From: Flavobacteriales bacterium
Lineage (GTDB): Bacteria; Bacteroidota; Bacteroidia; Palsa-965
Direction of reading: 5' to 3'
Assembly (NCBI GenBank): GCA_040377305.1
Contig: JBEIPA010000015.1
Location: 66,842 to 130,841, forward strand
DNA length: 64,000 nt
Shown: piece after piece, positions 1 through 64,000 of the stretch
Layout of the letters: each line of letters starts with the position of its first letter
Position numbering within the stretch: position 1 is the first letter of the stretch
Program-made: the position numbers and the translations under genes
The notes under the pieces: generated by a model
What the model was told of the DNA's origin: nothing
The model's input: the letters and a program-made list of their open reading frames with translations, nothing else
The model's database searches: none

Positions 1-114
1 ATAGGTAAAGGAGCAATAGTCGGAGCACACAGTGTGGTAACTGAGAATGTTGAGCCATTCACAATTGTGACGGGAAATCCTGCAAAAGTTTCTGGTCGCA
101 TCAAACAAGAATAA
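1..114 (+). CDS. C-terminal fragment of a hexapeptide-repeat (LbH) acyltransferase, truncated by the window edge
   Basis: Manual frame-1 translation IGKGAIVGAHSVVTENVEPFTIVTGNPAKVSGRIKQE*, a typical LbH C-terminus (GAxSVVT...GNPAK). Confidence 0.85.
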   Translation: MGKGAIVGAHSVVTENVEPFTIVTGNPAKVSGRIKQE

Positions 115-128
115 TCGGAGCACGCACT

Positions 129-746
129 ATGTTCGGAAAAAATAAAAAAGTTGATTCGGTAAAACCACTTACTCCCTTGCAACGCTATGTTCAGGAGGGG
201 GCGGTTATAGTTGGTAGTCGGACGATCACAGACGGTTTCGTTCCTGAAATACGACCAGCAGGAAGCCCTTCCGGTAAATCGCGAATTGTAATCGGAGAGG
301 ATTGCGTAGTTGCTGGTGCGTTTATTCTTGAGAACGATGGTGGGAAAGTTAGAATCGGTAACAGGACATTCATTGGCGGAGGACGATTTATCAGTATTGC
401 GGGAATCGAAATTGGGGACGATGTGATGTTCTCGTGGGGTTGCACGTTGATGGATAACGACGCACATTCTTTGGATTGGCAACAGCGTGTGAATGATGTT
501 GCAGACTGGAAGCGAGGCTTGGATGAAAAAAAGATCGGAGCATATAAAAATTGGGAAGCAGTTGATTCAGCACCCATTGTTGTGGGCAATCGGGCATGGA
601 TAGGATTTAACGTTATCATCTTGAAAGGAATCACGATTGGCGAAGGTGCTGTTGTTGCAGCAGGCAGTGTGGTTACGAAAGATGTAGCTCCGTATACACT
701 CGTTGCTGGTAATCCAGCGCGTTATATCAAAGATTTACAGAAGTAA
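129..746 (+). CDS. LbH sugar O-acyltransferase (maltose/galactoside acetyltransferase-like)
   Basis: Hexapeptide repeats; C-terminal IGEGAVVAAGSVVTKDV...GNPAR. Confidence 0.9.
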   Translation: MFGKNKKVDSVKPLTPLQRYVQEGAVIVGSRTITDGFVPEIRPAGSPSGKSRIVIGEDCVVAGAFILENDGGKVRIGNRTFIGGGRFISIAGIEIGDDVMFSWGCTLMDNDAHSLDWQQRVNDVADWKRGLDEKKIGAYKNWEAVDSAPIVVGNRAWIGFNVIILKGITIGEGAVVAAGSVVTKDVAPYTLVAGNPARYIKDLQK

Positions 747-749
747 TTT

Positions 750-1625
750 ATGACCTGGGAAGAAATCATCATCAAAATCCGCAAAGATGCCGCTTACAAA
801 GAGCTGGTTGAGCTCGCGTATTTTGAAGAGGATCTTCCGCTGAATGTTGAACGGTTTCGTCATTCAGAGGAATACAAAGAAACACTGCGCCTGATTCAGG
901 AATACTTGCCAGGGACTGATAAACGGATTGCAGATATTGGCGCGGGGAATGGCATTGCTTCTGTTGCATTTGCGTTGGATGGTTATCACGTAATTGCAGT
1001 AGAACCTGATCCGAGTGACACAATTGGTGCTGGCGCAATTCGTAAGCTGCAGCAACACTACAACCTGAAAAATCTGGAAGTGGTCGAGGCTTGGGGAGAG
1101 TCATTACCCATGGAAAAAAACTCACTCGACATTGTTTATATACGCCAGGCTGTACACCACGCAGCAAAGCTGAATGATTTTATCTCGGAAACGGCACGCT
1201 TGCTGAAACCGGGTGGAATACTTTTTACAGTCCGCGATCACGTGATTTATAATGAGGAAGACAAACAATTATTTTTGAAGTCTCACCCTCTGCATAAATT
1301 CTACGGTGGAGAAAATGCGTTTACAGAAGCGGAATACGATTCTGCAATTTCCGGAGCCGGACTGAAAGTGCAACAGAAGCTCTATCACTACGATTCGGTG
1401 ATCAATTATTTTCCGGAGAAGGCTTCAGTCGTTGAAGGCAAGAAAAAGAAACGCAGCGACTTCATAGAACAGAACTGGAAAAAGAACATTCCATCTGCTC
1501 TTCGAAAAATTGACGCGATCAAATCGTGGTATTATCGTCGCGCCGAAAGTAAGCTTGGAGTTCTATTCGATGCCTCGAAAATTCCCGGCAGGTTGATTTC
1601 ATACATTGCACGAAAGCCGTTATGA
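750..1625 (+). CDS. Class I SAM-dependent methyltransferase
   Basis: Motif I IADIGAGNG; LDIVY...HH; RLLKPGG. Confidence 0.9.
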   Translation: MTWEEIIIKIRKDAAYKELVELAYFEEDLPLNVERFRHSEEYKETLRLIQEYLPGTDKRIADIGAGNGIASVAFALDGYHVIAVEPDPSDTIGAGAIRKLQQHYNLKNLEVVEAWGESLPMEKNSLDIVYIRQAVHHAAKLNDFISETARLLKPGGILFTVRDHVIYNEEDKQLFLKSHPLHKFYGGENAFTEAEYDSAISGAGLKVQQKLYHYDSVINYFPEKASVVEGKKKKRSDFIEQNWKKNIPSALRKIDAIKSWYYRRAESKLGVLFDASKIPGRLISYIARKPL

Positions 1626-2509
1626 GAATCTTAGTCATCGGTTCAAAAGGATTTGTTGGTTCGGCCTGTGTACGCATTCTGAGCAAGGAGCACAGCGTAA
1701 CGGGTGCTGATATTGTAGCCACTGATTCACCTTCTTATTTTCAGATTCGGGATGCGAACAGTTTCGATGAACTTTTCGCTGCTAATGAATTCGATTATTG
1801 TATCAATGCATCCGGATCGGCAAACGTGGGGTTCTCTTTCTCGAATCCCGAAAAAGATTTTGAGCTGAACGTAGCGAATGTGAAACGCATGCTTGTCGCG
1901 ATCAAAATGCATCAACCCAAATGCCGTTTCATTAATTTCTCCAGTGCAGCGGTGTATGGAAATCCAAAGTCATTGCCCATTGAAGAAAGCGCAACGTTGA
2001 ATCCGGTTTCTCCATACGGCAAACACAAATTGGCTTCAGAAGAACTTCTGATGGAATATCACGCGCAAGGACTTGCGACGTGCAGCCTACGTGTTTTCTC
2101 GGCTTACGGCCCGGGATTGCATAAGCAACTGTTCTGGGATATCTATCAGAAAAGACTTGCCTCTCGCGATGTAACGCTCTTTGGAACAGGAAAAGAAAGT
2201 CGCGATTTCATTTACATTGATGATCTCGTAGAAGCGCTGCGTTGTATCATGGAAGGAGCTTCCTTTGCTGGCGAGGCAATCAATGTATCATCCGGGTGTG
2301 AAACAACCATTGAAGAAGCTGCGCGAAAGTTTCTCGATGCTAGTGGCTTACCTTACACACTGAAGTTTTCGGGTGAAGTAAAAGTCGGTGATCCGCTTAA
2401 TTGGAGAGCTTCTGTAGAAAAACTTACGCAGTTGGGCTTTAGTGCGTCAACCGTTATTGGGGTTGGACTCGCGGCTACGATGGCGGATTACGCTGCATCG
2501 GGCAAATAA
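1622..2509 (+). CDS. NAD-dependent epimerase/dehydratase (extended SDR)
   Basis: GSKGFVG, SSAAVYG, YGKHK (YxxxK), RDFIYIDD; ATGA overlap with upstream gene. Confidence 0.92.
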   Translation: MRILVIGSKGFVGSACVRILSKEHSVTGADIVATDSPSYFQIRDANSFDELFAANEFDYCINASGSANVGFSFSNPEKDFELNVANVKRMLVAIKMHQPKCRFINFSSAAVYGNPKSLPIEESATLNPVSPYGKHKLASEELLMEYHAQGLATCSLRVFSAYGPGLHKQLFWDIYQKRLASRDVTLFGTGKESRDFIYIDDLVEALRCIMEGASFAGEAINVSSGCETTIEEAARKFLDASGLPYTLKFSGEVKVGDPLNWRASVEKLTQLGFSASTVIGVGLAATMADYAASGK

Positions 2510-2521
2510 CCTGCGGAATAT

Positions 2522-2529
2522 TAACTTTG
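2522..2529 (+). promoter_or_regulatory. Bacteroidota -7 promoter element TAACTTTG
   Basis: Exact TAnnTTTG match in a short intergenic gap, 4 nt before ATG 2534. Confidence 0.6.
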
Positions 2530-2533
2530 ATGT

Positions 2534-3703
2534 ATGCCCGGTCAGCGTACAACCGTATTCCATCACAATTACTCCGAAAATGCCTGGCTAGGTGGTACAC
2601 ACTACTTTAATAATCTACGATCTGTTACTTCACGATTCAACCCGGAACTGGAATTGTGCGGACTCAATCTGAATGCTTTGCCCACACGTTACGAGGGATT
2701 TATCACTCGTGTGAAGCTGAGTTGGCATAATCGCGTTACAAAAAAAATACCTCCACACCTTGTTGCGCAGGGACGCAGAAATACACTCGCAGGAAAAGCA
2801 GGATCGAACCGGTTTTGTGTTTACTCCACGGATTTCGCACAGATAAAGAATCTGGGTGACGTGAACGGCATATTCTGGATTCCGGACTTTCAGATGTTTC
2901 ATCTTCCTGAATTTTTCTCAGCCGAGGATATGGAGTACCGGAAGAAAAATTATGCTGAAGGTGGAAAACTCGCGAGCCTCGTCGTGGTGAGCAGTGAAAC
3001 CGCAAAGAAAGATTTAGAACGTTTTTTTCCGGAGCTCTTACCCAAAGCAAGAGTACTGCGTTTTGTGACGGAAGTTGATCCGTTGATGACCTCGACTGAT
3101 CCGCGTTACGTGTGTGAGAAATACAATCTACCGGAGAAATTTTTCTACGTTCCTAATCAATATTGGAAACACAAGAACCACATGCTGGTGATTGATGCTT
3201 TAGCTAAAGCGATAGAACGCTTTCCGGAGATGCACATTGTTTTTTCCGGTGGCCAGAATGATGCACGGAATCCGGATTGGACAGAGCAGCTCAGAGCAGC
3301 CATTACGAAATACGGCATCACAAAACATGTAACTGAAACGGGAATTATTCCTAAGCCGGATGTTTATGCACTGATGCGCCAGTGTTGTTCGATGATTAAC
3401 GTTTCCCGGTTTGAAGGCTGGAGTACCACTGTTGAAGAATCAAAGGCGGTTGGTAAACGAATGATACTTTCTGATCTTGATGTTCACAAAGAACAAAATC
3501 CTCCCGGCGGAATTTATGTCGGAACAGATGATGTTGCTCAACTCGCTAACGCCATGTGTGAAGTCTGGACAGTTGCAAAGGCGGGTCCCGATGTTCTTGC
3601 AGAGCAACACGCAGCGGATCAATTGACCGAAAAATTGAAAGACTTTTCTAGAACATTCAGTACTATCATCGAAGAATCATTTAATTACAACCAATACAAG
3701 TAG
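2534..3703 (+). CDS. Glycosyltransferase family 4 (GT-B)
   Basis: PNQYWKHKNH, SRFEGWSTTVEE (Ex7E), SDLDVHKE. Confidence 0.9.
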   Translation: MPGQRTTVFHHNYSENAWLGGTHYFNNLRSVTSRFNPELELCGLNLNALPTRYEGFITRVKLSWHNRVTKKIPPHLVAQGRRNTLAGKAGSNRFCVYSTDFAQIKNLGDVNGIFWIPDFQMFHLPEFFSAEDMEYRKKNYAEGGKLASLVVVSSETAKKDLERFFPELLPKARVLRFVTEVDPLMTSTDPRYVCEKYNLPEKFFYVPNQYWKHKNHMLVIDALAKAIERFPEMHIVFSGGQNDARNPDWTEQLRAAITKYGITKHVTETGIIPKPDVYALMRQCCSMINVSRFEGWSTTVEESKAVGKRMILSDLDVHKEQNPPGGIYVGTDDVAQLANAMCEVWTVAKAGPDVLAEQHAADQLTEKLKDFSRTFSTIIEESFNYNQYK

Positions 3704-3705
3704 CA

Positions 3706-4575
3706 GTGCATTATCCCAAAATCTCTATCGTCACACCATCCTTCAATCAGGGAGCATTCCTTGAAGAAACGATTCGCGCTGTTCTGGGGCAGGGATATCC
3801 AAACCTGGAATACATAATAATCGATGGTGGCAGTACAGACAACTCCGTCGAGATTATCAAAAAGTATGAAAAGCAGTTGTCGTATTGGGTAAGTGAAAGG
3901 GATAGTGGGATGTACGATGCTATTCAGAAGGGAATGTCTCGGGCTACTGGCGATGTCATGGGTTGGATTAACTCCGACGATGGATATCATCCAAAGGCTT
4001 TGTTTGTAGTGGGCGAAGTTTTTCATAATCTTCCGGTGGTGAGTTGGATTCAAGGCAATCCTTCTTCTATGGATGAGCAAGGCAGGATGGTTTCCAGTTT
4101 TTCTTCAAGACGATGGTCGCGCTTTCATTTTTATATGCGCGATTACAAATTCGTGCAGCAGGAGTCGACTTTCTGGAGAAGATCTTTGTGGGAAATGGCG
4201 GGTAGTTCTTTGCGAACAGATTTAAAACTCGCTGGAGATTTTGAGCTTTGGCTGCGATTCATGAAATATGCAAAGCTCCATGTGTTGCGAGCACCATTGG
4301 GCATTTTCCGCCTGAGAAGCGGTAACCAATTGAGCCTCGATCGGTTGGAAGATTATAACAAGGAATGCCTTGCTGAAATTGAGAAGTCGGTAGCAGCCCT
4401 TTCTTCAAACGATGTTGAGAAGCTTTCATACCTGAAAAAATATTGGTCTGTTTATTCGAAGATTCCGTTCATGAAGTCTGGCGCCAAACAGAAGTTTGAT
4501 GCAATTCTTGATTTGCCTTCTGATATTATTTTCGATCGTAAGCTTCAGAAATTTTATCTGCAAAACGCGAAGTAA
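3706..4575 (+). CDS. Glycosyltransferase family 2 (WfgS/WcaE-like)
   Basis: ISIVTPSFNQ, IIDGGSTD, WINSDD; GTG start. Confidence 0.92.
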   Translation: MHYPKISIVTPSFNQGAFLEETIRAVLGQGYPNLEYIIIDGGSTDNSVEIIKKYEKQLSYWVSERDSGMYDAIQKGMSRATGDVMGWINSDDGYHPKALFVVGEVFHNLPVVSWIQGNPSSMDEQGRMVSSFSSRRWSRFHFYMRDYKFVQQESTFWRRSLWEMAGSSLRTDLKLAGDFELWLRFMKYAKLHVLRAPLGIFRLRSGNQLSLDRLEDYNKECLAEIEKSVAALSSNDVEKLSYLKKYWSVYSKIPFMKSGAKQKFDAILDLPSDIIFDRKLQKFYLQNAK

Positions 4576-5360
4576 TGCTGCAAGGAATCCGCAGGTATTT
4601 TCATGAACGCAAATACGGGGAGAATTACTACCTCGTGTATTCCATGGGTAAAGTCGGATCGTCAACTGTATACACTGAGCTGATCAGGCAATTTCCGGTT
4701 GATGCCATTCAACTCCATTTTCTATCTGATCATTGGCTAAAAGAAGTGTTGCCGACGATGCACGACGCATTTGGGTATCATGCGGGACTTGCCGACGAAT
4801 ATGCAGCTCACCGGAAACAAAAACCGAATCAGCGGCTTAAGATTATCACCATGGTTCGTGAACCGGTAATTCGCGACATCTCCGATGTGTTTGAAAACTG
4901 GAAAACATTTTTCAGCCTGGAGAAAGCACATGAATTGACCAGCGAAATGGTGCTTACCCGATTACGCATGCACAAATTCGAGTATACACTCAACTGGTTC
5001 GACAACGAGTTCAGAAACTGGACGGGCATTGACATTTACAATAAGCCATTTGACAAAGAGCAGGGATATTCTGTATGGCACTTCGATGCTTTTGATGTAC
5101 TTTGTATCAAGCTCGAGAAAATGGATTCCGTATTAACAAAGGGAATGCTGGAATTAGGTGGACCTCCGTTGAAGCAAGGTTCTAATGCGAATGTTGCCAC
5201 CTCGAAAGCGATAAAGGATGTGTACAAGGATGTTTCAAACAAATTCCGTTTGAGCCCAGAACAGGAGAATATTCTGCTGAACTCAAAGTATCTGAATCAT
5301 TTTTACACTGCAGATGAAATTATGGCTCTGAAAACACGCTGGAGCTCAAACAACGTATAA
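4575..5360 (+). CDS. Putative capsular polysaccharide synthesis protein with sulfotransferase-like fold (NKWYS-like)
   Basis: YSMGKVGSST resembles the 5'-PSB loop and REPVIRDIS the 3'-PB motif; WFDNEF...GIDIY, HFYT. Confidence 0.65.
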   Translation: MLQGIRRYFHERKYGENYYLVYSMGKVGSSTVYTELIRQFPVDAIQLHFLSDHWLKEVLPTMHDAFGYHAGLADEYAAHRKQKPNQRLKIITMVREPVIRDISDVFENWKTFFSLEKAHELTSEMVLTRLRMHKFEYTLNWFDNEFRNWTGIDIYNKPFDKEQGYSVWHFDAFDVLCIKLEKMDSVLTKGMLELGGPPLKQGSNANVATSKAIKDVYKDVSNKFRLSPEQENILLNSKYLNHFYTADEIMALKTRWSSNNV

Positions 5361-6013
5361 TGGCCGGATTCCTGAGAAGCTTACTCCCTCAATTTCTCGC
5401 CAAACGCATGGACAAGAACAACGCGCCTGTGAAAAAAGATTATCGGAACTCACCTCAATTAAATGTTGGAACTGCAATTCTGCAACCGCAATTTTCAATT
5501 CGTGTCGACCAGCCTATTAACGGAAAGAAGTACGTTCAAATCGGCGATGATGCAATTGTAAATTGTACCCTTGTTTTTGAATCTCCTGAAGGTGAAGTGC
5601 GAATCGGCAAACGAACGTTTATAGGTAACAGCACGATCATTTGCAGAAATGCAGTTACCATCGGGGAAGAAATATTCATCTCCTGGGGCTGCACAATCTC
5701 CGACCACGACGGTCACTCCACCGATTACAAAGAGCGGTCAAATGATATCACACAGTTGTTGGAAGATCTGCGTCGACCGGGGAAGCTTGTGGAGCACAAG
5801 AATTGGACGGCGGTTAAGTCGGCACCGATTGTGATCAAGGATCATGCGTGGATTGGAATGCATTGCATCATCACAAAAGGTGTGACCATTGGCGAAGGGG
5901 CAATCATTGCAGCTGGCAGTGTTGTCGTGCATGATATACCGGCATGGACAGTCGCAGGAGGAAATCCAGCGAAAGTGATTCGTGAAATACCACCTGAACA
6001 GCGCAAAGCGTAA
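5360..6013 (+). CDS. LbH sugar O-acyltransferase
   Basis: Hexapeptide repeats; IGEGAIIAAGSVVVHDIP...GNPAK; paralog of 129..746. Confidence 0.9.
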   Translation: MAGFLRSLLPQFLAKRMDKNNAPVKKDYRNSPQLNVGTAILQPQFSIRVDQPINGKKYVQIGDDAIVNCTLVFESPEGEVRIGKRTFIGNSTIICRNAVTIGEEIFISWGCTISDHDGHSTDYKERSNDITQLLEDLRRPGKLVEHKNWTAVKSAPIVIKDHAWIGMHCIITKGVTIGEGAIIAAGSVVVHDIPAWTVAGGNPAKVIREIPPEQRKA

Positions 6014-7032
6014 TGGAATATCCGAAGATCACAATCATCACACCTTCATTCAATCAGGGGCATTACCTGGAGGAGACGATCTTGTCGGTGCTCAATCAGA
6101 ATTATCCCAACCTGGAATATTTTGTAGTGGACGGAGGTAGTACTGATAATTCTGTTGAGATCATTCAACGTTACGCCGACCGCATTACGTGGTGGGTGAG
6201 CGAAAGGGATAAAGGCCAGACCGAGGCGATTAACAAAGGAATGTTACGCGCTACCGGCGACATCGTGAACTGGATTAACAGCGACGATTTACTCGCACCA
6301 GGATCACTGCATCACGTTGCAGAAATGTTTGTGGGTTCAGATGCCTTATGTCTGTGCGGACCAATCACCATGTTTGAGAATGAGAAGCGTTGGAAGTTTG
6401 ACGCCGCATTCAAAAAAGGCGATTCGTTTGAAATCGTTTTCGGAATTGACATCTATAATCAGCCCGGCACTTTTTTTCACCGCAAGGCGATTGATAAGAT
6501 CGGTTTGCCTGATATGCGCCTGCATTACGTGATGGACAAAGAGTGGTTCATGCGTTTTCTCATGCATTGCGGAACTGATCGTATTGCTACCACAGAACAA
6601 TTGCTTGCGGATTATAGAATTCACTCGACTACCAAGACAGCAGGGCAAACGGATAAGTTCATTGCGGAATATGCAATGCTTACTCACCGCTGGGTCTCAG
6701 CTTGTGGAGAAGCGAATTTGGCCGGATTGATTGCAAACAAGTTTGATGTGAGTAAGCATCCGTATGCGGCTCCGGAAATTCAAAACACAGCGCACTTAAA
6801 GAAGGCTGTTGTTCAGATGGCTGCACTCTTGATGCTTCGCAGGTTTCACCGGATTTATAATGAATCCGATTACCACTTCGCAGAAAAGCTCAACAAGGCA
6901 ATTGATTGGAGTCAGGTGGAACTGGATCAGCAGCTTCAGAAGAATCTGGCAGCTATGCAACGCAATCTTTCGTGGGGGAGCTGGACACTCTTCCGTCTGA
7001 AACGTAAGCTCGGACTAGCCGGTAAATACTGA
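6013..7032 (+). CDS. Glycosyltransferase family 2
   Basis: ITIITPSFNQ, VDGGSTD, WINSDD. Confidence 0.92.
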   Translation: MEYPKITIITPSFNQGHYLEETILSVLNQNYPNLEYFVVDGGSTDNSVEIIQRYADRITWWVSERDKGQTEAINKGMLRATGDIVNWINSDDLLAPGSLHHVAEMFVGSDALCLCGPITMFENEKRWKFDAAFKKGDSFEIVFGIDIYNQPGTFFHRKAIDKIGLPDMRLHYVMDKEWFMRFLMHCGTDRIATTEQLLADYRIHSTTKTAGQTDKFIAEYAMLTHRWVSACGEANLAGLIANKFDVSKHPYAAPEIQNTAHLKKAVVQMAALLMLRRFHRIYNESDYHFAEKLNKAIDWSQVELDQQLQKNLAAMQRNLSWGSWTLFRLKRKLGLAGKY

Positions 7033-7077
7033 TTAACCTCGTATCTTAGCAGGAGGAGAAACATCTGAATCCCAGTT

Positions 7078-8220
7078 GTGCATTTAACCGGCAAGAAATT
7101 ACTTTTCGTCTTTCATAATTCCGGGCTAACCGGCGCATCAATCGTGCTTCTTCGGTACGTTGAGTTTCTGAAAAAGCATTATCCCGATGTTCAGCTTAAG
7201 TTTTTACTTCCGGGAAGAGGAAAGATTGAAGAACGACTTTCAAAAGCCGGAAGCGTGGAGTATTATTCAGCTCCGGTTGAATTGTCGTTTAGCGATAGAG
7301 TCAAACGTAAGCTGGGAATAAAAAGTGCAACGCACGATAGAGTGATGCAAGCCGTGAAGCTTGCTCAGCAATTCAGCCCCGACCTGGTGTACTGCAATAC
7401 AGTTGCCTGTTCCGATTTTATTCCGGCTTTGAAAGATTGTGTAAATGCACCACTCATCTGGCACTTTCATGAGCTGGAAACCGGAATTGCGTTAACCGGA
7501 ATTGATCCGCACAACAGTCTGCATGTTGCCGATATTATACTCACAAACTCGGGAACAACTTCTGAATTTCTGAACAGTGAATATGGCGTTGAGCCTGCAC
7601 GAACGCGTATGGTTTATCCGTCTGTGCCATCACATAACCGAAGTCGATCTGCATCGGGTAACCAGTTTGTAATTGGTTCTGCCGGAACAGCGCTACCTAC
7701 GAAGGGCGCATTTGATTTTATTGAACTTGCATCAGAAATGCAGAAACTAGATCCATCGGCAAACTACCGTTTTGTGTGGATCGGAAATTTCCGCAAGCAC
7801 AAAGAGGATATTGAAACTGAAATTTCGAAGTACAACGTGGGTACCATTCTGCAGTTCACCGGCGAATCTGATTCGCCAATGGACGAGTACAGCAGGATGA
7901 ATCTGTTTGTTTCGTTATCCGGTGAGGAATCATTCGGTCTGGCTCTCGTTGAAGCGGGTTCTATCGGAATACCAGTTGCAGGTTATGCCGATTCCGGTGA
8001 AATCTCAGAAATCGTTCGCCAGTGCAAGGGAATTATTGTAGCTAGACGGCACGTGAAGGACATGGCCGTTGAACTCAACAGGTTGATCTCACTTCCGCAC
8101 GAATTGGAAGTGATGGGTCAAGCTTCACAAAAACACTGTCGCACTTACTTCGATGAGTTGATTGTTCCGCAATGGGTTCACGTTCTGGAAGAAGCTGTTC
8201 GAAAGGAGTCTGTACACTAA
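7078..8220 (+). CDS. Glycosyltransferase family 4
   Basis: TGASIVL, WHFHE, KG, ESFGLALVE; GTG start; TATCTTAG at 7042-7049 upstream. Confidence 0.88.
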   Translation: MHLTGKKLLFVFHNSGLTGASIVLLRYVEFLKKHYPDVQLKFLLPGRGKIEERLSKAGSVEYYSAPVELSFSDRVKRKLGIKSATHDRVMQAVKLAQQFSPDLVYCNTVACSDFIPALKDCVNAPLIWHFHELETGIALTGIDPHNSLHVADIILTNSGTTSEFLNSEYGVEPARTRMVYPSVPSHNRSRSASGNQFVIGSAGTALPTKGAFDFIELASEMQKLDPSANYRFVWIGNFRKHKEDIETEISKYNVGTILQFTGESDSPMDEYSRMNLFVSLSGEESFGLALVEAGSIGIPVAGYADSGEISEIVRQCKGIIVARRHVKDMAVELNRLISLPHELEVMGQASQKHCRTYFDELIVPQWVHVLEEAVRKESVH

Positions 8221-8221
8221 T

Positions 8222-9133
8222 ATGGCGATGGTCTCTGTCATAGTGCCGAATTACAACCACGCGAAGTTTCTTCGCCAGAGATTGGATTCTGTGTATCGCC
8301 AAACGTTCACGGATTTCGAAGTCATCTTGCTGGATGATTGTTCCACCGATGAGAGTCGCACCATTCTGGAAGAGTATCGCAACAACGCAAAAACTGCACA
8401 CGTTGTTCTGAACGAACAGAACACCCGCAGTCCGTTTGCGCAATGGAAAAAAGGAATTTCGCTTGCCCGCGGAAAGTATATATGGATTGCGGAGAGCGAC
8501 GATTTCTGCGATCTCAACTATTTGGAAGTTGTGGTTGCGGAACTGGAAAAAGGAAATGATCTCGTTTACAGTCGGACCGTGCGGGTCGATGAAGCCGGAG
8601 TTCCATTAACCGCAAATCAATATCGCTGGTACGAAGATATTTCTGCAACCCGTTGGCTCGGCAATTTCGAAAACGATGGGAAAACTGAAGCGCGCGATGT
8701 CCTGTTCAGGAAATGTGTGATCAACAATGCGAGCGCTGTTGTCTTCCGGAACGAAAAGAGAATCCAGGAGTATCTGAACGTGGTTCACGGAATGTTTTAC
8801 TCGGGCGACTGGTTATTCTGGATTCAGTATGTATTAGAATCAAAGCGAATTGCTTATACAACAGCGACCAGTAATTATTTTCGCACGCATCCCGGCGTAA
8901 CGCGTTTGCAGACACCCGTGAAACGGAATCCGGAAATGATGAAGATTTTTAATTTCGTTGCTACTCATGAGTTGAGTGAAGGAAAGCGCAAGGAACTGGC
9001 AGAATATTATTTCAAAACACATTTCTTTAAAGGACAGAAACGGGAAGTGGTGAGAAATGGAGTACTTGCATCACGTATGATTTTTAGTTCGCGGTACTTT
9101 TTTGGACCCTGGTGGAGGTACTATTTCGGATGA
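8222..9133 (+). CDS. Glycosyltransferase family 2
   Basis: VSVIVPNYNH, LLDDCSTD, WIAESDD; start moved from the ORF-track 8162 to ATG 8222, just after the upstream stop. Confidence 0.9.
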   Translation: MAMVSVIVPNYNHAKFLRQRLDSVYRQTFTDFEVILLDDCSTDESRTILEEYRNNAKTAHVVLNEQNTRSPFAQWKKGISLARGKYIWIAESDDFCDLNYLEVVVAELEKGNDLVYSRTVRVDEAGVPLTANQYRWYEDISATRWLGNFENDGKTEARDVLFRKCVINNASAVVFRNEKRIQEYLNVVHGMFYSGDWLFWIQYVLESKRIAYTTATSNYFRTHPGVTRLQTPVKRNPEMMKIFNFVATHELSEGKRKELAEYYFKTHFFKGQKREVVRNGVLASRMIFSSRYFFGPWWRYYFG

Positions 9134-10320
9134 GCAGCAAAGGCAAACATATACTGATTACAACCGCGTGGTATCCAACTGCAGCCAGTACGAGCGGCGT
9201 GTTCGTGAAAGAGCAGGGTGAAGCACTCGTGCGCGCAGGAAACAAAGTGGTGATGTTGCTTGTAACGTACAGCACCATTGGCGGCTGGCTGAAAGGAAAC
9301 AAGACGAAGTTTGATCCGAGCGGAACGATGAATGTTCAGCATCTGCATGTTATTTTCAGAATGCCCGGAAGATTTTATGCGAATCCACAGGCCAGCTTTA
9401 AGAAATCCATTCTCAGTCGTGCCACAAGCTGGATGAAGAATTACATCAAAGCAAATGGCAAACCGGATGTAATTCATCACCATTGCATTTCAGACAATGC
9501 GTATGTGGCGTTGCATTTATCGGAAACATTCGGCATACCGTATGTGTTTACAGAACATTCAAATTATTTCAGATACGAAGAGGTGAATAGGTTCAATACG
9601 TTTGAATCATTCGAAGATCATCAGCGTTTCGTGCGTGCTGCGACCACGCGTATTGCCGTAAGTGAAGTGCGCGCAAAAGGCTACGAAAATATTTTCGGAG
9701 CACCGTTCATCACGGTTTCCAACATGGTGTCGCAACTTTTCGCATCGCCATTGCCCACAGCGCCCAAGCCTGAAATATTCACGTTTGTTTGTGTTGCGCT
9801 TTTGGATAAACGGAAGCGTCAGGATTTGCTCATACGTGCATTTGCTTCCGTGTTTGGCGGCAAAGATGTAAAGTTGCAGTTGGTGGGAGCCGGAAATAGC
9901 CGGAACGACTACATCAAGCTGATTGAAGAGCTTGGAATGAACCATCAAATTTCGTTGTTGGGTAAAAAAAACCGCACGGAGGTTCTGGAAATTTTCGACC
10001 GGGCACACGTATGTGTATTATCGTCCGATCAGGAAACGTTCGGAGTTGTATTAGCGGAAGCCATGTTTCGCGGTTTGCCGGTGATTTCTACAATTTGCGG
10101 TGGTCCTGAAGAAATCGTAACACCCGAATGCGGTTTGCTTGTAGAAAAGGGAAATCAGGAATTATACGCTGCTGCCCTCGTAAAAATGCACGCAACATAT
10201 ACACGCTATACACCCGAAAGCATCCGGGCATACGCCATGTCGCGCTTTTCAGAGCAAATTGTCATTTCCAGCCTCGAATCGATATACAATTCCTGTGTGC
10301 ATTCCGCCAAGGGAGCCTAA
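9130..10320 (+). CDS. Glycosyltransferase family 4
   Basis: WYP...GVFVKEQ, TEHS, ETFGVVLAEA, GGPEE; ATGA overlap gives start 9130. Confidence 0.9.
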   Translation: MSSKGKHILITTAWYPTAASTSGVFVKEQGEALVRAGNKVVMLLVTYSTIGGWLKGNKTKFDPSGTMNVQHLHVIFRMPGRFYANPQASFKKSILSRATSWMKNYIKANGKPDVIHHHCISDNAYVALHLSETFGIPYVFTEHSNYFRYEEVNRFNTFESFEDHQRFVRAATTRIAVSEVRAKGYENIFGAPFITVSNMVSQLFASPLPTAPKPEIFTFVCVALLDKRKRQDLLIRAFASVFGGKDVKLQLVGAGNSRNDYIKLIEELGMNHQISLLGKKNRTEVLEIFDRAHVCVLSSDQETFGVVLAEAMFRGLPVISTICGGPEEIVTPECGLLVEKGNQELYAAALVKMHATYTRYTPESIRAYAMSRFSEQIVISSLESIYNSCVHSAKGA

Positions 10321-10332
10321 CTTTACAATCGT

Positions 10333-11241
10333 ATGAAGAAACTGATACGTAAGCTCATTTTTACTTTACCTCCGGTGAAAAATCTGGAGAAGGAGCTTGC
10401 AAAGTATAAAACCTATCACGCGCCTGGTCATTACTACAGTCCGGTGCCTGACAAGGAATTCGTACGCGCTAATGCTGAACGGATTTTCGATCGCTCCGAT
10501 AAGCAACTGCATGGTATAAACATGCGTGCAAGTGAACAGTTCGATTTACTGAAACAGTTCCTTCCGTTTTATGCGGAGCATCCATTCACACCGAAGAAGA
10601 CCGAAGCCAATCGCTATTATCTGGAGAATGGCTTGTTTTCGTATTGCGACGGCATCTTTCTGCATTCCATGATTCGTCATCTGAAGCCGAAACGAATTAT
10701 TGAAGCGGGCTCTGGATTTTCTTCTGCAGTCATTCTTGACACAAACGAAAAGTATTTCGGCAACAAGATTGATGTGGTGCTGATTGAGCCATACACCGCA
10801 AGTCTCGATAAACTCACCGAAGGTCACAGCAAGCACTTTCGGATGGAGAAGAAATTTATTCAGGATGTAGACCTGAATATTTTCCGCACACTGGAGAAAG
10901 GTGATTTACTGTTCATTGATTCCACACACGTTTCAAAAGCGGGTAGTGATGTTAATCATATCCTTTTTGAAGTGTTGCCCATTCTTAATGAAGGTGTGTA
11001 TGTTCACTTTCATGATGTGTTCTGGCCGTTCGAATATCCGGAAGGATGGATCGAAAAAGGTTTTGCGTGGAATGAAGACTACATGCTGAGGTCGTTCCTG
11101 ATGTATAACGATCACTATGAAATTGTCTTCTTCAACAATTACATTGAACGGTTTCAGAAGGATTGGATTGGCAGTAACATGCCCGATATCCTGAAGAACG
11201 GTGGCGGCAGCTTATATCTCCGAAAAATTAAAGCCGGGTGA
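10333..11241 (+). CDS. Class I SAM-dependent methyltransferase (Methyltransf_24-like)
   Basis: IIEAGSGFSS, LFIDSTH, VHFHD, WNEDY. Confidence 0.88.
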   Translation: MKKLIRKLIFTLPPVKNLEKELAKYKTYHAPGHYYSPVPDKEFVRANAERIFDRSDKQLHGINMRASEQFDLLKQFLPFYAEHPFTPKKTEANRYYLENGLFSYCDGIFLHSMIRHLKPKRIIEAGSGFSSAVILDTNEKYFGNKIDVVLIEPYTASLDKLTEGHSKHFRMEKKFIQDVDLNIFRTLEKGDLLFIDSTHVSKAGSDVNHILFEVLPILNEGVYVHFHDVFWPFEYPEGWIEKGFAWNEDYMLRSFLMYNDHYEIVFFNNYIERFQKDWIGSNMPDILKNGGGSLYLRKIKAG

Positions 11242-12008
11242 GTGTTCCCTTGAATAATTCAGCAATCATTATTCAGGCACGCATGGGTTCGACCCGCATG
11301 CCAGGAAAAGTACTGGAGCCTTTTTACGCAGGTAAATCTATTCTTGATATCATTCTGCAAACACTCCGCACGAGTGTGCATCAACTACCTGTTGTATTGG
11401 CAACATCGGTGAGCAGTCTGGATGATCAACTGGAAGCATGGGCGCGCACGAATAACATCGGAGTGTTTCGCGGACATGAAACAAACGTCCTCAGCAGATT
11501 TACCGGATGTTGCGGGCAATTCGGTTTCGATTATGTAGTCCGCGTTTGTGCCGATAATCCATTTCTCGATGTTGATCTGCTGGATAAAATGGTCGCTGCA
11601 GGCATTGCGCATCAAGCCGATTACTGCAGTTACATGGCAGCAGATGATACACCTGCGATGAAGTCGCACCTTGGCATTTTTGCGGAGTGGGTAACAACTG
11701 CAGCACTGACAAAGGCGCAAACATTGACCGATGACCCGCTGTTTACTGAGCATGTTACCAATTTCATTTACGGAAATCCGGACCAATTCCGCCTTCATTG
11801 GCTTAAAGCGCCAGAGGTACTGTACAATCGCACGGACCTGCGTTTTACAATCGATACTCCGGAAGATTTTACCCTCATGCAGGAGCTTTACAGTCTTTTG
11901 GCAGAACGAGGCGTTCCGATTAACTTTATCAACCTGTTGACGCTTGTGGAAAGCGACACGCGGGCCTTACAGATCATGCAGAACCAAATTCGCAGATTCA
12001 CAAAATGA
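11238..12008 (+). CDS. CMP-nonulosonate synthetase / cytidylyltransferase (SpsF / CTP_transf_3; putative CMP-KDN synthetase)
   Basis: IIQARMGSTRMPGKV, RVCADNP, EHVT, RFTIDTPED; directly upstream of the synthase. Confidence 0.85.
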   Translation: MSVPLNNSAIIIQARMGSTRMPGKVLEPFYAGKSILDIILQTLRTSVHQLPVVLATSVSSLDDQLEAWARTNNIGVFRGHETNVLSRFTGCCGQFGFDYVVRVCADNPFLDVDLLDKMVAAGIAHQADYCSYMAADDTPAMKSHLGIFAEWVTTAALTKAQTLTDDPLFTEHVTNFIYGNPDQFRLHWLKAPEVLYNRTDLRFTIDTPEDFTLMQELYSLLAERGVPINFINLLTLVESDTRALQIMQNQIRRFTK

Positions 12009-13054
12009 GTGCAGGGAAAAGTATTTACGTGATCGGAGAGATCGGACAGAACCACAATGGATCTGTTGATATCGCAAAATTGATTGTGGATGCTGCTGCG
12101 CGTCCGATCGAAGAAAATCTATTTGGCTTAAAGTTAAAGCCAATGAATGCAGTGAAGCTCACACGTCGTGATCTGAATGAAGAACTTTCCAAATCACAAA
12201 TGTCGCGCCCTTATACCAGTGCACATTCATTTGGAAAAACCTACGGCGAACACCGGGAGTTTCTGGAACTGAATGATGAGGAGCATCTGGAGGTGTACAA
12301 GCACGCGAAATTTCACGGACTGGATTTTGTAGAAACACTTTGCGCGCCCGGTTGTTTATCATTACTCAAGCTTTTCACACCCGAGTATCTGAAAGTTGCC
12401 AGTCGCGATCTTACGAATCTTCCTTTGCTCAGCGCAATGGCAGAGACGAAGATTCCAATGATACTTTCCACTGGAATGGCCGGACAATCGCAGCTAAACG
12501 ACGCGTTGGAAGTAATTACAAAATACCATTCCGGAATTTCTATTCTGCATTGTGTTTCACAGTATCCGACACAACCGCAGAATGTAAACCTGCTTACGAT
12601 TTCATGGCTGCAGAAAAATTACGCGCAGTACATGATCGGATATTCTGATCACACCATCGGTATTTCCACTCCGGTGGCAGCTGCCGCAATGGGAGCACGC
12701 ATTATTGAGAAGCACATTACGCTTGATCGCCGAATGAAGGGAACAGATCAGGCAGGTTCACTCGGTCCAGATGGAATAAACCGACTGATGCGTGATTTGC
12801 GTGTGCTCGAAATGTCGTGGGGAAGAGAAGAGATGTTCATTGAGCCCGGCGTTGAAGAAGCCCGTGTAAAACTGGAACGCTCGATTGCAACCAAGCGCGA
12901 CATGAAGAAGGGTGAACGCATCAGCGAGGCCGACATCCACATGCTTTCCCCGGGCGATGGATACAAGTGGAGTGAACGTGCTGCGGTTGTCGGTAAAACG
13001 CTGAGCAACGATATCGCTTGTGATGAAATTATTTATCCATCTTCATTATCATAA
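12005..13054 (+). CDS. NeuB/SpsE-family nonulosonate synthase with SAF domain (putative KDN-9-phosphate synthase)
   Basis: GEIGQNHNGS, KVASRD, LSTGM, LHCVSQYP, GYSDHTIG, IEKHIT, C-terminal SPGDG; resembles B. thetaiotaomicron BT1714 as recalled. Confidence 0.9.
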   Translation: MSAGKSIYVIGEIGQNHNGSVDIAKLIVDAAARPIEENLFGLKLKPMNAVKLTRRDLNEELSKSQMSRPYTSAHSFGKTYGEHREFLELNDEEHLEVYKHAKFHGLDFVETLCAPGCLSLLKLFTPEYLKVASRDLTNLPLLSAMAETKIPMILSTGMAGQSQLNDALEVITKYHSGISILHCVSQYPTQPQNVNLLTISWLQKNYAQYMIGYSDHTIGISTPVAAAAMGARIIEKHITLDRRMKGTDQAGSLGPDGINRLMRDLRVLEMSWGREEMFIEPGVEEARVKLERSIATKRDMKKGERISEADIHMLSPGDGYKWSERAAVVGKTLSNDIACDEIIYPSSLS

Positions 13055-13066
13055 CAGATCCGAAGG

Positions 13067-13816
13067 ATGAAAATAGAAACTAAAAGTATCGCATCGCAGG
13101 AAGAGCAGGATAGACGTGCACACTTTGTACAGAACTATGTATCAAATCCTATTCCTGAGAATGAAAAGCTGAGTAACCTCGGCTTATTCGTCAAACGACA
13201 AGAGCTAACGAAGACAGTGATGTTTACTGATCTGTACCGGAAATTTCTTCCTGTACACGGTGTGATTATGGAATTCGGAGTTCGTTGGGGACAAAATCTC
13301 GTAACATTAACCAATCTTCGTGGGATTCTGGAGCCGTACAATTACAGCCGAAAGATTATTGGCTTCGATACATTTTCAGGATTTCCTTCTGTGCATAAGA
13401 ATGATGGTTCTCATGAAGTTATCAAAGAGGGAGCTTTTACGGTAACGGATGGTTATGAAAATTATCTCGATAAGATTCTTGATTATCATGAGAAGGAATC
13501 TCCGTTGTCTCATATCCGCAAACACGAGTTGGTAAAAGGTGATGCAAGTGTGATGCTGGAGAAATACCTGAAGGATCATCCTGAAACAATTGTTGCATTT
13601 GCATGGTTCGATTTCGATATCTACGAACCTACGAAAAAGTGTCTGGAGCTTCTTAAGCCTCATCTTGTGAAAGGGAGTGTGCTTGGATTCGACGAGTTGC
13701 TTGATCCGCAATTTCCCGGAGAAACAGTGGCGGTACGTGAAGTCCTTGGGATGCAGAACATCCGTCTGGAACGAATGCCTTATGGAGGAATTCAATCATT
13801 TGCCGTTCTGGAATAA
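13067..13816 (+). CDS. TylF/MycF-family sugar O-methyltransferase
   Basis: IMEFGVRWG, GFDTFSGFP, LVKGD, FDFDIYEPT, GFDE. Confidence 0.8.
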   Translation: MKIETKSIASQEEQDRRAHFVQNYVSNPIPENEKLSNLGLFVKRQELTKTVMFTDLYRKFLPVHGVIMEFGVRWGQNLVTLTNLRGILEPYNYSRKIIGFDTFSGFPSVHKNDGSHEVIKEGAFTVTDGYENYLDKILDYHEKESPLSHIRKHELVKGDASVMLEKYLKDHPETIVAFAWFDFDIYEPTKKCLELLKPHLVKGSVLGFDELLDPQFPGETVAVREVLGMQNIRLERMPYGGIQSFAVLE

Positions 13817-13833
13817 TTTGAATTCCTGAAAAG

Positions 13834-15111
13834 ATGACGAGAAACCCAGGTGAAGAAATGCATGACTTCCTACGGAAATTATTTCCTGTTTGTCGCAGCA
13901 TAACAGGGAATGGCGTCCGCGAAACTTTAAAACAGATTTCAGAATTTCTCCCTCTCCGGATTTCTGAAGTGCCGAGTGGTACTGTAGCTTACGATTGGGT
14001 CGTTCCAAACGAATGGAATATCATTGAAGCATGGATCGAGAATGAAGATGGAGTGAGAATTGTTGACTTCGCGAATAACAATCTTCATGTTGTGGGCTAT
14101 TCAATACCGGTCGATCGTGAAATTCCACTCGAGGAACTGCTGGCTCGGATACATTCCCTCCCCGAGATGCCTGATGCGATTCCGTACGTTACATCGTATT
14201 ATAAGGAAACATGGGGCTTTTGTATGACTCACCGTCAGAGGTCAGCGATGCGTCCCGGAAATTATCGCGTTAAGATCAATAGCACACTGGCTCCTGGTAC
14301 ACTTACGTATGGCGAGCTTTTCATCCGGGGCAAATCAGAAAAGGAAATTTTCATTTCAACATACATCTGCCATCCTTCGATGGCGAACAATGAATTGTCG
14401 GGGCCCGTGGTGTCTGCATGGCTCGCACGCTGGCTTTCCGGAAGAGAAAATTATTACAGCTACCGTTTCATCTTTATACCTGAAACGATTGGGGCTATCG
14501 TTTATCTCTCACGTAACCTGGCTCAACTGCGCAGTAATATGCTGGCGGGCTTTGTTCTGTCGTGTGTGGGTGATGAGCGTGCGTGGTCGCTTGTGTCGAG
14601 CAGATACGCGAACACGTATGCAGATAAACTGGCGAAGAGAGTGGCGGATAAAATGCAGTTGAATCCGATCGTGTATTCTTACCTCGAACGTGGTAGCGAT
14701 GAACGTCAGTTTGGTGCTCCGGGTGTTGATTTGCCATTGGTCACTTTCTGCAGAAGTAAATTCGGAGAGTATCCTGAATATCATACTTCGGCCGACGATC
14801 TTTCACTGGTCACTGCGGCTGGATTGAACGGATCATTGGAATACCTGAAAAATATCGTGCTCGAAGCAGAAGAGAACAGGTTATACCGTGTAACAACGCT
14901 TGGTGAACCTCAGCTTGGAAAGCGGGGAATGTATCCCACAACGAGCACGCGCGACTCCATTCATCAGATCAAGGACTTGCGGAACATCATTGCCTACGCA
15001 GACGGATTGAATGATGTTCACACGATCAGCGCGATTACTTCAGTGCCTTACGAACAGGTGAAGCATACGCTGCAGCGTTTAGTAGATGCGGGAATCGCTG
15101 AAGAACTATAA
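13834..15111 (+). CDS. DUF4910/DUF2172 aminopeptidase-like polysaccharide biosynthesis protein with C-terminal wHTH
   Basis: RSITGNGVRETL, PYVTSYY, YICHPSMANNELSG, GSDERQ, YPEYHTSAD, GEPQLGKRGMYPT. Confidence 0.9.
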   Translation: MTRNPGEEMHDFLRKLFPVCRSITGNGVRETLKQISEFLPLRISEVPSGTVAYDWVVPNEWNIIEAWIENEDGVRIVDFANNNLHVVGYSIPVDREIPLEELLARIHSLPEMPDAIPYVTSYYKETWGFCMTHRQRSAMRPGNYRVKINSTLAPGTLTYGELFIRGKSEKEIFISTYICHPSMANNELSGPVVSAWLARWLSGRENYYSYRFIFIPETIGAIVYLSRNLAQLRSNMLAGFVLSCVGDERAWSLVSSRYANTYADKLAKRVADKMQLNPIVYSYLERGSDERQFGAPGVDLPLVTFCRSKFGEYPEYHTSADDLSLVTAAGLNGSLEYLKNIVLEAEENRLYRVTTLGEPQLGKRGMYPTTSTRDSIHQIKDLRNIIAYADGLNDVHTISAITSVPYEQVKHTLQRLVDAGIAEEL

Positions 15112-15123
15112 ACTGTACCAGCC

Positions 15124-16393
<1,270 letters not shown>

Positions 16394-17707
16394 ATGTATC
16401 GGATCGTGAGGTTTTATCTTCGGTTGATCTCCAAAGCAGATCGTACCGGTAACAATGAAGCCCTCGCTGGATGGAGTCTCGTATACAAAAAAAGTTACCG
16501 GAATCCTTCTCAATCACGCGTGATTGGCGTGTTGAGTTCGTGGATGAAAACATTCGGCAGAACACTTTTTGCGAAAACGAAAATGCACCAGGTTGACGGT
16601 GGCAATGATGGGTTTCTCGTTTGGGACAACCGCAACGTAAAAGAGATTCGAGTAGCGCATATCAGATCGAACAATATTTCGGTGCCCGGAATTTTTATCG
16701 CCCGAAATGAAATAGCAATCACCGGATTTGTTCAGCGACTGAACGCCCTGTTTTCCTTGTTCTGGTTTCTACCGGGTTTAACTTTCCGATCACTGTTCAG
16801 CGCAAATCCAGCGGGCATAACACTGTTACCGTTCGAATGGTACGAAGCGAGTGCTTTAATGCAAATAGTGAAGACAAAGAATATCCGTGCGATTTATTTT
16901 TATTGTCCGTATGAAGTTGATGCGAACGCTCTATTTCTTTTGTTGCATGAACAGGGTGTGAAGGTCACTAAGATTCCATCTCCGAACCTTTTGTCCATTG
17001 GAAATTCTGAGTTGCTCGCAGATGAGTTGATATTGTCCAGCCCATGTCAGTTAGATGAATTGGAACTGCATAAATCAACCTTGAGGACGGCAAGCAGTGC
17101 GCGGTGGTTGCCCGAGCAGTTCATTCAATATGCTCAGCATTATAAAGTGCGTAGTAAACCGGCATCGAAGACAATCGGTTACTATTCTCACGGCAGCTGG
17201 TTGCGCAATGCGGATGTTTCCGACAATGTGGGTGATGTAAAGGCTGAATTGGCGCTCTTACCTGTTCTTGCAAAGTTCCTGCAGTCGCATTCCGATTTTT
17301 CATGTACGGTATTTCTTCACCCCAAGGAGAAAAAGACGGAAATGTCAAAAGTGAACGCCTATTATGCTGGACTGTTCGGAGATGGTCGCGTTAGTTTTGC
17401 GGCTGCCGATAAATCGGGTGCAGAACAATTTGATACTGTTGACATCGGAGTTGGTGCGCTGAGTACCATACTTTTTGAACGGCTTTTCCTCGGCAACAAA
17501 ACCATTTTCTATCCGGCTGGAGTCACGATTTTTCCTGTGCCCGGTTCTGCTGTATCGAAAATCTGTGCGAACACTGAAATTGAATTGGAACAGCTAATTT
17601 TGCAGTGTGCGGGTGTAACTGCAAGCGAATTCAGAAAGCTGAATGACCTTGATAAATATACTTTGCACGAATGGTTTCCGGAAACACATTATGGCCGACA
17701 AGATTGA
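16394..17707 (+). CDS. Hypothetical protein, candidate nonulosonate (KDN) glycosyltransferase, GT-B-like C-terminal half
   Basis: Long coupled ORF; VFLHPKE and LSTILFE resemble the HP and S(S/T) motifs of bacterial sialyltransferases. The CDS is secure, the function is inferred. Confidence 0.55.
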   Translation: MYRIVRFYLRLISKADRTGNNEALAGWSLVYKKSYRNPSQSRVIGVLSSWMKTFGRTLFAKTKMHQVDGGNDGFLVWDNRNVKEIRVAHIRSNNISVPGIFIARNEIAITGFVQRLNALFSLFWFLPGLTFRSLFSANPAGITLLPFEWYEASALMQIVKTKNIRAIYFYCPYEVDANALFLLLHEQGVKVTKIPSPNLLSIGNSELLADELILSSPCQLDELELHKSTLRTASSARWLPEQFIQYAQHYKVRSKPASKTIGYYSHGSWLRNADVSDNVGDVKAELALLPVLAKFLQSHSDFSCTVFLHPKEKKTEMSKVNAYYAGLFGDGRVSFAAADKSGAEQFDTVDIGVGALSTILFERLFLGNKTIFYPAGVTIFPVPGSAVSKICANTEIELEQLILQCAGVTASEFRKLNDLDKYTLHEWFPETHYGRQD

Positions 17708-18671
17708 GTATTCCGATCACGAGCATTTTGCAAAGCAGTATTCCGGTTTTGCGAAATGGAAATTCCTTTGGAAAGTAAAAAGAGGATTCCGTGCTGCAGA
17801 TGCGCGGCTCAAAGAAACACTTGCGAAAAAGGAATGCTATTACGGTCCGTTCAAAGGTGAGTTCGGGCATTTTCTCGCGCACACGCTACCGTTTCTTGCA
17901 TGGCTGCATCGTCAGGGAGTAAAGATTCATTACTGTGGAATGGAAATACATAAACCATTTCTCGTAGATGAAACCGGATCATCGATCATCCACGATTATT
18001 TTCCGCTACGTGATTTCTTTGCAGAAGTATCTCCATCATGCAACAAGACTGTCGCACCCGCAGATGTTGAAGCCGAGATTCAGAAATGGAAAACACAGGC
18101 CCGCGATTCCGGTTTGCCTTTCTATGAAATTGACGAAGAGTTTTACTACTGGTTTGTGCATCGCAGTTGGACAATGATTGGACCGTATTCACACGGTTAC
18201 CGTCTGGATAAAGCGTACTGGAACAAGCCCAAGGAAAATAGTGTGTGCGTGTTTCCAAGAACAAAAGGTGCACGTTTCTCGAAGAACAATGGTGGGCCGT
18301 GGGATTACGCGGACCTTGTAAAAAAACTTTCTCCGCATTTCGACAAGGTTTATGTATGCGGACATCCTTCTCAGGTGCTCGCCATGCAGCCGGAAGGAAA
18401 TATTGAAATGTGTGTGACTGCCGATAACGCAGTCATTCTCGAAAAGTGTTCGCGGAGTCGCTTGATTATTACACAACACTCGGGAGTAAACAACCTTGGT
18501 GAATACACGGACACTCCGGTTCTGATCATTTACAACGGGGAACCACCGATAGGAAGCATGCAGAACACGCAACGTTTCCGTCCTTTTCTGACCGGCCTGG
18601 GCAAAAAAGAGCTTCACCCATTGGCATTTGCTTTTTCTGAGAAGGAAATCATCGATTTTGTGTGCAAATGA
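17691..18671 (+). CDS. Hypothetical protein, divergent GT9 (heptosyltransferase)-like
   Basis: N-terminal GEFGH...LP; C-terminal SRLIITQHSGVNNLGEYTDTPVLIIY resembles the GT9 xDSGxxHLA...P segment; start at ATG 17691. Confidence 0.55.
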   Translation: MADKIEYSDHEHFAKQYSGFAKWKFLWKVKRGFRAADARLKETLAKKECYYGPFKGEFGHFLAHTLPFLAWLHRQGVKIHYCGMEIHKPFLVDETGSSIIHDYFPLRDFFAEVSPSCNKTVAPADVEAEIQKWKTQARDSGLPFYEIDEEFYYWFVHRSWTMIGPYSHGYRLDKAYWNKPKENSVCVFPRTKGARFSKNNGGPWDYADLVKKLSPHFDKVYVCGHPSQVLAMQPEGNIEMCVTADNAVILEKCSRSRLIITQHSGVNNLGEYTDTPVLIIYNGEPPIGSMQNTQRFRPFLTGLGKKELHPLAFAFSEKEIIDFVCK

Positions 18672-18739
18672 TGTGTTGACGCGTACGCTTAAATTGCCCG
18701 ATGCGTAAGCGAAAATGGCTTAAAAAACTCAGAAAAGCG

Positions 18740-18747
18740 TATATTTG
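18740..18747 (+). promoter_or_regulatory. Bacteroidota -7 promoter element TATATTTG
   Basis: Exact TAnnTTTG match 5 nt before ATG 18753 in an 81-nt gap. Confidence 0.6.
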
Positions 18748-18752
18748 AGGCT

Positions 18753-19640
18753 ATGCCTTCAAATACGGAACTAACCCGTGATTTTATTGAGAAGTGTGCG
18801 GGGCTACGCGTTGCGGTTATCGGTGAAACCATTACCGACGAGTTCATTGATGTGGTTTATGAAGGCCATTCCATGAAGTCTTTTTGCCCTGTTTTTCGTT
18901 TTGCGGAAAATGGCGCAACACAGGTACAGAGTGGTGGTGCAGCAGCAATTGCAGGTCACCTTCGCGATTTTGTAAAATCAGTTGAGCTTATTTCCAACAA
19001 CAGCAGCGACATTGTTAAGACGCGTTACATCGATGCGTCTGATAAAAAGAAGCACGTTGAAATAAACCGGTTTAACAAAGCGAACTTCAAAGACATTACC
19101 GTTAACACCAATGACTTTGATGTTGTAATTGTTGCAGACTTTGGACATGGATTTTGCGATAAACTTAAGATCAACGATGGTTTTCATCTCATGACACAAA
19201 CGAACTCGAACAATTTCGGATTCAATCGTATGTCAAAGTGGAAACCTCTTCGCAAGAAAAGCGTAACGCTGGATCTAAGAGAAGCAAGTCTTCAGATGAA
19301 CCGCCCGATAAAAGGAGAAGTAGATAGCGACATTCGTGCGTTGTATAATTACGAGATCAATTCACAGCACATGTTTGTGACATTGGGTAGCAGCGGATCT
19401 TTGCATGCCGATGAGAATACGATTGCACGACAGAAATCATTCAAGAGTACCATTGTAGACACAATCGGAGCAGGAGACACGTACTTTTCATTCTGTTGCC
19501 TGCAAGCACATCTACAGGAGAATATTACCGAAATGATTGTTCCTTCTCTGGCAGCCAGCCTTTCAACAACCTGGTTGTGCAATGAGAAATCAGTTTCCAA
19601 AGAAATGTTACTGGACTATGCAGCTAGAGCTATACAATAA
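18753..19640 (+). CDS. PfkB-family sugar kinase, HldE/RfaE domain I-like
   Basis: VAVIGETITDEF, GGAAAIA, VADFGHG, VTLGSSG, DTIGAGDT. Confidence 0.82.
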   Translation: MPSNTELTRDFIEKCAGLRVAVIGETITDEFIDVVYEGHSMKSFCPVFRFAENGATQVQSGGAAAIAGHLRDFVKSVELISNNSSDIVKTRYIDASDKKKHVEINRFNKANFKDITVNTNDFDVVIVADFGHGFCDKLKINDGFHLMTQTNSNNFGFNRMSKWKPLRKKSVTLDLREASLQMNRPIKGEVDSDIRALYNYEINSQHMFVTLGSSGSLHADENTIARQKSFKSTIVDTIGAGDTYFSFCCLQAHLQENITEMIVPSLAASLSTTWLCNEKSVSKEMLLDYAARAIQ

Positions 19641-20136
19641 ACATTTCACCGCGTGGTTCAGCGATCCCGCAATTCAAAAAGGAATTGTTGATTCTCTCGC
19701 TTTGCTGAAAGGTCGCAAAAGAATATTTTTTCTGGGCAATGGCGGATCCAATTCCATTTCATCGCACATGATGGAGGATTACGGAAAGATCGCCGGTTTT
19801 CAGACGTATGCATTTTCAGATGCTTCACTTATAACGTGCTACGCGAACGATTACGGCTATGACAACGCAATGGCCGAATGGCTGAAGCTGCATTTCCAGG
19901 AAGGCGATGTACTTATTGTCACCAGCAGTTCAGGGGAATCGAAAAATATTGTGAATGCAGCTTTAGTTGCAAAGCAGAAAATGGGAGCCATGATTACGCT
20001 TAGCGGATTTGGAGAGGGAAATACACTCAGTACAATGGGCGATGTTAACTTTTACCTAAACGCACGCAACTACGGCATGGTGGAATGTTTTCACCAGGTG
20101 ATCCTCCACGTAATTCTCGATTCCATCAATGGCTGA
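19618..20136 (+). CDS. gmhA: SIS-domain phosphoheptose isomerase-like protein
   Basis: FLGNGGS, TCYANDYGY, SSSGESKNI, YGMVECFH; start at ATG 19618. Confidence 0.8.
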   Translation: MQLELYNKHFTAWFSDPAIQKGIVDSLALLKGRKRIFFLGNGGSNSISSHMMEDYGKIAGFQTYAFSDASLITCYANDYGYDNAMAEWLKLHFQEGDVLIVTSSSGESKNIVNAALVAKQKMGAMITLSGFGEGNTLSTMGDVNFYLNARNYGMVECFHQVILHVILDSING

Positions 20137-21043
20137 TCGCGCGCTGATAACCGGGGTCGCGGGATTTATCGGATCCAACCTGCTCGATTTTCTCCTGGAA
20201 CATACCGACTGGGAAATTGATGGAGTAGATAATCTTTCAACCGGCTCGCAGCAGAACATCGCGCAGCATACAGACAATTCGCGATTTACTTTTTTCACGG
20301 GAGATCTTACACAGATCACTTCGCTGAAAAAGTACAAATACGTTTTTCATCTCGCTGCACTTCCGCGCATTCAGCCAAGTTTTGAATTAGTGGGGGAACA
20401 TATCACACATAACGTGCTGAAAGCCGCTCACTTGTTCGAAGTCATGATCCGGGAAAACTATTTTCCGCGAATTATCTATAGCGGTTCGAGTGCGATTTAT
20501 GGTACACCGGAGCAGATTCCTACCAGCGAAACAGAGAAAGTCGATTGCCTGAGTCCTTATGCATTTCAGAAATATGAAGTAGAGCGTTATCTGGAGCTAC
20601 TGGCAACACGGTATCCGTTCGATTACGTGACGCTTCGATATTTTAATCCGTATGGACCGCGCAGTTTTAATCCGGCAAACTCATTCAACGCATACAGCAG
20701 TGTTGTTGGAATTTTTCTGAACCGTCATAAATCAAATCAACCCTTACTTGTAACCGGAGATGGCAGCCAGCAGCGCGATTTCATTCACGTTGGAGATCTG
20801 GCACGCGCCAATTACAGCGCAGCAATTCACAAGGGCAAACTGAATACAGCATTCAATATCGGTTTTGGGAGTACGTTAAGTGTGCTCGAGCTTGCAAAGA
20901 AGATTTCGGATAAGTACGAATTTATCCCGAAGCGTGAAGGTGAAGCGGATATCACCTTCGCCGATATTACCAAAGCGAAGTCCGTACTCGGCTGGCAACC
21001 TATTCACACGCTGGATTCCTACCTGGAAAATGAACGCGCATGA
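20129..21043 (+). CDS. NAD-dependent epimerase/dehydratase
   Basis: TGVAGFIGS, FHLAA, YAFQK, LRYFNPYG, RDFIHV. Confidence 0.92.
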   Translation: MADRALITGVAGFIGSNLLDFLLEHTDWEIDGVDNLSTGSQQNIAQHTDNSRFTFFTGDLTQITSLKKYKYVFHLAALPRIQPSFELVGEHITHNVLKAAHLFEVMIRENYFPRIIYSGSSAIYGTPEQIPTSETEKVDCLSPYAFQKYEVERYLELLATRYPFDYVTLRYFNPYGPRSFNPANSFNAYSSVVGIFLNRHKSNQPLLVTGDGSQQRDFIHVGDLARANYSAAIHKGKLNTAFNIGFGSTLSVLELAKKISDKYEFIPKREGEADITFADITKAKSVLGWQPIHTLDSYLENERA

Positions 21044-21450
21044 AAAAGGGATTTGCATGCGGAGTGTTTGATCTTTTTCACGCAGGACATGTGCTGATGC
21101 TGAAGGAGTGCAAAGAACATTGCGATTATCTTGTTCTGGCATTAAACAAGGCTGAGAACATTGATGGAACAATAAATCCAGGGAAACGTTCACCCGTTTA
21201 TTCACTGGAGGAACGAAAAATGATTTTGGAATCCTGCCGTTTTGTTGACGAAGTAGTAGTTTATAATTCGGAAGAAGAGCTTCTATCCATCTTACAGAAA
21301 GGCAATTTCGACATTCGCTTTCTCGGCGATGATTATCGCGGAAGACCAATTACCGGCGAAGACCTGAATATCGCCATACACTACACAGACCGTTCTCACG
21401 GACTTTCCACAACAAGATTTGTTGACCGAATCAGGAAGGAGGGTTTATGA
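21040..21450 (+). CDS. Stand-alone nucleotidyltransferase (TagD / RfaE domain II family)
   Basis: GVFDLFHAGH (HxGH), ERxxIL, FVDEV, GDDY, RSHGLSTT. Confidence 0.88.
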   Translation: MKKGFACGVFDLFHAGHVLMLKECKEHCDYLVLALNKAENIDGTINPGKRSPVYSLEERKMILESCRFVDEVVVYNSEEELLSILQKGNFDIRFLGDDYRGRPITGEDLNIAIHYTDRSHGLSTTRFVDRIRKEGL

Positions 21451-22748
21451 CCAACTCTCCGTTGAGCATTCTGATTGTTAGTTATGTGTTCCCACCTTAT
21501 CCCGGAATTGGTGGAAGGCGTTGGACAAAATTCGCTAAGTATTTCAGAAAGCAAGGAGCGCCGGTTCAGGTGCTTTGTGCCAGAAATCCACTCCCGCAAC
21601 AATCGGTTTGGCTGAAGGACACGCAAGGTGTGCCTGTACATTACTTTGATAGCACTTATCCGCAATCAATGCTGACTCCACCGCATTCGGTGAAAGGTAA
21701 AGTGGGATATCGTTTTCAGCTTGCCCGAAGGAAAATGCAAGTGAAGGGAAATTACTACGATCGGGCAGGAACTGATAAGGAAGTTGTTTTGCAAAAGGCA
21801 TCGGAGCTCATTAGCAAGACGCAGGTAACACACGTGATCGTTACGGGTGCTCCTTTTCACCTTCTTCATCATTGTCTTTCACTGAAGAAAAAATTTCCGA
21901 ATCTTACACTGATCGCCGACATCCGCGATCCATGGACGAGCGACAAAACAATTTCCTCATTTATCTCACTGGATAGCGATCGGCAAGGTGAAGAAATTCG
22001 CATGGAGGAAGAGGTAGCCCGAGGATATGATCGCATTTATACCGTCGCCGAAGACCTTACGCAAGAATTCAATTTGAAATCCAAGGCCAACCAGACACGA
22101 ACATTGGTGAATGGATTTGATACAGAAGATGCATTGCGTCAATCGGAACCTGCAGCCTCAACAAGGGGAAAGATAAATCTTGTGTTTGCGGGAACTTTAT
22201 ATAATAACACGGATCATCTGGTTCGCGGTTTGATTGCAGGATTACAGCGGTATGAATCGCTACCGCAAAGTGAAAAGGAACAGATTATTTTAAATCTCGC
22301 TGGAGATATTCCTGATAAGTACCTGACACAGTTTAATGAACTTCGTGGTAAGAAATATGTTGATGTCGTTGTACATGGGCGCTTATCGTTAGACGATACG
22401 CAATTGTTGATTTCCTCTGCCGATTATTGTTTGCTTCTGGTTGCAAGAGGGTATGAGTTTTCGTTTAGTACAAAATTTCTGGAGTATGTAATGAACGGCA
22501 AGCAACTTCTGGTTTTTTCCGGTGAAGGTGCGCTTACTAACTATGTGAGTCGTAATGGCATCGGTAAAGTGTTTAATCCATCGCACATTGATAAGGAATT
22601 GTCAGAATACCTTTGTGGCGATGCTCAGCACAGAAGCAAGAGTTATCCGACAGAAAGTGTCAAGGAGTTTGATTTGCATTCAATTACTCAGGAATTGTTA
22701 CAAGACCTTCGAACATTGAAACCCTTAGCTAATACGCTGCAACCATGA
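21447..22748 (+). CDS. GT4-like glycosyltransferase
   Basis: SYVFPP...GGRRW, DIRDPW, NGFD, FAGTLY, TKFLEY. Confidence 0.82.
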   Translation: MTNSPLSILIVSYVFPPYPGIGGRRWTKFAKYFRKQGAPVQVLCARNPLPQQSVWLKDTQGVPVHYFDSTYPQSMLTPPHSVKGKVGYRFQLARRKMQVKGNYYDRAGTDKEVVLQKASELISKTQVTHVIVTGAPFHLLHHCLSLKKKFPNLTLIADIRDPWTSDKTISSFISLDSDRQGEEIRMEEEVARGYDRIYTVAEDLTQEFNLKSKANQTRTLVNGFDTEDALRQSEPAASTRGKINLVFAGTLYNNTDHLVRGLIAGLQRYESLPQSEKEQIILNLAGDIPDKYLTQFNELRGKKYVDVVVHGRLSLDDTQLLISSADYCLLLVARGYEFSFSTKFLEYVMNGKQLLVFSGEGALTNYVSRNGIGKVFNPSHIDKELSEYLCGDAQHRSKSYPTESVKEFDLHSITQELLQDLRTLKPLANTLQP

Positions 22749-23830
22749 AAATTTCAGTGATTGTAGGAACACGACCAAACTTTATCAAGGTTACCCAATT
22801 CCGTAGAGCAGCTTCTATGTTTGCCGGAATGGAATTGGAAATCATTCACACCGGTCAGCACTACGATGATAAAATGGCTCGCGTGTTTTTTGATCAGTTC
22901 GGACTTCACCCCGATCATTTTCTCGATGTACCTCCGGGTTCTCCGAATTCGCAAATGGCGGAAATAATGCTGAGGCTCGAAAGAAAGTTTACAGAACAAC
23001 GACCGGATGTTGTAATGGTAGCAGGAGACGTGAACTCCACACTCGCTGCTGCATTGACAGCAAACAAAATGGGAATTTCGCTTGCTCATGTGGAGAGCGG
23101 ATTAAGAAGCAATGATAGGAATATGCCTGAGGAATACAATCGCTTGCTGACCGATGAACTGAGCGATTATTTGTTCGTCACCGAAGATAGCGGAATGATC
23201 CACCTCAAGGCAGAAGGGAAGAAAGGCAAAATCTTCCTTGTTGGCAATACAATGATTGACACGCTTGTTGCTTATTGCGACGAGATTGATAAGTCGGACA
23301 TTCTCGATGTGATGCAGCTGAATGGAACGAAGTATATTCTGATGACTATGCATCGCCCTTCGAATGTCGATACCAAAGAAGGCCTTTCCTTGTTGCTGCA
23401 GGTCGTGAAGCGATTAACACCCGATTACAAAATTGTGTTTCCCGCTCACCCGCGAACCTTGAAGTTCATGGAGCAGTTCGGAATGTTGACGGAGTTCACG
23501 GATAACAAGCAACTGATTTTTTCAGCGCCGTTGGATTATTTCAGTTTTCAGAAATTGGTAAGCTCATCGGCATTTGTGCTAACTGACAGTGGAGGTATCC
23601 AGGAAGAAACAACATTCCTTCAGGTACCGTGCTTGACACTGCGTCCAAACACAGAGCGACCAGTAACTGTAGACGTAGGTTCGAACACGCTTTTACCGTT
23701 TGATCCGGATAAGATACTCCAGTATGTTTCAGATATACAATCGGGCAAGTATAAAAAAGGCAGTATTCCACCGCTGTGGGATGGGAAAGCAAGCGAACGT
23801 ATTTTCAGGATTATACAAGAATCCATTTGA
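22745..23830 (+). CDS. wecB: UDP-N-acetylglucosamine 2-epimerase (non-hydrolysing)
   Basis: GTRPNFIK, HTGQHYD, GDVNST, HVESGLRS, MPEEYNR, TDSGGIQEE, TERP, WDGKASER. Confidence 0.95.
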   Translation: MKISVIVGTRPNFIKVTQFRRAASMFAGMELEIIHTGQHYDDKMARVFFDQFGLHPDHFLDVPPGSPNSQMAEIMLRLERKFTEQRPDVVMVAGDVNSTLAAALTANKMGISLAHVESGLRSNDRNMPEEYNRLLTDELSDYLFVTEDSGMIHLKAEGKKGKIFLVGNTMIDTLVAYCDEIDKSDILDVMQLNGTKYILMTMHRPSNVDTKEGLSLLLQVVKRLTPDYKIVFPAHPRTLKFMEQFGMLTEFTDNKQLIFSAPLDYFSFQKLVSSSAFVLTDSGGIQEETTFLQVPCLTLRPNTERPVTVDVGSNTLLPFDPDKILQYVSDIQSGKYKKGSIPPLWDGKASERIFRIIQESI

Positions 23831-24921
23831 GACAAGTAATCTATCTGACGTTTAACGACAGTCCTGGTGGGATTTATTCTTCGCAGGTTATTGACACGTG
23901 TCGTTTTCTCGAGTCAGAAAAGATTGCAAACGTTCGCTTAGTGGCTTTTGTTTCTCTTCGAAAGTATTTCAGCTTTCGCAAAATCATCCGCAGTGCTTTT
24001 GGCAATTCAATAGTACTGCCCATGTGGCCGGGAATCCAGAACTGGAGAAAAAATCTAGGTAGACTTCGAAGAATTATCTCAAAAGCGAAGCCCGATGTGA
24101 TAATCTGCCGTGGAATATTTGCAACCAATCTTGCATTGGACAGCGGATGTAAAGTAAAAGTGTGCTTCGATGGACGTGGCGCTTATTTTTCGGAGTTCAG
24201 CGAATATGATGTGAGCAACGGACGTTTCAGTACGGCGGAAATAAAAGAACTTGAGCAGCGCGCGATCGGTGAAAGCAATTTTCGTTTAGCAGTTTCGAAT
24301 GCATTGATCAGTTACTGGAAAAAACAATACGCTTATAGCGACAATCGCCATGTAGTTATTCCGTGTACACTTGCACCGCATCATCTGAATAACAAGGAAT
24401 CCGGACGCACTGATTCGGAAATACGAATTGTATTTTCGGGTGGAACAGGAGGATGGCAAAGCCTGCAGGTGCTGGAAAGTATCCTGGCTCCCGCTTTTCG
24501 CAATGAACAACGTTTGCGGCTTGTTATACTTGCTAAAACCCTGCCCGATAATTTCACGATGGCGCGTGAGTTTCCGGGACGAATAAGCAATACCTGGCTA
24601 ACCGAAAAGGAAGTTCCTGCAGCATTATCGTCGTGCGATTATGGCTGGCTCGTCAGAGAAAATTCAGTAACGAACGAAGTAGCATCTCCGGTGAAGTTTG
24701 CCGAGTATCTTGCCGCAGGTTTACAGATAATTATCTCAAGGGACCTCGGAGATTTTTCCGCATTCGTTGAACAACATGGGTGTGGTATGCTGGTTGAAAC
24801 ACCTGTGATAAATGTCATTCCGGAAGTATCGGGATTGCAGAAAGCGCACAACAAACAACTCGCATTAAAACATTTTGTAAAACAAGTTTACAGAAAGGAG
24901 TTTTTAGAAATCTGCTCATGA
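23827..24921 (+). CDS. GT4-like glycosyltransferase
   Basis: GIYSSQV, FDGRG, VIPC, WQ, ASPVKFAEYLAAG; probable TTG start overlapping the wecB stop. Confidence 0.8.
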   Translation: MRQVIYLTFNDSPGGIYSSQVIDTCRFLESEKIANVRLVAFVSLRKYFSFRKIIRSAFGNSIVLPMWPGIQNWRKNLGRLRRIISKAKPDVIICRGIFATNLALDSGCKVKVCFDGRGAYFSEFSEYDVSNGRFSTAEIKELEQRAIGESNFRLAVSNALISYWKKQYAYSDNRHVVIPCTLAPHHLNNKESGRTDSEIRIVFSGGTGGWQSLQVLESILAPAFRNEQRLRLVILAKTLPDNFTMAREFPGRISNTWLTEKEVPAALSSCDYGWLVRENSVTNEVASPVKFAEYLAAGLQIIISRDLGDFSAFVEQHGCGMLVETPVINVIPEVSGLQKAHNKQLALKHFVKQVYRKEFLEICS

Positions 24922-26075
24922 GAATCGCACTACTTACGGATGGAATAACTCCTTACGTCACCGGCGGGATGCAACGGCATTCTTTCAATCTCTGTCGTAG
25001 CTTATCTGCAATGGGTGTGCATGTTGATTTGTACCATTGCGATCCACACAGACGAGGAGCTCATTCACTCGATTGCTTTACCGAAGAAGAGAGAAAGAAT
25101 ATTTCCGCAGAAGTGATTGAGTTTCCCAACCTCGGAAAAATCCCTGGTCATTATATTAAGGAATCATACGCGTATTCACGAAGCATTGCGAACGCGGTAC
25201 GGAAGAAGCCGGCGGTTGATTTTATTTATGCAAAAGGGTTTACCGGCTGGGAATTGCTGAATCTGAAATCAAAAGGTGCGAAGCTTCCCCCCATTGGCGT
25301 AAACCTGCATGGGTATGAGATGTTTCAGGTGCAACCTGATTTCCGCCAGCGCATAAGTGCAAAGTTGTTGTTGCGAGCTCCGGCTAAATTCAACACACAA
25401 AATGCCGATTATGTATTCTCTTACGGTTCAAAGATTACTGAGATAATAGCAAAACTTAATATTCCTCGCGAACGAATTGTGGAGATTCCGGCTGCTATCG
25501 GTACTGAATGGCTCGTGAAAAATATTTCTGAAGTGCATTCACCGGTGCAATTTTTATTCGTCGGCAGGGACGAGCGGAGAAAAGGGCTCATCGAATTGGC
25601 AGAAGCAATTCGTAAACTGCCAAGGGAAACCCGAAAGAAAGCCAGCTTCAGTTTCATGGGTCCGATCGCAAACAAGAACAAGGTGTCGGGCTGTGAGTAT
25701 TATGGAGAGGTACGGGAGGTAAATGAGATCCGGAAAATCTACTCCTCCTGTGATGTCTTGCTCCTTCCGAGTTACTCCGAGGGAATGCCGAATGTTGTGC
25801 TTGAAGCAATGGGTTCAGGGCTCGCAGTTGCTGCAACCAACGTTGGTGCTGTTGGATTGATGGTAAACAACGACAACGGTTGGATTATCGAACAGCCTTC
25901 TGTATCGGCAATTACGGAAGCGATTGACAGAATTGTGAACACAGATAAAGCTGAATTGATGAAAAGAAAGCTCAGTTCCCTACACAAAGCCAGTTCCGAA
26001 TTTACCTGGGACGTTATTGGAAAACAGACATTTGAGGCCATTCAGCGCTGTATTCAACGCCGCCAGAATTCCTGA
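24918..26075 (+). CDS. Glycosyltransferase family 4
   Basis: GGMQRH, FVGRDERRKG, PSYSEGMPNVVLEAM. Confidence 0.92.
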   Translation: MRIALLTDGITPYVTGGMQRHSFNLCRSLSAMGVHVDLYHCDPHRRGAHSLDCFTEEERKNISAEVIEFPNLGKIPGHYIKESYAYSRSIANAVRKKPAVDFIYAKGFTGWELLNLKSKGAKLPPIGVNLHGYEMFQVQPDFRQRISAKLLLRAPAKFNTQNADYVFSYGSKITEIIAKLNIPRERIVEIPAAIGTEWLVKNISEVHSPVQFLFVGRDERRKGLIELAEAIRKLPRETRKKASFSFMGPIANKNKVSGCEYYGEVREVNEIRKIYSSCDVLLLPSYSEGMPNVVLEAMGSGLAVAATNVGAVGLMVNNDNGWIIEQPSVSAITEAIDRIVNTDKAELMKRKLSSLHKASSEFTWDVIGKQTFEAIQRCIQRRQNS

Positions 26076-26121
26076 TTCTTTTGCGGGCACAAAAGCTAAC
26101 TTTAATGCCAATTAGATCGCC

Positions 26122-27489
26122 GTGGTAGAATACCTTAAGTCTGAAAAAGCATTCCTGTTCCTATTAGCTATGTGGATAGTAGCGGGTGTACTTTTTAAAC
26201 CCCTGGCACTTGCGATTATTCCCATTACGTTACTGTTGTTGCGCGGCAAAAAGCAGTATCACTACATGCTGCTCGGGTTGTTTGTCATTCTAACGTTGTC
26301 TGATAGCCGACAGAATTTTCTCGGGTTCGCAGCAAGTATTAAGGATATTTACATTCTATTCCTTTTCATTTTTCTGATTACAGACCGCCAATCGTTTTCT
26401 CCCATGGAGAAAATTGTTAACCGTTTTATTCCGTACATAATACTCGCAACATTCTTTGTGGTGTTCAGCGACATCATTGTAACAAGCTTACAGAAAACAC
26501 TTTCTTATGTTCTCCTGCTCATTGTGGTGCCGAACTATGTGATCTATACATGGCGCACTTTAGGATTTCATGCAATCAGATCGTTTATTTTTACTGCCGT
26601 CCTGCTATTACTCGTTGGATTCGTCTTTCGTGTACTCTCGCCCGGAATTGTGACACTTGCCGGGCGCTATTCAGGCATTCTTGGCAACCCGAACGGACTT
26701 GGTCTTTTCTGTACACTGCTGTTTATTGTTTTTACGGTTGCACGTGACATTTTCCCTGACCTCTTTTCGAATAAGGAAAAATATGTAGTCTGGGGCGCCA
26801 TTCTGATTTCACTTTACCTGAGCGGATCACGCAGCGCGATTTTTACCATCGGACTATTTATCATCATCGGGTACTTTTACAAGATCACGCCGTTTCTTGG
26901 CGTCCTCGTTTTCCTTGTCATGGTATTGGTGTACCAGCTCATCCTCGTCAATATTGAATCGGTAATTGTTTTCTTCAACCTGCAGGAGTACTTCAGGCTT
27001 GAAACTTTCCAGAACGCTTCAGGTCGATTAATTGCATGGGACTTTGCATGGGATCAGATCACTGAAAATCCACTTTTAGGAAAGGGTGTCGGTCACACCG
27101 AATATGTCTTCCGCAAGAATTATGATTTTCTTGCAGCGCTGGGGCACCAGGGTAATGCCCACAATTCATTCCTGACATTCTGGATAGACACCGGATTGTT
27201 TGGTGTACTTTCTTATCTATTTGCGTTCATTTCATTTTTCGTTACGGGAGCAAGAAGATCGCGACTCGCAATACCTGCCATGCTGGCGATTTTGTTCAGT
27301 GCATTTTTCGAATCGTGGCTCACCGCTTCCCTGAATCCGTTCACAATTCAGTTGGTCGTCCTTATTACAATTTTGATTTCCCCGGCATTTTCGGAAGAGC
27401 ACATTGAAGCAATGGAAGAGGAATCGGAAGAGGAGGGAGAGTTCGATGAAGAAAGTGAAACGGAGTCACCGTACACAGAACCAATATGA
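26122..27489 (+). CDS. O-antigen ligase/polymerase (Wzy_C) family membrane protein
   Basis: About 11-12 hydrophobic segments; GNPNGLG, SGSRS, SGRLIAW, GKGVG, AHNSF. Confidence 0.88.
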   Translation: MVEYLKSEKAFLFLLAMWIVAGVLFKPLALAIIPITLLLLRGKKQYHYMLLGLFVILTLSDSRQNFLGFAASIKDIYILFLFIFLITDRQSFSPMEKIVNRFIPYIILATFFVVFSDIIVTSLQKTLSYVLLLIVVPNYVIYTWRTLGFHAIRSFIFTAVLLLLVGFVFRVLSPGIVTLAGRYSGILGNPNGLGLFCTLLFIVFTVARDIFPDLFSNKEKYVVWGAILISLYLSGSRSAIFTIGLFIIIGYFYKITPFLGVLVFLVMVLVYQLILVNIESVIVFFNLQEYFRLETFQNASGRLIAWDFAWDQITENPLLGKGVGHTEYVFRKNYDFLAALGHQGNAHNSFLTFWIDTGLFGVLSYLFAFISFFVTGARRSRLAIPAMLAILFSAFFESWLTASLNPFTIQLVVLITILISPAFSEEHIEAMEEESEEEGEFDEESETESPYTEPI

Positions 27490-28544
27490 AGCCCACGAAG
27501 ATTCTGATCTTGTACAGTGAGATAGCAGGTTACACATTAAGCTGTCTGGAAACACTCGTGCATGTGCATCCGAATGTGGAAGTCCATCTTGTGCGTTGGC
27601 CTGTGAATGCTGAAGCTCCCTTTGCGTTTGACTTCGGAGATTCTCTTAAACAGTACCTCCGCACGGATTTCAAAGATGACAGCTTACTGGAACTGAGTAA
27701 GGGAATATCTCCGGATCTCATTCTCTGCAGTGGTTGGATTGACAAAGCCTACCTCGCTGTATGCAAACATTGGCGTGATCAGATTCCTGTTGTCCTTACA
27801 ATGGATAACAAATGGACTGGTTCGCTGAAACAACAAATTGCATGCATGTTCTCTGCAATGCTGGTGCGTAAATATTTTAATGCCTGCTGGGTTCCTGGCG
27901 AACAGCAAAAGGTTTTCGCACTGAAGCTTGGTTTTGTTAATGCTCAGATACGTATAGGTTTTTATTCCTGCGATCTTGCTTCGTACAACATGGTTTATTC
28001 CAGTTCGCACAGTTTGAAAATGAAAACCTATCCGAAGGCATTTATTTACGCTGGCAGGTTTTATAATTTCAAAGGCGTAAACGAACTATGGGAAGCGTTC
28101 CGCTTGTTTCGTCAGGAAAATACACAGTGGAAATTAGTGTGTATAGGCAATGGCGATCAGGCACCACCAACGGTAGACGGACTAGAATGCATGAAGTTTA
28201 TGCAGCCGGAAGAACTGCGTGTTTTAATGGAACGAACCGGAGTGTTTATCATGCCGAGTAAAGTTGAGCCGTGGGGTGTAGTGGCACACGAATTTGCTGC
28301 AGCAGGATTTCCCTTACTTCTTAGCAACGCGGTAGGATCATCAACAGCGTTTCTGCGAAACAACATAAACGGGTTTTCATTTGAAGCGGGGAGCGTAATT
28401 GAAATCTTGTCCGCAATGAGAAAAGTTGCGACGCTTACTAAAGAGCAACTCGTTCAGATGGGAGTTGAAAGTCATGCACTCGCGCAACAAATTTCGCCTG
28501 CACAATGGTCTTCGGTGCTTATGAGTTTTCTTCCCAAGTCCTGA
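27486..28544 (+). CDS. Glycosyltransferase family 4
   Basis: SGW, YAGR...KG, PSKVEPWGVVAHE, VGS. Confidence 0.9.
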   Translation: MKPTKILILYSEIAGYTLSCLETLVHVHPNVEVHLVRWPVNAEAPFAFDFGDSLKQYLRTDFKDDSLLELSKGISPDLILCSGWIDKAYLAVCKHWRDQIPVVLTMDNKWTGSLKQQIACMFSAMLVRKYFNACWVPGEQQKVFALKLGFVNAQIRIGFYSCDLASYNMVYSSSHSLKMKTYPKAFIYAGRFYNFKGVNELWEAFRLFRQENTQWKLVCIGNGDQAPPTVDGLECMKFMQPEELRVLMERTGVFIMPSKVEPWGVVAHEFAAAGFPLLLSNAVGSSTAFLRNNINGFSFEAGSVIEILSAMRKVATLTKEQLVQMGVESHALAQQISPAQWSSVLMSFLPKS

Positions 28545-28557
28545 CTATCTTTATTCT

Positions 28558-30417
28558 ATGTGCGGAATCTCCGGTATTTTCTCTTTCTCGAATCAATCAG
28601 GACTCTCAGATCGGGTTGGGAGGATGAACGATTGCATTGCACATCGTGGACCGGATGATGCTGGAATTTTCGCAGAGGCGAATGTCGTACTTGGTCATCG
28701 GCGTTTATCGATAATTGACTTGTCGGCGGCAGGACATCAACCCATGTATTCACACAACAATCAGTTTGTGCTCGTTTACAATGGTGAGATCTACAACTTC
28801 GAAGAAGTTAAATCGCAACTGCGTATAAATACGAAAACAAAATCCGACAGTGAAGTACTTCTCGAAGCATGGGTGCAAAAAGGTCCTGCGTGTCTTGATT
28901 TGCTGAACGGTATGTTTGCATTCGCGGTGTACGACAAAGCATCAGAAGAATTGCATGTGGTGCGCGATAGACTGGGAATAAAACCAGTTTACTACAAAGA
29001 AACATCTACGGAAATTGCATTTGCTTCAGAGATTCGTGCTGTGCTCGCTGCTGATGAAACAGAAAACAGACTCAATCCTGATGCATTGGTCGATTACCTG
29101 CGATATCAGACTGTACACGCACCTCACACAATTGTGGAAGGCGTGCGTATGCTGATGCCTGGTCATCGGATGGTGATCAACTCAAAAGGAGTGAACTTTA
29201 TTGAATGGTGGAAACCTGCTGTCCGGCCGTCCGCTTTATCGTATGAAGAGGCGAAGAAACAAACACGTGAACTGCTGAAAGCTTCCGTAAAACGCAGACT
29301 GGTTGCCGATGTTCCATTCGGTGCTTTCTTAAGCGGAGGAATTGATTCAAGTGCAGTTGTTGCGATGATGAGTGAAGTTTCATCTCAGCCGGTAAAAACG
29401 TTTTGTGTAACATTCGACGAATCGGAATACAGCGAGGCGAAATATGCAAAACTGATCGCGGAAAAATATAAAACTGAACATACTGAAATCCACCTGAAGC
29501 CGGCTGACTTCCTGCAAGAGCTACCACAAGCGTTGGACGCAATGGATCATCCAAGTGGCGATGGAATCAATACGTATGTGGTGTCAAAAGCAACACGAAA
29601 TGCCGGAATAACGATGGCACTTTCAGGTTTGGGTGGCGATGAACTATTTGCCGGCTACGATGTTTTCAGGCGAGTAACGGAAGTGCAGAGCAAGTCATGG
29701 TTGAATACTATACCACGTCCGATCAGGAAAGTGGGTTCTTCTTTATTGAAAGCCACAGGTAAAACTGCAGCGAAAGAAAAAGCTGCTCATGTTTTGTCAC
29801 TTCCCCGGATTGATTTCAGATCATTTTATCCTGTAACGCGACAAGTTCTATTGGACGAGCAAATTGCAGTATTGCTGACTTCATCCGCGAATACGCGAAA
29901 CAGTGTCGCGATGATCGTTGATTCGTTGTGTGTCGATTGCGACAACCAGCATCTGCTCTCTTGTGTTTCTAAGGCAGAGATTGCAACTTACATGCAAAAT
30001 GTTTTGTTGCGCGATGCAGATCAGATGAGTATGGCAAGTGCACTCGAAGTTCGAGTTCCGTTTTTGGATTACACACTCGTCGAATTTGCGCTCAGTCTTT
30101 CTGATGACATCAAATTCCCGCATACGGCAAAAAAATTGTTAGTAGATGCCTTGCGTGATGAGTTGCCACCGGAAATTACTGACCGTAAAAAAATGGGTTT
30201 CGTTTTTCCATGGGAACAATGGATGCGCAATGAACTCAAAGATTTCTGCGCGAATCGAATTTTGTGGCTTCAGAATAATGTAGCACAGCTCGACTCCGCG
30301 GGAATACACAACCTTTGGAATAGCTTTTTATCGGGCGATAAGCGTGTAACCTGGTCGCGCATTTGGCCACTTGTTGTCTTGTCTCACTGGATGCAAAAAA
30401 ACAACGTGCGTGGCTAA
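28558..30417 (+). CDS. asnB: Asparagine synthase-like glutamine amidotransferase (glycan amidation, WbpS-like)
   Basis: MCGI, HRGPD, HRRLSIID, RDRLGIKP, FLSGGIDSS, GLGGDELFAGY, LEVRVPFLD. Confidence 0.93.
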   Translation: MCGISGIFSFSNQSGLSDRVGRMNDCIAHRGPDDAGIFAEANVVLGHRRLSIIDLSAAGHQPMYSHNNQFVLVYNGEIYNFEEVKSQLRINTKTKSDSEVLLEAWVQKGPACLDLLNGMFAFAVYDKASEELHVVRDRLGIKPVYYKETSTEIAFASEIRAVLAADETENRLNPDALVDYLRYQTVHAPHTIVEGVRMLMPGHRMVINSKGVNFIEWWKPAVRPSALSYEEAKKQTRELLKASVKRRLVADVPFGAFLSGGIDSSAVVAMMSEVSSQPVKTFCVTFDESEYSEAKYAKLIAEKYKTEHTEIHLKPADFLQELPQALDAMDHPSGDGINTYVVSKATRNAGITMALSGLGGDELFAGYDVFRRVTEVQSKSWLNTIPRPIRKVGSSLLKATGKTAAKEKAAHVLSLPRIDFRSFYPVTRQVLLDEQIAVLLTSSANTRNSVAMIVDSLCVDCDNQHLLSCVSKAEIATYMQNVLLRDADQMSMASALEVRVPFLDYTLVEFALSLSDDIKFPHTAKKLLVDALRDELPPEITDRKKMGFVFPWEQWMRNELKDFCANRILWLQNNVAQLDSAGIHNLWNSFLSGDKRVTWSRIWPLVVLSHWMQKNNVRG

Positions 30418-31549
30418 ACGGAAAAAGATATTGATCGTGGTTGATTGGTATCTGCCTGCGGTGAAAGCAGGAGGACCCGTGCGTTCCATAGCGGCAATTG
30501 TCGAAAGACTGAAATCTGAATTCGATTTTGCCATCGTTACTTCTGATCGTGATTTGGGTGATGTACAACCTTACGAGGGAATTGAGTTGGATCAGTGGAT
30601 AACCGCACCTGACGGAACACGTACGTGGTATATACATCGACTGTCTCCGTTCAATGTAATTTTTGCAGAAATTCTGAAAGAGGAATTGCCTGATTATGTT
30701 TACGTCAACGGTATCTTCTCTGAGTTCTCGAGAAATGCGATTCGACTTGCTAAGAAACGGAGCATTCCTGTTCTCGTTGCACCACGAGGAATGCTTGGGA
30801 AAGGTGCGCTTGAAATCAAATCGCTGAAGAAGAAACTCTTTCTGCGATTTGCGAAGTTTACATCTCTCTTTGCTGGAGTCTCGTGGCATGCTTCCTCAGA
30901 GCAGGAGAAGCTGGAAATTCGGGAGAAATTTCCTGATGCGGCTGTGAAAGTTGCTCTCAATCTGGCTTTGCAAACATCCTCAACCCGACAGCACTCAACC
31001 AAGATCAGAGATCAGCTTAACGTAATTTTCCTGTCGCGAATTTCGCCGAAAAAGAATCTCGATTACGCATTGCAGGCTTTGAATGAAACGAATTCATCTT
31101 CGCAGATATCATTGGATATATACGGACCGATTGAAGACGAGGAATACTGGAAACTTTGTCTGAAAACTTCACGCGGTGCACCACCTCATGTAAAAGTGGT
31201 TTATCATCATGCAATTGCTCCTGAAAAAATTGGCGATGCAATGGCGAGAGCAGATCTATTTGTTTTTCCAACGCTCCACGAAAATTTTGGGCATGTCATT
31301 CTTGAATCGTTGAGTTGCGGAGTTCCTGTTCTTATCTCCGACCAAACTCCGTGGAGAAATCTCACTAAGGACAAAGCCGGTTGGGATCTTGCGCTTAGTG
31401 ATCCGAAAGGTTTTGCTGCCATCATAGACAAGGTCGCAGCCATGGATGAATCTGAACTAGCAGAGTGGAGGAGGGGCGCGAAAGAATTTGCATCCCGGTA
31501 TTCGAATGACGAGAAGTTGGTTGAATTGAATCGGAATCTATTCAACTAA
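30410..31549 (+). CDS. Glycosyltransferase family 4
   Basis: KAGGPVRS, APRGML, SRISPKKNL, HENFGHVILE, TPW; GTG start at 30410. Confidence 0.9.
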   Translation: MAKRKKILIVVDWYLPAVKAGGPVRSIAAIVERLKSEFDFAIVTSDRDLGDVQPYEGIELDQWITAPDGTRTWYIHRLSPFNVIFAEILKEELPDYVYVNGIFSEFSRNAIRLAKKRSIPVLVAPRGMLGKGALEIKSLKKKLFLRFAKFTSLFAGVSWHASSEQEKLEIREKFPDAAVKVALNLALQTSSTRQHSTKIRDQLNVIFLSRISPKKNLDYALQALNETNSSSQISLDIYGPIEDEEYWKLCLKTSRGAPPHVKVVYHHAIAPEKIGDAMARADLFVFPTLHENFGHVILESLSCGVPVLISDQTPWRNLTKDKAGWDLALSDPKGFAAIIDKVAAMDESELAEWRRGAKEFASRYSNDEKLVELNRNLFN

Positions 31550-31570
31550 TCTAACGCCTCCAACTATTAC

Positions 31571-31605
31571 ACTGCTGACTGCCCGACTGCTGACTGTACG
31601 ACTGA
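31571..31605. repeat. Heptamer tandem repeat (ACTGCTG/ACTGCCCG) between convergent genes
   Basis: actgctg actgcccg actgctg actgtacg actg read directly. Confidence 0.7.
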
Positions 31606-31606
31606 A

Positions 31607-32941
31607 CTAGGAACCGTTCTCTTCGGTATCAAACTGATCTTCATTCTTCACGGTCATCTTCACCGTATCTACACTGTGACGGAATCGTTTGAGAATAACG
31701 AACTCGTATCCGCCGAATTCTTTGATCTCATTTACCGCTGGAATTCTTCCGAACATCCAGTTTACTAATCCGGAAACTGATTCGTAGTGTGGACTTTCCG
31801 GCAATGCAATCGGGAGTACTTCATTCACATCCGAAATTGACGCCATTGCATTCACGATAAACTCGGTATCTGATTTCTTATCGACTGACGGTTTCTCCTC
31901 ATCGTACTCATCCTGGATTTCTCCAACGAGTTCTTCGATCACATCTTCCAGAGTTACCAATCCCATGATACCACCGAATTCGCTGGTAACAATCGCCATC
32001 TGAATGTGTAGTGACTGAAACTCGCGTAACAAATCGTTAATGCGTTTGCTCTGAGGAATAAAGTGCGAAGGACGAATGATTCCTTCCATGTCGGCTTTCG
32101 TGAGGCGTTGTTGCTTCATCAGCTTCAGCATATCTTTCATGAAGATGATGCCGATGATGTTGTCCATTGAATCGCGGTAAACCGGAAAGCGGGAATATCC
32201 TTCGTCGATGATTGTATCGAGAATTTCTTTAGGCTCGCTATCGATATCAATAGCGGAAATCTTTGTGCGGGGAACCAGAATTGATTTCACAACGCGATCA
32301 TCAAATTCGAATACATTCTGAATCAAATCGTGTTCCGATTGTTTGATCGCTCCACCTTCTTCCGATTCCGTGAGGATCATTCTCAGTTCTTCTTCCGAAT
32401 GGATTTCCTCATGTTCAGCGCTCATCTGAATACCGAACATGCGAAGTACAAGTCGCGTGAGTTTATTAATCACCCACACGAATGGAGAGAATACCGCGTT
32501 GAAAATCCTTAACGGCCATGCAGTGAGCAATGCTGTTTGCAAAGAGAAGCGGATTCCCATTGTTTTCGGAACCTGCTCGCCCAGTACCATGTGAATGATG
32601 GTGATTAAGCCAACCCCGGTGATTAAGGAAATAATTCGAATGACATTTTCGCTTAGATCCCACGAGAGTTTGTGGAATAAGGGTTCGAAAACTTTCTCCG
32701 TCATAAAAGGTTCACCTACAAAACCGAGAACGAGGGATGAAATAGTGATACCCAACTGACAAGCAGATAGGTATCCGTCCATGTTATCGATAATCGTACG
32801 AACAATTTTGGCGCGACTGCTTCCCTGATTTATTTTCAGGTCAACTTGAGACGAACGCACCTTCACAATGGCGAATTCGGCTGCAACGAAAAATGCATTC
32901 AGAAGGACAAGGACAATTATTAAGAGCAGATCGGGGCCCAT
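31607..32941 (-). CDS. HlyC/CorC (CNNM + CBS pair + CorC_HlyC) family membrane protein
   Basis: FFVAAEFAIV, QLGIT, GEQVPK, SRFPVY, EFGG...TLEDVIEELVGEIQDEYD. Confidence 0.93.
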   Translation of the reverse strand: MGPDLLLIIVLVLLNAFFVAAEFAIVKVRSSQVDLKINQGSSRAKIVRTIIDNMDGYLSACQLGITISSLVLGFVGEPFMTEKVFEPLFHKLSWDLSENVIRIISLITGVGLITIIHMVLGEQVPKTMGIRFSLQTALLTAWPLRIFNAVFSPFVWVINKLTRLVLRMFGIQMSAEHEEIHSEEELRMILTESEEGGAIKQSEHDLIQNVFEFDDRVVKSILVPRTKISAIDIDSEPKEILDTIIDEGYSRFPVYRDSMDNIIGIIFMKDMLKLMKQQRLTKADMEGIIRPSHFIPQSKRINDLLREFQSLHIQMAIVTSEFGGIMGLVTLEDVIEELVGEIQDEYDEEKPSVDKKSDTEFIVNAMASISDVNEVLPIALPESPHYESVSGLVNWMFGRIPAVNEIKEFGGYEFVILKRFRHSVDTVKMTVKNEDQFDTEENGS

Positions 32942-32948
32942 AGGCGCA

Positions 32949-32956
32949 CAAATATA
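32949..32956 (-). promoter_or_regulatory. Bacteroidota -7 promoter element TATATTTG (minus strand)
   Basis: caaatata on +, 7 nt upstream of ATG 32941. Confidence 0.6.
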
Positions 32957-33007
32957 CGTACAATTCGCAATTGCTGGAAATCAGATGATTGCCAATTGTT
33001 CTGAGTT

Positions 33008-35245
33008 CTAAACACGGATTCCGACCACACAGATGTCATCCACCTGTTCAAACTGTCCGCGCCACGAATCGAACACAAGTTCCAGCTCGCGTTTCTGGCT
33101 GTGAATCTGTTGTGTCGCAATTTGAGTAAGTACATCGCGGAAACGACTCGATTTGAATTTCTTTCCTTTCGGTCCGCCAAACTGATCGGCAAATCCATCC
33201 GTGAACAGATAGAAACTGTCGCCTTTGTTCAATTGAATTTTTTGCTCAACGAATTCTTTGCGTGTATCAGAATCTCCACCCACAGAATGTTTCGACGGAC
33301 GGAAGATTTCCAATGCGCCGGTGTTACGATAAATGATTATCGGACGATTCGCACCACAGAAAGTGAGCTCGCCTTTTTGACGATTGAATGCACACAACGC
33401 AATGTCAATGCTATCGCGTGTGGCTTCTATGCCGTCCTGGTGAAGCTGTTCGCGAATGCCTTCGTCAATCAGGTTCAGGATTTTCCCGGGTGCAAGTTGA
33501 CCTTGTTCCGCAATGACAGAAGTCAGTTGAGAAGCACCCAGTACACTCATAAATGCTCCCGGCACGCCGTGACCCGTACAATCGGCAACTGCTACGAGTT
33601 GAACTTCCGGGGTATGATGATGCCAGTAAAAGTCTCCGCTCACAATATCCTTTGGACGATAGAATACAAAACTATCGGGGAAGGCTTGTTTCAATACGCG
33701 ATCGTCAGGCAGAATAGCTTGCTGAATGCGTTTTGCATAGCGAATACTATCTGTAATGTCTTTGTTCTTCGTTTCAATCTGATCGTAGGCGAACTGCAAG
33801 CGACTTTGTGCTTTTTTCGTTTCACGTGCACGTAAAAGGAAAAAGATCACAACGAGTACCATCACCACAACACCGGCACCAATCATCAGCTTGTAAAAAT
33901 TCTGATCGGCTTCAGCTTTCATCGCAGCCGCTTCCGATTTAATATCAGCTTCGCGTTGTTGTGCTTTCAGTTCTTCGAGCTGCTTCGTCTGTTGCTCCAT
34001 GTCGTAACGCGCTTTCATTTCCTCGCTATGACGACTGCCGGCTTCATTCAAAAGCGAATCTTTCAGCTTCAACGCAACGTCAGCGTAGCTCAGAGCAACA
34101 TTCGGTTGACCCATATTCTTGTAGATCGCCCACAACTCCAGTGCCGCATCGAGTTGATGGGTTAGTGAACCTGTTGCTTTTGCCAGCGAATCTCCTTCGA
34201 GCAGGAACGCCAGTCCTTCTGCATACTTTCCTTGTTTATTACGTAGCTTGCCATACGCAATGAGTGTGCTTGCAATCCCGGTCTGATCATTTGCTTTGCG
34301 CCGGTAATCGAGAGATAACTTGAAGTTCTCTTCCGCCTTTTTGAGATTATCCTGCTTGAAATAACACTCACCCATGTTCTTGTGAACGATGCCCAATCCA
34401 CGTTGGTCATTGGCCTGTGTGCGCAACTCCAATGATATGTGGAAATAGTACAAGGCACTGTCGTAATCCAGTTTCGACATGTAAATGGAGCCGATGTTGT
34501 TGTACGTGCTGGCAAGATCCTTCTTGTTGCCGGCTTTCTCCTTGTAAACAATTGCTTCGCGGTAAAAACGCAAAGCATCTTCATACTTATTCTGATTCAT
34601 GAACACCGTTCCGATGTTGTTCATGATCTTACCCATCATCCCGGGATCCTTATCCTCGTTGAATTTGGCATACTCAATACAACGGTAGTAGTTCTCTAAT
34701 GCGAGCGTGTAGTCGCCCATATTGTTGTACAGCAGTCCGAGATGAAGCAATGCACCGGCGATCCCGTCTGTGTCATTTACGAATTCACGATAGGCAAGCG
34801 AAGCATCGAGGTGTTTTTTTGCCTCTTTGTATTCTCCGGTGCGCAGCAATAAGTATCCGAAATTGTTCTGTGCGTCGTCGAGACAAAATGTGTCTTTTAC
34901 TGATTCCAGTTGATCAACGCCTTTCTGGTAGTACGGTCGCGCCTCTTTATTTTTCTGGAGGTTATCCAGACAAAGTGCTGCATAGTAATTCCATTCACCG
35001 GCTGTACGTGCATCATTTACTTTCTCTGCAGCGGTAGCTTTGTCCGCACAAATCTGAAACGCAGAATCCGCATTCATTTTACGGACCGCATACATGTATG
35101 CTTTTCTTGTCGGACGATCGTTCGGGTCCTTCTTCAGAATGGCCTCGCAGCTGTCAGCCTTGCCCTTCTGCGCAAATGCTAAATTCGATGCGAATAATCC
35201 GCAACAAATAAGCACGATTTTACCAATGCGTAATAGATCCCCCAT
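33008..35245 (-). CDS. Membrane sensor with signal peptide, TPR array, TM helix and SpoIIE/PP2C phosphatase
   Basis: TPRs (NNIG...ALxY), TM LMIGAGVVVMVLVVIFFLL, YAKRIQ, DIVSGDFYW, DCTGHGVPGAFMS, TDGFADQFGG, DDIC; start moved to ATG 35245. Confidence 0.92.
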   Translation of the reverse strand: MGDLLRIGKIVLICCGLFASNLAFAQKGKADSCEAILKKDPNDRPTRKAYMYAVRKMNADSAFQICADKATAAEKVNDARTAGEWNYYAALCLDNLQKNKEARPYYQKGVDQLESVKDTFCLDDAQNNFGYLLLRTGEYKEAKKHLDASLAYREFVNDTDGIAGALLHLGLLYNNMGDYTLALENYYRCIEYAKFNEDKDPGMMGKIMNNIGTVFMNQNKYEDALRFYREAIVYKEKAGNKKDLASTYNNIGSIYMSKLDYDSALYYFHISLELRTQANDQRGLGIVHKNMGECYFKQDNLKKAEENFKLSLDYRRKANDQTGIASTLIAYGKLRNKQGKYAEGLAFLLEGDSLAKATGSLTHQLDAALELWAIYKNMGQPNVALSYADVALKLKDSLLNEAGSRHSEEMKARYDMEQQTKQLEELKAQQREADIKSEAAAMKAEADQNFYKLMIGAGVVVMVLVVIFFLLRARETKKAQSRLQFAYDQIETKNKDITDSIRYAKRIQQAILPDDRVLKQAFPDSFVFYRPKDIVSGDFYWHHHTPEVQLVAVADCTGHGVPGAFMSVLGASQLTSVIAEQGQLAPGKILNLIDEGIREQLHQDGIEATRDSIDIALCAFNRQKGELTFCGANRPIIIYRNTGALEIFRPSKHSVGGDSDTRKEFVEQKIQLNKGDSFYLFTDGFADQFGGPKGKKFKSSRFRDVLTQIATQQIHSQKRELELVFDSWRGQFEQVDDICVVGIRV

Positions 35246-35272
35246 AGCCAGGTCCCAAGATAAGAAGAAGGT

Positions 35273-35422
35273 ATGAGGGATGGGGGACAAGGGATGGGGT
35301 ATTCGACCACGTATGAAATTATTTCCACAAAGGGATTCTGCATGCTGACAAAGAGAACAAACCGCTTTCCCCATTCCTCATCCCCCGTCCCCCATCCCTC
35401 ATTCCCCGTCCCTCATTCCTCA
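35273..35422. repeat. Facing heptamer repeat arms (ATGGGGG-type and TCCCCAT-type) between divergent genes
   Basis: atgaggg atggggg acaaggg atggggt (35273-35300) faces about 8 complementary units at 35367-35422. Confidence 0.8.
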
Positions 35423-35446
35423 CTACCAATTCCTATCTTTACATCA

Positions 35447-38040
<2,594 letters not shown>

Positions 38041-38043
38041 TTT

Positions 38044-38601
38044 ATGATCGACGCAATTAAAAAGAAGCTCGCAATGTCGAAAATCCGGCAGGATGCTTCT
38101 ACAGTTGTGCGCGAAAAACAGGTTTTCAATCTCGCGGATGCGAAGTCAATCGGAATTGCATTCGAGTTTACCGGTGCAGAAGATTTTGAGCTACTCAAGA
38201 AATATGTGATTTATCTCCGGGAGCACAAGAAGAAAGTGAAGTGCATCGGTTATTACACGGGTAAAACAGAACCAGCTGTTCAGTATTCCAAAGTCGACTA
38301 CGATTTCATTAACGAGAAGTCGTTCACCTGGTACGGAAAGCCTTCAAGCCACATCGTTGCAAACTTTCTCGAAGAACCATTTGATATTTACATCGATGTT
38401 AACATGAAGGACAATATTGTCATTCGTTACATCGCGTATGTTTCAGCGGCAAAATTCAAGATCGGTCACTACGAAGAAGATAAAGAAACACCATTCGATA
38501 TGCAGATTTCTGTACCGAAGGAAACCGGATTGAAAGCTTATCTGCGTGAGGTTGACACGTATCTGCAAATGATTAACAAGTCGAAGGAAAGCACGACATA
38601 G
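38044..38601 (+). CDS. Conserved Bacteroidota hypothetical protein (DUF6913-like)
   Basis: WYGKP...F...PFDIYID...SAAKFKIG...FDMQI...YLQMIN pattern; usual position near dapA. Confidence 0.7.
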   Translation: MIDAIKKKLAMSKIRQDASTVVREKQVFNLADAKSIGIAFEFTGAEDFELLKKYVIYLREHKKKVKCIGYYTGKTEPAVQYSKVDYDFINEKSFTWYGKPSSHIVANFLEEPFDIYIDVNMKDNIVIRYIAYVSAAKFKIGHYEEDKETPFDMQISVPKETGLKAYLREVDTYLQMINKSKESTT

Positions 38602-38619
38602 TTGCGCGTTCCGCGCTAA

Positions 38620-38695
38620 GCCACAGATTCGCAGATTTCTCAGATTGCGCAAATTTTAATTGTTTTTATATCTGCGTAATCTGCGAATCTGCGGC
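38620..38695. repeat. Inverted CGCAGATT-type repeat arms forming a hairpin
   Basis: GCCACAGATTCGCAGATT (38620-38637) versus AATCTGCGAATCTGCGGC (38678-38695), 17/18 complementary. Confidence 0.85.
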
Positions 38696-38713
38696 AAAAG
38701 AAAAACGTTTGTT

Positions 38714-39331
38714 GTGAGTATAAATTTTCCACCAGTTAGCCTTGCAGATGAAGACGGCCTTTTAGCAGCCGGAGGAGATCTCGAAGAAGAAACTCTTCTC
38801 ACCGCATACCGTTCCGGAATCTTTCCTTGGTTTTCAAAAGGCGAGCCTATCCTCTGGTGGTCACCCGATCCGCGTTTCGTAATCCTTCCCGAAAATCTTG
38901 TCGTTTCTTCCAGCATGCGAAAAGTTCTAGACAAGAATATCTTCGACATCCGTTACAACGCTTCCTTCGAACAAGTAATCGAAGAATGCGCAAAGATCAA
39001 ACGTCGCGGTCAGCGCGGAACGTGGATCACCACCGAAATGAAACAAGCTTACATCGAATTACACAAAGCTGGTTATGCATTCTGCGGTGAAGCCTGGAAA
39101 GACAACAAACTCGTCGGTGGATTCTACGGCGTTAAACTCAACAACTGTTTCTTCGGAGAATCAATGTTCAGCAAAGAATCGAATGCATCAAAGGCGGCGT
39201 TTCTATCATTCGCGGAATCGTTTTTCAGTGAAGGAGGCAAGCTGATCGACTGTCAGGTTTACACAGAACATTTGGAGTCGCTGGGGGCGAAGATGGTGCC
39301 TCGAACAACTTTTGTGAAGATGATTCGATGA
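38714..39331 (+). CDS. aat: Leucyl/phenylalanyl-tRNA--protein transferase
   Basis: GLLAAGGDL, AYRSGIFPW, WWSPDPR, TWIT, FFGESMFS, ASKAA, IDCQ, HLESLGA; probable GTG start at 38714. Confidence 0.95.
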   Translation: MSINFPPVSLADEDGLLAAGGDLEEETLLTAYRSGIFPWFSKGEPILWWSPDPRFVILPENLVVSSSMRKVLDKNIFDIRYNASFEQVIEECAKIKRRGQRGTWITTEMKQAYIELHKAGYAFCGEAWKDNKLVGGFYGVKLNNCFFGESMFSKESNASKAAFLSFAESFFSEGGKLIDCQVYTEHLESLGAKMVPRTTFVKMIR

Positions 39332-39385
39332 TACAGTGATGCAATGATTCGATCTGCCAGGTTCCTTATCGGTCCTTTGCGTCGG

Positions 39386-39412
39386 AGCCTGTCCTGAGCT
39401 TTCGTCGAAGGG
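39386..39412. repeat. REP-like element of the CTGAGC..GTCGAAG family
   Basis: agcctgtcctgagctttcgtcgaaggg resembles the widespread TGTCCTGAGCnnGTCGAAGG intergenic repeat. Confidence 0.6.
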
Positions 39413-39557
39413 CGCCTTTGTGGTTTATTGACCATAAAAATACCGGTCCTCACAACAAAGCCACAATCCCGGTCTCAGAAATCCTCGGTGCCTGTTGAGT
39501 GACTACAGTTTTTATCAACACTTGTTCAAACCTCCTCATTCGGTATAGTCGAACCCG

Positions 39558-39565
39558 TACTTTTG
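39558..39565 (+). promoter_or_regulatory. Bacteroidota -7 promoter element TACTTTTG for dapA
   Basis: Consensus match 19 nt before ATG 39585, followed by an A-rich leader. Confidence 0.6.
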
Positions 39566-39584
39566 ACTCGCAAAACAAACTAAG

Positions 39585-40478
39585 ATGGCTTCCAAAAAAT
39601 CTCACCCACTCTCAGGAACCGGCGTAGCAGTAGTTACTCCATTCCTCAAAGACGGAAACGTCGATTACCCCGGATTAACGAATGTGATCAATCACATCAT
39701 TAAGGGTAAGTGCGAGTATCTGGTGATCATGGGAACGACTGGTGAATCTCCGACGCTGAACAAAGACGAGAAAAAAGCCATTCTCAAACACGCAATTCAG
39801 GTTGCAGCCGGACGAGTTCCCGTTGTGTACGGAGTTGGTGGATTCAATACCCGCGAAGTTTGCGATGCACTGGAACACACCGATTTTTCGGGTGTAACTG
39901 CAATTCTATCCGTTGCGCCATTCTACAACAAACCGAATCAGCGTGGACTCTACGAGCATTACAAAGCTGTCGCGAATTCATCTCCGCTTCCGGTAATCAT
40001 GTACAATGTTCCGGGAAGAACGGGCATGAACATGACTGCTGAAACAACTTTAAAGCTCGCTCATGATTTTCCGCGTCTTGTCGCAATGAAAGAAGCATCG
40101 GGAAATATGGAGCAGATCATGGCCATTATCAAAGATGCGCCGAAAGATTTTCTCGTCATTTCAGGTGACGATTTACTCACGCTTCCCATTCTTGCTGCAG
40201 GCGGACACGGTGTAATTTCCGTTGTTGCAAATGCATTTCCACGAAAGTTTTCCGACATGGTTCGCCATTCACTCGCAGGCGATTTCGTAAAAGCACGCCC
40301 GTTGCATTACGTCCTGATGAAAGTAACGCAGTTGTTTTTTGCGGACGGAAATCCCGGCGGAGTGAAAGCATCGCTCGAAGCACAGAAGCTCTGCAAATCA
40401 CATGTACGTTTGCCACTCATGCCGGTGAATGATTCGGTACATGCTGGAATCGTTAAGGAGACGAAAAGAATTCGATAA
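39585..40478 (+). CDS. dapA: 4-hydroxy-tetrahydrodipicolinate synthase
   Basis: GTTGES, PFYNKP, YNVPGRTG, KEASG, SGDD, GVISV. Confidence 0.96.
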   Translation: MASKKSHPLSGTGVAVVTPFLKDGNVDYPGLTNVINHIIKGKCEYLVIMGTTGESPTLNKDEKKAILKHAIQVAAGRVPVVYGVGGFNTREVCDALEHTDFSGVTAILSVAPFYNKPNQRGLYEHYKAVANSSPLPVIMYNVPGRTGMNMTAETTLKLAHDFPRLVAMKEASGNMEQIMAIIKDAPKDFLVISGDDLLTLPILAAGGHGVISVVANAFPRKFSDMVRHSLAGDFVKARPLHYVLMKVTQLFFADGNPGGVKASLEAQKLCKSHVRLPLMPVNDSVHAGIVKETKRIR

Positions 40479-40560
40479 TTCGATAATTCGAAGATTTGAC
40501 TGGGACAGATAGCATGTGATTTCCATATATTAAATCTTCAAATCTTTCAAATTTTCGAAT
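40471..40560. repeat. Facing 8-9-mer repeat arms (TTCGATAA and ATCTTCAA types)
   Basis: ttcgataa ttcgataa ttcgaaga tttga ... aatcttca aatctttca aattttcg aat; the dapA stop lies inside the first unit. Confidence 0.7.
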
Positions 40561-40681
40561 GGCCGGGAGCTGTATTGGTCGAATTTCCAAAGGAATAGAC
40601 GCGTTTTCCCTTGATGAACCGCCTTTTTATTGGCAACTTTGAGACTCATCCCAATAGAACATTAGTCTCAAATTTTCTCAC

Positions 40682-43102
40682 ATGAAAAAAGGTTTACGAT
40701 TGAAAATTGCGGTTGCTGCATTGCTGCTTTCCGTTGGAATCTCTGCGCAGTCTTCGCTCAATACAACGCTTACTGATCAACTCGCTGTTCCAGGACAAAC
40801 ACTCGCAAACATTTGCGGTTACACGGCTCCGAACGGTAACGAATATGCATTACTTGGCGCAGAAGACGGAATGATTATCGTCGATGTTACGAATCCAAAT
40901 AACGTTACACAACTTGTTCAGATCCCAATGGTGTCGAGCCTTTGGAAGGAAATCAAAGTTTACCAGAACTACGCGTATGTGACTACGGAAGGTACCGGTG
41001 GCGCATTGCAGATTGTTGATCTTTCTGCAATTCCTGCTACAACTGCTGGCGCATATACATATCACACGTACACCGGCGATGGAGCAATCGCAGGACAGCT
41101 GAGCACTGTTCACGCTCTGCACATTGATACCGTAACGGGTTATTGCTACCTCTTCGGTTCAAACCTTTTTAACGGGGGCGCAATCTTCCTGGACATGAAC
41201 ACTGATCCATACAACCCGACTTATGCGGGTAAGTATGATGCAAACGGTTATGTGCACGATGGTTATGTTGACAACGACACACTTTTCGCAGGTCACATTT
41301 ACGCGGGAACATTTGCAATGGTTGATTGTACGAACAAATCGAATCCTGTTGTACTTGCCACGCAAACAACTCCAACAGCATTCACGCACAACACCTGGTT
41401 GTCTGCAGATCGTAACTTCATTTTCACGACAGACGAAAACTCAAACTCGTTCCTCACAGCTTATGATGTATCAAATCCAGGGAACGTTCAGGAAGTAGAT
41501 CGCATTCAGTCATGGAATCCAAATTCAGGGTCCATTGTACACAACACGCATGTTGTCGGGGAAAATTGGGCGGTGACATCGTGGTACAAAGACGGATTTG
41601 TAATTACAGACATCACGCGTCCGCACAACCTCGTTCATACAGGATGGTACGACACGTACGTGGGTAGCGGTACTGGTTTCGAAGGCGATTGGGGTGTTTA
41701 TCCGTATTTCCCTTCCGGAACAATCGTAGTGTCGAACATTGATGAAGGTCTGGACGTTTTCTCTCCAACTTATGTTCGTGCTTGTTACGTAGAAGGAAAC
41801 TGTTACGACAGCCTTTGCGGAACTCCGCTTCAAGGTGTAACGGTGACTGTTTCAACAGTAAACCTTTCTGAAACTACAGACAACAACGGCGACTATGCAA
41901 CAGGAACTCCGATCCCGGGAACTTATACAGTTACCTTCTCAAAAGTTGGATACACTTCGGTTGTATATAACAACGTTGTATTTGCACCAGGTCAAGTGAA
42001 TTTCTTCAACGTTGCGATGTTTGCACCGGGAGCTTTCTCATTGATCGGTCACGTTGAAGAGTCAACTACATTTTTAGCAGTTCCAAACGTTTCAGTTCAG
42101 GTTTCAAACGCAAGCAATTCTTACCTGTATGCAAGTGATGTGAACGGTGATTTCTCAAGCTGCACCGTTATTCCAGGTTGGTACGATATTGTCGCTGCAA
42201 CATGGGGTTATCAAACAATTTGCACGCAAGACAGCGTAACTCCTACAAGCGGAAACGTTGACGTAACACTCGATAGCGGATACGAAGACGAATTCACGTT
42301 TGATCTTGGCTGGACAGTTACCGGAAATGCAAGCAGCGGTCAGTGGGAGCGTGCTGAACCAATTGGTACAACATTCAACACGGCGAATGACGCAAATCCG
42401 GATTCGGACGTTAACAACGATTGTACTGATAAGTGTTACACGACCGGTAATGGTGGTGGAGCAGCAGCACAGGACGACGTAGATAACGGAAACACCATAC
42501 TCACTTCACCGTTGATGGATCTTTCTACATACGGAGATGCATGGATTCACTATAGCCGTTGGTTCTTTAACGATGGCGGAAGCGGAAATCCTAACGATAC
42601 AATGTACATCCGCGTGAGCAATGGTTCAACCACAGTTGTGTTGGAGAAAATTCACCAGGCATCTCCGGGTAATTCTTCATGGCAGACCAGCTCTTTCCGT
42701 TTGCAGAACTACATCACGGTAACTAACACCATGCGTGTAATTGTAGAAGTACGTGACTTCAACGCAGGTCACCTTGTAGAAGGAGCATTCGACAATTTCA
42801 TGGTGGTAGATTCTAATGCATTGTCAGTTGGAAGTCCGATCAATGCGAATCCTTCAATGCAGGTTTTCCCGAATCCATTCAACGGAACTTCACAAGTGAA
42901 TTATGTAATTCCGGTTGAACAGGTTGGAACAGCATCGATGGAAATCGTTGACATGACTGGCCGTGTTGTTGCAACTTCGGTGTTGAATGCACAATCGGGT
43001 TCTATGACGATCGGCGAATCACTTGCTGAAGGTGTGTATGTTGTTCGCATAGTTGGATCAGGAGAAATCCTTTCACAGCAGCGCATTGTAAAGTCCAAGT
43101 AG
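40682..43102 (+). CDS. Choice-of-anchor B family secreted protein with carboxypeptidase-regulatory-like domains and T9SS type A sorting domain
   Basis: Signal peptide; WKEIKVY, YVHDG, HNTW...TTDE, HNTH, WGVYPYFPSG; C-terminal VFPNPF...DMTGRVV...GVYVVRI. Confidence 0.88.
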   Translation: MKKGLRLKIAVAALLLSVGISAQSSLNTTLTDQLAVPGQTLANICGYTAPNGNEYALLGAEDGMIIVDVTNPNNVTQLVQIPMVSSLWKEIKVYQNYAYVTTEGTGGALQIVDLSAIPATTAGAYTYHTYTGDGAIAGQLSTVHALHIDTVTGYCYLFGSNLFNGGAIFLDMNTDPYNPTYAGKYDANGYVHDGYVDNDTLFAGHIYAGTFAMVDCTNKSNPVVLATQTTPTAFTHNTWLSADRNFIFTTDENSNSFLTAYDVSNPGNVQEVDRIQSWNPNSGSIVHNTHVVGENWAVTSWYKDGFVITDITRPHNLVHTGWYDTYVGSGTGFEGDWGVYPYFPSGTIVVSNIDEGLDVFSPTYVRACYVEGNCYDSLCGTPLQGVTVTVSTVNLSETTDNNGDYATGTPIPGTYTVTFSKVGYTSVVYNNVVFAPGQVNFFNVAMFAPGAFSLIGHVEESTTFLAVPNVSVQVSNASNSYLYASDVNGDFSSCTVIPGWYDIVAATWGYQTICTQDSVTPTSGNVDVTLDSGYEDEFTFDLGWTVTGNASSGQWERAEPIGTTFNTANDANPDSDVNNDCTDKCYTTGNGGGAAAQDDVDNGNTILTSPLMDLSTYGDAWIHYSRWFFNDGGSGNPNDTMYIRVSNGSTTVVLEKIHQASPGNSSWQTSSFRLQNYITVTNTMRVIVEVRDFNAGHLVEGAFDNFMVVDSNALSVGSPINANPSMQVFPNPFNGTSQVNYVIPVEQVGTASMEIVDMTGRVVATSVLNAQSGSMTIGESLAEGVYVVRIVGSGEILSQQRIVKSK

Positions 43103-43123
43103 GAAATAAGAAATTAAGTTTTA

Positions 43124-43168
43124 AAGTAGGCGAGTCGGAATTCATTTCTGGCTCGCCTACTTATTTTT
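43124..43168 (+). terminator. Intrinsic terminator
   Basis: AAGTAGGCGAGTCGGAA / TTCTGGCTCGCCTACTT stem followed by ATTTTT. Confidence 0.8.
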
Positions 43169-43190
43169 ACTGACTACATAATTACTTTAC

Positions 43191-43198
43191 TAGATTTG
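43191..43198 (+). promoter_or_regulatory. Bacteroidota -7 promoter element TAGATTTG for coaE
   Basis: Exact consensus after a terminator, 4 nt before ATG 43203. Confidence 0.65.
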
Positions 43199-43202
43199 AG
43201 CA

Positions 43203-43793
43203 ATGAAAAAAATCGGACTCACCGGTGGAATTGGTAGCGGCAAATCATACGTCGCTGATGTGTTCCGTCATTTAGCTGTTCCCATTTTTAATTCCGATGA
43301 CGAGGCGAGACGCATTCAGGAAACAGATCAGTCGGTGATCGACGAAATCCGTTCTTCATTCGGAGATGTTTTTCTCCCGGATGGAAAGCTTGATCGGAAG
43401 AAGCTGGCGTCAATCGTTTTCTCTGATGCGCAAAAACTGCAACAACTGAATGCAATCGTGCACCCTGCTGTCGGTAGAGCATTTGAAGCGTTCTGTGAGC
43501 AACATTCTGCTAAGCCTTACGTCATCAAGGAAGCTGCAATCATTTTTGAGGTGGGAATTGACGAACATCTCGACTCAACCATCCTTGTGACTTCGCCGGA
43601 GAAGATGCGAATAGAACGTGTCATGACGCGCGATTCAATTTCCGAAGCAGAAGTTCGCACACGTATGTCGAAACAATGGAGCGACGAAGAGAAAAAGTTG
43701 CGCGCCGATTATTTCATTGACAATGATGGTGAGAAAGCAATTCTACCTCAGGTGTTGAAAATCCATTCCGCGCTTAACGATCAGTCGAAGTAA
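43203..43793 (+). CDS. coaE: Dephospho-CoA kinase
   Basis: IGLTGGIGSGKS, LDRKKLA, LNAIVHP, EAAIIFE, RVMTRD. Confidence 0.96.
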   Translation: MKKIGLTGGIGSGKSYVADVFRHLAVPIFNSDDEARRIQETDQSVIDEIRSSFGDVFLPDGKLDRKKLASIVFSDAQKLQQLNAIVHPAVGRAFEAFCEQHSAKPYVIKEAAIIFEVGIDEHLDSTILVTSPEKMRIERVMTRDSISEAEVRTRMSKQWSDEEKKLRADYFIDNDGEKAILPQVLKIHSALNDQSK

Positions 43794-44125
43794 CGTCCAG
43801 TCCATCCATCCGGATTGTATAACATCATTAGTACCAGAATTGTGGCTCCAACAATGAATACGAGCAAGTGAGTGAAGTATGCCCGGTTCGTGAAATGCTG
43901 CCGAAGCCCTTTGTAAACCATCAGAACGATCCACAACGGAATTCCAATGTAGACGTAGTAGCGGAGAAACCAGTATAGAAGGTATTCATCCAGAGTCTCT
44001 CCACCAAAAACCCTTGGATTGAACTCGAGCAAGTAGAATAAATAGCACAGGCAAATCCACACTATCGGAACTGCTGTCAGAAAATTCAGAATATAATTTT
44101 CTGTTCTTCTCATGGTGCTACACAA
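43781..44125 (-). CDS. Small hypothetical membrane protein (3 TM)
   Basis: Three hydrophobic segments; directly follows the DUF4870-like gene; true start may be a few codons in (MRRTE). Confidence 0.65.
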   Translation of the reverse strand: MCSTMRRTENYILNFLTAVPIVWICLCYLFYLLEFNPRVFGGETLDEYLLYWFLRYYVYIGIPLWIVLMVYKGLRQHFTNRAYFTHLLVFIVGATILVLMMLYNPDGWTGRYFD

Positions 44126-44129
44126 AATA

Positions 44130-44507
44130 CTACTGAATGCCTGCCAGCATCTTATCGCTCAGATCGCCGATTAACGGAAGTTTCTTCGCTTTGCCGTTAG
44201 CCGCGTTTACGATACCGAGAATCACAAAAACCAAAAGTGAAATCTGAATCACTGGCAGTAGGACCCACAAAAACCACATGAACCAACCAATAGCTGTGAG
44301 GACCAGAATCGCTCCAACACCGAAGATGAAAAGACCGAGCGCCTGACGAATGTGAAAAGCTCCATACTTTGTCTTCTCAGACTGGTGCATGATGATCGCA
44401 ATAATGAATCCGATCAATGTGCAGTAAGCAAGAATTGCGATTGTTTTCCCTTTGTTTATGTCTTCAATGGGAATGATAGGATCAGCACTCGGGTTGTTGT
44501 AGTTCAT
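44130..44507 (-). CDS. DUF4870-like membrane protein
   Basis: GKTIAILAY...IGFIIA, FHIRQALGL, ILGIVNAANG...LPLIG; TATCTTTG at 44521-44528 upstream. Confidence 0.85.
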   Translation of the reverse strand: MNYNNPSADPIIPIEDINKGKTIAILAYCTLIGFIIAIIMHQSEKTKYGAFHIRQALGLFIFGVGAILVLTAIGWFMWFLWVLLPVIQISLLVFVILGIVNAANGKAKKLPLIGDLSDKMLAGIQ

Positions 44508-44551
44508 GGGAGTTTTTTTTCAAAGATACGATTTCGGGTAGGTCCGGTTAG

Positions 44552-44647
44552 GGCATTGGGGCATTAAGGCATTGGGGCATTAAGGCATTGGGGCAATAAG
44601 GCATTGGGGCAATAAGGCATTGGGGCATTAAGGCATTGGGGCATTAA
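44552..44647. repeat. Tandem repeat, 6 x 16 bp GGCATTGGGGCA(T/A)TAA
   Basis: Six contiguous units counted directly, followed by a degenerate seventh. Confidence 0.95.
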
Positions 44648-44715
44648 GGGATTGGGACTGTTCAGCATCAGGGAATAGCTTAATTACCAAATTGTCTTTT
44701 CACGTGTTAGTCTAT

Positions 44716-44775
44716 ATGCCTATTAGCCCAGTGCCCCAATGCCCAATTTCCCCAATGCCCCAATGCCCCAATGCC
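44716..44775. repeat. Complementary octamer arm (ATGCCCCA)n
   Basis: gtgcccca atgccca atttcccca atgcccca atgcccca atgcc is the reverse complement of the TGGGGCAT core. Confidence 0.85.
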
Positions 44776-44814
44776 TTTTTTCCTAATTTAGTCCCTCATT
44801 AGTAAAGCTATTCT

Positions 44815-45270
44815 ATGTCCAATCCTCCACCATTTCCACCACCGAATACACCACCACCACCTCCGGGCGGACCTAATAATCCGTATGGCAATAATCCCTA
44901 CGGTCAGAATCCGTACGGTAATAATCCATACAACAATCCGTATCAGCAGAATCCTATGGGCATGCAGCGGGATGTGCCTAACGCTACAGCGATTCTTGTG
45001 CTGGGGATTGTTTCAATCGTTGGTTGTTTCTGCTACGGTATCATTGGCTTGGGTTGCGGCATCGCAGCACTGATTATGGCAAGCAAAGCTATGCAGGAGT
45101 ATAATCAGAATCCTAGCATGTTTAAGGTTTCCTCTTATAACAACGCGAAGGCAGGACGAATTTGTGCAATTATTGGAACAATTATTTCAGGTTTAACATC
45201 CCTGTGGTGGATCTGCCTGGTGGTTTTAGGAATTGGTGGATCTTATTATAGCAATCCATATAACTGGTAA
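44815..45270 (+). CDS. CCC-motif / DUF4190-like membrane protein with P/N/Y-rich N-terminus
   Basis: PNATAILVLGIVSIVGCFCYGIIG...Y..NP......NAKAGRICAIIG; NNPYG repeats. Confidence 0.85.
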   Translation: MSNPPPFPPPNTPPPPPGGPNNPYGNNPYGQNPYGNNPYNNPYQQNPMGMQRDVPNATAILVLGIVSIVGCFCYGIIGLGCGIAALIMASKAMQEYNQNPSMFKVSSYNNAKAGRICAIIGTIISGLTSLWWICLVVLGIGGSYYSNPYNW

Positions 45271-45275
45271 CCGAA

Positions 45276-45581
45276 ATGAGTTGGATCGATTGGATCGAGC
45301 AGCACTTGTTACCTTGTCCGAGTAAATCTTTGTTCGGATTGGACTGCCCGGGATGCGGAATGCAACGATCGATGGTGGATTTGTTGAAAGGTAATTTCAC
45401 CGACAGTCTCAAAACGTATCCGGCGTTGATTCCGATTCTGATCACGCTTGTGTTTTTAGGATTGCATTTGCGCTACAAATTCAAGTATGGTTCAACCACA
45501 TTGCAATACGCGTATATTTTTTCAATGCTCATCGTAGTCACATCCTACGTAATAAAACAAGTTCAATTTTTCAATCCGTAA
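45276..45581 (+). CDS. DUF2752 family membrane protein
   Basis: PCPSKSLFGLDCPGCGMQRS...GNF..S...YP. Confidence 0.9.
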   Translation: MSWIDWIEQHLLPCPSKSLFGLDCPGCGMQRSMVDLLKGNFTDSLKTYPALIPILITLVFLGLHLRYKFKYGSTTLQYAYIFSMLIVVTSYVIKQVQFFNP

Positions 45582-45594
45582 AAAAACCGACAAC

Positions 45595-46050
45595 ATGGAA
45601 AACACAAACCCACCAATGCCACCTCCACCACCTCCGACCGGCAATCAGAATCCAAATTATCAACAGCAGAACCCAAATTATCAGCAGCAGAATCCAAACT
45701 TTCAGCAGCAACAAGGCTATCAGCAGAATTATCAGCAGATGCCTCCCGGTGGATACCAACAGCAGCCGTTTGGTACACAAATGGATCATCCAAAGGCAAG
45801 CACCATTCAAACACTTGGAATCGTTGGATTAATTCTTACTTTCCTCTTGGGGATTGTAGGCTTGATTCTGAACATTATTGCTCTCTCAATGAGCGGTGGA
45901 GTACTTTCTGAAATTGATAACAATCCTGGCCGTTACTCAGATGTGTCGAGAAGAAAAGTGAAAAGCGGTCGTACCTGCGCAATCATTGGTCTAAGTATTC
46001 AGGCTTTCGTAGTGGTCGTACTTGTATTAGTTTTACTTGCGAACGGTTAG
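45595..46050 (+). CDS. CCC-motif / DUF4190-like membrane protein with Q/N/Y-rich N-terminus
   Basis: QQQNPNY repeats; LGIVGL...NNPGRY...KSGRTCAIIG. Confidence 0.8.
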   Translation: MENTNPPMPPPPPPTGNQNPNYQQQNPNYQQQNPNFQQQQGYQQNYQQMPPGGYQQQPFGTQMDHPKASTIQTLGIVGLILTFLLGIVGLILNIIALSMSGGVLSEIDNNPGRYSDVSRRKVKSGRTCAIIGLSIQAFVVVVLVLVLLANG

Positions 46051-46058
46051 AAATTGAA

Positions 46059-46433
46059 ATGATGCAACAACAACAACCAACCGGTTACAACAATCCTTAT
46101 CCGCCACCTCCGGGTGGTGGATATCAACCTTTCAATCACGGTCAGGGCTTTGGTATTCCAACCGATGTTCCAGGAGCCGGTAGTGCACAGATCTGCGGCA
46201 TTATCGGATTGATTTTATTCTTCAACATAGTCGGAATTGTACTCAACATTGTGGCAATTGTGCAAGGTGCAAAAGCAATGACCGAGTACACCAACAATCC
46301 CGGTCGTTACACCGAAGCATCTTTCCGTAAAGCGAAAAGCGGCAAGACGTGTGGTATCGTCGGCTTGTGTTTATTCGGATTCGGCATCATTGTGTTTGTG
46401 ATGTTCATGTTAGCGTTTGCATCTAGTTTTTAG
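46059..46433 (+). CDS. CCC-motif / DUF4190-like membrane protein, third paralog
   Basis: Q/P/G/Y N-terminus; AMTEYTNNPGRY...KSGKTCGIVG. Confidence 0.8.
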   Translation: MMQQQQPTGYNNPYPPPPGGGYQPFNHGQGFGIPTDVPGAGSAQICGIIGLILFFNIVGIVLNIVAIVQGAKAMTEYTNNPGRYTEASFRKAKSGKTCGIVGLCLFGFGIIVFVMFMLAFASSF

Positions 46434-47951
46434 ATGAAGATTCTTTCCGCTACACAAATCAGAGAGGCTGATCTTTACACGATACAGAATGAGCCCGTTT
46501 CATCAGCTAATCTGATGGAGCGGGCTTCTCGTTTGTGTACGGAGTGGTTGTTGAAGAAATTCGATGAGCAATATGCATTTCTCATTGTGTGTGGCAATGG
46601 CAATAATGGTGGAGATGGACTCTGCATTGCTCGTCAGCTGCATGACGCCGGCAGAAATGTGGAAGTCAAAATTATTCATCCTGCGAAAGAAGACAGTGCC
46701 GATTTCACGCACAACCTGGAGCGTTTAAAGAACACAACAGTTGTGGTCGATGAATTCACGGCGACGTTCTCGTTGCGAAATAATCTGAACACACAGAAAA
46801 TCGTTCTCATCGATGCCATTTTTGGTTCAGGATTAACGCGTGAAGCTTCTGGATTATCTGCTGAAGCAATCGCTGCAATGAATAATGCGCCGTTTACGCG
46901 AATCGCAATTGACATTCCTTCCGGATTATTCTGCGATGATAATTCAGCGAGTTCAGGTGATCATGTTCTGCGCGCTGAATATACTTTGACGTTTCAGTTT
47001 CCGAAACTGGCGTTCATGTTTGCTGAAAATGCACAATTCGTAGGCGAGTTTCACCTATTGGACATTGCACTGCATCCTACTTTTCTTGCGGATGCCCAAA
47101 CGAATTTTCATTACGTCACACACAAAGGAGTTAAGCAGATTCTCGCCGACCGTTCGAAGTTCGCACACAAGGGCACATACGGTCACGCTTTGATCGTTGC
47201 GGGCTCGGAAGGAAAAACCGGCGCTGCTGTTCTCTGTTCGCGTGCAGCCTTGCGTTCAGGCGCAGGACTGGTAACTGCATTTGTTCCGAAAGTAAGTCGT
47301 GATGTAATGCAGGAAGCTGTTCCGGAAGCGATGACTATAACTGCCGACGAAGAGAAATTCATTAGTGGTCACATTCCTGCTTCGAAGTTTAACGCGATAG
47401 GAGTAGGACCAGGATTAGGAACTGATGCGCTTACTGCAAATTCACTCAAGACACTGATCGGTGAACAACAAGTGCAAATGGTTTGGGATGCCGATGCCCT
47501 GAATATTCTTGCGGAGAACAAAACGTGGCTTTCATTTATGCCCGCGCAAACTGTTCTAACGCCTCATCCGGGTGAATTCGATCGGCTTACGCAAAAGCAT
47601 TCTTCCGGTTTCGAACGAATGAAGTCGCAACTGGAATTCGCGGTGAGATACAATGTGATTGTCGTGCTGAAAGGTGCGCATACCTCGATCGCATTGCCGG
47701 ACGGAACGGTGTATTTCAATTCAACAGGCAATCCCGGAATGGCAACCGGAGGAAGTGGCGATGTACTGACAGGAGTAATAACCGCATTGCTTGCGCAAGG
47801 ATATTCACCTGTTCATGCTTCTGTGGCTGGTGTGTATCTGCATGGTTTGGCTGGAGATCTGGCCGCATCGGTACAAGGAATGCATTCGATGATTGCAGGC
47901 GATATCATTGAGAATCTGGGCGGAGCTTACCGTATGATTCTGGAAAATTAG
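46434..47951 (+). CDS. nnr: Bifunctional NAD(P)H-hydrate epimerase/dehydratase (YjeF/Nnr)
   Basis: GNGNNGGDG, DAIFGSG, DIPSG, HKGTYG, GPGLG, DADALN, TPHPGE, ATGGSGDVL. Confidence 0.96.
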   Translation: MKILSATQIREADLYTIQNEPVSSANLMERASRLCTEWLLKKFDEQYAFLIVCGNGNNGGDGLCIARQLHDAGRNVEVKIIHPAKEDSADFTHNLERLKNTTVVVDEFTATFSLRNNLNTQKIVLIDAIFGSGLTREASGLSAEAIAAMNNAPFTRIAIDIPSGLFCDDNSASSGDHVLRAEYTLTFQFPKLAFMFAENAQFVGEFHLLDIALHPTFLADAQTNFHYVTHKGVKQILADRSKFAHKGTYGHALIVAGSEGKTGAAVLCSRAALRSGAGLVTAFVPKVSRDVMQEAVPEAMTITADEEKFISGHIPASKFNAIGVGPGLGTDALTANSLKTLIGEQQVQMVWDADALNILAENKTWLSFMPAQTVLTPHPGEFDRLTQKHSSGFERMKSQLEFAVRYNVIVVLKGAHTSIALPDGTVYFNSTGNPGMATGGSGDVLTGVITALLAQGYSPVHASVAGVYLHGLAGDLAASVQGMHSMIAGDIIENLGGAYRMILEN

Positions 47952-47953
47952 AT

Positions 47954-48298
47954 TTACCACCCAAGCAGGTCAACGAAACCCCACAGAACCATTCCGGAAC
48001 CAAGTACAGATGGAATATAGATTGCCATCCGCGATGCATTAGCGGAATCCTGCAGAGCTATCACAAGCACAAAACCAAAGACCAATAGGACTGCACCGAT
48101 AATGCAAAGGATAACACCGCGACTTCTGCGTTGAGCGAACTTCAGTTCACGGATAGACTTCATGATTGCGTCAATCTCGGATTCACTTTTCGATTTGGAG
48201 AGTAAATTCTCGCGGATGTTTTCCAAATCAATTCCGCTTTTCAGCATACGAATCCCTTCTTGTAGCAAAGAGTCGTTATTCTCAGGTGGGGTTGTCAT
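47954..48298 (-). CDS. Small hypothetical membrane protein (helical N-terminus plus 2 TM)
   Basis: ORF fills the gap between nnr and pepT; two hydrophobic helices; start at ATG 48298. Confidence 0.7.
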   Translation of the reverse strand: MTTPPENNDSLLQEGIRMLKSGIDLENIRENLLSKSKSESEIDAIMKSIRELKFAQRRSRGVILCIIGAVLLVFGFVLVIALQDSANASRMAIYIPSVLGSGMVLWGFVDLLGW

Positions 48299-48445
48299 GA
48301 GCGATAAGTTGTTCGCGTAAGTTAAAACGATCCTGAAAAACACCAATCGAAACTGATAACAATCAGTTCAGTGTCAAGCCTCACCGTGTTCTCCCGCTAT
48401 GGAAACGAACTTTTGCCGTAATTTCACGGAACAAACAATCACATT

Positions 48446-49687
48446 ATGTCCTTCAACTATACCGTTACCGATCGCTTTCTCAAATACGTTAAGATTGACA
48501 CACAATCTGATCCGACTTCTCCGACTTGTCCTTCAACGATGAAGCAGAAGGATCTCGGGAAAGTTCTCGTGGAAGAATTACTTGAGATGGGTGTTTCTGA
48601 TGCACACCTCGACGAACACGGATATGTTTACGCGACAATTCCTTCGAATACAGACAAGAATGTACCTGTGATTTGTTTCTGCTCGCACATGGACACATCA
48701 CCCGATTGTACCGGTGAAAATGTGAAGCCTCAGCTTTGGGCGAACTACGACGGCAAAGACATCGTTCTTCCCGGCGATACATCCCAGGTAATACGTTTTG
48801 CTGAGCATCCGGATCTTGCAACGCAAATTGGCAATACAGTGATCACAACAGACGGTACAACATTGCTTGGTGCCGACAACAAATCAGGCGTTGCTGAAAT
48901 TATGGACGCTGCTTATCAGCTCATCAATAATCCTACAATCAAGCACGGGACGATCCGCATCCTGTTTACTCCCGACGAAGAAATTGGTCGCGGTGTTGAC
49001 AAAGCAGATATGAAAAAGCTCGGTGCCGACTTCGGTTACACGATGGACGGCGCAACAGCAGGTCACATTGAAGATGAAACGTTCTCTGCTGACGGAGCAA
49101 AAATTACCATTCAAGGTGTGAGTACGCATCCGGGATTTGCGAAAGGAAAAATGGAGCACGCTTCGAAGATTGCAGCCCGAATTATTGAGCGTCTTCCACA
49201 GGATAATTACACTCCGGAAACGACTGAAGGCAAAGAGCCTTTTTTGCATCCAACCGGAATTTCAGGTTCACTCGATACCGCGACTATCAATTTTATTATC
49301 CGTGCGTTTTCAGAAGCGCGTTTGCAGGAGATGACAGACATTCTCCGTACAACGGCAGATTCGGTGATCAAAGAATTTCCAAATTCATCTTACAAACTGG
49401 AAATTCATGAACAGTACCGCAACATGAAAACGATTCTCGATCAGCATCCGCAGGTTGTTGCTTATGCAATGGAAGCGATTAAGCAGGCCGGACTTACTCC
49501 TGTGCAATCGAGTATTCGCGGCGGCACAGATGGCTCCCGACTTTCATTCATGGGATTGCCTTGTCCGAATATTTTCGCAGGCGAACACGCATTTCATTCC
49601 CGACTCGAGTGGGTGAGCAAAGAAGATATGGAGCGCGCGGTTGACGTGATTGTGAATCTTGTGCAGATCTGGGAACAAAAATCATAG
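48446..49687 (+). CDS. pepT: Peptidase T (M20B tripeptidase)
   Basis: RFLKYVKIDTQS, HMDTSPD, LGADNK, TPDEEIG, RGGTDG, PCPNIFAG..FHS. Confidence 0.96.
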   Translation: MSFNYTVTDRFLKYVKIDTQSDPTSPTCPSTMKQKDLGKVLVEELLEMGVSDAHLDEHGYVYATIPSNTDKNVPVICFCSHMDTSPDCTGENVKPQLWANYDGKDIVLPGDTSQVIRFAEHPDLATQIGNTVITTDGTTLLGADNKSGVAEIMDAAYQLINNPTIKHGTIRILFTPDEEIGRGVDKADMKKLGADFGYTMDGATAGHIEDETFSADGAKITIQGVSTHPGFAKGKMEHASKIAARIIERLPQDNYTPETTEGKEPFLHPTGISGSLDTATINFIIRAFSEARLQEMTDILRTTADSVIKEFPNSSYKLEIHEQYRNMKTILDQHPQVVAYAMEAIKQAGLTPVQSSIRGGTDGSRLSFMGLPCPNIFAGEHAFHSRLEWVSKEDMERAVDVIVNLVQIWEQKS

Positions 49688-49698
49688 TCGATCTAAGT

Positions 49699-49826
49699 AA
49701 TTCGAAAATTCGAGATTCGAAAATTTGAAGATAACAGCGTAGTAAATAAAAAGTCCGTTCATGTTGAACGGACTTTTTCAATTGTATGCTATATACGAAT
49801 CTTCAAATTTTCAAATCTTCGAATCT
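49699..49826. repeat. Facing TTCGAAAA and ATCTTCAA repeat arms enclosing a terminator
   Basis: aattcgaaa attcgag attcgaaa atttgaag at ... cgaatcttc aaattttc aaatcttc gaatc. Confidence 0.75.
49748..49778. terminator. Bidirectional intrinsic terminator
   Basis: AAAAAGTCCGTTCA-TGT-TGAACGGACTTTTT, a perfect 14-bp stem between convergent genes. Confidence 0.9.
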
Positions 49827-50803
49827 TACCATTTTGGTCTTATCACGCGAACCAATTTCCCGTCTTTCCACACCAGGCGACCTCTGCGGTTCGGGCCGTA
49901 TTTTGTTCCGTACTTCTTGTTGCGATTCTTGAGATCGTAACGGCGATTGTGAAAATCATCGCTATGTGACATGAAAGCATAACTGAATTCCACACTCGAA
50001 GTGAGGTATGAATCGTTGTGGTTTGAGTCTCCACGTTTATTACCGGGAGTAAAATTTTCAGCGAAGTCTGGCGAGACCGATGGAAGTTCATCCGTACGAT
50101 TTGCCAATTCAACCGAAAGCGCATTCGGTAATAAAGTAGGATCGGCATACGTTGTAGAAACGTCATCCAGGTAGTCGGTGAATGTGGTACGCCACGTGAG
50201 ATCAAATCCGATTCGGAACTGCTTGTCGAACGTGAAACAGAATCCACCGGTTGCAGGAATCACCGCAGTAAATCGGGAATACTCCACACCTTCTGTTGTC
50301 AACGGACGCAATTCAACCACTTCACCATTATAAACTGTTGTCGGATTGTGGTAAGCAACTCCTGCACCCAGACCGATGTACATTCTGAAGTTGTCTTCGT
50401 GGCGGAACGATCGTCCAAGGCCATACACTTCATAGAAAATATATTGTCCTTGTGCACTGAGTTCGAAAACATCATTGCGGAAGTTCAGGTTACGTGCATT
50501 GCGTGCAGGATTCTCCGAAAGTTTATCATCACCGGAAATTCTTGCCCAGGCAAGTGTTCCTTTCACTGCAAAATGTTTATGGAAGCGATAGCGGAAGAAT
50601 GCAGCAGTGGTCATGCGCGTTTCTGAAAGCTTCATGTCAGCAACAAAATCGCGACGGGTTGAATATCCACCACCAATATCACCGAGGTAGTTAGAAACAC
50701 CGACTGAAAAACCGGCATCCATATTATACTGTGCATTGGCTGCGCACCCGATAAGGAGTCCGGCAACAACTAACGACTTTCGAAGGATAGTACGTGTTTG
50801 CAT
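49826..50803 (-). CDS. DUF6089-like outer-membrane beta-barrel protein
   Basis: Signal peptide; NYLGDIG, RNLNFRN, RTTFTDYLDDVS, RGD...NDSY. Confidence 0.8.
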   Translation of the reverse strand: MQTRTILRKSLVVAGLLIGCAANAQYNMDAGFSVGVSNYLGDIGGGYSTRRDFVADMKLSETRMTTAAFFRYRFHKHFAVKGTLAWARISGDDKLSENPARNARNLNFRNDVFELSAQGQYIFYEVYGLGRSFRHEDNFRMYIGLGAGVAYHNPTTVYNGEVVELRPLTTEGVEYSRFTAVIPATGGFCFTFDKQFRIGFDLTWRTTFTDYLDDVSTTYADPTLLPNALSVELANRTDELPSVSPDFAENFTPGNKRGDSNHNDSYLTSSVEFSYAFMSHSDDFHNRRYDLKNRNKKYGTKYGPNRRGRLVWKDGKLVRVIRPKW

Positions 50804-50871
50804 TCGTGTAGGTTTTAGGCTTTTTACGAATATAGTGAACGTAGGTTACTGAGTGTTAGTAAGTTCCTAAA

Positions 50872-51021
50872 CAGTAGGCAGGGGGGCAGTAGGGCAGTAA
50901 GCAGTATCTCGGATATTCCGGAAAAACGAGGAAAATTCGGGTAAAAGGAAAGGGAATCCCGATGGAATTCCCTCTTATTATTTTTGGACTGCCGACTGCA
51001 CTACTGCAGCCTGCCTACTGA
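50872..51021. repeat. Facing heptamer arms (GGCAGTA and ACTGCCG types) around a terminator
   Basis: cagtaggcag...ggcagtagggcagtaagcagt (50872-50905) versus gactgccgactgcactactgcagcctgcctactg (50987-51020). Confidence 0.75.
50943..50976 (-). terminator. Intrinsic terminator of the upstream DUF6089-like gene
   Basis: Minus strand GGGAATTCC-ATCG-GGATTCCC followed by TTTCCTTTT. Confidence 0.6.
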
Positions 51022-51022
51022 A

Positions 51023-51991
51023 TTAGAACTTAGCACGAACCTTCCGGCGCTTACCGTACTTATTCTTTCCTTTAAAAATGTTGCCGTATTTAGACTTGTA
51101 AATCGAGCTTTTGCCTCGGTAAACATAGCTGAACTCAACGCCTGTAGTGATGTATGAATCGTTGTGTGTTGGATCTCCGCGTTTGTTAAATTTCTGGTTG
51201 CCTTCAGGATCTGTATAAGTTCCGAAACCAAAATTGTTCCCCCAGTTGGTTCCGTAACCAGCCTGTAATCCGAATGCATTTGCTGCAGCGTGATCTGTTC
51301 TATCTGCCAAAGCTACTGCGTCCGCGTTAGGAAGACTTGCAGGATCGGCATATGTGGTGCTCACGTCATCGAGGTAGTCTGTGAAAGCAGTTCTCCAGGT
51401 AACATTCCAGCCAATGCGGTATTTCTTGTTAATGGTGAAATAAACTCCGGCACTTGCAGGAATAATGAAAGTTACTTTTGTGTAACGCACGCCTTCTGTA
51501 GTAAGTGGACGTAAATCAACCCACTCATCGTTGTACCATGCTTTCGGGTTGTGATAAACTGCACCAGCTCCTAAACCGATATAAGCACGGAAGTTGTCTT
51601 TGTAACGATAGGTGTGCCCTAAGTCGTTTACTTCATAGAAGAACCATTCAAATTCACCAAAAGCTTCAATCAGGTTATTCTTAAAATTCAGATTACGATA
51701 GTAGCGAGGTGCGTTTGTGCATAGGCTGTCAGCTCCACGAACAACTGCCCAGGAAACGTTACCCTTGATAGAGAACATGGGGTTGAGCTTGTATCGTACG
51801 AAGCCATTTAGCGCAGTACGCGTTTGAGTCAACTTCATATCCGCAACGAAATCGCGACGTGTAAGTTCTTCGCCACCCATTTCACCGAGGAAATTCGCAG
51901 CACCAAATCCGCCTCCGAATTCCCAATAATATTGAGCCTTCGCAAGCATTGGAGCCAGGATCAAAACAGCAATTACGACGAGTTTTTTCAT
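51023..51991 (-). CDS. DUF6089-like outer-membrane beta-barrel protein
   Basis: Signal peptide; NFLGEMG, RNLNFKN, RTAFTDYLDDVS, RGD...NDSY; paralog of 49826..50803. Confidence 0.8.
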   Translation of the reverse strand: MKKLVVIAVLILAPMLAKAQYYWEFGGGFGAANFLGEMGGEELTRRDFVADMKLTQTRTALNGFVRYKLNPMFSIKGNVSWAVVRGADSLCTNAPRYYRNLNFKNNLIEAFGEFEWFFYEVNDLGHTYRYKDNFRAYIGLGAGAVYHNPKAWYNDEWVDLRPLTTEGVRYTKVTFIIPASAGVYFTINKKYRIGWNVTWRTAFTDYLDDVSTTYADPASLPNADAVALADRTDHAAANAFGLQAGYGTNWGNNFGFGTYTDPEGNQKFNKRGDPTHNDSYITTGVEFSYVYRGKSSIYKSKYGNIFKGKNKYGKRRKVRAKF

Positions 51992-52156
51992 GCCTTGACT
52001 TTTTACACTTTACTAATCCTACGAAAGTAGTAAAAATCGGGCAATTAGGCAATTAGGCTCTGTGGAATTTGGCCTTGCGACGTAATATTACTCTGGTGAT
52101 TCACCTTCACCCAAATGCCATTGTGCCCTAATGCCTGATTCCCCATTCCTAATCCC

Positions 52157-52164
52157 TAAATTTG
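52157..52164 (+). promoter_or_regulatory. Bacteroidota -7 promoter element TAAATTTG
   Basis: Consensus match 10 nt before ATG 52175, at the end of a repeat arm. Confidence 0.6.
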
Positions 52165-52174
52165 AGCCCTTCCT

Positions 52175-53113
52175 ATGAAAACACGCATCACCGAACTTTT
52201 CGGAATTCAGTTTCCCATTATTCAGGCGGGTATGATCTGGTGTAGCGGATGGCGTTTGGCTGCCGCTGTGAGCAATGCCGGTGGACTAGGCATTATCGGT
52301 GCTGGTTCAATGTATCCGGATGTCCTTCGTGAACACCTTCAGAAATGTAAGGCTGCAACCGACAAGCCATTCGCGGTGAACGTGCCTTTGCTGTATCCCG
52401 ACATTCAGAAATTGATGGACATCATTGTTGAAGAAGGAGTGAAGATTGTTTTCACTTCTGCAGGGAATCCAGCAACATGGACACCATTTCTCAAGGAGAA
52501 AGGCATAAAAGTCGTTCACGTAATTGCGAACAAGAAGTTTGCTTTGAAATGCGAAGCAGCAGGAGTTGATGCCATTGTCGCAGAAGGTTTTGAAGCCGGC
52601 GGACACAATGGTCGCGAGGAAACTACAACCTTGGTTTTGATTCCGATCATACGTGATGCGGTGAAAATTCCACTCATTGCAGCCGGCGGAATAGGAGACG
52701 GACGACAAATGCTTGCGGCGTTTGCATTAGGTGCAGAAGCTGTTCAGGTAGGAACACGTTTCGTTGCATCGAAGGAATCTTCAGCGCATGATCATTTCAA
52801 GAATGCTGTTGTGACCAGCAATGAAGGCGACACATTATTGACCATGAAGCAGCTTGTTCCTGTGCGATTGATGAAAAATAAATTCTTCACGGAAATCCAC
52901 AGTGCGGAATTGCGGGGTGCAAGTGTAGAAGAACAGAAACAACTTCTAGGTCGGGCGAGGGCAAAAAAAGGAATGTTTGAAGGCGATATGGAAGAAGGCG
53001 AACTGGAAATCGGGCAGGTGAGTGCGATGCTTGATGACGTGCTGCCTGCTGGTGAGATTGTGAAAAATATGATGCAGGAATTTGAGGTTGCACGGAAAAA
53101 GCTCACGACTTAA
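52175..53113 (+). CDS. Nitronate monooxygenase / FabK-like flavin oxidoreductase
   Basis: PIIQAGM, VSNAGGLG, EGFEAGGH, IAAGGIGDG, GAEAVQVGTRF. Confidence 0.9.
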   Translation: MKTRITELFGIQFPIIQAGMIWCSGWRLAAAVSNAGGLGIIGAGSMYPDVLREHLQKCKAATDKPFAVNVPLLYPDIQKLMDIIVEEGVKIVFTSAGNPATWTPFLKEKGIKVVHVIANKKFALKCEAAGVDAIVAEGFEAGGHNGREETTTLVLIPIIRDAVKIPLIAAGGIGDGRQMLAAFALGAEAVQVGTRFVASKESSAHDHFKNAVVTSNEGDTLLTMKQLVPVRLMKNKFFTEIHSAELRGASVEEQKQLLGRARAKKGMFEGDMEEGELEIGQVSAMLDDVLPAGEIVKNMMQEFEVARKKLTT

Positions 53114-53145
53114 TATTTTAAAACTTAGTTACTCAATACTTTCGA

Positions 53146-54414
53146 ATGATCAAGTACGATAAATTTACTCTGGACAACGGCCTCAAGGTAATCGTCCATC
53201 GCGATATTTCAACTCCACTCGCTTGTGTCAACATTCTTTACGATGTAGGTGCGAGAGATGAGGACGAAAACAAAACAGGATTCGCACACCTTTTCGAGCA
53301 TCTCATGTTCGGAGGAAGTGTGAATATTCCTTCTTACGACGAGCCTTTGCAACGCGTAGGTGGAGAGAACAACGCGTTTACTACAAACGACATCACGAAT
53401 TACTACCTCACCCTTCCTGCAGAAAATCTGGAAACAGCAATGTGGTTGGAATCCGATCGCATGTTGAGTCTGGCATTTTCAGAAAAGAGTCTCGAAGTTC
53501 AGCGTGCCGTTGTAATCGAAGAATTCAAACAACGCTATCTCAACCAGCCTTATGGAGATGTTTGGCTGCTGATGCGTCCGCTTACTTACAAAGTGCATCC
53601 GTATCGTTGGGCGACCATTGGTAAGGAAATTAAGCACATTGAAGACGCCGTGATGGACGATGTGAAAGCATTTTTCAAAAAGCACTATTGTCCGAAGAAT
53701 GCCATATTGGTTGTTGCCGGTAATGTAGAAACTGCGCAGGTGAAAGAGCTCGCGGAGAAATGGTTCGGGCCAATTCCTGGTGGAGAAAAGCACAAACGTA
53801 ATCTTCCGGCAGAACCTCGTCAGGAGGAATATCGTAGTGAAACAGTGTACCGCGAAGTTCCATACGATGGCGTGTATATGAACTTTCACATGTGCGCACG
53901 GGACGAGCCGGAATATCAGGCCATGGATTTGATTTCGGATATTCTCTCGAGAGGAAATTCGGCGCGTTTGTATAATCGCCTCGTGAAAGAAGATCGGGTG
54001 TTCAGTGAGCTCAATGCATTTGTAATGGGTGATTCCGACAAAGGAACATTCGTTGTTTCCGGAAAAGTGAATGAAGCTTTCACCACCGAGCAGGCGGAAG
54101 AAGCAGTGTTTGTGGAGCTGAGAAAACTGCAGGAAACATTGGTGGATGATCGCGAGTTGCAGAAAGTAAAAAACAAAGTGGAGTCATCTCACCTGTTTGC
54201 AGAAATGGGTGTGCTCGACAAGTCAATGAATCTTGCATTCTATGAATTGATGGGCGATGCAGAACTCGTAAATACAGAACTGAAGAAATACATGAACGTA
54301 ACCGCAGAGGACATCCGCGCGGTTGCAAAGGAGGTTTTCCGCAAGACGAATTGTTCGACGCTTCATTACAAGCGTGTGGTTAAAGAGTTAACCGGAAATC
54401 AAGTTGCACAATAG
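53146..54414 (+). CDS. M16B zinc peptidase, catalytic subunit
   Basis: GFAHLFEHLMF (HxxEH), NAFTT, LESDRM, VVIEE, HPY. Confidence 0.93.
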   Translation: MIKYDKFTLDNGLKVIVHRDISTPLACVNILYDVGARDEDENKTGFAHLFEHLMFGGSVNIPSYDEPLQRVGGENNAFTTNDITNYYLTLPAENLETAMWLESDRMLSLAFSEKSLEVQRAVVIEEFKQRYLNQPYGDVWLLMRPLTYKVHPYRWATIGKEIKHIEDAVMDDVKAFFKKHYCPKNAILVVAGNVETAQVKELAEKWFGPIPGGEKHKRNLPAEPRQEEYRSETVYREVPYDGVYMNFHMCARDEPEYQAMDLISDILSRGNSARLYNRLVKEDRVFSELNAFVMGDSDKGTFVVSGKVNEAFTTEQAEEAVFVELRKLQETLVDDRELQKVKNKVESSHLFAEMGVLDKSMNLAFYELMGDAELVNTELKKYMNVTAEDIRAVAKEVFRKTNCSTLHYKRVVKELTGNQVAQ

Positions 54415-54483
54415 GAAAACCAGGTAAGCCCTCAAAGGGTTAACCGGGAATCAAGTTATACAATAGTAAACCCTTTGAGGGCT
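54382..54483. repeat. 40-bp imperfect direct repeat with a 15-bp perfect inverted repeat
   Basis: 54382-54421 versus 54434-54473 match at 34/40; AGCCCTCAAAGGGTT (54427-54441) and AACCCTTTGAGGGCT (54469-54483). Confidence 0.85.
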
Positions 54484-55764
54484 ATGGACAGAATAAATGC
54501 ACCGGAATTCAAGCAAGTAACGCAAGTTGATTTGCAGAAGGCGACCGATCACAAACTGGATAATGGTATGCCATTGTACATTGTGAACTCGGGCACGCAG
54601 GAAGTGATGAAGATTGAATTCATTTTCAATGCGGGTATGCGCAACCGTGATTATCCAATGGTGGCGTCAACCGTAAACGACATGCTCGACGAAGGAACCA
54701 CTTCCCGTAACGCCATGGATCTCGCTGAGGAACTCGATTTTTATGGAGCGTTTATCGAGTCGGAGGTTACGCACGACCACGCGATTTTTACGTTGTGGAC
54801 ACTGAACAAGTACCTGGATGAGTCGCTCGCGATCGTGAAAGACATCTTGTTCAATGCTGCATTTCCTGAAATGGAGCTTGGCGTTTATCTCGACAACCGA
54901 AAGCAGAAGTATATCGTCGATTCCGAAAAAGTTTCTACGCTCGCGCGACGTCGGTTTTCAGAATTGTTATTCGGAGAGAAACACGCCTACGGAATTTCGA
55001 CAAAGCCAGAAGACTTTACGCGAATTACGCGCGGAGAGCTTCAGCATTTTCACACGGACTTCTACCACGCGGGTAATGGATGTATTCTCGCTGCGGGAAA
55101 CATTCCGGATACGCTGCAAGGAAAACTGAATCAGTATTTCGGTGGAGCAGAGTGGAAGAAGTCTTCCGGAATTATTACCACCGTTGGATCGGCAGTGTCA
55201 AATACGCAAAGGGAGCATCTGGTAAAGAAAGACGGAGCTATTCAATCTGCGGTGCGTGTTGGAAGAATTCTATTCAATCGTGAACACGCCGATTATCCTG
55301 CCATGCAAGTATTGAATTGTGTGCTCGGCGGCTACTTTGGTTCACGACTCATGGCAAACATACGGGAAGATAAAGGCTACACGTACGGAATTGGTTCTGG
55401 GCTCGCTTCTATGGTCGATGGCGGCTACTTCTACATTTCAACAGAAGTTGGCGTCGATGTTACTGATGCAGCATTGAAAGAAACGTATTTCGAAATCGAG
55501 CGCCTGCAAAATGATTTAGTGACTGCCGATGAGTTGAGCCTCGTTCGCAATTATATGACCGGTGTTTTTCTGCGCAGTACGGACGGACCCTTTGCAATGG
55601 CCGATCGCAAACGTGCTTTGATCGGATACAATCTTGGTTACGATTATTACGATCGATATCTCGAAACGGTTCGTACTGTTTCCGCGAATGAACTGCGGGA
55701 TCTGGCGCAAAAGTATCTGCAAAAGAAAGACCTTATTGAATTGGTTGCTGGAGACAGGAAGTGA
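54484..55764 (+). CDS. M16B peptidase, non-catalytic partner subunit
   Basis: No HxxEH; EGT...LDFYGA; LGGYFGSRLMANIREDKGYTYG (R/Y pair); start at ATG 54484. Confidence 0.9.
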   Translation: MDRINAPEFKQVTQVDLQKATDHKLDNGMPLYIVNSGTQEVMKIEFIFNAGMRNRDYPMVASTVNDMLDEGTTSRNAMDLAEELDFYGAFIESEVTHDHAIFTLWTLNKYLDESLAIVKDILFNAAFPEMELGVYLDNRKQKYIVDSEKVSTLARRRFSELLFGEKHAYGISTKPEDFTRITRGELQHFHTDFYHAGNGCILAAGNIPDTLQGKLNQYFGGAEWKKSSGIITTVGSAVSNTQREHLVKKDGAIQSAVRVGRILFNREHADYPAMQVLNCVLGGYFGSRLMANIREDKGYTYGIGSGLASMVDGGYFYISTEVGVDVTDAALKETYFEIERLQNDLVTADELSLVRNYMTGVFLRSTDGPFAMADRKRALIGYNLGYDYYDRYLETVRTVSANELRDLAQKYLQKKDLIELVAGDRK

Positions 55765-55789
55765 GACTATTGCGGCAATAAGAAAGAAC

Positions 55790-57379
55790 ATGGCAGTAAC
55801 GCCCAAACAAATTGAGAAATTCCGCTCATTCATTCTGAATTGTGATGCAGCATCCTGCAATCTGTTTCTGGAGAAAGCCGAGACCTTTCAGTTCGCCAAT
55901 GTAAAATCACTTGTTGCATTTCATGACGCGTTGTTATTACTTGAGGCTTATCCCTCTTCCGGGGAACTTTATGATCGTGCGAACAATCTGCTTCGGAATT
56001 TCGAAGTGCTTACGAAACGTTTTCTTCGGAAGAATAAATCGGCCCTCGCAAAACTGATCAATTCCGGGCTGAAGGGTACGGAAGCGCAAGGATCATTCAC
56101 TTATCCATTGCTTAAAAAGCTGTGTAAGTTTTCACCGGGGTCGGTTTACCTGCATTCGTTTGATGAGCAAGGAAAGCCTTTAAGTGAAGTGCTCAAACAT
56201 TTTCTGCCTAAAACAGAATTCGAAATACTTGAGGCCGGCTACAACAATGATGAATTACTGAACGAGCTTTTCGGTAAACAGAATCACCTGATTTCATTAA
56301 TCAATTCGTTAGGAGCTATTGGGTTGCCCGAGTCACTTCGCGATGCAATGTTTGATGAGCTCAAAGCATTTGCAGGAATTCGTTTCGATGGAAAAATTCC
56401 GGAACGATCTGTTGCACGTGGAATAGCTTCGCAGATTTTTATTCATGAAGAAGTTCAGAAGAAAGCCGATCCGCTGGAAGTAGTTAATCGCGAATTACCT
56501 GTTCCACTTAATCTTTCACTCGAACAGGAGAAAAAACTGGTGATTGATTGCGCTGCCATGCTTGCGTCGCTCAACCGTGAAACAGATCCGATTTCCTTGT
56601 GTGATGAACGTGGTGTTACTTATTTTGAGTTGGAACGCGGAGTGAGTGTTGCCTTGTTCAGCATGAAGGCGAACAGAAGGTTGCCGTTGGATTCATACGT
56701 TGGTTATGTCTTATTTAAGAATGGAGTACCTCATGCGTATGGCGGATCCTGGCTGTATGGAAACCGGGCATTGTTCGGGATCAACATCTTTGAACCATTT
56801 CGCGGTGGTGAATCTTCATTGACCCTATTGCAATTGCTTCGCGTGTATCGTCAGTATTTTGGAGTTTCTGCATTCAGTGTAGAACCCTATCAATATGGAA
56901 AGGATAACCCGGAAGGAATCGAGTCAGGCGCATACTGGTTCTATTACAAAATGGGATTCCGCTCCGACGATCATAAGCTCGCAACGTTGGCTGAGAGTGA
57001 ATCGGGGAAGATGAGGAAATCAAAATCTTACCGTAGTTCTGCTTCCACTTTGAAGAAGTTTACGGAGTCACACATAACGTGGAAGATTGACCATGTAAAA
57101 GTGTTGCCAAATCCGGCGGAGGTAAGTCGCGCTACTTCGGAATTCATCCGCAAACATTACAACGGTAATCGGGAAAAATGCATTCTTGATCTTTTGCAGT
57201 TTCACGGATTGCAGCGCGGGGATGTTCCGGATGAATTTCTCGTGACTTTCTTGTGGCAGAAAAGTCCGGTTGTTTCGAGACTGTATGTGAATATGGTGAA
57301 ACAACTTGCGGCTGCAAAGCTGACAAATGAGCGACAATACAACCAGATTTTACTTCACTTGTACGCTGAAATTCAATAA
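55790..57379 (+). CDS. Hypothetical protein with a possible GNAT-like C-terminal region
   Basis: Long ORF, probable ATG 55790; motif-dense block KNGVPHAYGG, GINIFEPFRGGES, PYQYG..NPEGIESGAYWFYYKMGFR. Confidence 0.65.
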   Translation: MAVTPKQIEKFRSFILNCDAASCNLFLEKAETFQFANVKSLVAFHDALLLLEAYPSSGELYDRANNLLRNFEVLTKRFLRKNKSALAKLINSGLKGTEAQGSFTYPLLKKLCKFSPGSVYLHSFDEQGKPLSEVLKHFLPKTEFEILEAGYNNDELLNELFGKQNHLISLINSLGAIGLPESLRDAMFDELKAFAGIRFDGKIPERSVARGIASQIFIHEEVQKKADPLEVVNRELPVPLNLSLEQEKKLVIDCAAMLASLNRETDPISLCDERGVTYFELERGVSVALFSMKANRRLPLDSYVGYVLFKNGVPHAYGGSWLYGNRALFGINIFEPFRGGESSLTLLQLLRVYRQYFGVSAFSVEPYQYGKDNPEGIESGAYWFYYKMGFRSDDHKLATLAESESGKMRKSKSYRSSASTLKKFTESHITWKIDHVKVLPNPAEVSRATSEFIRKHYNGNREKCILDLLQFHGLQRGDVPDEFLVTFLWQKSPVVSRLYVNMVKQLAAAKLTNERQYNQILLHLYAEIQ

Positions 57380-57448
57380 GTTAACCACTTATCAAACTTC
57401 ATATTTTCTGCACGAAATAGGCGTATCTTTACGTGTAGTGCACATCAA

Positions 57449-60400
57449 ATGCGAGTGAATAACCTCATCCTGAAGTACATCGCGGCAATCTCGATTTGTT
57501 TTCTCCTAATTGCGGAGAAGGCGAATGCAGCTCATTTAATGGGCGGAGAAATTACGTGGACATGTCAAGGCGGCGGACAATTTATTTTCACGCTCAAATT
57601 GTATCGTGATTGCAATCAAGTTTCGCTTGGAAACACGCAAGTGCTGAATGTGGACAATCATCCGATCATTGGGCAGATTCAATTGAATCAGGTTTCACAA
57701 ATTGATATTTCTCCAATCTGTAATCCGCTAGGCCCTGCAATATCCTGCGCAGCGCCTGGTCCTGGTGCAGTAGAAGAATTTATTTTCCAATCGGCTCCCG
57801 TAACACTTAACGGAACACCTCCTGCAGCAGGATGGATTTTTAGTTTCACTACTTGCTGTCGTAACGCTTCTCTCACCAATATTAATAATGGCGCCGGTCA
57901 GGGAATGACATTGCGTTCTATCATGTATCCGTACAATGCGAATAACATGAATCCGTGTTACGACAATTCGCCGGATTTTCTTGAGCGACCAGCTGTGATT
58001 CTTTGTGCGGGCGTACAATTTTCTTACAATCAAAACGCTGTTGACTTAGAATTGGATTCGCTCTCTTATTCATGGGCAGAACCACTTGACGACACCGTGA
58101 TTGGACAGCCAGCCTGGAATCCTCCTTTCAGCCCGAATTTTCTTCCGTGGAATCCTGGTTTCTCGTCAACAAGCCCGCTTCCTGGTCCGTCATTAAATGC
58201 GAATAACGTTCCAGCTACAATTGATCCAGTTACCGGACAGATTGATTTCACATCTTTCACAACTGGAAATTTCGTGACCTGTATCAAAGTGGAAGCATGG
58301 AAATGCGGTCAACTTGTGGCAGAAATTTATCGTGAGATGCAGGTCATCGTTCTCGCTTGCGGAAACAATTCTCCACCCACTGTAGCACCGCCGCTTAATG
58401 GCGGAACAACATTCTCAGATACGGTTTACGCAGGTGCAGTTGTCAATTTTCAATTGTGCGGCACTGATTTCGATTTGCTTTCGAATGGAAATCCGCAGTC
58501 GGTTACAATCACGGCATCAGGAAACCAATTCGGAACAGGATTTACGAATGCAGCAGCCGGATGTTTGAATCCTCCTTGCGCAACACTCACGCCACCACCT
58601 CCGGTTTCATCGCCGGTTACGTCGTGCACAGATTTCAACTGGCAAACGTCATGTAACCACATTAACACAACTAATCCGTGTTATGTGGGATCCAACGTCT
58701 ACAACTTCGTGTTTCAGGCGAAAGATGATTTCTGTCCCGCACCGGCATCGAAATTTGTAACGATTTCAATTACCGTTCTTTCTACTCCTCCGGTGATGTC
58801 GCCGAACGTGCATTGTCTCGCCGTGCAACCAAACGGAGACGTGCTGTTGACATGGGATCAACCGCTTGATACCGCGAACACATTCAATAGCTATCACGTG
58901 TTCAGTTCTACAAATCCAGCTGGGCCGTTTACGATCGTCGATTCGATTTTCAATTACAATCAGCTTACGTACACGCACGTTGGTGCGAATGCAAACTCGG
59001 GACCTGTTTATTACACGGTACAAACACGTGCAGGTTGCGCAGGCATGCAGTTCTGGCCTCCGCTCGACACCATGAGTACGATTTTCCTGCAGGTGACGAA
59101 TAACAATAATGGAACTGCAACGCTCAATTGGAATAACATTGCTGTTCCATCACCTGGATCACAGTTCGGTCAGTTCCTGATTTACCGGGAATATCCGACG
59201 GGCGTTTGGACATTGCTCGATTCAACTACGCTACTCACGTATATGGATACCATTGCTGTGTGTAGCTCTCAGGTGAATTACAGAATTGAAATTTACGATA
59301 CGCTTGGATGCTGGTCGGTTTCGAATGTTCAAGGCGATTTATTCCAGGATCCGACTATACCCGCAATTCCGGCTATTGATTCTGTTTCAGTGGATGCATT
59401 CGGAAATGCGCTTGTGGGTTGGCAACCGAGTACCACTGGCGACGTTGTAGGATACGTGGTGTATCAATTCATCAATGGTATCTGGACGGCAGTAGACACG
59501 TTGTATGGAATCAATAATACCTCGTACAACAACCTTATTTCGAATGCGGACCTGCAATCGGAAGAATACGTTATTGCTGCGTTTGATTCGTGCGGAAATA
59601 TTACGGCGTATAGCCCGGTACATCACACGCTGTTTGTAACGACGTATGTCAACATTTGTAATGCCACATGTTATCTGACCTGGAACGATTACATCAACAT
59701 GAATCCCGGTGTTGCAGGATTCAGCGTCTATATGAGTGTCAATAACGGACCATTCTCACTTTTGGGTACCACTGCAGCAAACGACTTTACATTCGAACAT
59801 GTTGGATTGATTCAGAATTCAACCTATTGTTATTACGTGGTTGCGAACAATTTACCGGGTGCAATTTCATCAACATCGAACACCGTTTGCGTTTTCTCTT
59901 CTGTTCCGCAGCAACCTGCTTACCAGTATCTGCGTGTAGTAACTGTGAGCAATCCAAATGAAGTAACGTTGATTGGTTACGTTGACAACTCAGCGGATAT
60001 TCAGGGTTACAACGTCATGCGTGCCGATACGAATATCGGTCCGTTTGCGCAAATTGGATTTATTCCGTTTAATCTGCAGACGACTGTTACGTATGTGGAC
60101 AATACGGCGATGACTGAACAACAGAGCTACTACTATCAACTTGTTGCAGTAGACAGCTGCGGGCATCCAAGTGTTTCATCGAATGTGAGCCGTACTATTT
60201 ATTGTAAAGCTCAAGCGAACTCGAACTTTACGAATACGGTTACATGGAACGATTATGAATCGTGGCTGGGTACGGTAGATTACTACAACATTTACCGTTA
60301 CATCGACGGAGTATTTGATCCAACACCGATAGCAACTGTCCCGTTCACCGGATCTGGTTACAACATGTATGTGGATGATGTGAGTGCGTTTTCACCTTCA

Positions 60401-60784
60401 TCCATCGGATTGTTCTCTTACGTTGTGCAGGCAGAAGAAGGTCCAGGTAATTTCTACCTGTACACCGATAGCAGCTTCTCAAATCTTGCAGAAGCACCGC
60501 AACTGCCATTGGTTTATGTGCCGAATGCATTCACGCCAAACAACAACGGCAACAACGACATCTTCATTCCGTCAACAGGTTTTGTTGATGTGGAGGATTA
60601 TCAGTTCCGTGTGTTTGACCGTTGGGGCGAACAGATTTTCTCTACTACCGATCGCACTGTAGGGTGGGATGGGAAAATCGGAACGAACAAATGTGAAGCA
60701 GAAGTTTACGTTTGGTCACTTACGTTCAAGACGGCAACCGGTCAGTTTATTGATATGGTTGGAACGGTTGCTCTTATCCGTTAG
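57449..60784 (+). CDS. Large secreted protein with gliding-motility-associated (CHU_C, T9SS type B) C-terminal domain
   Basis: AHLMGGEITW, LYRDC, CCRN, FN3/Ig-like repeats, YVPNAFTPN..G.ND.F, FDRWGE, GWDG, G.VALIR. Confidence 0.92.
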   Translation: MRVNNLILKYIAAISICFLLIAEKANAAHLMGGEITWTCQGGGQFIFTLKLYRDCNQVSLGNTQVLNVDNHPIIGQIQLNQVSQIDISPICNPLGPAISCAAPGPGAVEEFIFQSAPVTLNGTPPAAGWIFSFTTCCRNASLTNINNGAGQGMTLRSIMYPYNANNMNPCYDNSPDFLERPAVILCAGVQFSYNQNAVDLELDSLSYSWAEPLDDTVIGQPAWNPPFSPNFLPWNPGFSSTSPLPGPSLNANNVPATIDPVTGQIDFTSFTTGNFVTCIKVEAWKCGQLVAEIYREMQVIVLACGNNSPPTVAPPLNGGTTFSDTVYAGAVVNFQLCGTDFDLLSNGNPQSVTITASGNQFGTGFTNAAAGCLNPPCATLTPPPPVSSPVTSCTDFNWQTSCNHINTTNPCYVGSNVYNFVFQAKDDFCPAPASKFVTISITVLSTPPVMSPNVHCLAVQPNGDVLLTWDQPLDTANTFNSYHVFSSTNPAGPFTIVDSIFNYNQLTYTHVGANANSGPVYYTVQTRAGCAGMQFWPPLDTMSTIFLQVTNNNNGTATLNWNNIAVPSPGSQFGQFLIYREYPTGVWTLLDSTTLLTYMDTIAVCSSQVNYRIEIYDTLGCWSVSNVQGDLFQDPTIPAIPAIDSVSVDAFGNALVGWQPSTTGDVVGYVVYQFINGIWTAVDTLYGINNTSYNNLISNADLQSEEYVIAAFDSCGNITAYSPVHHTLFVTTYVNICNATCYLTWNDYINMNPGVAGFSVYMSVNNGPFSLLGTTAANDFTFEHVGLIQNSTYCYYVVANNLPGAISSTSNTVCVFSSVPQQPAYQYLRVVTVSNPNEVTLIGYVDNSADIQGYNVMRADTNIGPFAQIGFIPFNLQTTVTYVDNTAMTEQQSYYYQLVAVDSCGHPSVSSNVSRTIYCKAQANSNFTNTVTWNDYESWLGTVDYYNIYRYIDGVFDPTPIATVPFTGSGYNMYVDDVSAFSPSSIGLFSYVVQAEEGPGNFYLYTDSSFSNLAEAPQLPLVYVPNAFTPNNNGNNDIFIPSTGFVDVEDYQFRVFDRWGEQIFSTTDRTVGWDGKIGTNKCEAEVYVWSLTFKTATGQFIDMVGTVALIR

Positions 60785-60791
60785 TCCTTAT

Positions 60792-60882
60792 AATCACACA
60801 GAATCATAGCTTACGTATTGAAGGAAGGCACCCCGCGATCATAGAACACGCAAAAAAAATCTATGATTCTATGTGGTAAAAT
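60792..60882. repeat. Inverted arms between convergent genes
   Basis: cacacagaatcatag ... ctatgattctatgtg. Confidence 0.65.
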
Positions 60883-62291
60883 CAGAAGCGTATACCGCAA
60901 ACCAGAATGTCATCGGTCTGTTCGTTGCTACCGATCCATGAAGTAATTGTGTCGGTCAGTTTCAACTTCTGCTCCGGCATAGGTAATCTGTTTACGCTGA
61001 GCATCAATTCGCGGAAACGTTTGATCATGAATTTCTTGTTGTCAGGTCCGCCGAACTGATCGATGTAGCCGTCGGTGAACATATAAAGCAGATCATCGTC
61101 TTGATACTGAATGGTGATTTCTTCAAATGATTTTGTTCCGCTACGCATTCCGCCGATCGAGAACTTACTGCCTTTCAATTCGGTGATTGCATTGTTGCGT
61201 ACAAAGAATGCCGTTCGTTTCGCCGATGTGTAAATGAACTCGCGCTTCGATTTATTTACGCGAATGAGAGAAAGATCCATTCCGTCCTGAACTTCGGAAT
61301 AGCGCGCATGATCCTGCTTCAGTGTTTCATTGATTCGCTGATCGAGTTGAAGAAGAATCTGCGCGGGGGAAGTGATATTATTCTCTTTCACCACCTGCGT
61401 GAGAATGTTGCTCCCGATTACAGTCATGAACGCACCCGGAACACCATGTCCGGTACAATCGGCTACTGCAAGGATGTAGCTGTCGCGATCGATCTCGTGG
61501 TACCAGTAAAAATCTCCGCTTACAATGTCGCGAGGCTGGTAGAGGAAGAAGGAAAGAGGAATTCCGCGCGTTACAATTTCTTCGTGCGGCAAAACAGCAA
61601 GCTGAATTTTCTTTGCGTAATTGATGCTGGCAACGATATCTTCTTTCTGCGATTCAAGTTCTTTCTTTTGGATGTCGACTTCGGCCTTTGAAGTGCGCAA
61701 CTCAGTCAGAAATTTTCGTTTAGATGAATCGTACATCCAAATGATCAGTAAAATGAATCCGGCACCTAGTACATAATTGAAAAGCGGATAGTATGTACCT
61801 AATTGTGTGGCATCAGCAAGAAAATCGTGATCACTATTTTCCATTGCATAATGCATACCAATGAATGTAATAATTGTGATACCAATCCAAATGGTTCCAC
61901 TCCAGCGATCGGCTACAAGGAATACCCAGGCAGAGATGACAATTCCCCACAGCAGATCGGTTGACCAAAGTCCGCCACCAAACAGGTAAGTCTGGTAATT
62001 GCTTGTGTAACCCATCACGGTCATTACGTTGACGAGCAGAATACGTAGTCCCCACTTTTTATAGACGTAGAGCAGCGAGAAAATGGCGGCAGAAAAAGCG
62101 ATGTTAGACCAGAAGATTCCCTGGTTGTCCGCAAGTTGAGCGGGCACCAGAAAAACATAATAGGGCACCGCGATAAACGTCAATAAAAAGAACAGGAATG
62201 TAGAGAGAATAAAATATCTCCCTTGCATTTTCTTCTCCGGATCAAGAGCGTCCTTGGGATTGAGGAAATGGGCAACGAAACGGTTAATCAT
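60882..62291 (-). CDS. Multi-TM sensor with SpoIIE/PP2C phosphatase domain
   Basis: About 6 TM helices, coiled coil, YAKKIQ, DIVSGDFYW, DCTGHGVPGAFM, DGMD, TDGYIDQFGG, DDIL. Confidence 0.92.
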   Translation of the reverse strand: MINRFVAHFLNPKDALDPEKKMQGRYFILSTFLFFLLTFIAVPYYVFLVPAQLADNQGIFWSNIAFSAAIFSLLYVYKKWGLRILLVNVMTVMGYTSNYQTYLFGGGLWSTDLLWGIVISAWVFLVADRWSGTIWIGITIITFIGMHYAMENSDHDFLADATQLGTYYPLFNYVLGAGFILLIIWMYDSSKRKFLTELRTSKAEVDIQKKELESQKEDIVASINYAKKIQLAVLPHEEIVTRGIPLSFFLYQPRDIVSGDFYWYHEIDRDSYILAVADCTGHGVPGAFMTVIGSNILTQVVKENNITSPAQILLQLDQRINETLKQDHARYSEVQDGMDLSLIRVNKSKREFIYTSAKRTAFFVRNNAITELKGSKFSIGGMRSGTKSFEEITIQYQDDDLLYMFTDGYIDQFGGPDNKKFMIKRFRELMLSVNRLPMPEQKLKLTDTITSWIGSNEQTDDILVCGIRF

Positions 62292-62353
62292 GTGGGGTTG
62301 TCGAAGATATGAAATCGGCCTTATAGTCGTGCAGTCAATTAGTTGGCAGTCCG

Positions 62354-62361
62354 TAGATTTG
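62354..62361 (+). promoter_or_regulatory. Bacteroidota -7 promoter element TAGATTTG
   Basis: Exact consensus 4 nt before ATG 62366. Confidence 0.6.
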
Positions 62362-62365
62362 CAGG

Positions 62366-62692
62366 ATGAACTGGATTATCCTTATTGTCGCTGGACTATT
62401 TGAAACGGGTTTTGCTGCATGTTTGGGCAAAATGAAGGAGACAAGCGGTTCTGCCTATTACTGGTGGCTCGCTGGATTCCTGGTGTGTTTGTGCGTGAGC
62501 ATGGAATTGTTATACGTCGCAACCAAATCATTGCCTATCGGAACTGCCTACGCTGTGTGGACCGGAATTGGAGCGGTAGGAACTGTGATCGTTGGAATTA
62601 TTTTCTTTAAGGAGCCGGTACATTTCTGGAGAATATTTTTTCTCTTCACGCTTATCGCCTCCATAGTAGGGCTGAAAGTCTTCTCGAAGTAG
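62366..62692 (+). CDS. sugE: SMR family exporter (SugE/Gdx-like)
   Basis: W..L..AGLFE, LPIGTAYAVWTGIGAVG, F.E, GLK; 4 TM. Confidence 0.88.
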   Translation: MNWIILIVAGLFETGFAACLGKMKETSGSAYYWWLAGFLVCLCVSMELLYVATKSLPIGTAYAVWTGIGAVGTVIVGIIFFKEPVHFWRIFFLFTLIASIVGLKVFSK

Positions 62693-62806
62693 TTACCATC
62701 CTTCGTTTCAATTTCGTCAAGCATCGAATTTCGCAATCGTTTCGCTTGGGTATCCGTTAAGTAATTAAACGTACTGTGAATACGGGTAAATATCCGATGA
62801 CACAGC

Positions 62807-62845
62807 AAAACGAAGCAGCTCTCTCTAACGGGAAGCTGCTTCGTT
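62807..62845 (-). terminator. Intrinsic terminator downstream of the PhzF-like gene
   Basis: AACGAAGCAGCT (62809-62820) and AGCTGCTTCGTT (62834-62845), a perfect 12-bp stem. Confidence 0.75.
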
Positions 62846-62848
62846 GCT

Positions 62849-63637
62849 TTATTCAATCAGTATTTGTCCCTTGAGAAAGATGCGTGCTTCTCCGGATATC
62901 AGAATGCGTTGACCCAGATTGGTGCAGGTCAGAAATCCGCGGCGTGCAGAGAGTTGGATCGCTTTCAATGTTTGCTTACCGAGTTGCTGAGACCAGTAGG
63001 GTGTGAGCGACGTGTGTGCGGATCCCGTAACCGGATCTTCATTGATGCCTGCTTGTGGTGCGAAGAACCGGGAAACAAAATCAGATTTGTTGCCTTTCGC
63101 AGTTACAATCGCACCACGCGCATCAAGAGAATTGATCTTGATTAAGTCAGGAACCATTGCTGCGATTTCTTCTTCCGTACTGAAAACGATCATGTAATCA
63201 GTTTTTCCTTTAAATGCGCCAATTGGTTTTTCAGTGAAGCAGGATGTGATATCGTTCGTCAGTGGAATGCTGTTTAGTTCATCGGTAGGAAAGTCGAGTG
63301 TGAGATCATCGCCGTTACGTGTAACTGAAAGTTCACCACTGCGAGAGTTGAAGGAAATTGAATCGCCTTTGTGACTTAGTTCGTTGAAATAGACATACGC
63401 ACTTGCGAGAGTTGCATGTCCGCACAGATCAACTTCCACAGCCGGCGTAAACCAGCGGATGCGAAAACCAGCTTCTTCACGCACAATAAAAGCTGTTTCA
63501 GCAAGGTTGTTTTCCATAGCGATATTTTGCATCACTGAATCAGGCAGCCACGTTTCTAAGGGAACTACTGCAGCTGGATTACCACCGAATAATTTTGTGG
63601 TGAATGCATCTACCTGGTAAATGGGGAGTGTTTTCAT
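62849..63637 (-). CDS. PhzF/YddE family epimerase-like protein
   Basis: YQVDAF, GNPAAV, ETAF, RWFTP..EVDLCGHATLA, EDPVTGSAH, QLSARRG; start at ATG 63637. Confidence 0.93.
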   Translation of the reverse strand: MKTLPIYQVDAFTTKLFGGNPAAVVPLETWLPDSVMQNIAMENNLAETAFIVREEAGFRIRWFTPAVEVDLCGHATLASAYVYFNELSHKGDSISFNSRSGELSVTRNGDDLTLDFPTDELNSIPLTNDITSCFTEKPIGAFKGKTDYMIVFSTEEEIAAMVPDLIKINSLDARGAIVTAKGNKSDFVSRFFAPQAGINEDPVTGSAHTSLTPYWSQQLGKQTLKAIQLSARRGFLTCTNLGQRILISGEARIFLKGQILIE

Positions 63638-64000
63638 GAGGGTCTTTTTTATCACGGTGGCTGTAAATTATCACCACGGTTAAAGTAAACTTACGCAATC
63701 GGGAGTTGTTGCCCGCCAGTCGTGATGCTGTGGTGTACTTTGTCTCCTCACGATGGCTGAAGCAATCATACACAATCTGGAGTTGTTTCGCCTCGCCCCC
63801 GCGACTCTATGGAGTCGCATATTCCTAACAAGTAGAGTCCTGCCAAAGCCCCCGCCCTTTTTTTTCGGCGCCAAAAGCGTAGCAAAAAAAGGGGGGGGGG
63901 GGGACACCCTTTAGGGTTTGGTTTTTGACAATGGGCCGCCACCGCGGGGGGTGGTGTTCCCAGACAGCTTTTGCCACTGGTGTTTTAAGGGGAATACAAA

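Follow-up and report, generated by a model that had tools for sequence, protein, structure and literature searches.

A candidate CMP-KDN transferase from an unnamed GT-B protein family of Bacteroidota

A glycan cluster from a Flavobacteriales bacterium, contained in the 64,000-nucleotide stretch of DNA analyzed here (the window), encodes a 437-residue protein that we propose, at a probability of roughly 0.7, to transfer KDN or a modified KDN from a CMP donor onto the surface glycan of the cluster. That the donor is a CMP-ulosonate of one kind or another we consider highly probable. The initial annotation had suggested a CMP-KDN-dependent transferase from the nucleotide sequence, and this reading is supported: the predicted fold is GT-B, homologues are mostly linked to ulosonate synthesis, and the gene immediately upstream clears the cut-off of 180 bits of the KDN-9-P phosphatase model NF058599 with a score of 248.8. 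The literature searched, outside of which lie most subscription papers and supplements, described neither the family nor any bacterial enzyme dedicated to KDN transfer. New families of HP-motif ulosonate transferases appear regularly (GT118, GT140), so that enzymes of this general kind are already known. The family would nevertheless supply several hundred candidate KDN transferases, each with an evident donor, and a KDN-selective transferase, if that is what it proves to be, would be a useful chemoenzymatic tool.

The KDN cassette and its surroundings

The genes discussed below, all on the forward strand, are as follows.

11238..12008, +, cytidylyltransferase (CTP_transf_3; PF02348, E 2e-23), putative CMP-KDN synthetase
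12005..13054, +, NeuB-family synthase with SAF domain (PF03102; below the NeuB_NnaB and PseI cut-offs), putative KDN-9-P synthase
13067..13816, +, TylF-like putative O-methyltransferase (weak Pfam matches below cut-off; in 13/17 full KDN cassettes)
13834..15867, +, genes for a DUF4910 peptidase-like protein and an AAC(3)-type acyltransferase, an insertion in the query cassette (Pfam scan)
15881..16393, +, KDN-9-phosphate phosphatase, HAD type (NF058599, 248.8 bits; best PDB match 3e81, E 1e-59)
16394..17707, +, candidate CMP-KDN transferase, 437-aa GT-B protein (ORF, predicted fold, homologue alignment)
17691..18671, +, GT9-like protein, 326 aa, downstream (Atlas cluster named GT9, score 0.99)

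The 437-aa ORF is intact. Its ATG begins on the base directly after the phosphatase stop codon (TAG, 16391-16393), as had been stated, and its TGA lies in a 17-base overlap with the next gene, whose likely start is the ATG at 17691. The surrounding glycan cluster is co-oriented from the start of the window to about 31.5 kb, and GC content is flat, at 42-48%, over the whole KDN cassette.

That the pathway makes KDN is supported by the NF058599 score of the phosphatase, whose best matches are BT-type structures. The synthase is the sole clear NeuB of the genome. Bacterial synthesis of KDN is established. In Bacteroides thetaiotaomicron the route runs from mannose-6-phosphate via KDN-9-phosphate, according to the accessible text of PMC6200933 and PMC9000132, and the trio BT1713-BT1715 described for that species likewise joins synthase, phosphatase and CMP-synthetase; the query cassette differs from the pathway so described in adding the TylF-like methyltransferase, DUF4910 and AAC(3)-like genes. 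By analogy with this route, the query NeuB would condense mannose-6-P with PEP to KDN-9-P, the phosphatase would convert KDN-9-P to KDN, and the cytidylyltransferase would yield CMP-KDN, so that the sugar transferred would be KDN, either unmodified or bearing an O-methyl group or another modification. No transferase for the B. thetaiotaomicron pathway was found in the accessible portions of the literature searched.

The TylF-like gene, 58-80% conserved, sits between synthase and phosphatase in the 13 of 17 KDN cassettes that have it, and its product may make methylated KDN. The DUF4910 and AAC(3) pair is absent from between the TylF-like and phosphatase genes in those 13 related cassettes. Judging from ORF starts, seemingly the same pair precedes an HP-motif protein in an unrelated KDN cluster (L083:11818-13871, genome G261), where it adjoins an amino-acid adenylation gene; the pair suggests acyl or aminoacyl modification of the glycan.

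Behind the GT9-like gene lie genes for a PfkB kinase, a SIS isomerase, an epimerase and a nucleotidyltransferase (18753-21450), which likely serve the GT9-like protein. The whole of 17691-21450 resembles a heptose-type module, with all genes below curated cut-offs. The small cytidylyltransferase at its end (21040-21450, 136 aa) scores about equally on the TagD and RfaE-II models, below the cut-off of both.

No sialyltransferase was recognized among the window ORFs scanned, in agreement with the initial annotation. The genome, 99.99% complete, likewise gave no match indicating another ulosonate transferase for PF07388, PF05159, PF04464, PF01973 or TIGR04396; searches with PF07922, PF11477, PF06002 and NF046086 also found none, in a setting where these four gave no positive-control match, as was true for PF07922 across 201 genomes, again without a hit. 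Elsewhere in the window, neighboring 151-aa ORFs at 44815-45270 and 45595-46050 include one PF07666 match, in the first only, and a 581-aa ORF at 55634-57379 has no Pfam match at E<=1e-6.

Distribution of the family and its linkage to KDN genes

The ORF had been called an orphan, which is correct as to annotation, there being none, and incorrect as to relatives, which are many. Searches with the query came up empty in Pfam at E<=0.1 and in NCBIfam at E<=0.01 and gave nothing significant among PDB sequences, and family profiles likewise found nothing significant in any of the three. A word search yielded 53 related proteins among 7998 candidates scored, every one unnamed or hypothetical, and a repeat of the word-index search, this time with a profile of 142 sequences, led to no relative with an annotation. 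At E<=1e-3, profile search recovered 605 cluster representatives, 367 of which also passed E<=1e-30; this describes an unnamed family of Bacteroidota with about 600 clusters at 50% identity; GTDB carriers with names are nearly all Bacteroidota MAGs. The family is rare in the phylum, with three credible matches in 401 sampled genomes. A fourth match, 40 residues long and containing a stop, was dismissed.

Homologues had been expected always to neighbor NeuB-family genes. This holds for most of 36 GTDB loci and not for every one: 17 have a KDN-type NeuB and phosphatase, and 12 have instead an adjacent NeuB of a different, short type, so that a NeuB lies within 1.3 kb in all 29. The remaining loci comprise two that show, at the contig edge, a phosphatase in one case and a NeuB fragment in the other, one cut inside the gene, and four, belonging to one clade, with no NeuB within at least 7.9 kb. 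Of all 35 genomes of the order, 11 carry the family and 10 the KDN phosphatase, and in 10/10 the family gene stands directly behind the phosphatase; these counts and those of the loci are not independent, because the phosphatase-bearing genomes all belong to a single genus and are in part the source of the GTDB loci as well. Only one of the 25 genomes of the order without the phosphatase (one of these negatives, G013, is an unpublished genome) has the family, although some PF03102 match is found in all 35. In that eleventh genome, G032, the family gene follows a third type of NeuB.

On a 40-row tree, four changes are needed for the KDN context, at least three of them imposed by well-supported splits, and five for the short-NeuB context. 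KDN and short-NeuB members are sisters twice, and the KDN context occupies at least three separate branches. The link has therefore outlasted repeated swaps of the synthase.

The same variety of contexts bears on an alternative that we regard as unlikely, in which the protein uses a CMP-ulosonate donor other than CMP-KDN, such as housekeeping CMP-Kdo or another nine-carbon sugar, and KDN is added elsewhere, for example by the GT9-like neighbor. The family gene is accompanied by any of three NeuB types or by none, the genome has a separate KdsC-like phosphatase, the product of the query NeuB is itself a prediction, and the GT9-like gene stands behind all 10 KDN cassettes of the order. However, that gene, found in 16 of the 35 genomes, is present in six that lack a KDN cassette and escaped detection in 10 of 18 KDN-type GTDB loci (short contigs among them), whereas the family tracks the KDN phosphatase 10/10. 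The GT9-like ORF as KDN transferase was ranked lower, being the less specific by those six genomes.

Predicted fold, conserved motifs and active site

AlphaFold2 produced a GT-B model with two Rossmann domains (pLDDT 93.6, pTM 0.91), in which the N-domain is full size, with six strands, and aligns with canonical GT-B chains over 245-307 residues. The leading structural matches are GT-B proteins throughout, so that model and structure searches agree on the fold that the initial annotation had made the touchstone of its proposal. The GT38 polysialyltransferase 5wc6 tied for first (Z 13.4, rmsd 4.2, 270 aligned) along with UDP-sugar enzymes and epimerases, among them UDP-GlcNAc 2-epimerases and PseG, many GT-B matches tying within Z 1. 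Chains of GT52, GT80, GT99, GT107 and GT140 were absent from the matches listed in any fold search (for GT52 and GT80, the 50 matches listed), which is not evidence of difference. The best Foldseek matches are GT41/GT4 UDP- or GDP-sugar enzymes. For the C-domain folded alone, the best VIA matches are again GT41/GT4 enzymes (5djs, Z 12.4, rmsd 3.1, 153 aligned); TagF 3l7i (Z 9.9) and 8qoy (Z 10.1) also appear among the 50 C-domain matches listed, and no sialyltransferase does. The comparison with sialyltransferase folds thus returned GT-B and a GT38 structure tied for first but did not single out CMP-dependent enzymes, and the C-domain fold was dropped as a pointer to them. As modeled, the fold confirms GT-B and says nothing on the donor, because UDP-sugar enzymes, epimerases and GT41/GT4 enzymes match equally or best.

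Conserved residues were examined in an alignment of 178 homologues taken from 188 proteins with a length filter of 380-480 aa. The principal elements are these.

16910..16927, +, Y173-E174-x-D176-x-N178, loop behind an N-domain strand (E in 142/178, D176 in 160/178, N178 in 99%), candidate general base
17171..17206, +, TIGYYSHGSWLR, first strand of the C-domain, with loop (near-invariant S265, W269 and R271)
17318..17329, +, H309-P310-x-E312, HP motif where the second C-domain strand ends (178/178; strand 303-307 in the model), predicted CMP contact
17462..17482, +, S357-T358-I359-x-x-E362-R363, helix start (alignment; helix 358-365 in the model), predicted phosphate and ribose contacts

H309, P310, E312 and R363 are invariant. 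Position 357 is Ser or Thr in all 178 sequences, 358 is Thr or Ser in 173, and 362 is Glu or Asp in all; S357, E362, E222, E285, S265, W269, R271 and S196 are each 97-99% conserved among the full-length members. By this measure of conservation, the four stretches that had first drawn attention to the ORF, TIGYYS (260-265), VFLHPKE (306-312), GALSTILFE (354-362) and LGNKTIFY (366-373), are present beyond chance. The loose pattern HP-x42-50-[ST][ST]xxx[DE] is found in 17 of the genome's 2169 ORFs of at least 300 aa, and the 437-aa ORF is its sole carrier among 32 ORFs of the cluster.

The roles predicted for these residues rest on analogy with two enzymes of known CMP site. As given in the accessible part of PMC5517516, the GT38 enzyme MhPST binds the CMP phosphate through H291, S339 and T340, its base being E153 of a D/E-D/E-G motif; in KrkA (GT140), according to the accessible part of PMC12887879, CMP is bound by H227-P228, S271, S272, V273 and E276, a QxxxD motif supplies the nucleophile, and a YE pair acts as base, as is proposed also for KpsS1 (GT118). 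Because of the correspondence with MhPST H291 and KrkA H227-P228, the HP motif is predicted to contact the CMP phosphate or cytosine, and because of that with KrkA S271/S272/V273/E276, S357 and T358 are the predicted phosphate-binding pair and E362 the predicted ribose-binding glutamate.

Neither known type is matched in full. The query resembles MhPST (5WC6) in its GT-B fold, HP motif and an S/T pair 48 residues past the His, the spacing of H291-S339 being the same as that of the query, but differs from GT38, GT52 and GT80 in lacking D/E-D/E-G, the ribose Glu 16-17 residues ahead of the Ser, and a Pfam match. No [DE][DE]G is conserved in the 178 sequences, the best column (20/178) falling in a C-domain loop and not being present in the query; in a low-probability alignment, serine 196 occupies the D/E-D/E-G slot. 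With GT99, GT107, GT140 and GT118 the query shares a CMP site of the form HP...S-S/T-x-x-x-E in the same order and spacing, with E362 at S+5 like KrkA E276. Its Y-E pair lies about 20 residues ahead of the end of the next N-domain strand, comparable to the base E102 of KrkA: Y173-E174 is 22 residues ahead of S196, and E102 is 20 ahead of W122, so that E174 or D176 is the candidate base by position. In contrast to these retaining families, the query has no QxxxD nucleophile; behind the first C-domain strand stands S-H-G-S-W instead, and QxxxD reaches at most 15/178 at any column. Moreover, the N-terminal Rossmann domain is reduced and displaced in GT99, GT107 and GT140 and full size in the query model. 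The K/R of (K/R)xHP is replaced by F/Y. In its mixture of motifs the family is intermediate between sialyltransferases, which invert, and Kdo transferases, which retain, and it would thereby bear on the divergence of both mechanisms.

In the proposed mechanism, the C-domain would hold CMP via H309, S357, T358 and E362. The acceptor hydroxyl would lose its proton to a carboxylate of the N-domain (E174 or D176, alternatively E222), and H309 would stabilize the leaving CMP. An inverting single displacement giving an alpha-ketoside is the likelier course, because there is no QxxxD nucleophile motif. Position 203 is Gly in the query and His in most members. Trp occupies this column in L019, L024, L027, L028 and L053, which are all five members found to lack a KDN-type or short NeuB, and the position is possibly one of donor specificity.

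The nearest relatives are found among uncharacterized or nonulosonate-linked HP/ST proteins. In hhalign comparisons, whose target sets are small (1-21 sequences) and whose E-values are pairwise, the family profile gave probabilities of 91.9% with a BFO_1060-like set, 84.7% with BFO_1060 members and 60-65% with weak PF05159 members, HP aligning on HP and ST on ST. The set for another KDN-cluster HP protein gave 12.7%, those for KpsC (3.2%), KpsS (0.1%) and the GT38-like singletons less than 4%, and nine control sets of GT4, WecB, GT9 and GT28 type at most 1.1%. Among 732 ORFs of the examined loci scored against the profile, the best non-members belong to the BFO_1060 family or are HP/ST proteins related to it (E 8e-6 to 2e-4); GT4 and GT2 proteins, though many, do no better than E 0.4.

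Like the query family, the BFO_1060 family (NF046086) comprises Bacteroidota proteins of about 440 aa with a GT-B fold, adjoining CMP-nonulosonate genes, and its C-domain HP and ST...E...G can be aligned with motifs in register over 176 columns. NF046086 is weakly matched by 6/53 and 21/93 family members (the latter at E<=0.1) but not by the query; the best member (E 2.8e-6) is far below the 200-bit cut-off, and the similarity is mostly in the C-domain. Three BFO_1060 members compared have S-E-G where the query family has P-S-P/x, and the donor context of BFO_1060 and the Tannerella proteins is Pse or Leg, whereas that of the query family is KDN. The Tannerella forsythia proteins Tanf_01245 and TFUB4_00887 are Pse and Leg transferases reported to have D/E-D/E-G, and BFO_1060 is grouped with these genes; knocking them out strips the O-glycan of Pse or Leg (accessible text of PMC5420450). 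The uncharacterized surface-carbohydrate proteins of the LA_1612 family (TIGR04441) and TIGR04396 show weak likeness over the HP-to-ST stretch: the query matches TIGR04441 at E 0.082, as do 5/53 and 7/93 members (best 2e-5), far below cut-off, with an Atlas score of 0.96. A KpsS-like cluster is also an Atlas neighbor (0.96). PF07388, PF07922 and PF11477 matched 0/53 and 0/93 members at E<=0.1.

Kinship with GT38, GT52 and GT80, as the initial annotation saw it, thus extends to the GT-B fold, HP motif and S/T pair; the nearest families are instead BFO_1060, LA_1612 and KpsS-like HP/ST proteins. The 437-aa protein would act in the manner of a bacterial sialyltransferase, but on the features tested it fails membership in the families compared, GT38/52/80, GT99/107/118/140, BFO_1060 and TagF.

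The structural matches invite a reading as a GT41- or GT4-like GT-B transferase of the common sort, which would use a nucleotide-diphospho-sugar to make the acceptor residue of KDN, and by which the linkage would be explained. The S/T-T-x-x-x-E helix start is indeed a general feature of nucleotide binding in GT-B enzymes, and GT41 and GT4 enzymes are the best C-domain matches. We nonetheless consider this very improbable: HP is invariant, the GT4, WecB and GT28-type sets stay at or below 1.1% against 85-92% for the HP/ST sets, no GT4 or GT41 Pfam match occurs in 53 or 93 members, and the genome would be left without a candidate KDN transferase.

Both HP and an SS-type site are common also to TagF-like enzymes. 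There is accordingly a slim chance that the protein is a TagF/TagB-like CDP-polyol phosphotransferase served by the cytidylyltransferase at 21040-21450, for which the near-equal TagD and RfaE-II scores leave room and two TagF-type structures among the C-domain matches speak. A caution of the same kind is Bacillus subtilis SpsB, which has DEG and HP motifs yet is dispensable for the transfer of Leg (accessible text of PMC7439481). Against it, PF04464 matches neither the genome nor any family member, in a search whose positive control matched in 3/14, and that cytidylyltransferase was detected in only 5/36 loci. A GT-B non-transferase such as a PseG- or NeuC-like nucleotide-sugar hydrolase or epimerase, suggested by the tied structures and by weak matches of a few members to PseG models, is similarly remote, since the KDN route from mannose-6-P, as accessibly described, has no such step and hhalign gives at most 0.3% with WecB and GT28/PseG-like sets.

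Short NeuB proteins and HP/ST proteins of related clusters

A conserved NeuB that lacks the SAF domain and is about 230 aa long directly adjoins the family gene in several loci, for example L009:8869-9564, and also in L010-L012, L014-L017, L020, L021, L031, L033, L054 and L055. The copies compared are 55-95% identical and keep SDH and EKH motifs. None of five short-NeuB genomes tested has a KDN phosphatase over the cut-off. It is conceivable, if doubtful, that the short protein, which replaces KDN synthase and phosphatase beside close relatives of the query, makes KDN from free mannose in a single step.

That every Bacteroidota KDN cluster is served by this family was considered and rejected, seven other genomes of the 401 having the phosphatase without the family. 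Four of those seven clusters were examined, and each has a different HP/ST protein of 457-533 aa instead, two directly behind the phosphatase. These unannotated GT-B-like proteins (L080:7280-8767, L081:6409-7779, L082:9086-10591 and L083:13878-15476) belong to other families and are likewise candidates for transferring KDN. A second HP/ST family without a name, weakly BFO_1060-like and with proteins of 460-490 aa, occurs in the same clusters as the query family (L085:1348-2730, L021:2983-4383, L013:5445-6902); L013 and L021 each have two NeuB genes and two second-family transferases. At L035:9620-10902, a homologue in two frames, from a frameshift or an assembly error, adjoins a 247-aa NeuB-like ORF and a KDN cassette. 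Finally, a ThiF-rhodanese gene stands beside the family gene in L009, L010, L014, L016, L019, L024, L027 and L028 (in L010 and L028 as judged from ORF size), accompanied in L009 by a JAB-domain gene and a PLP enzyme; it possibly reflects sulfur transfer, or simply a conserved site of chromosomal insertion.

Follow-up and report, generated by a model that had tools for sequence, protein, structure and literature searches.

Facing tandem-repeat arms between the genes of a Flavobacteriales bacterium: probable gene-less relatives of one-gene cassettes

Each REP sequence is itself a short palindrome. MITEs are short, non-autonomous and bounded by inverted ends, and have a counterpart that carries a gene. 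In the REPIN/RAYT system, as reported by Bertels and Rainey (2011, PMC3116915), inverted doublets separated by a poorly conserved spacer are found in hundreds of intergenic copies, with a small cognate gene for each repeat family. Likewise, the report on Ssn nucleases and their NTS/SRM repeats (Chenal et al. 2025, PMC11893778) describes a repeat-gene-repeat arrangement with a small single-domain nuclease and many gene-less repeats, and proposes mobility. The ORF-bearing 23S rRNA intervening sequence (IVS) of Coxiella, encoding S23p (PF05635), is described with a 28-bp terminal stem and with tandem heptamers upstream of the ORF (Warrier et al. 2016, PMC4990558). Gene-less paired heptamer or octamer repeats have been reported from Geobacter metallireducens (PMC2700814) and, with the unit GGGAATC, from Xanthomonas (PMC4692102), as have sets of direct heptamers from Beggiatoaceae (TAACTGA) and some Bacteroidetes (PMC4679880). 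In these three reports the repeats are interpreted as regulator sites or G-quadruplexes, and the words 'four helix' are absent from the main text of the latter two. The parts of the arrangement described below have been published separately; the link between paired arms and cargo genes was not found in the literature searched, with supplements and most subscription journals lying outside that search.

The window analysed here is a 64,000-nt stretch of DNA from the genome under study, G000 (contig C14, positions 66842-130841). Gene calls come from a hexamer model of our own and give start codons only approximately; searching the window with Rfam and for tRNAs returned no matches. T9SS genes in the window are suggestive of Bacteroidota. 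An initial annotation of this DNA had pointed to eight spacers with facing tandem arms and to two lone arms, all of which lie between protein genes, with none inside an rRNA gene:

31571..31604, minus strand: lone arm, CAGT family, after the stop codon of the minus-strand gene 31607-32941
35273..35422: empty element, GGGATG 7-mer family, in a divergent spacer; left arm about 35273-35299, right arm 35369-35422
35434..35441, plus strand: TATCTTTA, -7-type box with one mismatch, about 11 nt beyond the arm
38620..38695: empty element, CAGATT 9-mer family; arms 38620-38656 and 38670-38695
39319..39355, plus strand: lone GATGAT 8-mer arm, overlapping the stop codon of aat
40469..40560: empty element, ATTYGAAR 8-mer family; arms about 40469-40497 and about 40532-40560
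44548..44775: empty element, GGCATT 8-mer family; expanded left arm 44548-44656, right arm 44727-44775
44784..44791, plus strand: TAATTTAG, -7-type box with one mismatch, about 8 nt beyond the arm
49699..49827: empty element, ATTYGAAR family, in the spacer where pepT and a porG-like gene converge; arms 49699-49731 and 49798-49827
49748..49778: predicted bidirectional terminator-like hairpin within the core of the 49699 element
50872..51020: empty element, CAGTAGG 7-mer family; arms about 50872-50905 and about 50987-51020
50952..50972, minus strand: terminator-like hairpin (predicted fold) within the core of the 50872 element, downstream of the porG-like gene 51023-51991
52040..52156: empty element, GGCAATT/GGCATT family, in the spacer from which a porG-like gene and fabK diverge
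52157..52164, plus strand: TAAATTTG, -7 promoter-type box, a perfect TAnnTTTG adjoining the right arm of the 52040 element
60792..60878: internally shortened member of the CATAG family; arms 60792-60809 and 60861-60876

All eight paired sites were recovered where they had been placed, and at each of them the inverted alignment of the left and right halves outscored the best of 300 dinucleotide shuffles (40/31, 37/22, 31/30, 63/39, 50/30, 36/23, 24/21 and 26/21, observed over best shuffle), the pair at 52040 being the weakest (24 vs 21). Direct-orientation scores for the same sites were 9-14, and folding z-scores ranged from -2.4 to -9.7. The lone arms at 31571 and 39319 are also real, and in both cases the partner is absent from the spacer in which the arm lies. 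For 31571, which matches filled cassettes of relatives, one has to go 37 kb upstream of the window to reach a left-type tract. The sites had been thought to share an architecture and not a sequence, which holds for the cores only: the arms belong to genome-wide families, with the elements at 40469 and 49699 in the same one. The cores had been described as unique and 30-85 bp long, a description that fails at 38620, where the core is about 13 nt, and at 60792, where it retains family sequence.

Two of the sites do enclose terminator-like hairpins, as the initial annotation had it; these are 49699 and 50872. In the spacer orthologous to 49699, arms are absent in the relative G013 and have a different unit in the relative G015, where a hairpin similar to that at 49748 is flanked by these different arms. 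TAnnTTTG is the -7 promoter consensus of Bacteroidota, and three arms had been said to end directly at such a box. This is true of the box at 52157, an equivalent of which is retained in arm-less relatives, and not of the imperfect and more distant boxes at 35434 and 44784. Arms are indeed absent from the glycan locus, but this absence says nothing, since only 3 of the 31 junctions there reach 40 nt (45, 46 and 81 nt). Acquisition of the glycan locus within an arm pair ending at 31571 was also considered and rejected, there being no left arm near the locus.

The genome-wide scan for inverted arms and cargo that the initial annotation had proposed extends these observations well beyond the window. 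A periodic inverted-arm test was passed by 253 of the 2,807 spacers of 40-500 nt and by none of 2,807 shuffles, a minimum that leaves out 170 spacers longer than 500 nt; at a looser cut, the figures are 447 spacers and 4 shuffles. The elements are present in 9-16% of the 40-500 nt spacers, near stop codons and promoters. Of 414 pairs of Tandem Repeats Finder tracts separated by less than 150 bp, the two tracts resemble each other in inverted orientation in 119 and in direct orientation in 34, as compared with 44 inverted-similar pairs of 7,905 when the tracts lie 10-20 kb apart. With 11 hand-built family motifs, 179 pairs face inward and 4 outward.

Each arm consists of about four degenerate units of 7-11 nt with sharp ends, and the unit variants are ordered differently from arm to arm. 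The arms form genome-wide families whose ordered motifs and fixed length recur at dispersed loci. A left arm finds its best match in its own right arm in 10 of 177 cases (5.3 expected), and thus arms follow a family template and not their partner; local fold-back copying as the origin of the arms was rejected on this ground. In all of the 8 families compared, arms that occur in pairs fit the family pattern better than lone arms do, a set that may include chance motif matches. Single arms fold about as well as shuffles in most of 10 families, the exception being CAATRCG (-5.2 vs -2.0). For the short families, 90 of 95 cores match no other core, and core length varies from 22 to 103 nt (10th-90th percentile). 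A few arms are expanded by slippage, for instance 44548-44656, and other palindrome families nest in the cores or take the place of arms.

The position of the elements relative to their neighbours is also distinctive. Of 158 arms that face a stop codon, about 85% are no more than 25 nt away from it. Of 194 that face a start, 50 have a TAnnTTTG box 0-19 nt beyond them, as compared with none of the 158 stop-facing arms. Divergent spacers hold 52 of 176 elements. Terminator-like hairpins are present in 12 of 88 cores in co-directional spacers, 5 of 34 in convergent and 1 of 51 in divergent ones; core terminators follow host context, which, like the unique cores of the short families, plain loss of cargo does not predict. 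The terminators inside cores led us to consider the addition of arms around a host spacer, which is disfavoured, as several arm-less alleles are only 6-43 nt long. Alleles this short mean that the abutment of arms on genes fits insertion into tight spacers plus selection, and that insertion at a single site would explain it. Target-site duplications of at least 5 nt were found at 20% of elements vs 16% of controls, and of at least 6 nt at 8% vs 4% (n=139), where element ends are approximate and copies may be old.

Filled versions of these elements exist. The initial annotation had named three cargo families from Bacteroidota, two of which were borne out. G000 carries 9 four-helix-bundle genes (TIGR02436), 8 GxxExxY genes (TIGR04256) and 1 DUF559 gene, the last flanked (by eye) by a different palindrome. 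In a strict enclosure test in this genome, arms enclose 11 of the 15 testable cargo genes, as compared with 13 of 1,688 other small genes. Genus-wide, inverted arms exceeded 100 shuffles at 31 of 35 four-helix-bundle loci, with one more having too short a flank, and at 28 of 36 GxxExxY loci. A further 26 of 30 four-helix-bundle loci have inverted arms (30 of 50 matches examined), and phylum-wide so do 24 of 32 GxxExxY loci, mostly with periods of 9-11 nt; named relatives contributed only three loci. GxxExxY genes are present in 70 of the 121 genomes of the phylum that were searched, and cargo is found on 8 of 72,556 plasmid records and 1 of 50,697 phage records.

The type of arm tracks the clade of cargo, with 7-8-mers accompanying four-helix bundles and 9-11-mers GxxExxY proteins. 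Arm similarity drops with protein distance (Mantel rho of -0.30 and -0.25, reached in 0 of 2,000 permutations), a correlation inflated by the same-site kin that the test includes. In the case of CAGTAGG, AATGTGC and CAGATT, one arm type is found with one protein clade at three different sites. The four-helix-bundle protein belongs to PF05635; it has a match to bAvd below threshold, five-chain PDB relatives (2RLD, 2GSC) and no recognised catalytic domain. The GxxExxY protein is PF13366 (PDDEXK_3), and catalytic-type D, E, K and Q residues are retained in 35-36 of 36 such proteins; its single-sequence fold was unusable (pLDDT 39.8). Judging from nine pairs with pN of 0.05-0.31 against pS of 0.58-1.05, cargo evolves under purifying selection. 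Both proteins are common and have no known job.

Arms of filled cassettes in G000 match those of the window elements 38620, 40469, 49699 and 50872 above the null, and filled cassettes of relatives match 44552. For instance, the arms of 38620 are near-identical to those around the GxxExxY gene at C56:73351 (scores 64 and 54; shuffled maximum sum 46), 40469 is of the same family as the four-helix-bundle cassette C11:25443, and 50872 of the same family as the four-helix-bundle cassette C52:210555. Arms like those of 44548 enclose four-helix-bundle genes in relatives (L048, L217, L224), and arms related to those of 60792 flank the GxxExxY gene C53:26604. The 60792 element fell below the null in this matching, yet it belongs to the CATAG family. 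In the comparison of arms with filled cassettes, no filled master above the null was found for 35273, 52040 or the lone arm 39319.

Orthologous spacers, whose comparison had also been proposed, are filled, empty, absent or occupied by another family in relatives. This refutes simple slippage, the reading that the initial annotation had reserved for a genome with neither filled versions nor presence/absence polymorphism; both were seen. Of 56 filled loci from five relatives, 31 were mapped onto G000 junctions, where (by eye) 8 are filled, 5 are empty with the same or a related family, 9 are empty with another family, 5 have lone arms and 4 are arm-less. At two sites a four-helix-bundle gene is present in one species, a GxxExxY gene in another and nothing in G000, and the empty site C46:134240 retains part of the interior of its filled orthologue L052. 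For the window's own sites, no filled allele was found at the four of eight examined, in 1, 2, 12 and 20 relatives. The porG-porG junction in 12 relatives has (by eye) one same-family pair, three of another tandem family, one unrelated palindrome and seven arm-less alleles; the porG-fabK junction in 20 relatives has four armed pairs, two lone arms beside inserted genes, one unrelated palindrome and 13 arm-less alleles.

Between G000 and its closest relative, G015, of which 1.77 of about 5.1 Mb was used, 698 orthologous junctions were compared: 33 are armed in both, 49 in G000 only, 67 in G015 only and 549 in neither. The family differs at 20 of the 33 co-armed junctions, a few of them through detector error, where about 17 are expected by chance; different families share sites no more than chance between these two genomes. 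Inspection by eye had suggested strong enrichment, but a test for hot spots or homing across families was not significant (13 of 26 sites, p=0.11), and this impression was dropped. Seven same-site cassettes persist in both genomes, and several cassettes are vertically inherited. At two sites sister proteins carry different arm units, and thus arms also change in place; at another site the two proteins are 24% identical, and in G002 two copies that are 80% identical occupy different sites. Synonymous positions have nearly reached saturation (median pS 0.68), and at orthologous empty sites the arms are family-typical and the cores at the identity of shuffled sequence (0.36 vs 0.35, 11 pairs).

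The most informative case is the CATAG family, to which 60792 belongs and whose copies are homogenised within a genome. There are 23 copies in G000, 14 with a paralogue of at least 80% identity, and CATAG elements occupy 6 junctions in both G000 and G015, as compared with 0.3 expected (p=7e-8). Same-site identity is 0.59-0.69, not above that of unrelated sites, while paralogues within G000 reach 0.80-0.92. In the tree, the two copies from one site are never sisters, and a subfamily of four G015 copies is well supported. Bootstrap support for separating all copies by genome is weak (45/96), and extraction truncated two of the G015 copies. The grouping of copies by genome and not by site is suggestive of overwriting in place, and the pattern as a whole fits either this or repeated insertion at preferred sites.

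The phenomenon is real, widespread and not ordinary, and its type is that of a repeat plus a small protein. The window sites lack a gene and belong to genome-wide arm families in which, elsewhere, a single small four-helix-bundle or GxxExxY gene is enclosed. Rather probably they are non-autonomous derivatives of selfish one-gene cassettes, in which the cassette's own protein would recognise its arms and set off copying from one sister copy to another. The description of the sites as cargo-less forms of a mobile or recombinational system is supported by the filled versions and the allelic states, and genome comparison leads us to infer that the elements are mobile. The arm pair would be the cis-acting unit, folding as a hairpin or cruciform. 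A GxxExxY nuclease may nick its own arm family, whereas the non-catalytic four-helix-bundle protein would bind its own arms and recruit a host or partner enzyme; the step from four-helix-bundle protein to movement is the weakest in the mechanism. Repair from a sister copy would then overwrite the interior, bringing cargo in, taking cargo out or bringing in a newer subfamily, and rarer events may seed new sites. Copies would persist only in harmless places, after one gene's stop codon and before the following -7 promoter box. What weighs against this reading is that no filled allele turned up at the window sites examined, that three window arms have no filled master above the null, that different families share sites only at chance level, that several cassettes are vertically inherited and arms also change in place, and that core terminators follow host context.

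It is unlikely that the arms are instead kept by the host for regulation or RNA processing, as protein-binding arrays or as RNase III stems of the kind in 23S rRNA intervening sequences, with the enclosed gene a domesticated binder and any mobility ancient. Arms that stay family-typical while cores decay to shuffled identity and synonymous sites approach saturation are consistent with such a role, as are the closeness of arms to stop codons and -7 boxes, the terminators that follow context and the reported cutting by RNase III of the 28-bp stem of the Coxiella IVS (PMC4990558). However, G-U is not in significant excess on the transcribed strand (G-U vs A-C 99:79, p=0.15), an arm matches its own partner little better than other arms of the family, and in the divergent spacers, with 52 of 176 elements, no flanking transcript would hold both arms. 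Moreover, the majority of junctions with arms are not alike in the two closest genomes, and one family takes the place of another. The suggestion that these are RNA hairpins co-opted for regulation has no positive support.

It is quite improbable that the small genes are passengers and that another enzyme, be it a RAYT/Y1 transposase or an Ssn-like GIY-YIG nuclease, moves the arm pairs in trans. G000 does have 10 Y1/RAYT matches, other palindrome families do nest in cores or replace arms, and the four-helix-bundle protein lacks a recognised catalytic domain. Against this, the inverted repeats flanking the Y1 genes lack periodicity in 10 of 10 cases (period score 1-4), the arm type follows the cargo tree and the cargo is under purifying selection. 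Independent slippage microsatellites, mirrored locally by fold-back template switching, are scarcely credible; the few slippage-expanded arms are outweighed by the strict inward polarity, the fixed length and shared ordered motifs at dispersed loci, the resemblance of arms to their family rather than their own partner, the specific link to two gene families and whole-element paralogues that are 80-92% identical.

Since the flanking arms point to a candidate substrate for each clade of GxxExxY or four-helix-bundle proteins, two orphan families, the function of the cargo can be tested directly, as happened with RAYT and Ssn. The arm-cargo link may also explain the paired 7-9-nt repeats that were reported from Geobacter and Xanthomonas with no source given, and how ORF-bearing rRNA intervening sequences arose. 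A bolder version of the cassette reading is possible, if doubtful: a class of transposase-free selfish DNA in which arm pairs already in place are landing pads and a 120-residue PD-(D/E)XK nuclease or an Avd-like four-helix-bundle ring reads a clade-specific four-unit code, drives homing among hundreds of arm pairs, swaps cargo and homogenises the copies of each genome. Were this so, a single origin would account both for 23S rRNA intervening sequences and for the paired repeats of 7-9 nt that are unexplained in many bacteria, and there would be a large set of small sequence-specific nucleases with targets readable from their flanks.

Among known systems, MITEs are similar in being short gene-less elements with inverted ends and a gene-bearing counterpart. 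The elements described here gave no clear signal of target-site duplication; they differ in having no DDE transposase (the enclosed genes are not transposases) and, in the short families, unique cores. The repeats of Geobacter, Xanthomonas and Beggiatoaceae, as reported, share the four tandem units, the opposite-strand pairs at variable distance and the bias towards stop codons and gene starts. The filled four-helix-bundle forms share PF05635/TIGR02436 cargo with the 23S IVS, the window copies being without an ORF, whereas the elements here lie between protein genes, mostly lack an ORF and fall into many arm families; a 23S gene was not found in the G000 assembly. By analogy, the 23S IVS looks like one such cassette lodged in rRNA.

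The closest parallels are with repeats that have a small partner protein. Like REPINs, as they have been described, the elements are inverted, hairpin-forming doublets that are more conserved than singlets. Here, however, the partner is a PD-(D/E)XK-type or four-helix-bundle protein and not a Y1 transposase, TIGR02436 and TIGR04256 genes are the ones enclosed while repeats beside the Y1 matches are non-periodic, and the arms are tandem 7-11-mers, mostly not palindromic alone, with the gene inside one arm pair and a spacer of 22-103 nt. The repeat-gene-repeat design and the gene-less copies are shared with the Ssn/SRM system, as is a mobility that has only been proposed. Ssn is described as a GIY-YIG nuclease with repeats that are 20-50-nt self-hairpins, whereas here the partners are PF13366 (PDDEXK_3) and PF05635, the two tandem-unit arms pair with the gene between them and one of the partner families lacks a nuclease domain. 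The elements work like REPIN/RAYT and Ssn/SRM, and it is the partner protein that sets them apart from both.

The empty AATGTGC arm pair at C34:65932-66184 of the source genome (G000) likely arose by deletion of its cargo: as judged by eye from the sequence, its core retains the promoter and leader that the cassette at C46:102397 has in its filled form. Some filled cassettes are housed in tandem arrays of arm-bearing modules, with each module spanning 60-150 nt and present in up to about nine copies (C53:26604, C60:144542 and C46:191358 in G000, and L054, a locus of a relative).

Within the window, further features were noted besides the eight paired empty sites:

32958-33000, small hairpin of a degenerate CAAT type, within the spacer 32942-33007
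43124-43163, perfect non-periodic inverted repeat, terminator-like
44815-46433, three paralogous membrane proteins with a CCC motif and with coding proline/glutamine-rich repeats at 44874-44931 and 45646-45710
54427-54483, perfect non-periodic inverted repeat with a 21-nt loop and no U-tract
62809-62846, perfect non-periodic inverted repeat, terminator-like

The CAAT-type hairpin, whose score equals the shuffle maximum, is possibly an eroded ninth element.

In spacers of G000 and its closest relative, G015, further palindrome families that are not tandem are nested within cores, or stand in place of arm pairs with the boundaries unchanged (for example, C52:242063, C2:4053, C7:137994, and the relative locus L022). 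Part of these families is similar to repeats adjoining Y1 transposase or DUF559 nuclease genes.

A conserved, in part palindromic motif with the core AAACGTTT has 70 matches across G000, counting both strands (for instance, C52:210417, C45:49342, C10:136808, C6:187571, C45:240530 and C11:91953). Several cargo genes carry it upstream. The motif, a candidate DNA-damage or competence operator, also precedes genes that we take to resemble radC, dprA, ssb, an integrase and RAYT transposases.

Follow-up and report, generated by a model that had tools for sequence, protein, structure and literature searches.

A CCC-motif and DUF2752 gene pair as the conserved core of a small-membrane-protein cluster in Flavobacteriales

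What holds a cluster of six small membrane proteins together, if three of them begin with prion-like low-complexity heads and a fourth carries the cysteine motif of DUF2752? The cluster lies on contig JBEIPA010000015.1 of a Flavobacteriales bacterium, in a stretch of 64,000 nt that we refer to as the window and within which all positions are counted (Table 1). An initial annotation had proposed that the six proteins form one membrane complex, held together by clustering or condensation of the low-complexity tails in the cytoplasm and perhaps active in envelope stress or phage exclusion. A further question was raised by the paper that defined the dispanins (PMC3282796), which asked why the bacterial members keep a double cysteine despite no known S-palmitoylation. 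The analysis shows that the six genes are not one conserved unit, and that the core is a pair, consisting of a CCC-motif protein and DUF2752.

Locus layout and conserved core

All six open reading frames were recovered at their annotated positions, with coaE to the left and the NAD(P)HX repair gene to the right. The divergent genes are set apart by a 230-base repeat hairpin that was absent from the annotation; it belongs to a dispersed repeat family of the host genome and lies outside the conserved module. A promoter scan gave a count at chance level (10 versus 8.4).

Table 1. Features of the locus, with positions in the 64,000-nt window.
Feature	Position	Strand	Description
coaE, dephospho-CoA kinase	43203..43793	+	left flank, convergent
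Small membrane protein ("3-TM")	43781..44113	-	110 aa; no family match; bystander
DUF4870 protein	44130..44507	-	125 aa; divergent; accessory
Intergenic hairpin	44548..44775		8/16-base tandem repeats on both arms
CCC-motif membrane protein 1	44815..45270	+	151 aa; NF040945/MpPF26; distant CD225/dispanin relative at profile level
DUF2752	45276..45581	+	101 aa; Pfam PF10825
CCC paralog 2	45595..46050	+	151 aa; without apex cysteine; 65-residue Q/N-rich head
CCC paralog 3	46059..46433	+	124 aa; without apex cysteine; 37-residue Q/P/G head
NAD(P)HX epimerase/dehydratase	46434..47951	+	right flank (NAD(P)HX repair gene)

The DUF4870 protein matches its Pfam family (PF09685) marginally, with 25.1 bits at a cut-off of 25, and has the H and Q columns that are common to operon-linked DUF4870 proteins. 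Such a gene adjoins a CCC gene in 7 of the 15 genus relatives that possess DUF4870 and lies less than 600 bases from DUF2752 in 8/90 loci of the phylum; it is an occasional companion of the pair and accessory to it. In case of the other divergent gene, a hydropathy scan found two strong hydrophobic stretches and a weaker third one, compared with three annotated membrane segments. Two full-length homologues are known (55-61% identity), no intact match was found in 24 genus genomes, and the gene is a bystander. On the right side, the NAD(P)HX repair gene begins immediately after the stop codon of CCC paralog 3, and it is located downstream of the cluster in 14/17 published genus relatives. A single-sequence fusion to this repair gene was read as adjacency and not as function; it is one of 3 matches from a search for fusions in longer proteins, which is weak evidence with only 7,999 candidates scored.

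The pair itself is widespread. A CCC gene lies less than 500 bases from DUF2752 in 70 of the 80 closest GTDB loci, or in 72 with a six-frame check, and 8 of the 80 had no CCC gene within the fetched stretch. DUF2752 occurs in 152 of 301 Bacteroidota genomes and comprises 12,615 clusters at 50% identity. A literature search, with subscription journals and supplements outside its scope (which may bear on novelty), found no paper naming DUF2752, nothing relevant on TM2 operons and nothing on bacterial S-acylation, and the CCC-DUF2752 pair is apparently undescribed.

CCC proteins as distant dispanin relatives

Paralog 1 clears the cut-offs of both NF040945 (84.7 bits, cut-off 65) and MpPF26 (PF07666; 56.7 bits, cut-off 37.2), whereas paralogs 2 and 3 stay below the cut-offs (55.3 and 46.3 bits for NF040945) and lack the cysteine cluster; judged by tree and alignment, these two are diverged paralogs of the CCC family. 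MpPF26 is the best Pfam family for paralogs 1 and 3, and it was matched by 101 of 103 aligned CCC relatives at E 0.1. Of the previous label "CCC/DUF4190-like", the first part applies to paralog 1, but DUF4190 remained under its cut-off for all three proteins, and the core motif quoted for them is correct overall but approximate, as its first Y is missing in paralog 2 and its second Y is F in paralog 1.

The cysteine cluster is indeed confined to paralog 1, where C71 and C73 mark the apex; a further cysteine in the last helix is kept by all three paralogs. Paralog 1 consists of its Pro/Asn/Tyr/Gly head (residues 1-54), a hairpin with C71/C73 at the predicted turn, a K/R-rich loop and a C-terminal helix, and in the AlphaFold model the two cysteines lie in the turn that connects two helices (pLDDT 85.7). 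In 17/17 published genus relatives, one or more apex cysteines are retained by the CCC gene directly 5' of DUF2752, and 10 of the 16 extra downstream copies in these relatives lack them altogether. The number of copies ranges from 1 to 4 across the genus, paralog 2 has orthologues in other genus members, and a fourth CCC gene is found elsewhere in the host genome, without an adjoining DUF2752. Paralogs 2 and 3 are to be seen as retained paralogs of paralog 1 that are cysteine-less at the apex.

At the profile level, the CCC family is a distant relative of the CD225/dispanin family: HHalign comparison of CCC with bacterial CD225 profiles gave a probability of 95.2% (E 2.6e-8) with the cysteines aligned, and control comparisons gave 1.6-11.3%. 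The CD225 profile also matches PRRT1 (9zks_M, E 1e-15). PF04505 (CD225) had no match in the three CCC proteins or the host genome and weakly matched 14 of the 103 CCC relatives (best E 0.0024), and profile homology was sought without success for CCC-TM2, CD225-TM2 and CCC-DUF4870. According to PMC3282796, dispanins are characterized by a first hydrophobic segment that contains C-C or C-x-C, a basic loop with a G-D motif, and a Gly in the second helix. In the CCC family, an apex cysteine is present in 97% of the 103 rows, the loop has a mean K+R of 4.4, and G72 is nearly invariant. The family differs from CD225/dispanins such as PRRT1/SynDIG4, IFITM3 and the bacterial members in its longer hairpin, in the N-P-x-x-Y consensus of the loop and in the absence of the G-D motif.

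The order of elements, with a proline-rich N-terminus to which the heads can be likened, a hairpin with apex cysteines, a basic loop and a C-terminal helix, is common to PRRT1/SynDIG4 and the CCC proteins, and the CCC model, which may have the CD225 fold solved in PRRT1, shows a hairpin-plus-helix layout. Fold searches with the CCC and DUF2752 models gave generic helical matches only, PRRT1 not being among those listed, and a PDB sequence search with both profiles gave designed proteins or chance matches only. In the accessible part of the PRRT1 preprint (bioRxiv 10.64898/2026.06.24.734257), the cysteines lie at the turn of a re-entrant helix, as in the CCC model, and reach only mid-bilayer.

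DUF2752, its cysteines and its neighbours

The DUF2752 protein among the paralogs matches its Pfam family with 66 bits (cut-off 27), in agreement with the initial annotation, and its C-x9-C-x-G-C-G motif is invariant in 93 rows. The invariant residues C14, C24, G26, C27, G28, Q30, R31 and G39 are followed by two membrane helices, and in the model a predicted helix begins with C24-x-x-C27. In the census loci, the third cysteine is Cys in 81, Asp in 4, Glu in 4 and His in 1 of the 90 parsed, and never Ser or Ala; the Asp/Glu/His variants are 9 loci in two family codes and thus represent few independent events. The triad is predicted to be periplasmic because K/R precede the extra N-terminal helix in 49 of the 51 DUF2752 proteins that have one; the protein of the window has no such helix. 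ESM Atlas gave no usable DUF2752 match outside PF10825.

This pattern suggests an open three-ligand metal site, probably for zinc. MetE, MetH, BHMT and farnesyltransferase are described in the accessible part of PMC539065 as binding a substrate thiolate at three-ligand zinc sites, with three Cys/Asp/Glu/His ligands and one open position. The analogy is purely functional and drawn from the Cys/Asp/Glu/His pattern; DUF2752 itself is a 100-residue membrane protein. Of the proposed "Cys-based metal or redox partner", the partnership with small membrane proteins on the basis of cysteines is supported, and between the two roles a metal is the better fit to the Cys-to-Asp/Glu/His replacements.

Which proteins would use such a site? 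In a census of 90 of the 171 phylum matches, the nearest neighbour of DUF2752 was TM2 in 54 loci, CCC in 9, CD225 in 5, DUF4234 in 4, DUF7544 in 4 and Pmp3 in 2, with none in 12, which bears out the annotated association with CD225 and TM2 types. The neighbours in these 78 loci come from six families, and all have a membrane cysteine: by a fixed "membrane cysteine near Gly/Pro" criterion, 72/78 passed, compared with 90/202 small membrane ORFs of the host genome, and in the six that failed a cysteine is visible on inspection. Four of the 12 loci without an HMM-called neighbour have one by hand, one of which (GYF-bearing, L154) is without cysteine, and 8/90 remain orphans. TM2 proteins have the cysteine in 55/57 cases beside DUF2752 versus 17/34 elsewhere; with 2 supported pairs, a comparison of independent pairs is without power for this association. 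From the TM2 count, 3 rows were dropped (no motif) and 1 was mis-extracted, and 2 of the 40 fetched stretches were without a TM2 match. The DUF2752 pairs with TM2, CD225, DUF4234, DUF7544 and Pmp3 share the triad, a small membrane partner with a membrane cysteine and an occasional DUF4870, and bacterial CD225 proteins adjoin DUF2752 as CCC proteins do. Here, in contrast, the partner is of the CCC family and present in three copies, and DUF2752 is without the additional helix that many others have at their N-terminus.

Complex prediction for DUF2752 and CCC gave a score of 0.56, with 0.01 for the best control, which is weak support from a score without interface. In the benchmark, the mark was reached by 116/157 solved and 2/215 mismatched pairs, and at 0.60 or below there were only 18 of the 157 solved pairs and both mismatches. 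Between runs, at least 86% of the contacts agree, and the partner pLDDT is at least 73.

Low-complexity heads and candidate mechanisms

The heads are real, with 73-83% Q/N/Y/P/G, only 1-2 charged residues, and tandem repeats at the DNA level in the first two. Yeast prion-forming domains, known for oligopeptide repeats of the Sup35 type, are similarly Q/N/Y/G-rich, nearly uncharged and built from short repeats, but the heads are only 37-65 residues long, membrane-tethered, not kept across the family and rich in proline (22-34%), which has about 5% in the prion frequency table; the longest proline-free runs are 6, 15 and 9 residues. We used a PLAAC-like score in our own implementation, computed from frequency tables over a 60-residue window, instead of the PLAAC program. 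At a prion-like threshold of LLR 20, as given in the accessible part of PMC6400439, two heads score above (27.7 and 45.1) and the third below (4.7); those of paralogs 1 and 2 rank 14th and 4th of 10,872 host-genome ORFs. In the genus, heads are present in 32/32 copies with their composition kept. At the family level, the heads are not conserved: long proline-rich heads are missing from most NF040945/MpPF26 members sampled outside the genus (at most 9 residues in 16/19 copies), the wider survey of closest loci has a median of 22 residues with 6/37 long heads at 70% Q/N/Y/P/G, and the CCC-DUF2752 pair is widespread without heads, which the initial annotation itself had named as evidence against its model. 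At four other loci of the host genome, unrelated membrane proteins have tails of a similar kind, and about ten of its membrane proteins are tailed in this way. The prion-like heads are a lineage-specific add-on, likely not amyloid prion domains but disordered cytoplasmic docking tails, which possibly serve GYF-type readers. Comparison of proline-rich heads with GYF domains in 72 counted genomes (77 assembled, 5 dropped) gave 22/23 versus 17/49, a strong raw association with no independent-pair support.

We consider it the best explanation, with a probability of about 0.45, that the locus encodes an expanded two-gene module of the inner membrane, in which a metal is shared between DUF2752 and the hairpin cysteine of a dispanin-like CCC protein. 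Three ligands of DUF2752, predicted to lie on the periplasmic side, would coordinate the metal ion (probably zinc). Under the assumption that it can reach this periplasmic site, the cysteine that tips the CCC membrane hairpin would complete the coordination as fourth ligand and thereby link the two proteins. The cysteine-less CCC paralogs may then be non-metal subunits of the complex or act alone. By analogy to dispanins, the module could help to regulate membrane proteins or the shape of the membrane, and it would be switched on and off through the metal-thiol link where animals use a palmitoyl group.

What alternatives exist for this metal-sharing module? DUF2752 could be a minimal periplasmic thiol-disulfide relay that oxidizes or reduces the hairpin cysteines of its partner. 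In DsbB and VKOR, a C-x-x-C at a helix start is combined with a loop cysteine, and the position of C24-x-x-C27, the predicted periplasmic triad and the one to three cysteines per partner agree with this; such a relay is nevertheless unlikely, as 9/90 have Asp/Glu/His in place of the second C-x-x-C cysteine and are there incapable of a disulfide, and as the model of only about 100 residues has no evident quinone-binding bundle. The co-regulation of mere neighbours, with the metal of DUF2752 bound by its own or homodimer ligands without CCC contact, would account for the orphan DUF2752 genes, the solitary fourth CCC gene and the weak complex score, but it is quite unlikely in view of the convergence of six neighbour families on a membrane cysteine and of its retention in the adjacent CCC copy of all 17 relatives. 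Very unlikely is also a zinc-dependent thiol transferase that adds a lipid or another group to the partner cysteine, as a bacterial counterpart of dispanin S-palmitoylation. The thiolate strategy of MetE and its analogues, the invariant Q30/R31 after the triad and the use of one small protein for six families would suit an enzyme, and palmitoylation at the aligned cysteines is described for IFITM3 and, in human cells, for a mycobacterial dispanin (accessible part of PMC4488726). DUF2752 is, however, very small for an enzyme, without donor-binding domain or donor gene nearby, its predicted periplasmic site is far from acyl-CoA, according to PMC3282796 there is no S-palmitoylation of bacterial proteins, and one-to-one gene pairing suits a stoichiometric partner better.

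The annotated six-protein complex with clustering heads deserves consideration, as two heads pass the threshold and rank within the top 14 ORFs, their composition is kept throughout the genus, about ten tailed membrane proteins could permit weak multivalent clustering, and DUF4870 recurs near the module. It is highly improbable all the same: most lineages have the module without heads, prolines interrupt the heads, the tails also occur on unrelated proteins, the "3-TM" gene is not conserved, and the DUF2752 cysteines are predicted on the opposite side of the membrane. Low evolutionary coverage is usual for bacterial prion-like regions (accessible part of PMC6400439). We give even less credence to an IFITM-like block of DNA entry, whether as an anti-phage system or as superinfection exclusion. 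It could draw on the distant homology to the family of the antiviral IFITMs and on the variable copy number, but PADLOC and PHROG searches at E 0.01 gave no match for any of the six proteins, and the few matches to DUF2752 were weak, 2 among 50,697 phage records and 3 among 72,556 plasmid records. The neighbourhood of coaE and NAD(P)HX repair is stable, and in 14/17 relatives the cluster keeps a fixed housekeeping position ahead of the repair gene. Tailed phages, moreover, do not enter by membrane fusion.

The metal-sharing module may be extended to a general principle, which we regard as doubtful: DUF2752 would be a general bacterial "cysteine-hairpin adaptor", a tiny metalloprotein of the membrane to which dispanins, CCC, TM2, Pmp3, DUF4234 and DUF7544 proteins present their hairpin cysteine for capture or lipidation. 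It would be the ancestral use of the di-cysteine that is palmitoylated in animal IFITM3/PRRT1, and the proline-rich tails of this genus would connect the switch with membrane scaffolds of the GYF/SPFH type or with condensates.

While the prion-like heads are the least general part of the locus, the CCC/MpPF26 family is added to the kin of dispanins, and the question why bacterial members keep their double cysteine gets a testable answer in form of a widespread partner with an apparent open metal site beside six cysteine-hairpin families, with natural cysteine-less controls within one operon.

The cluster and its conserved pair

Six small membrane protein genes had been described in the window at 43781..46433, and this observation stands: the ORFs lie between coaE and an NAD(P)HX epimerase/dehydratase gene, whose start at 46434 is abutted by the CCC3 stop. 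The intergenic hairpin has related short copies at more than 12 other places in the genome and belongs to a dispersed, REP/MITE-like family. Upstream of coaE, a T9SS-secreted choice-of-anchor B protein is encoded (40682-43102), and several genus relatives have the same neighbourhood.

Features of the cluster (window coordinates)
Feature	Position	Strand	Remarks
110-aa protein gene	43781-44113	-	divergent from the four-gene run
DUF4870 gene	44130-44507	-	divergent from the four-gene run
Intergenic repeat hairpin	44548-44775		long; arms of tandem 8/16-base repeats; z -6.9
CCC1	44815-45270	+	NF040945 84.7 bits (cut-off 65); Pfam MpPF26 passed
DUF2752	45276-45581	+	5-base gap after CCC1
CCC2	45595-46050	+	13-base gap after DUF2752; NF040945 match below cut-off
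CCC3	46059-46433	+	8-base gap after CCC2; NF040945 match below cut-off

The conserved unit of this cluster is the pair of CCC and DUF2752. Among the best 80 of at least 595 confirmed DUF2752 loci in GTDB, 70 have a same-strand CCC ORF within 500 bases (72 after a six-frame check), and in 8 CCC is absent from the fetched stretch. Across 301 genomes drawn evenly from the phylum, NF040945 (the CCC model) matches 30 and PF10825 (DUF2752) 152. All 17 published genus relatives whose locus was read have a CCC gene directly upstream of DUF2752 that keeps at least one of the apex cysteines (C71/C73 at the predicted hairpin turn of CCC1), which, as noted initially, CCC2 and CCC3 lack. Seven of these relatives have a single CCC copy and ten have one to three further downstream copies, of which 10/16 are cysteine-less. 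In 14/17, the NAD(P)HX repair gene comes next. As the cysteine-less copies cluster together in a quick tree (support 87, not starred), and as other species have counterparts of CCC2 (matched in 22/24 genus genomes, including the unpublished G012) as well as of CCC3, both are retained duplicates and not decaying genes. DUF4870 is matched in 15/24 genus genomes, in 7 of them divergent and adjoining a CCC gene. The 110-aa gene has an intact match in none of the 24 and two full-length homologues elsewhere, and is a real but unrelated neighbour.

DUF2752 and the cysteines of its neighbours

The DUF2752 triad (C14, C24, C27) is invariant in 93 close alignment rows. In a census of 90 loci taken from the 171 matches in the phylum (the top 30 plus 60 picked further down the list), the nearest same-strand neighbour was TM2 in 54 loci, CCC in 9, CD225 in 5, DUF4234 and DUF7544 in 4 each, Pmp3 in 2 and none in 12, with family names checked on representatives; the previously noted association with CD225- and TM2-type proteins is thereby borne out. 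Four of the 12 loci do have a neighbour when inspected by hand, three with a membrane cysteine and one without, and DUF4870 is nearby in 8/90. By a fixed test, a membrane cysteine near Gly/Pro occurs in 72/78 neighbours versus 90/202 small membrane ORFs of the source genome, and on inspection the remaining 6 also show such a cysteine. For TM2, the cysteine is found in 55/57 proteins beside DUF2752 versus 17/34 elsewhere, a comparison without independent-pair power. The genome's second DUF2752 immediately follows a Pmp3/YqaE protein that is lipoprotein-like and carries a hairpin C-x-x-C (L002:5446-6344; G000:C10:96445-97343), and the Subdoligranulum DUF2752 comes after a cysteine-rich gene of TM2 type.

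As basic residues precede the extra N-terminal helix in 49/51 members that have one, and as the loop joining the last two helices is basic, the triad is predicted to be periplasmic, on the opposite side from the low-complexity N-terminal heads of the CCC proteins. A fold search matched no solved fold. At L212:1268-2812, the genes next to DUF2752 encode a membrane protein with C-C and a product whose Cys plus C-x-x-C pattern is similar; the latter looks DUF2085-like and is possibly distant kin of DUF2752.

CCC proteins as dispanin kin, and their heads

As NF040945 also matched CD225 proteins, the profiles were compared: CCC (103 rows) and bacterial CD225 (53 rows) match at 95.2% (E 2.6e-8) with aligned cysteines, versus 1.6% for DUF2752-CD225, 11.3% for CCC-DUF4870, 1.6% for CCC-TM2 and 5.7% for CD225-TM2. 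The CD225 profile matches PRRT1 (E 1e-15), which, according to bioRxiv 10.64898/2026.06.24.734257, has an N-terminus that is cytoplasmic and rich in proline, two apex cysteines in a re-entrant helix and then TM2. The modelled CCC layout appears alike, with cysteines at the turn of two helices, a loop of basic character and, at the C-terminus, a long helix (AlphaFold, pLDDT 85.7). CCC proteins are kin to dispanins and would work like them, but as they lack the dispanin G-D motif (as described in PMC3282796) and have no PF04505 match, they are not filed as members.

The heads of CCC1, CCC2 and CCC3 comprise 54, 65 and 37 residues with 73-83% Q/N/Y/P/G. PLAAC-like scores, from our own implementation and not the PLAAC program, are 27.7, 45.1 and 4.7, and CCC2 and CCC1 rank 4th and 14th among 10,872 genome ORFs; relative to the threshold of 20 that PMC6400439 applies, CCC1 and CCC2 score above and CCC3 below. 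Composition is kept within the genus, where head lengths range over 27-93 residues in the 32/32 copies examined, with 69-84% Q/N/Y/P/G and variable repeats. In other families, 16/19 copies, mostly still beside DUF2752, have heads of at most 9 residues. Among the best 80 of at least 595 GTDB loci (82 rows, three being second-domain duplicates), heads have a median length of 22 residues; 6/37 heads of at least 25 residues reach 70% Q/N/Y/P/G.

Four other loci of the genome encode unrelated membrane proteins with similar tails, among them a fourth CCC gene. The latter has a short head and belongs to another group of four genes for small membrane proteins (L001:4842-6917; G000:C4:64841-66916), which includes two unnamed proteins ending in Q/N/P/Y tails at the C-terminus and no DUF2752. 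These two unnamed proteins resemble three tandem paralogous membrane proteins (weak DUF4328) with C-terminal Q/P/Y tails (L004:3527-5748; G000:C46:20526-22747). A candidate Rho-like terminator ORF (L003:2179-3999; G000:C43:7178-8998) has a long Q/N-rich insertion and the genome's second-highest prion-like 60-residue score (45.9).

The heads resemble disordered docking tails, for which a candidate reader is the genome's single GYF_2 domain, on an SPFH protein with a Q/N/G linker and poly-proline runs (L141:565-3009; G000:C21:58179-60623); a zinc-ribbon membrane-anchored protein follows it. Bacterial GYF domains include one in Myxococcus that binds a proline-rich sequence (PMC11135422). A GYF_2 gene accompanies proline-rich heads in 22/23 genomes versus 17/49, but these heads are from few clades and an independent-pair test has no power.

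A putative membrane complex and its alternatives

We propose as the most likely mechanism, at a probability of somewhat under one half (about 0.45), that the three DUF2752 ligands hold a metal and that a hairpin cysteine of the partner completes the site, which would yield a small membrane complex with the cysteine-less paralogs as accessory members and the heads as docking tails on the cytoplasmic side. When the CCC1 core was modelled together with DUF2752 and zinc, complex prediction yielded a score, without an interface, of 0.56 versus 0.01 for the best control; at least 86% of contacts are shared between runs, with partner pLDDT of at least 73. The mark was reached by 116/157 solved pairs and 2/215 mismatched ones, a calibration unlike this job, and at 0.60 or below by only 18/157 solved pairs plus both mismatches. 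This prediction lends the complex weak support.

DUF2752, which presumably resembles DsbB/VKOR, might instead serve as a thiol-disulfide relay, which is unlikely though the best-placed of the alternatives. Its third cysteine is Cys in 81, Asp in 4, Glu in 4 and His in 1 of 90 parsed proteins (2 unparsed), the swaps coming from two family codes only; all four can be metal ligands, and Asp, Glu and His could not keep a disulfide. The variants (L221, L227-L234) mostly have His for the invariant Arg and all lie beside TM2 genes. Slightly less probable than the relay is that the two proteins have no physical link. Still less probable is zinc-activated cysteine lipidation, an analogy drawn from PMC539065 and PMC4488726. 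The heads, presumably Sup35-like, contain 22-34% proline, with longest proline-free runs of 6, 15 and 9 residues. Proline richness and short proline-free runs argue against amyloid, not against weak clustering; a condensate of all six proteins has about the same low standing as lipidation. The suggested phage exclusion is the least probable, as PADLOC and PHROG give no match, matches in phage and plasmid records are few and weak, and the housekeeping site is fixed.

Both families are named already, without function, and our search of openly accessible papers found none that names DUF2752 or the CCC family. The cluster is real and of a known but uncharacterised kind, which this window extends by the CCC branch, by a cysteine rule spanning six neighbour families and by the ligand swaps. 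By analogy with dispanins, its physiological output would be to control membrane proteins, or the shape of the membrane, in an auxiliary role.
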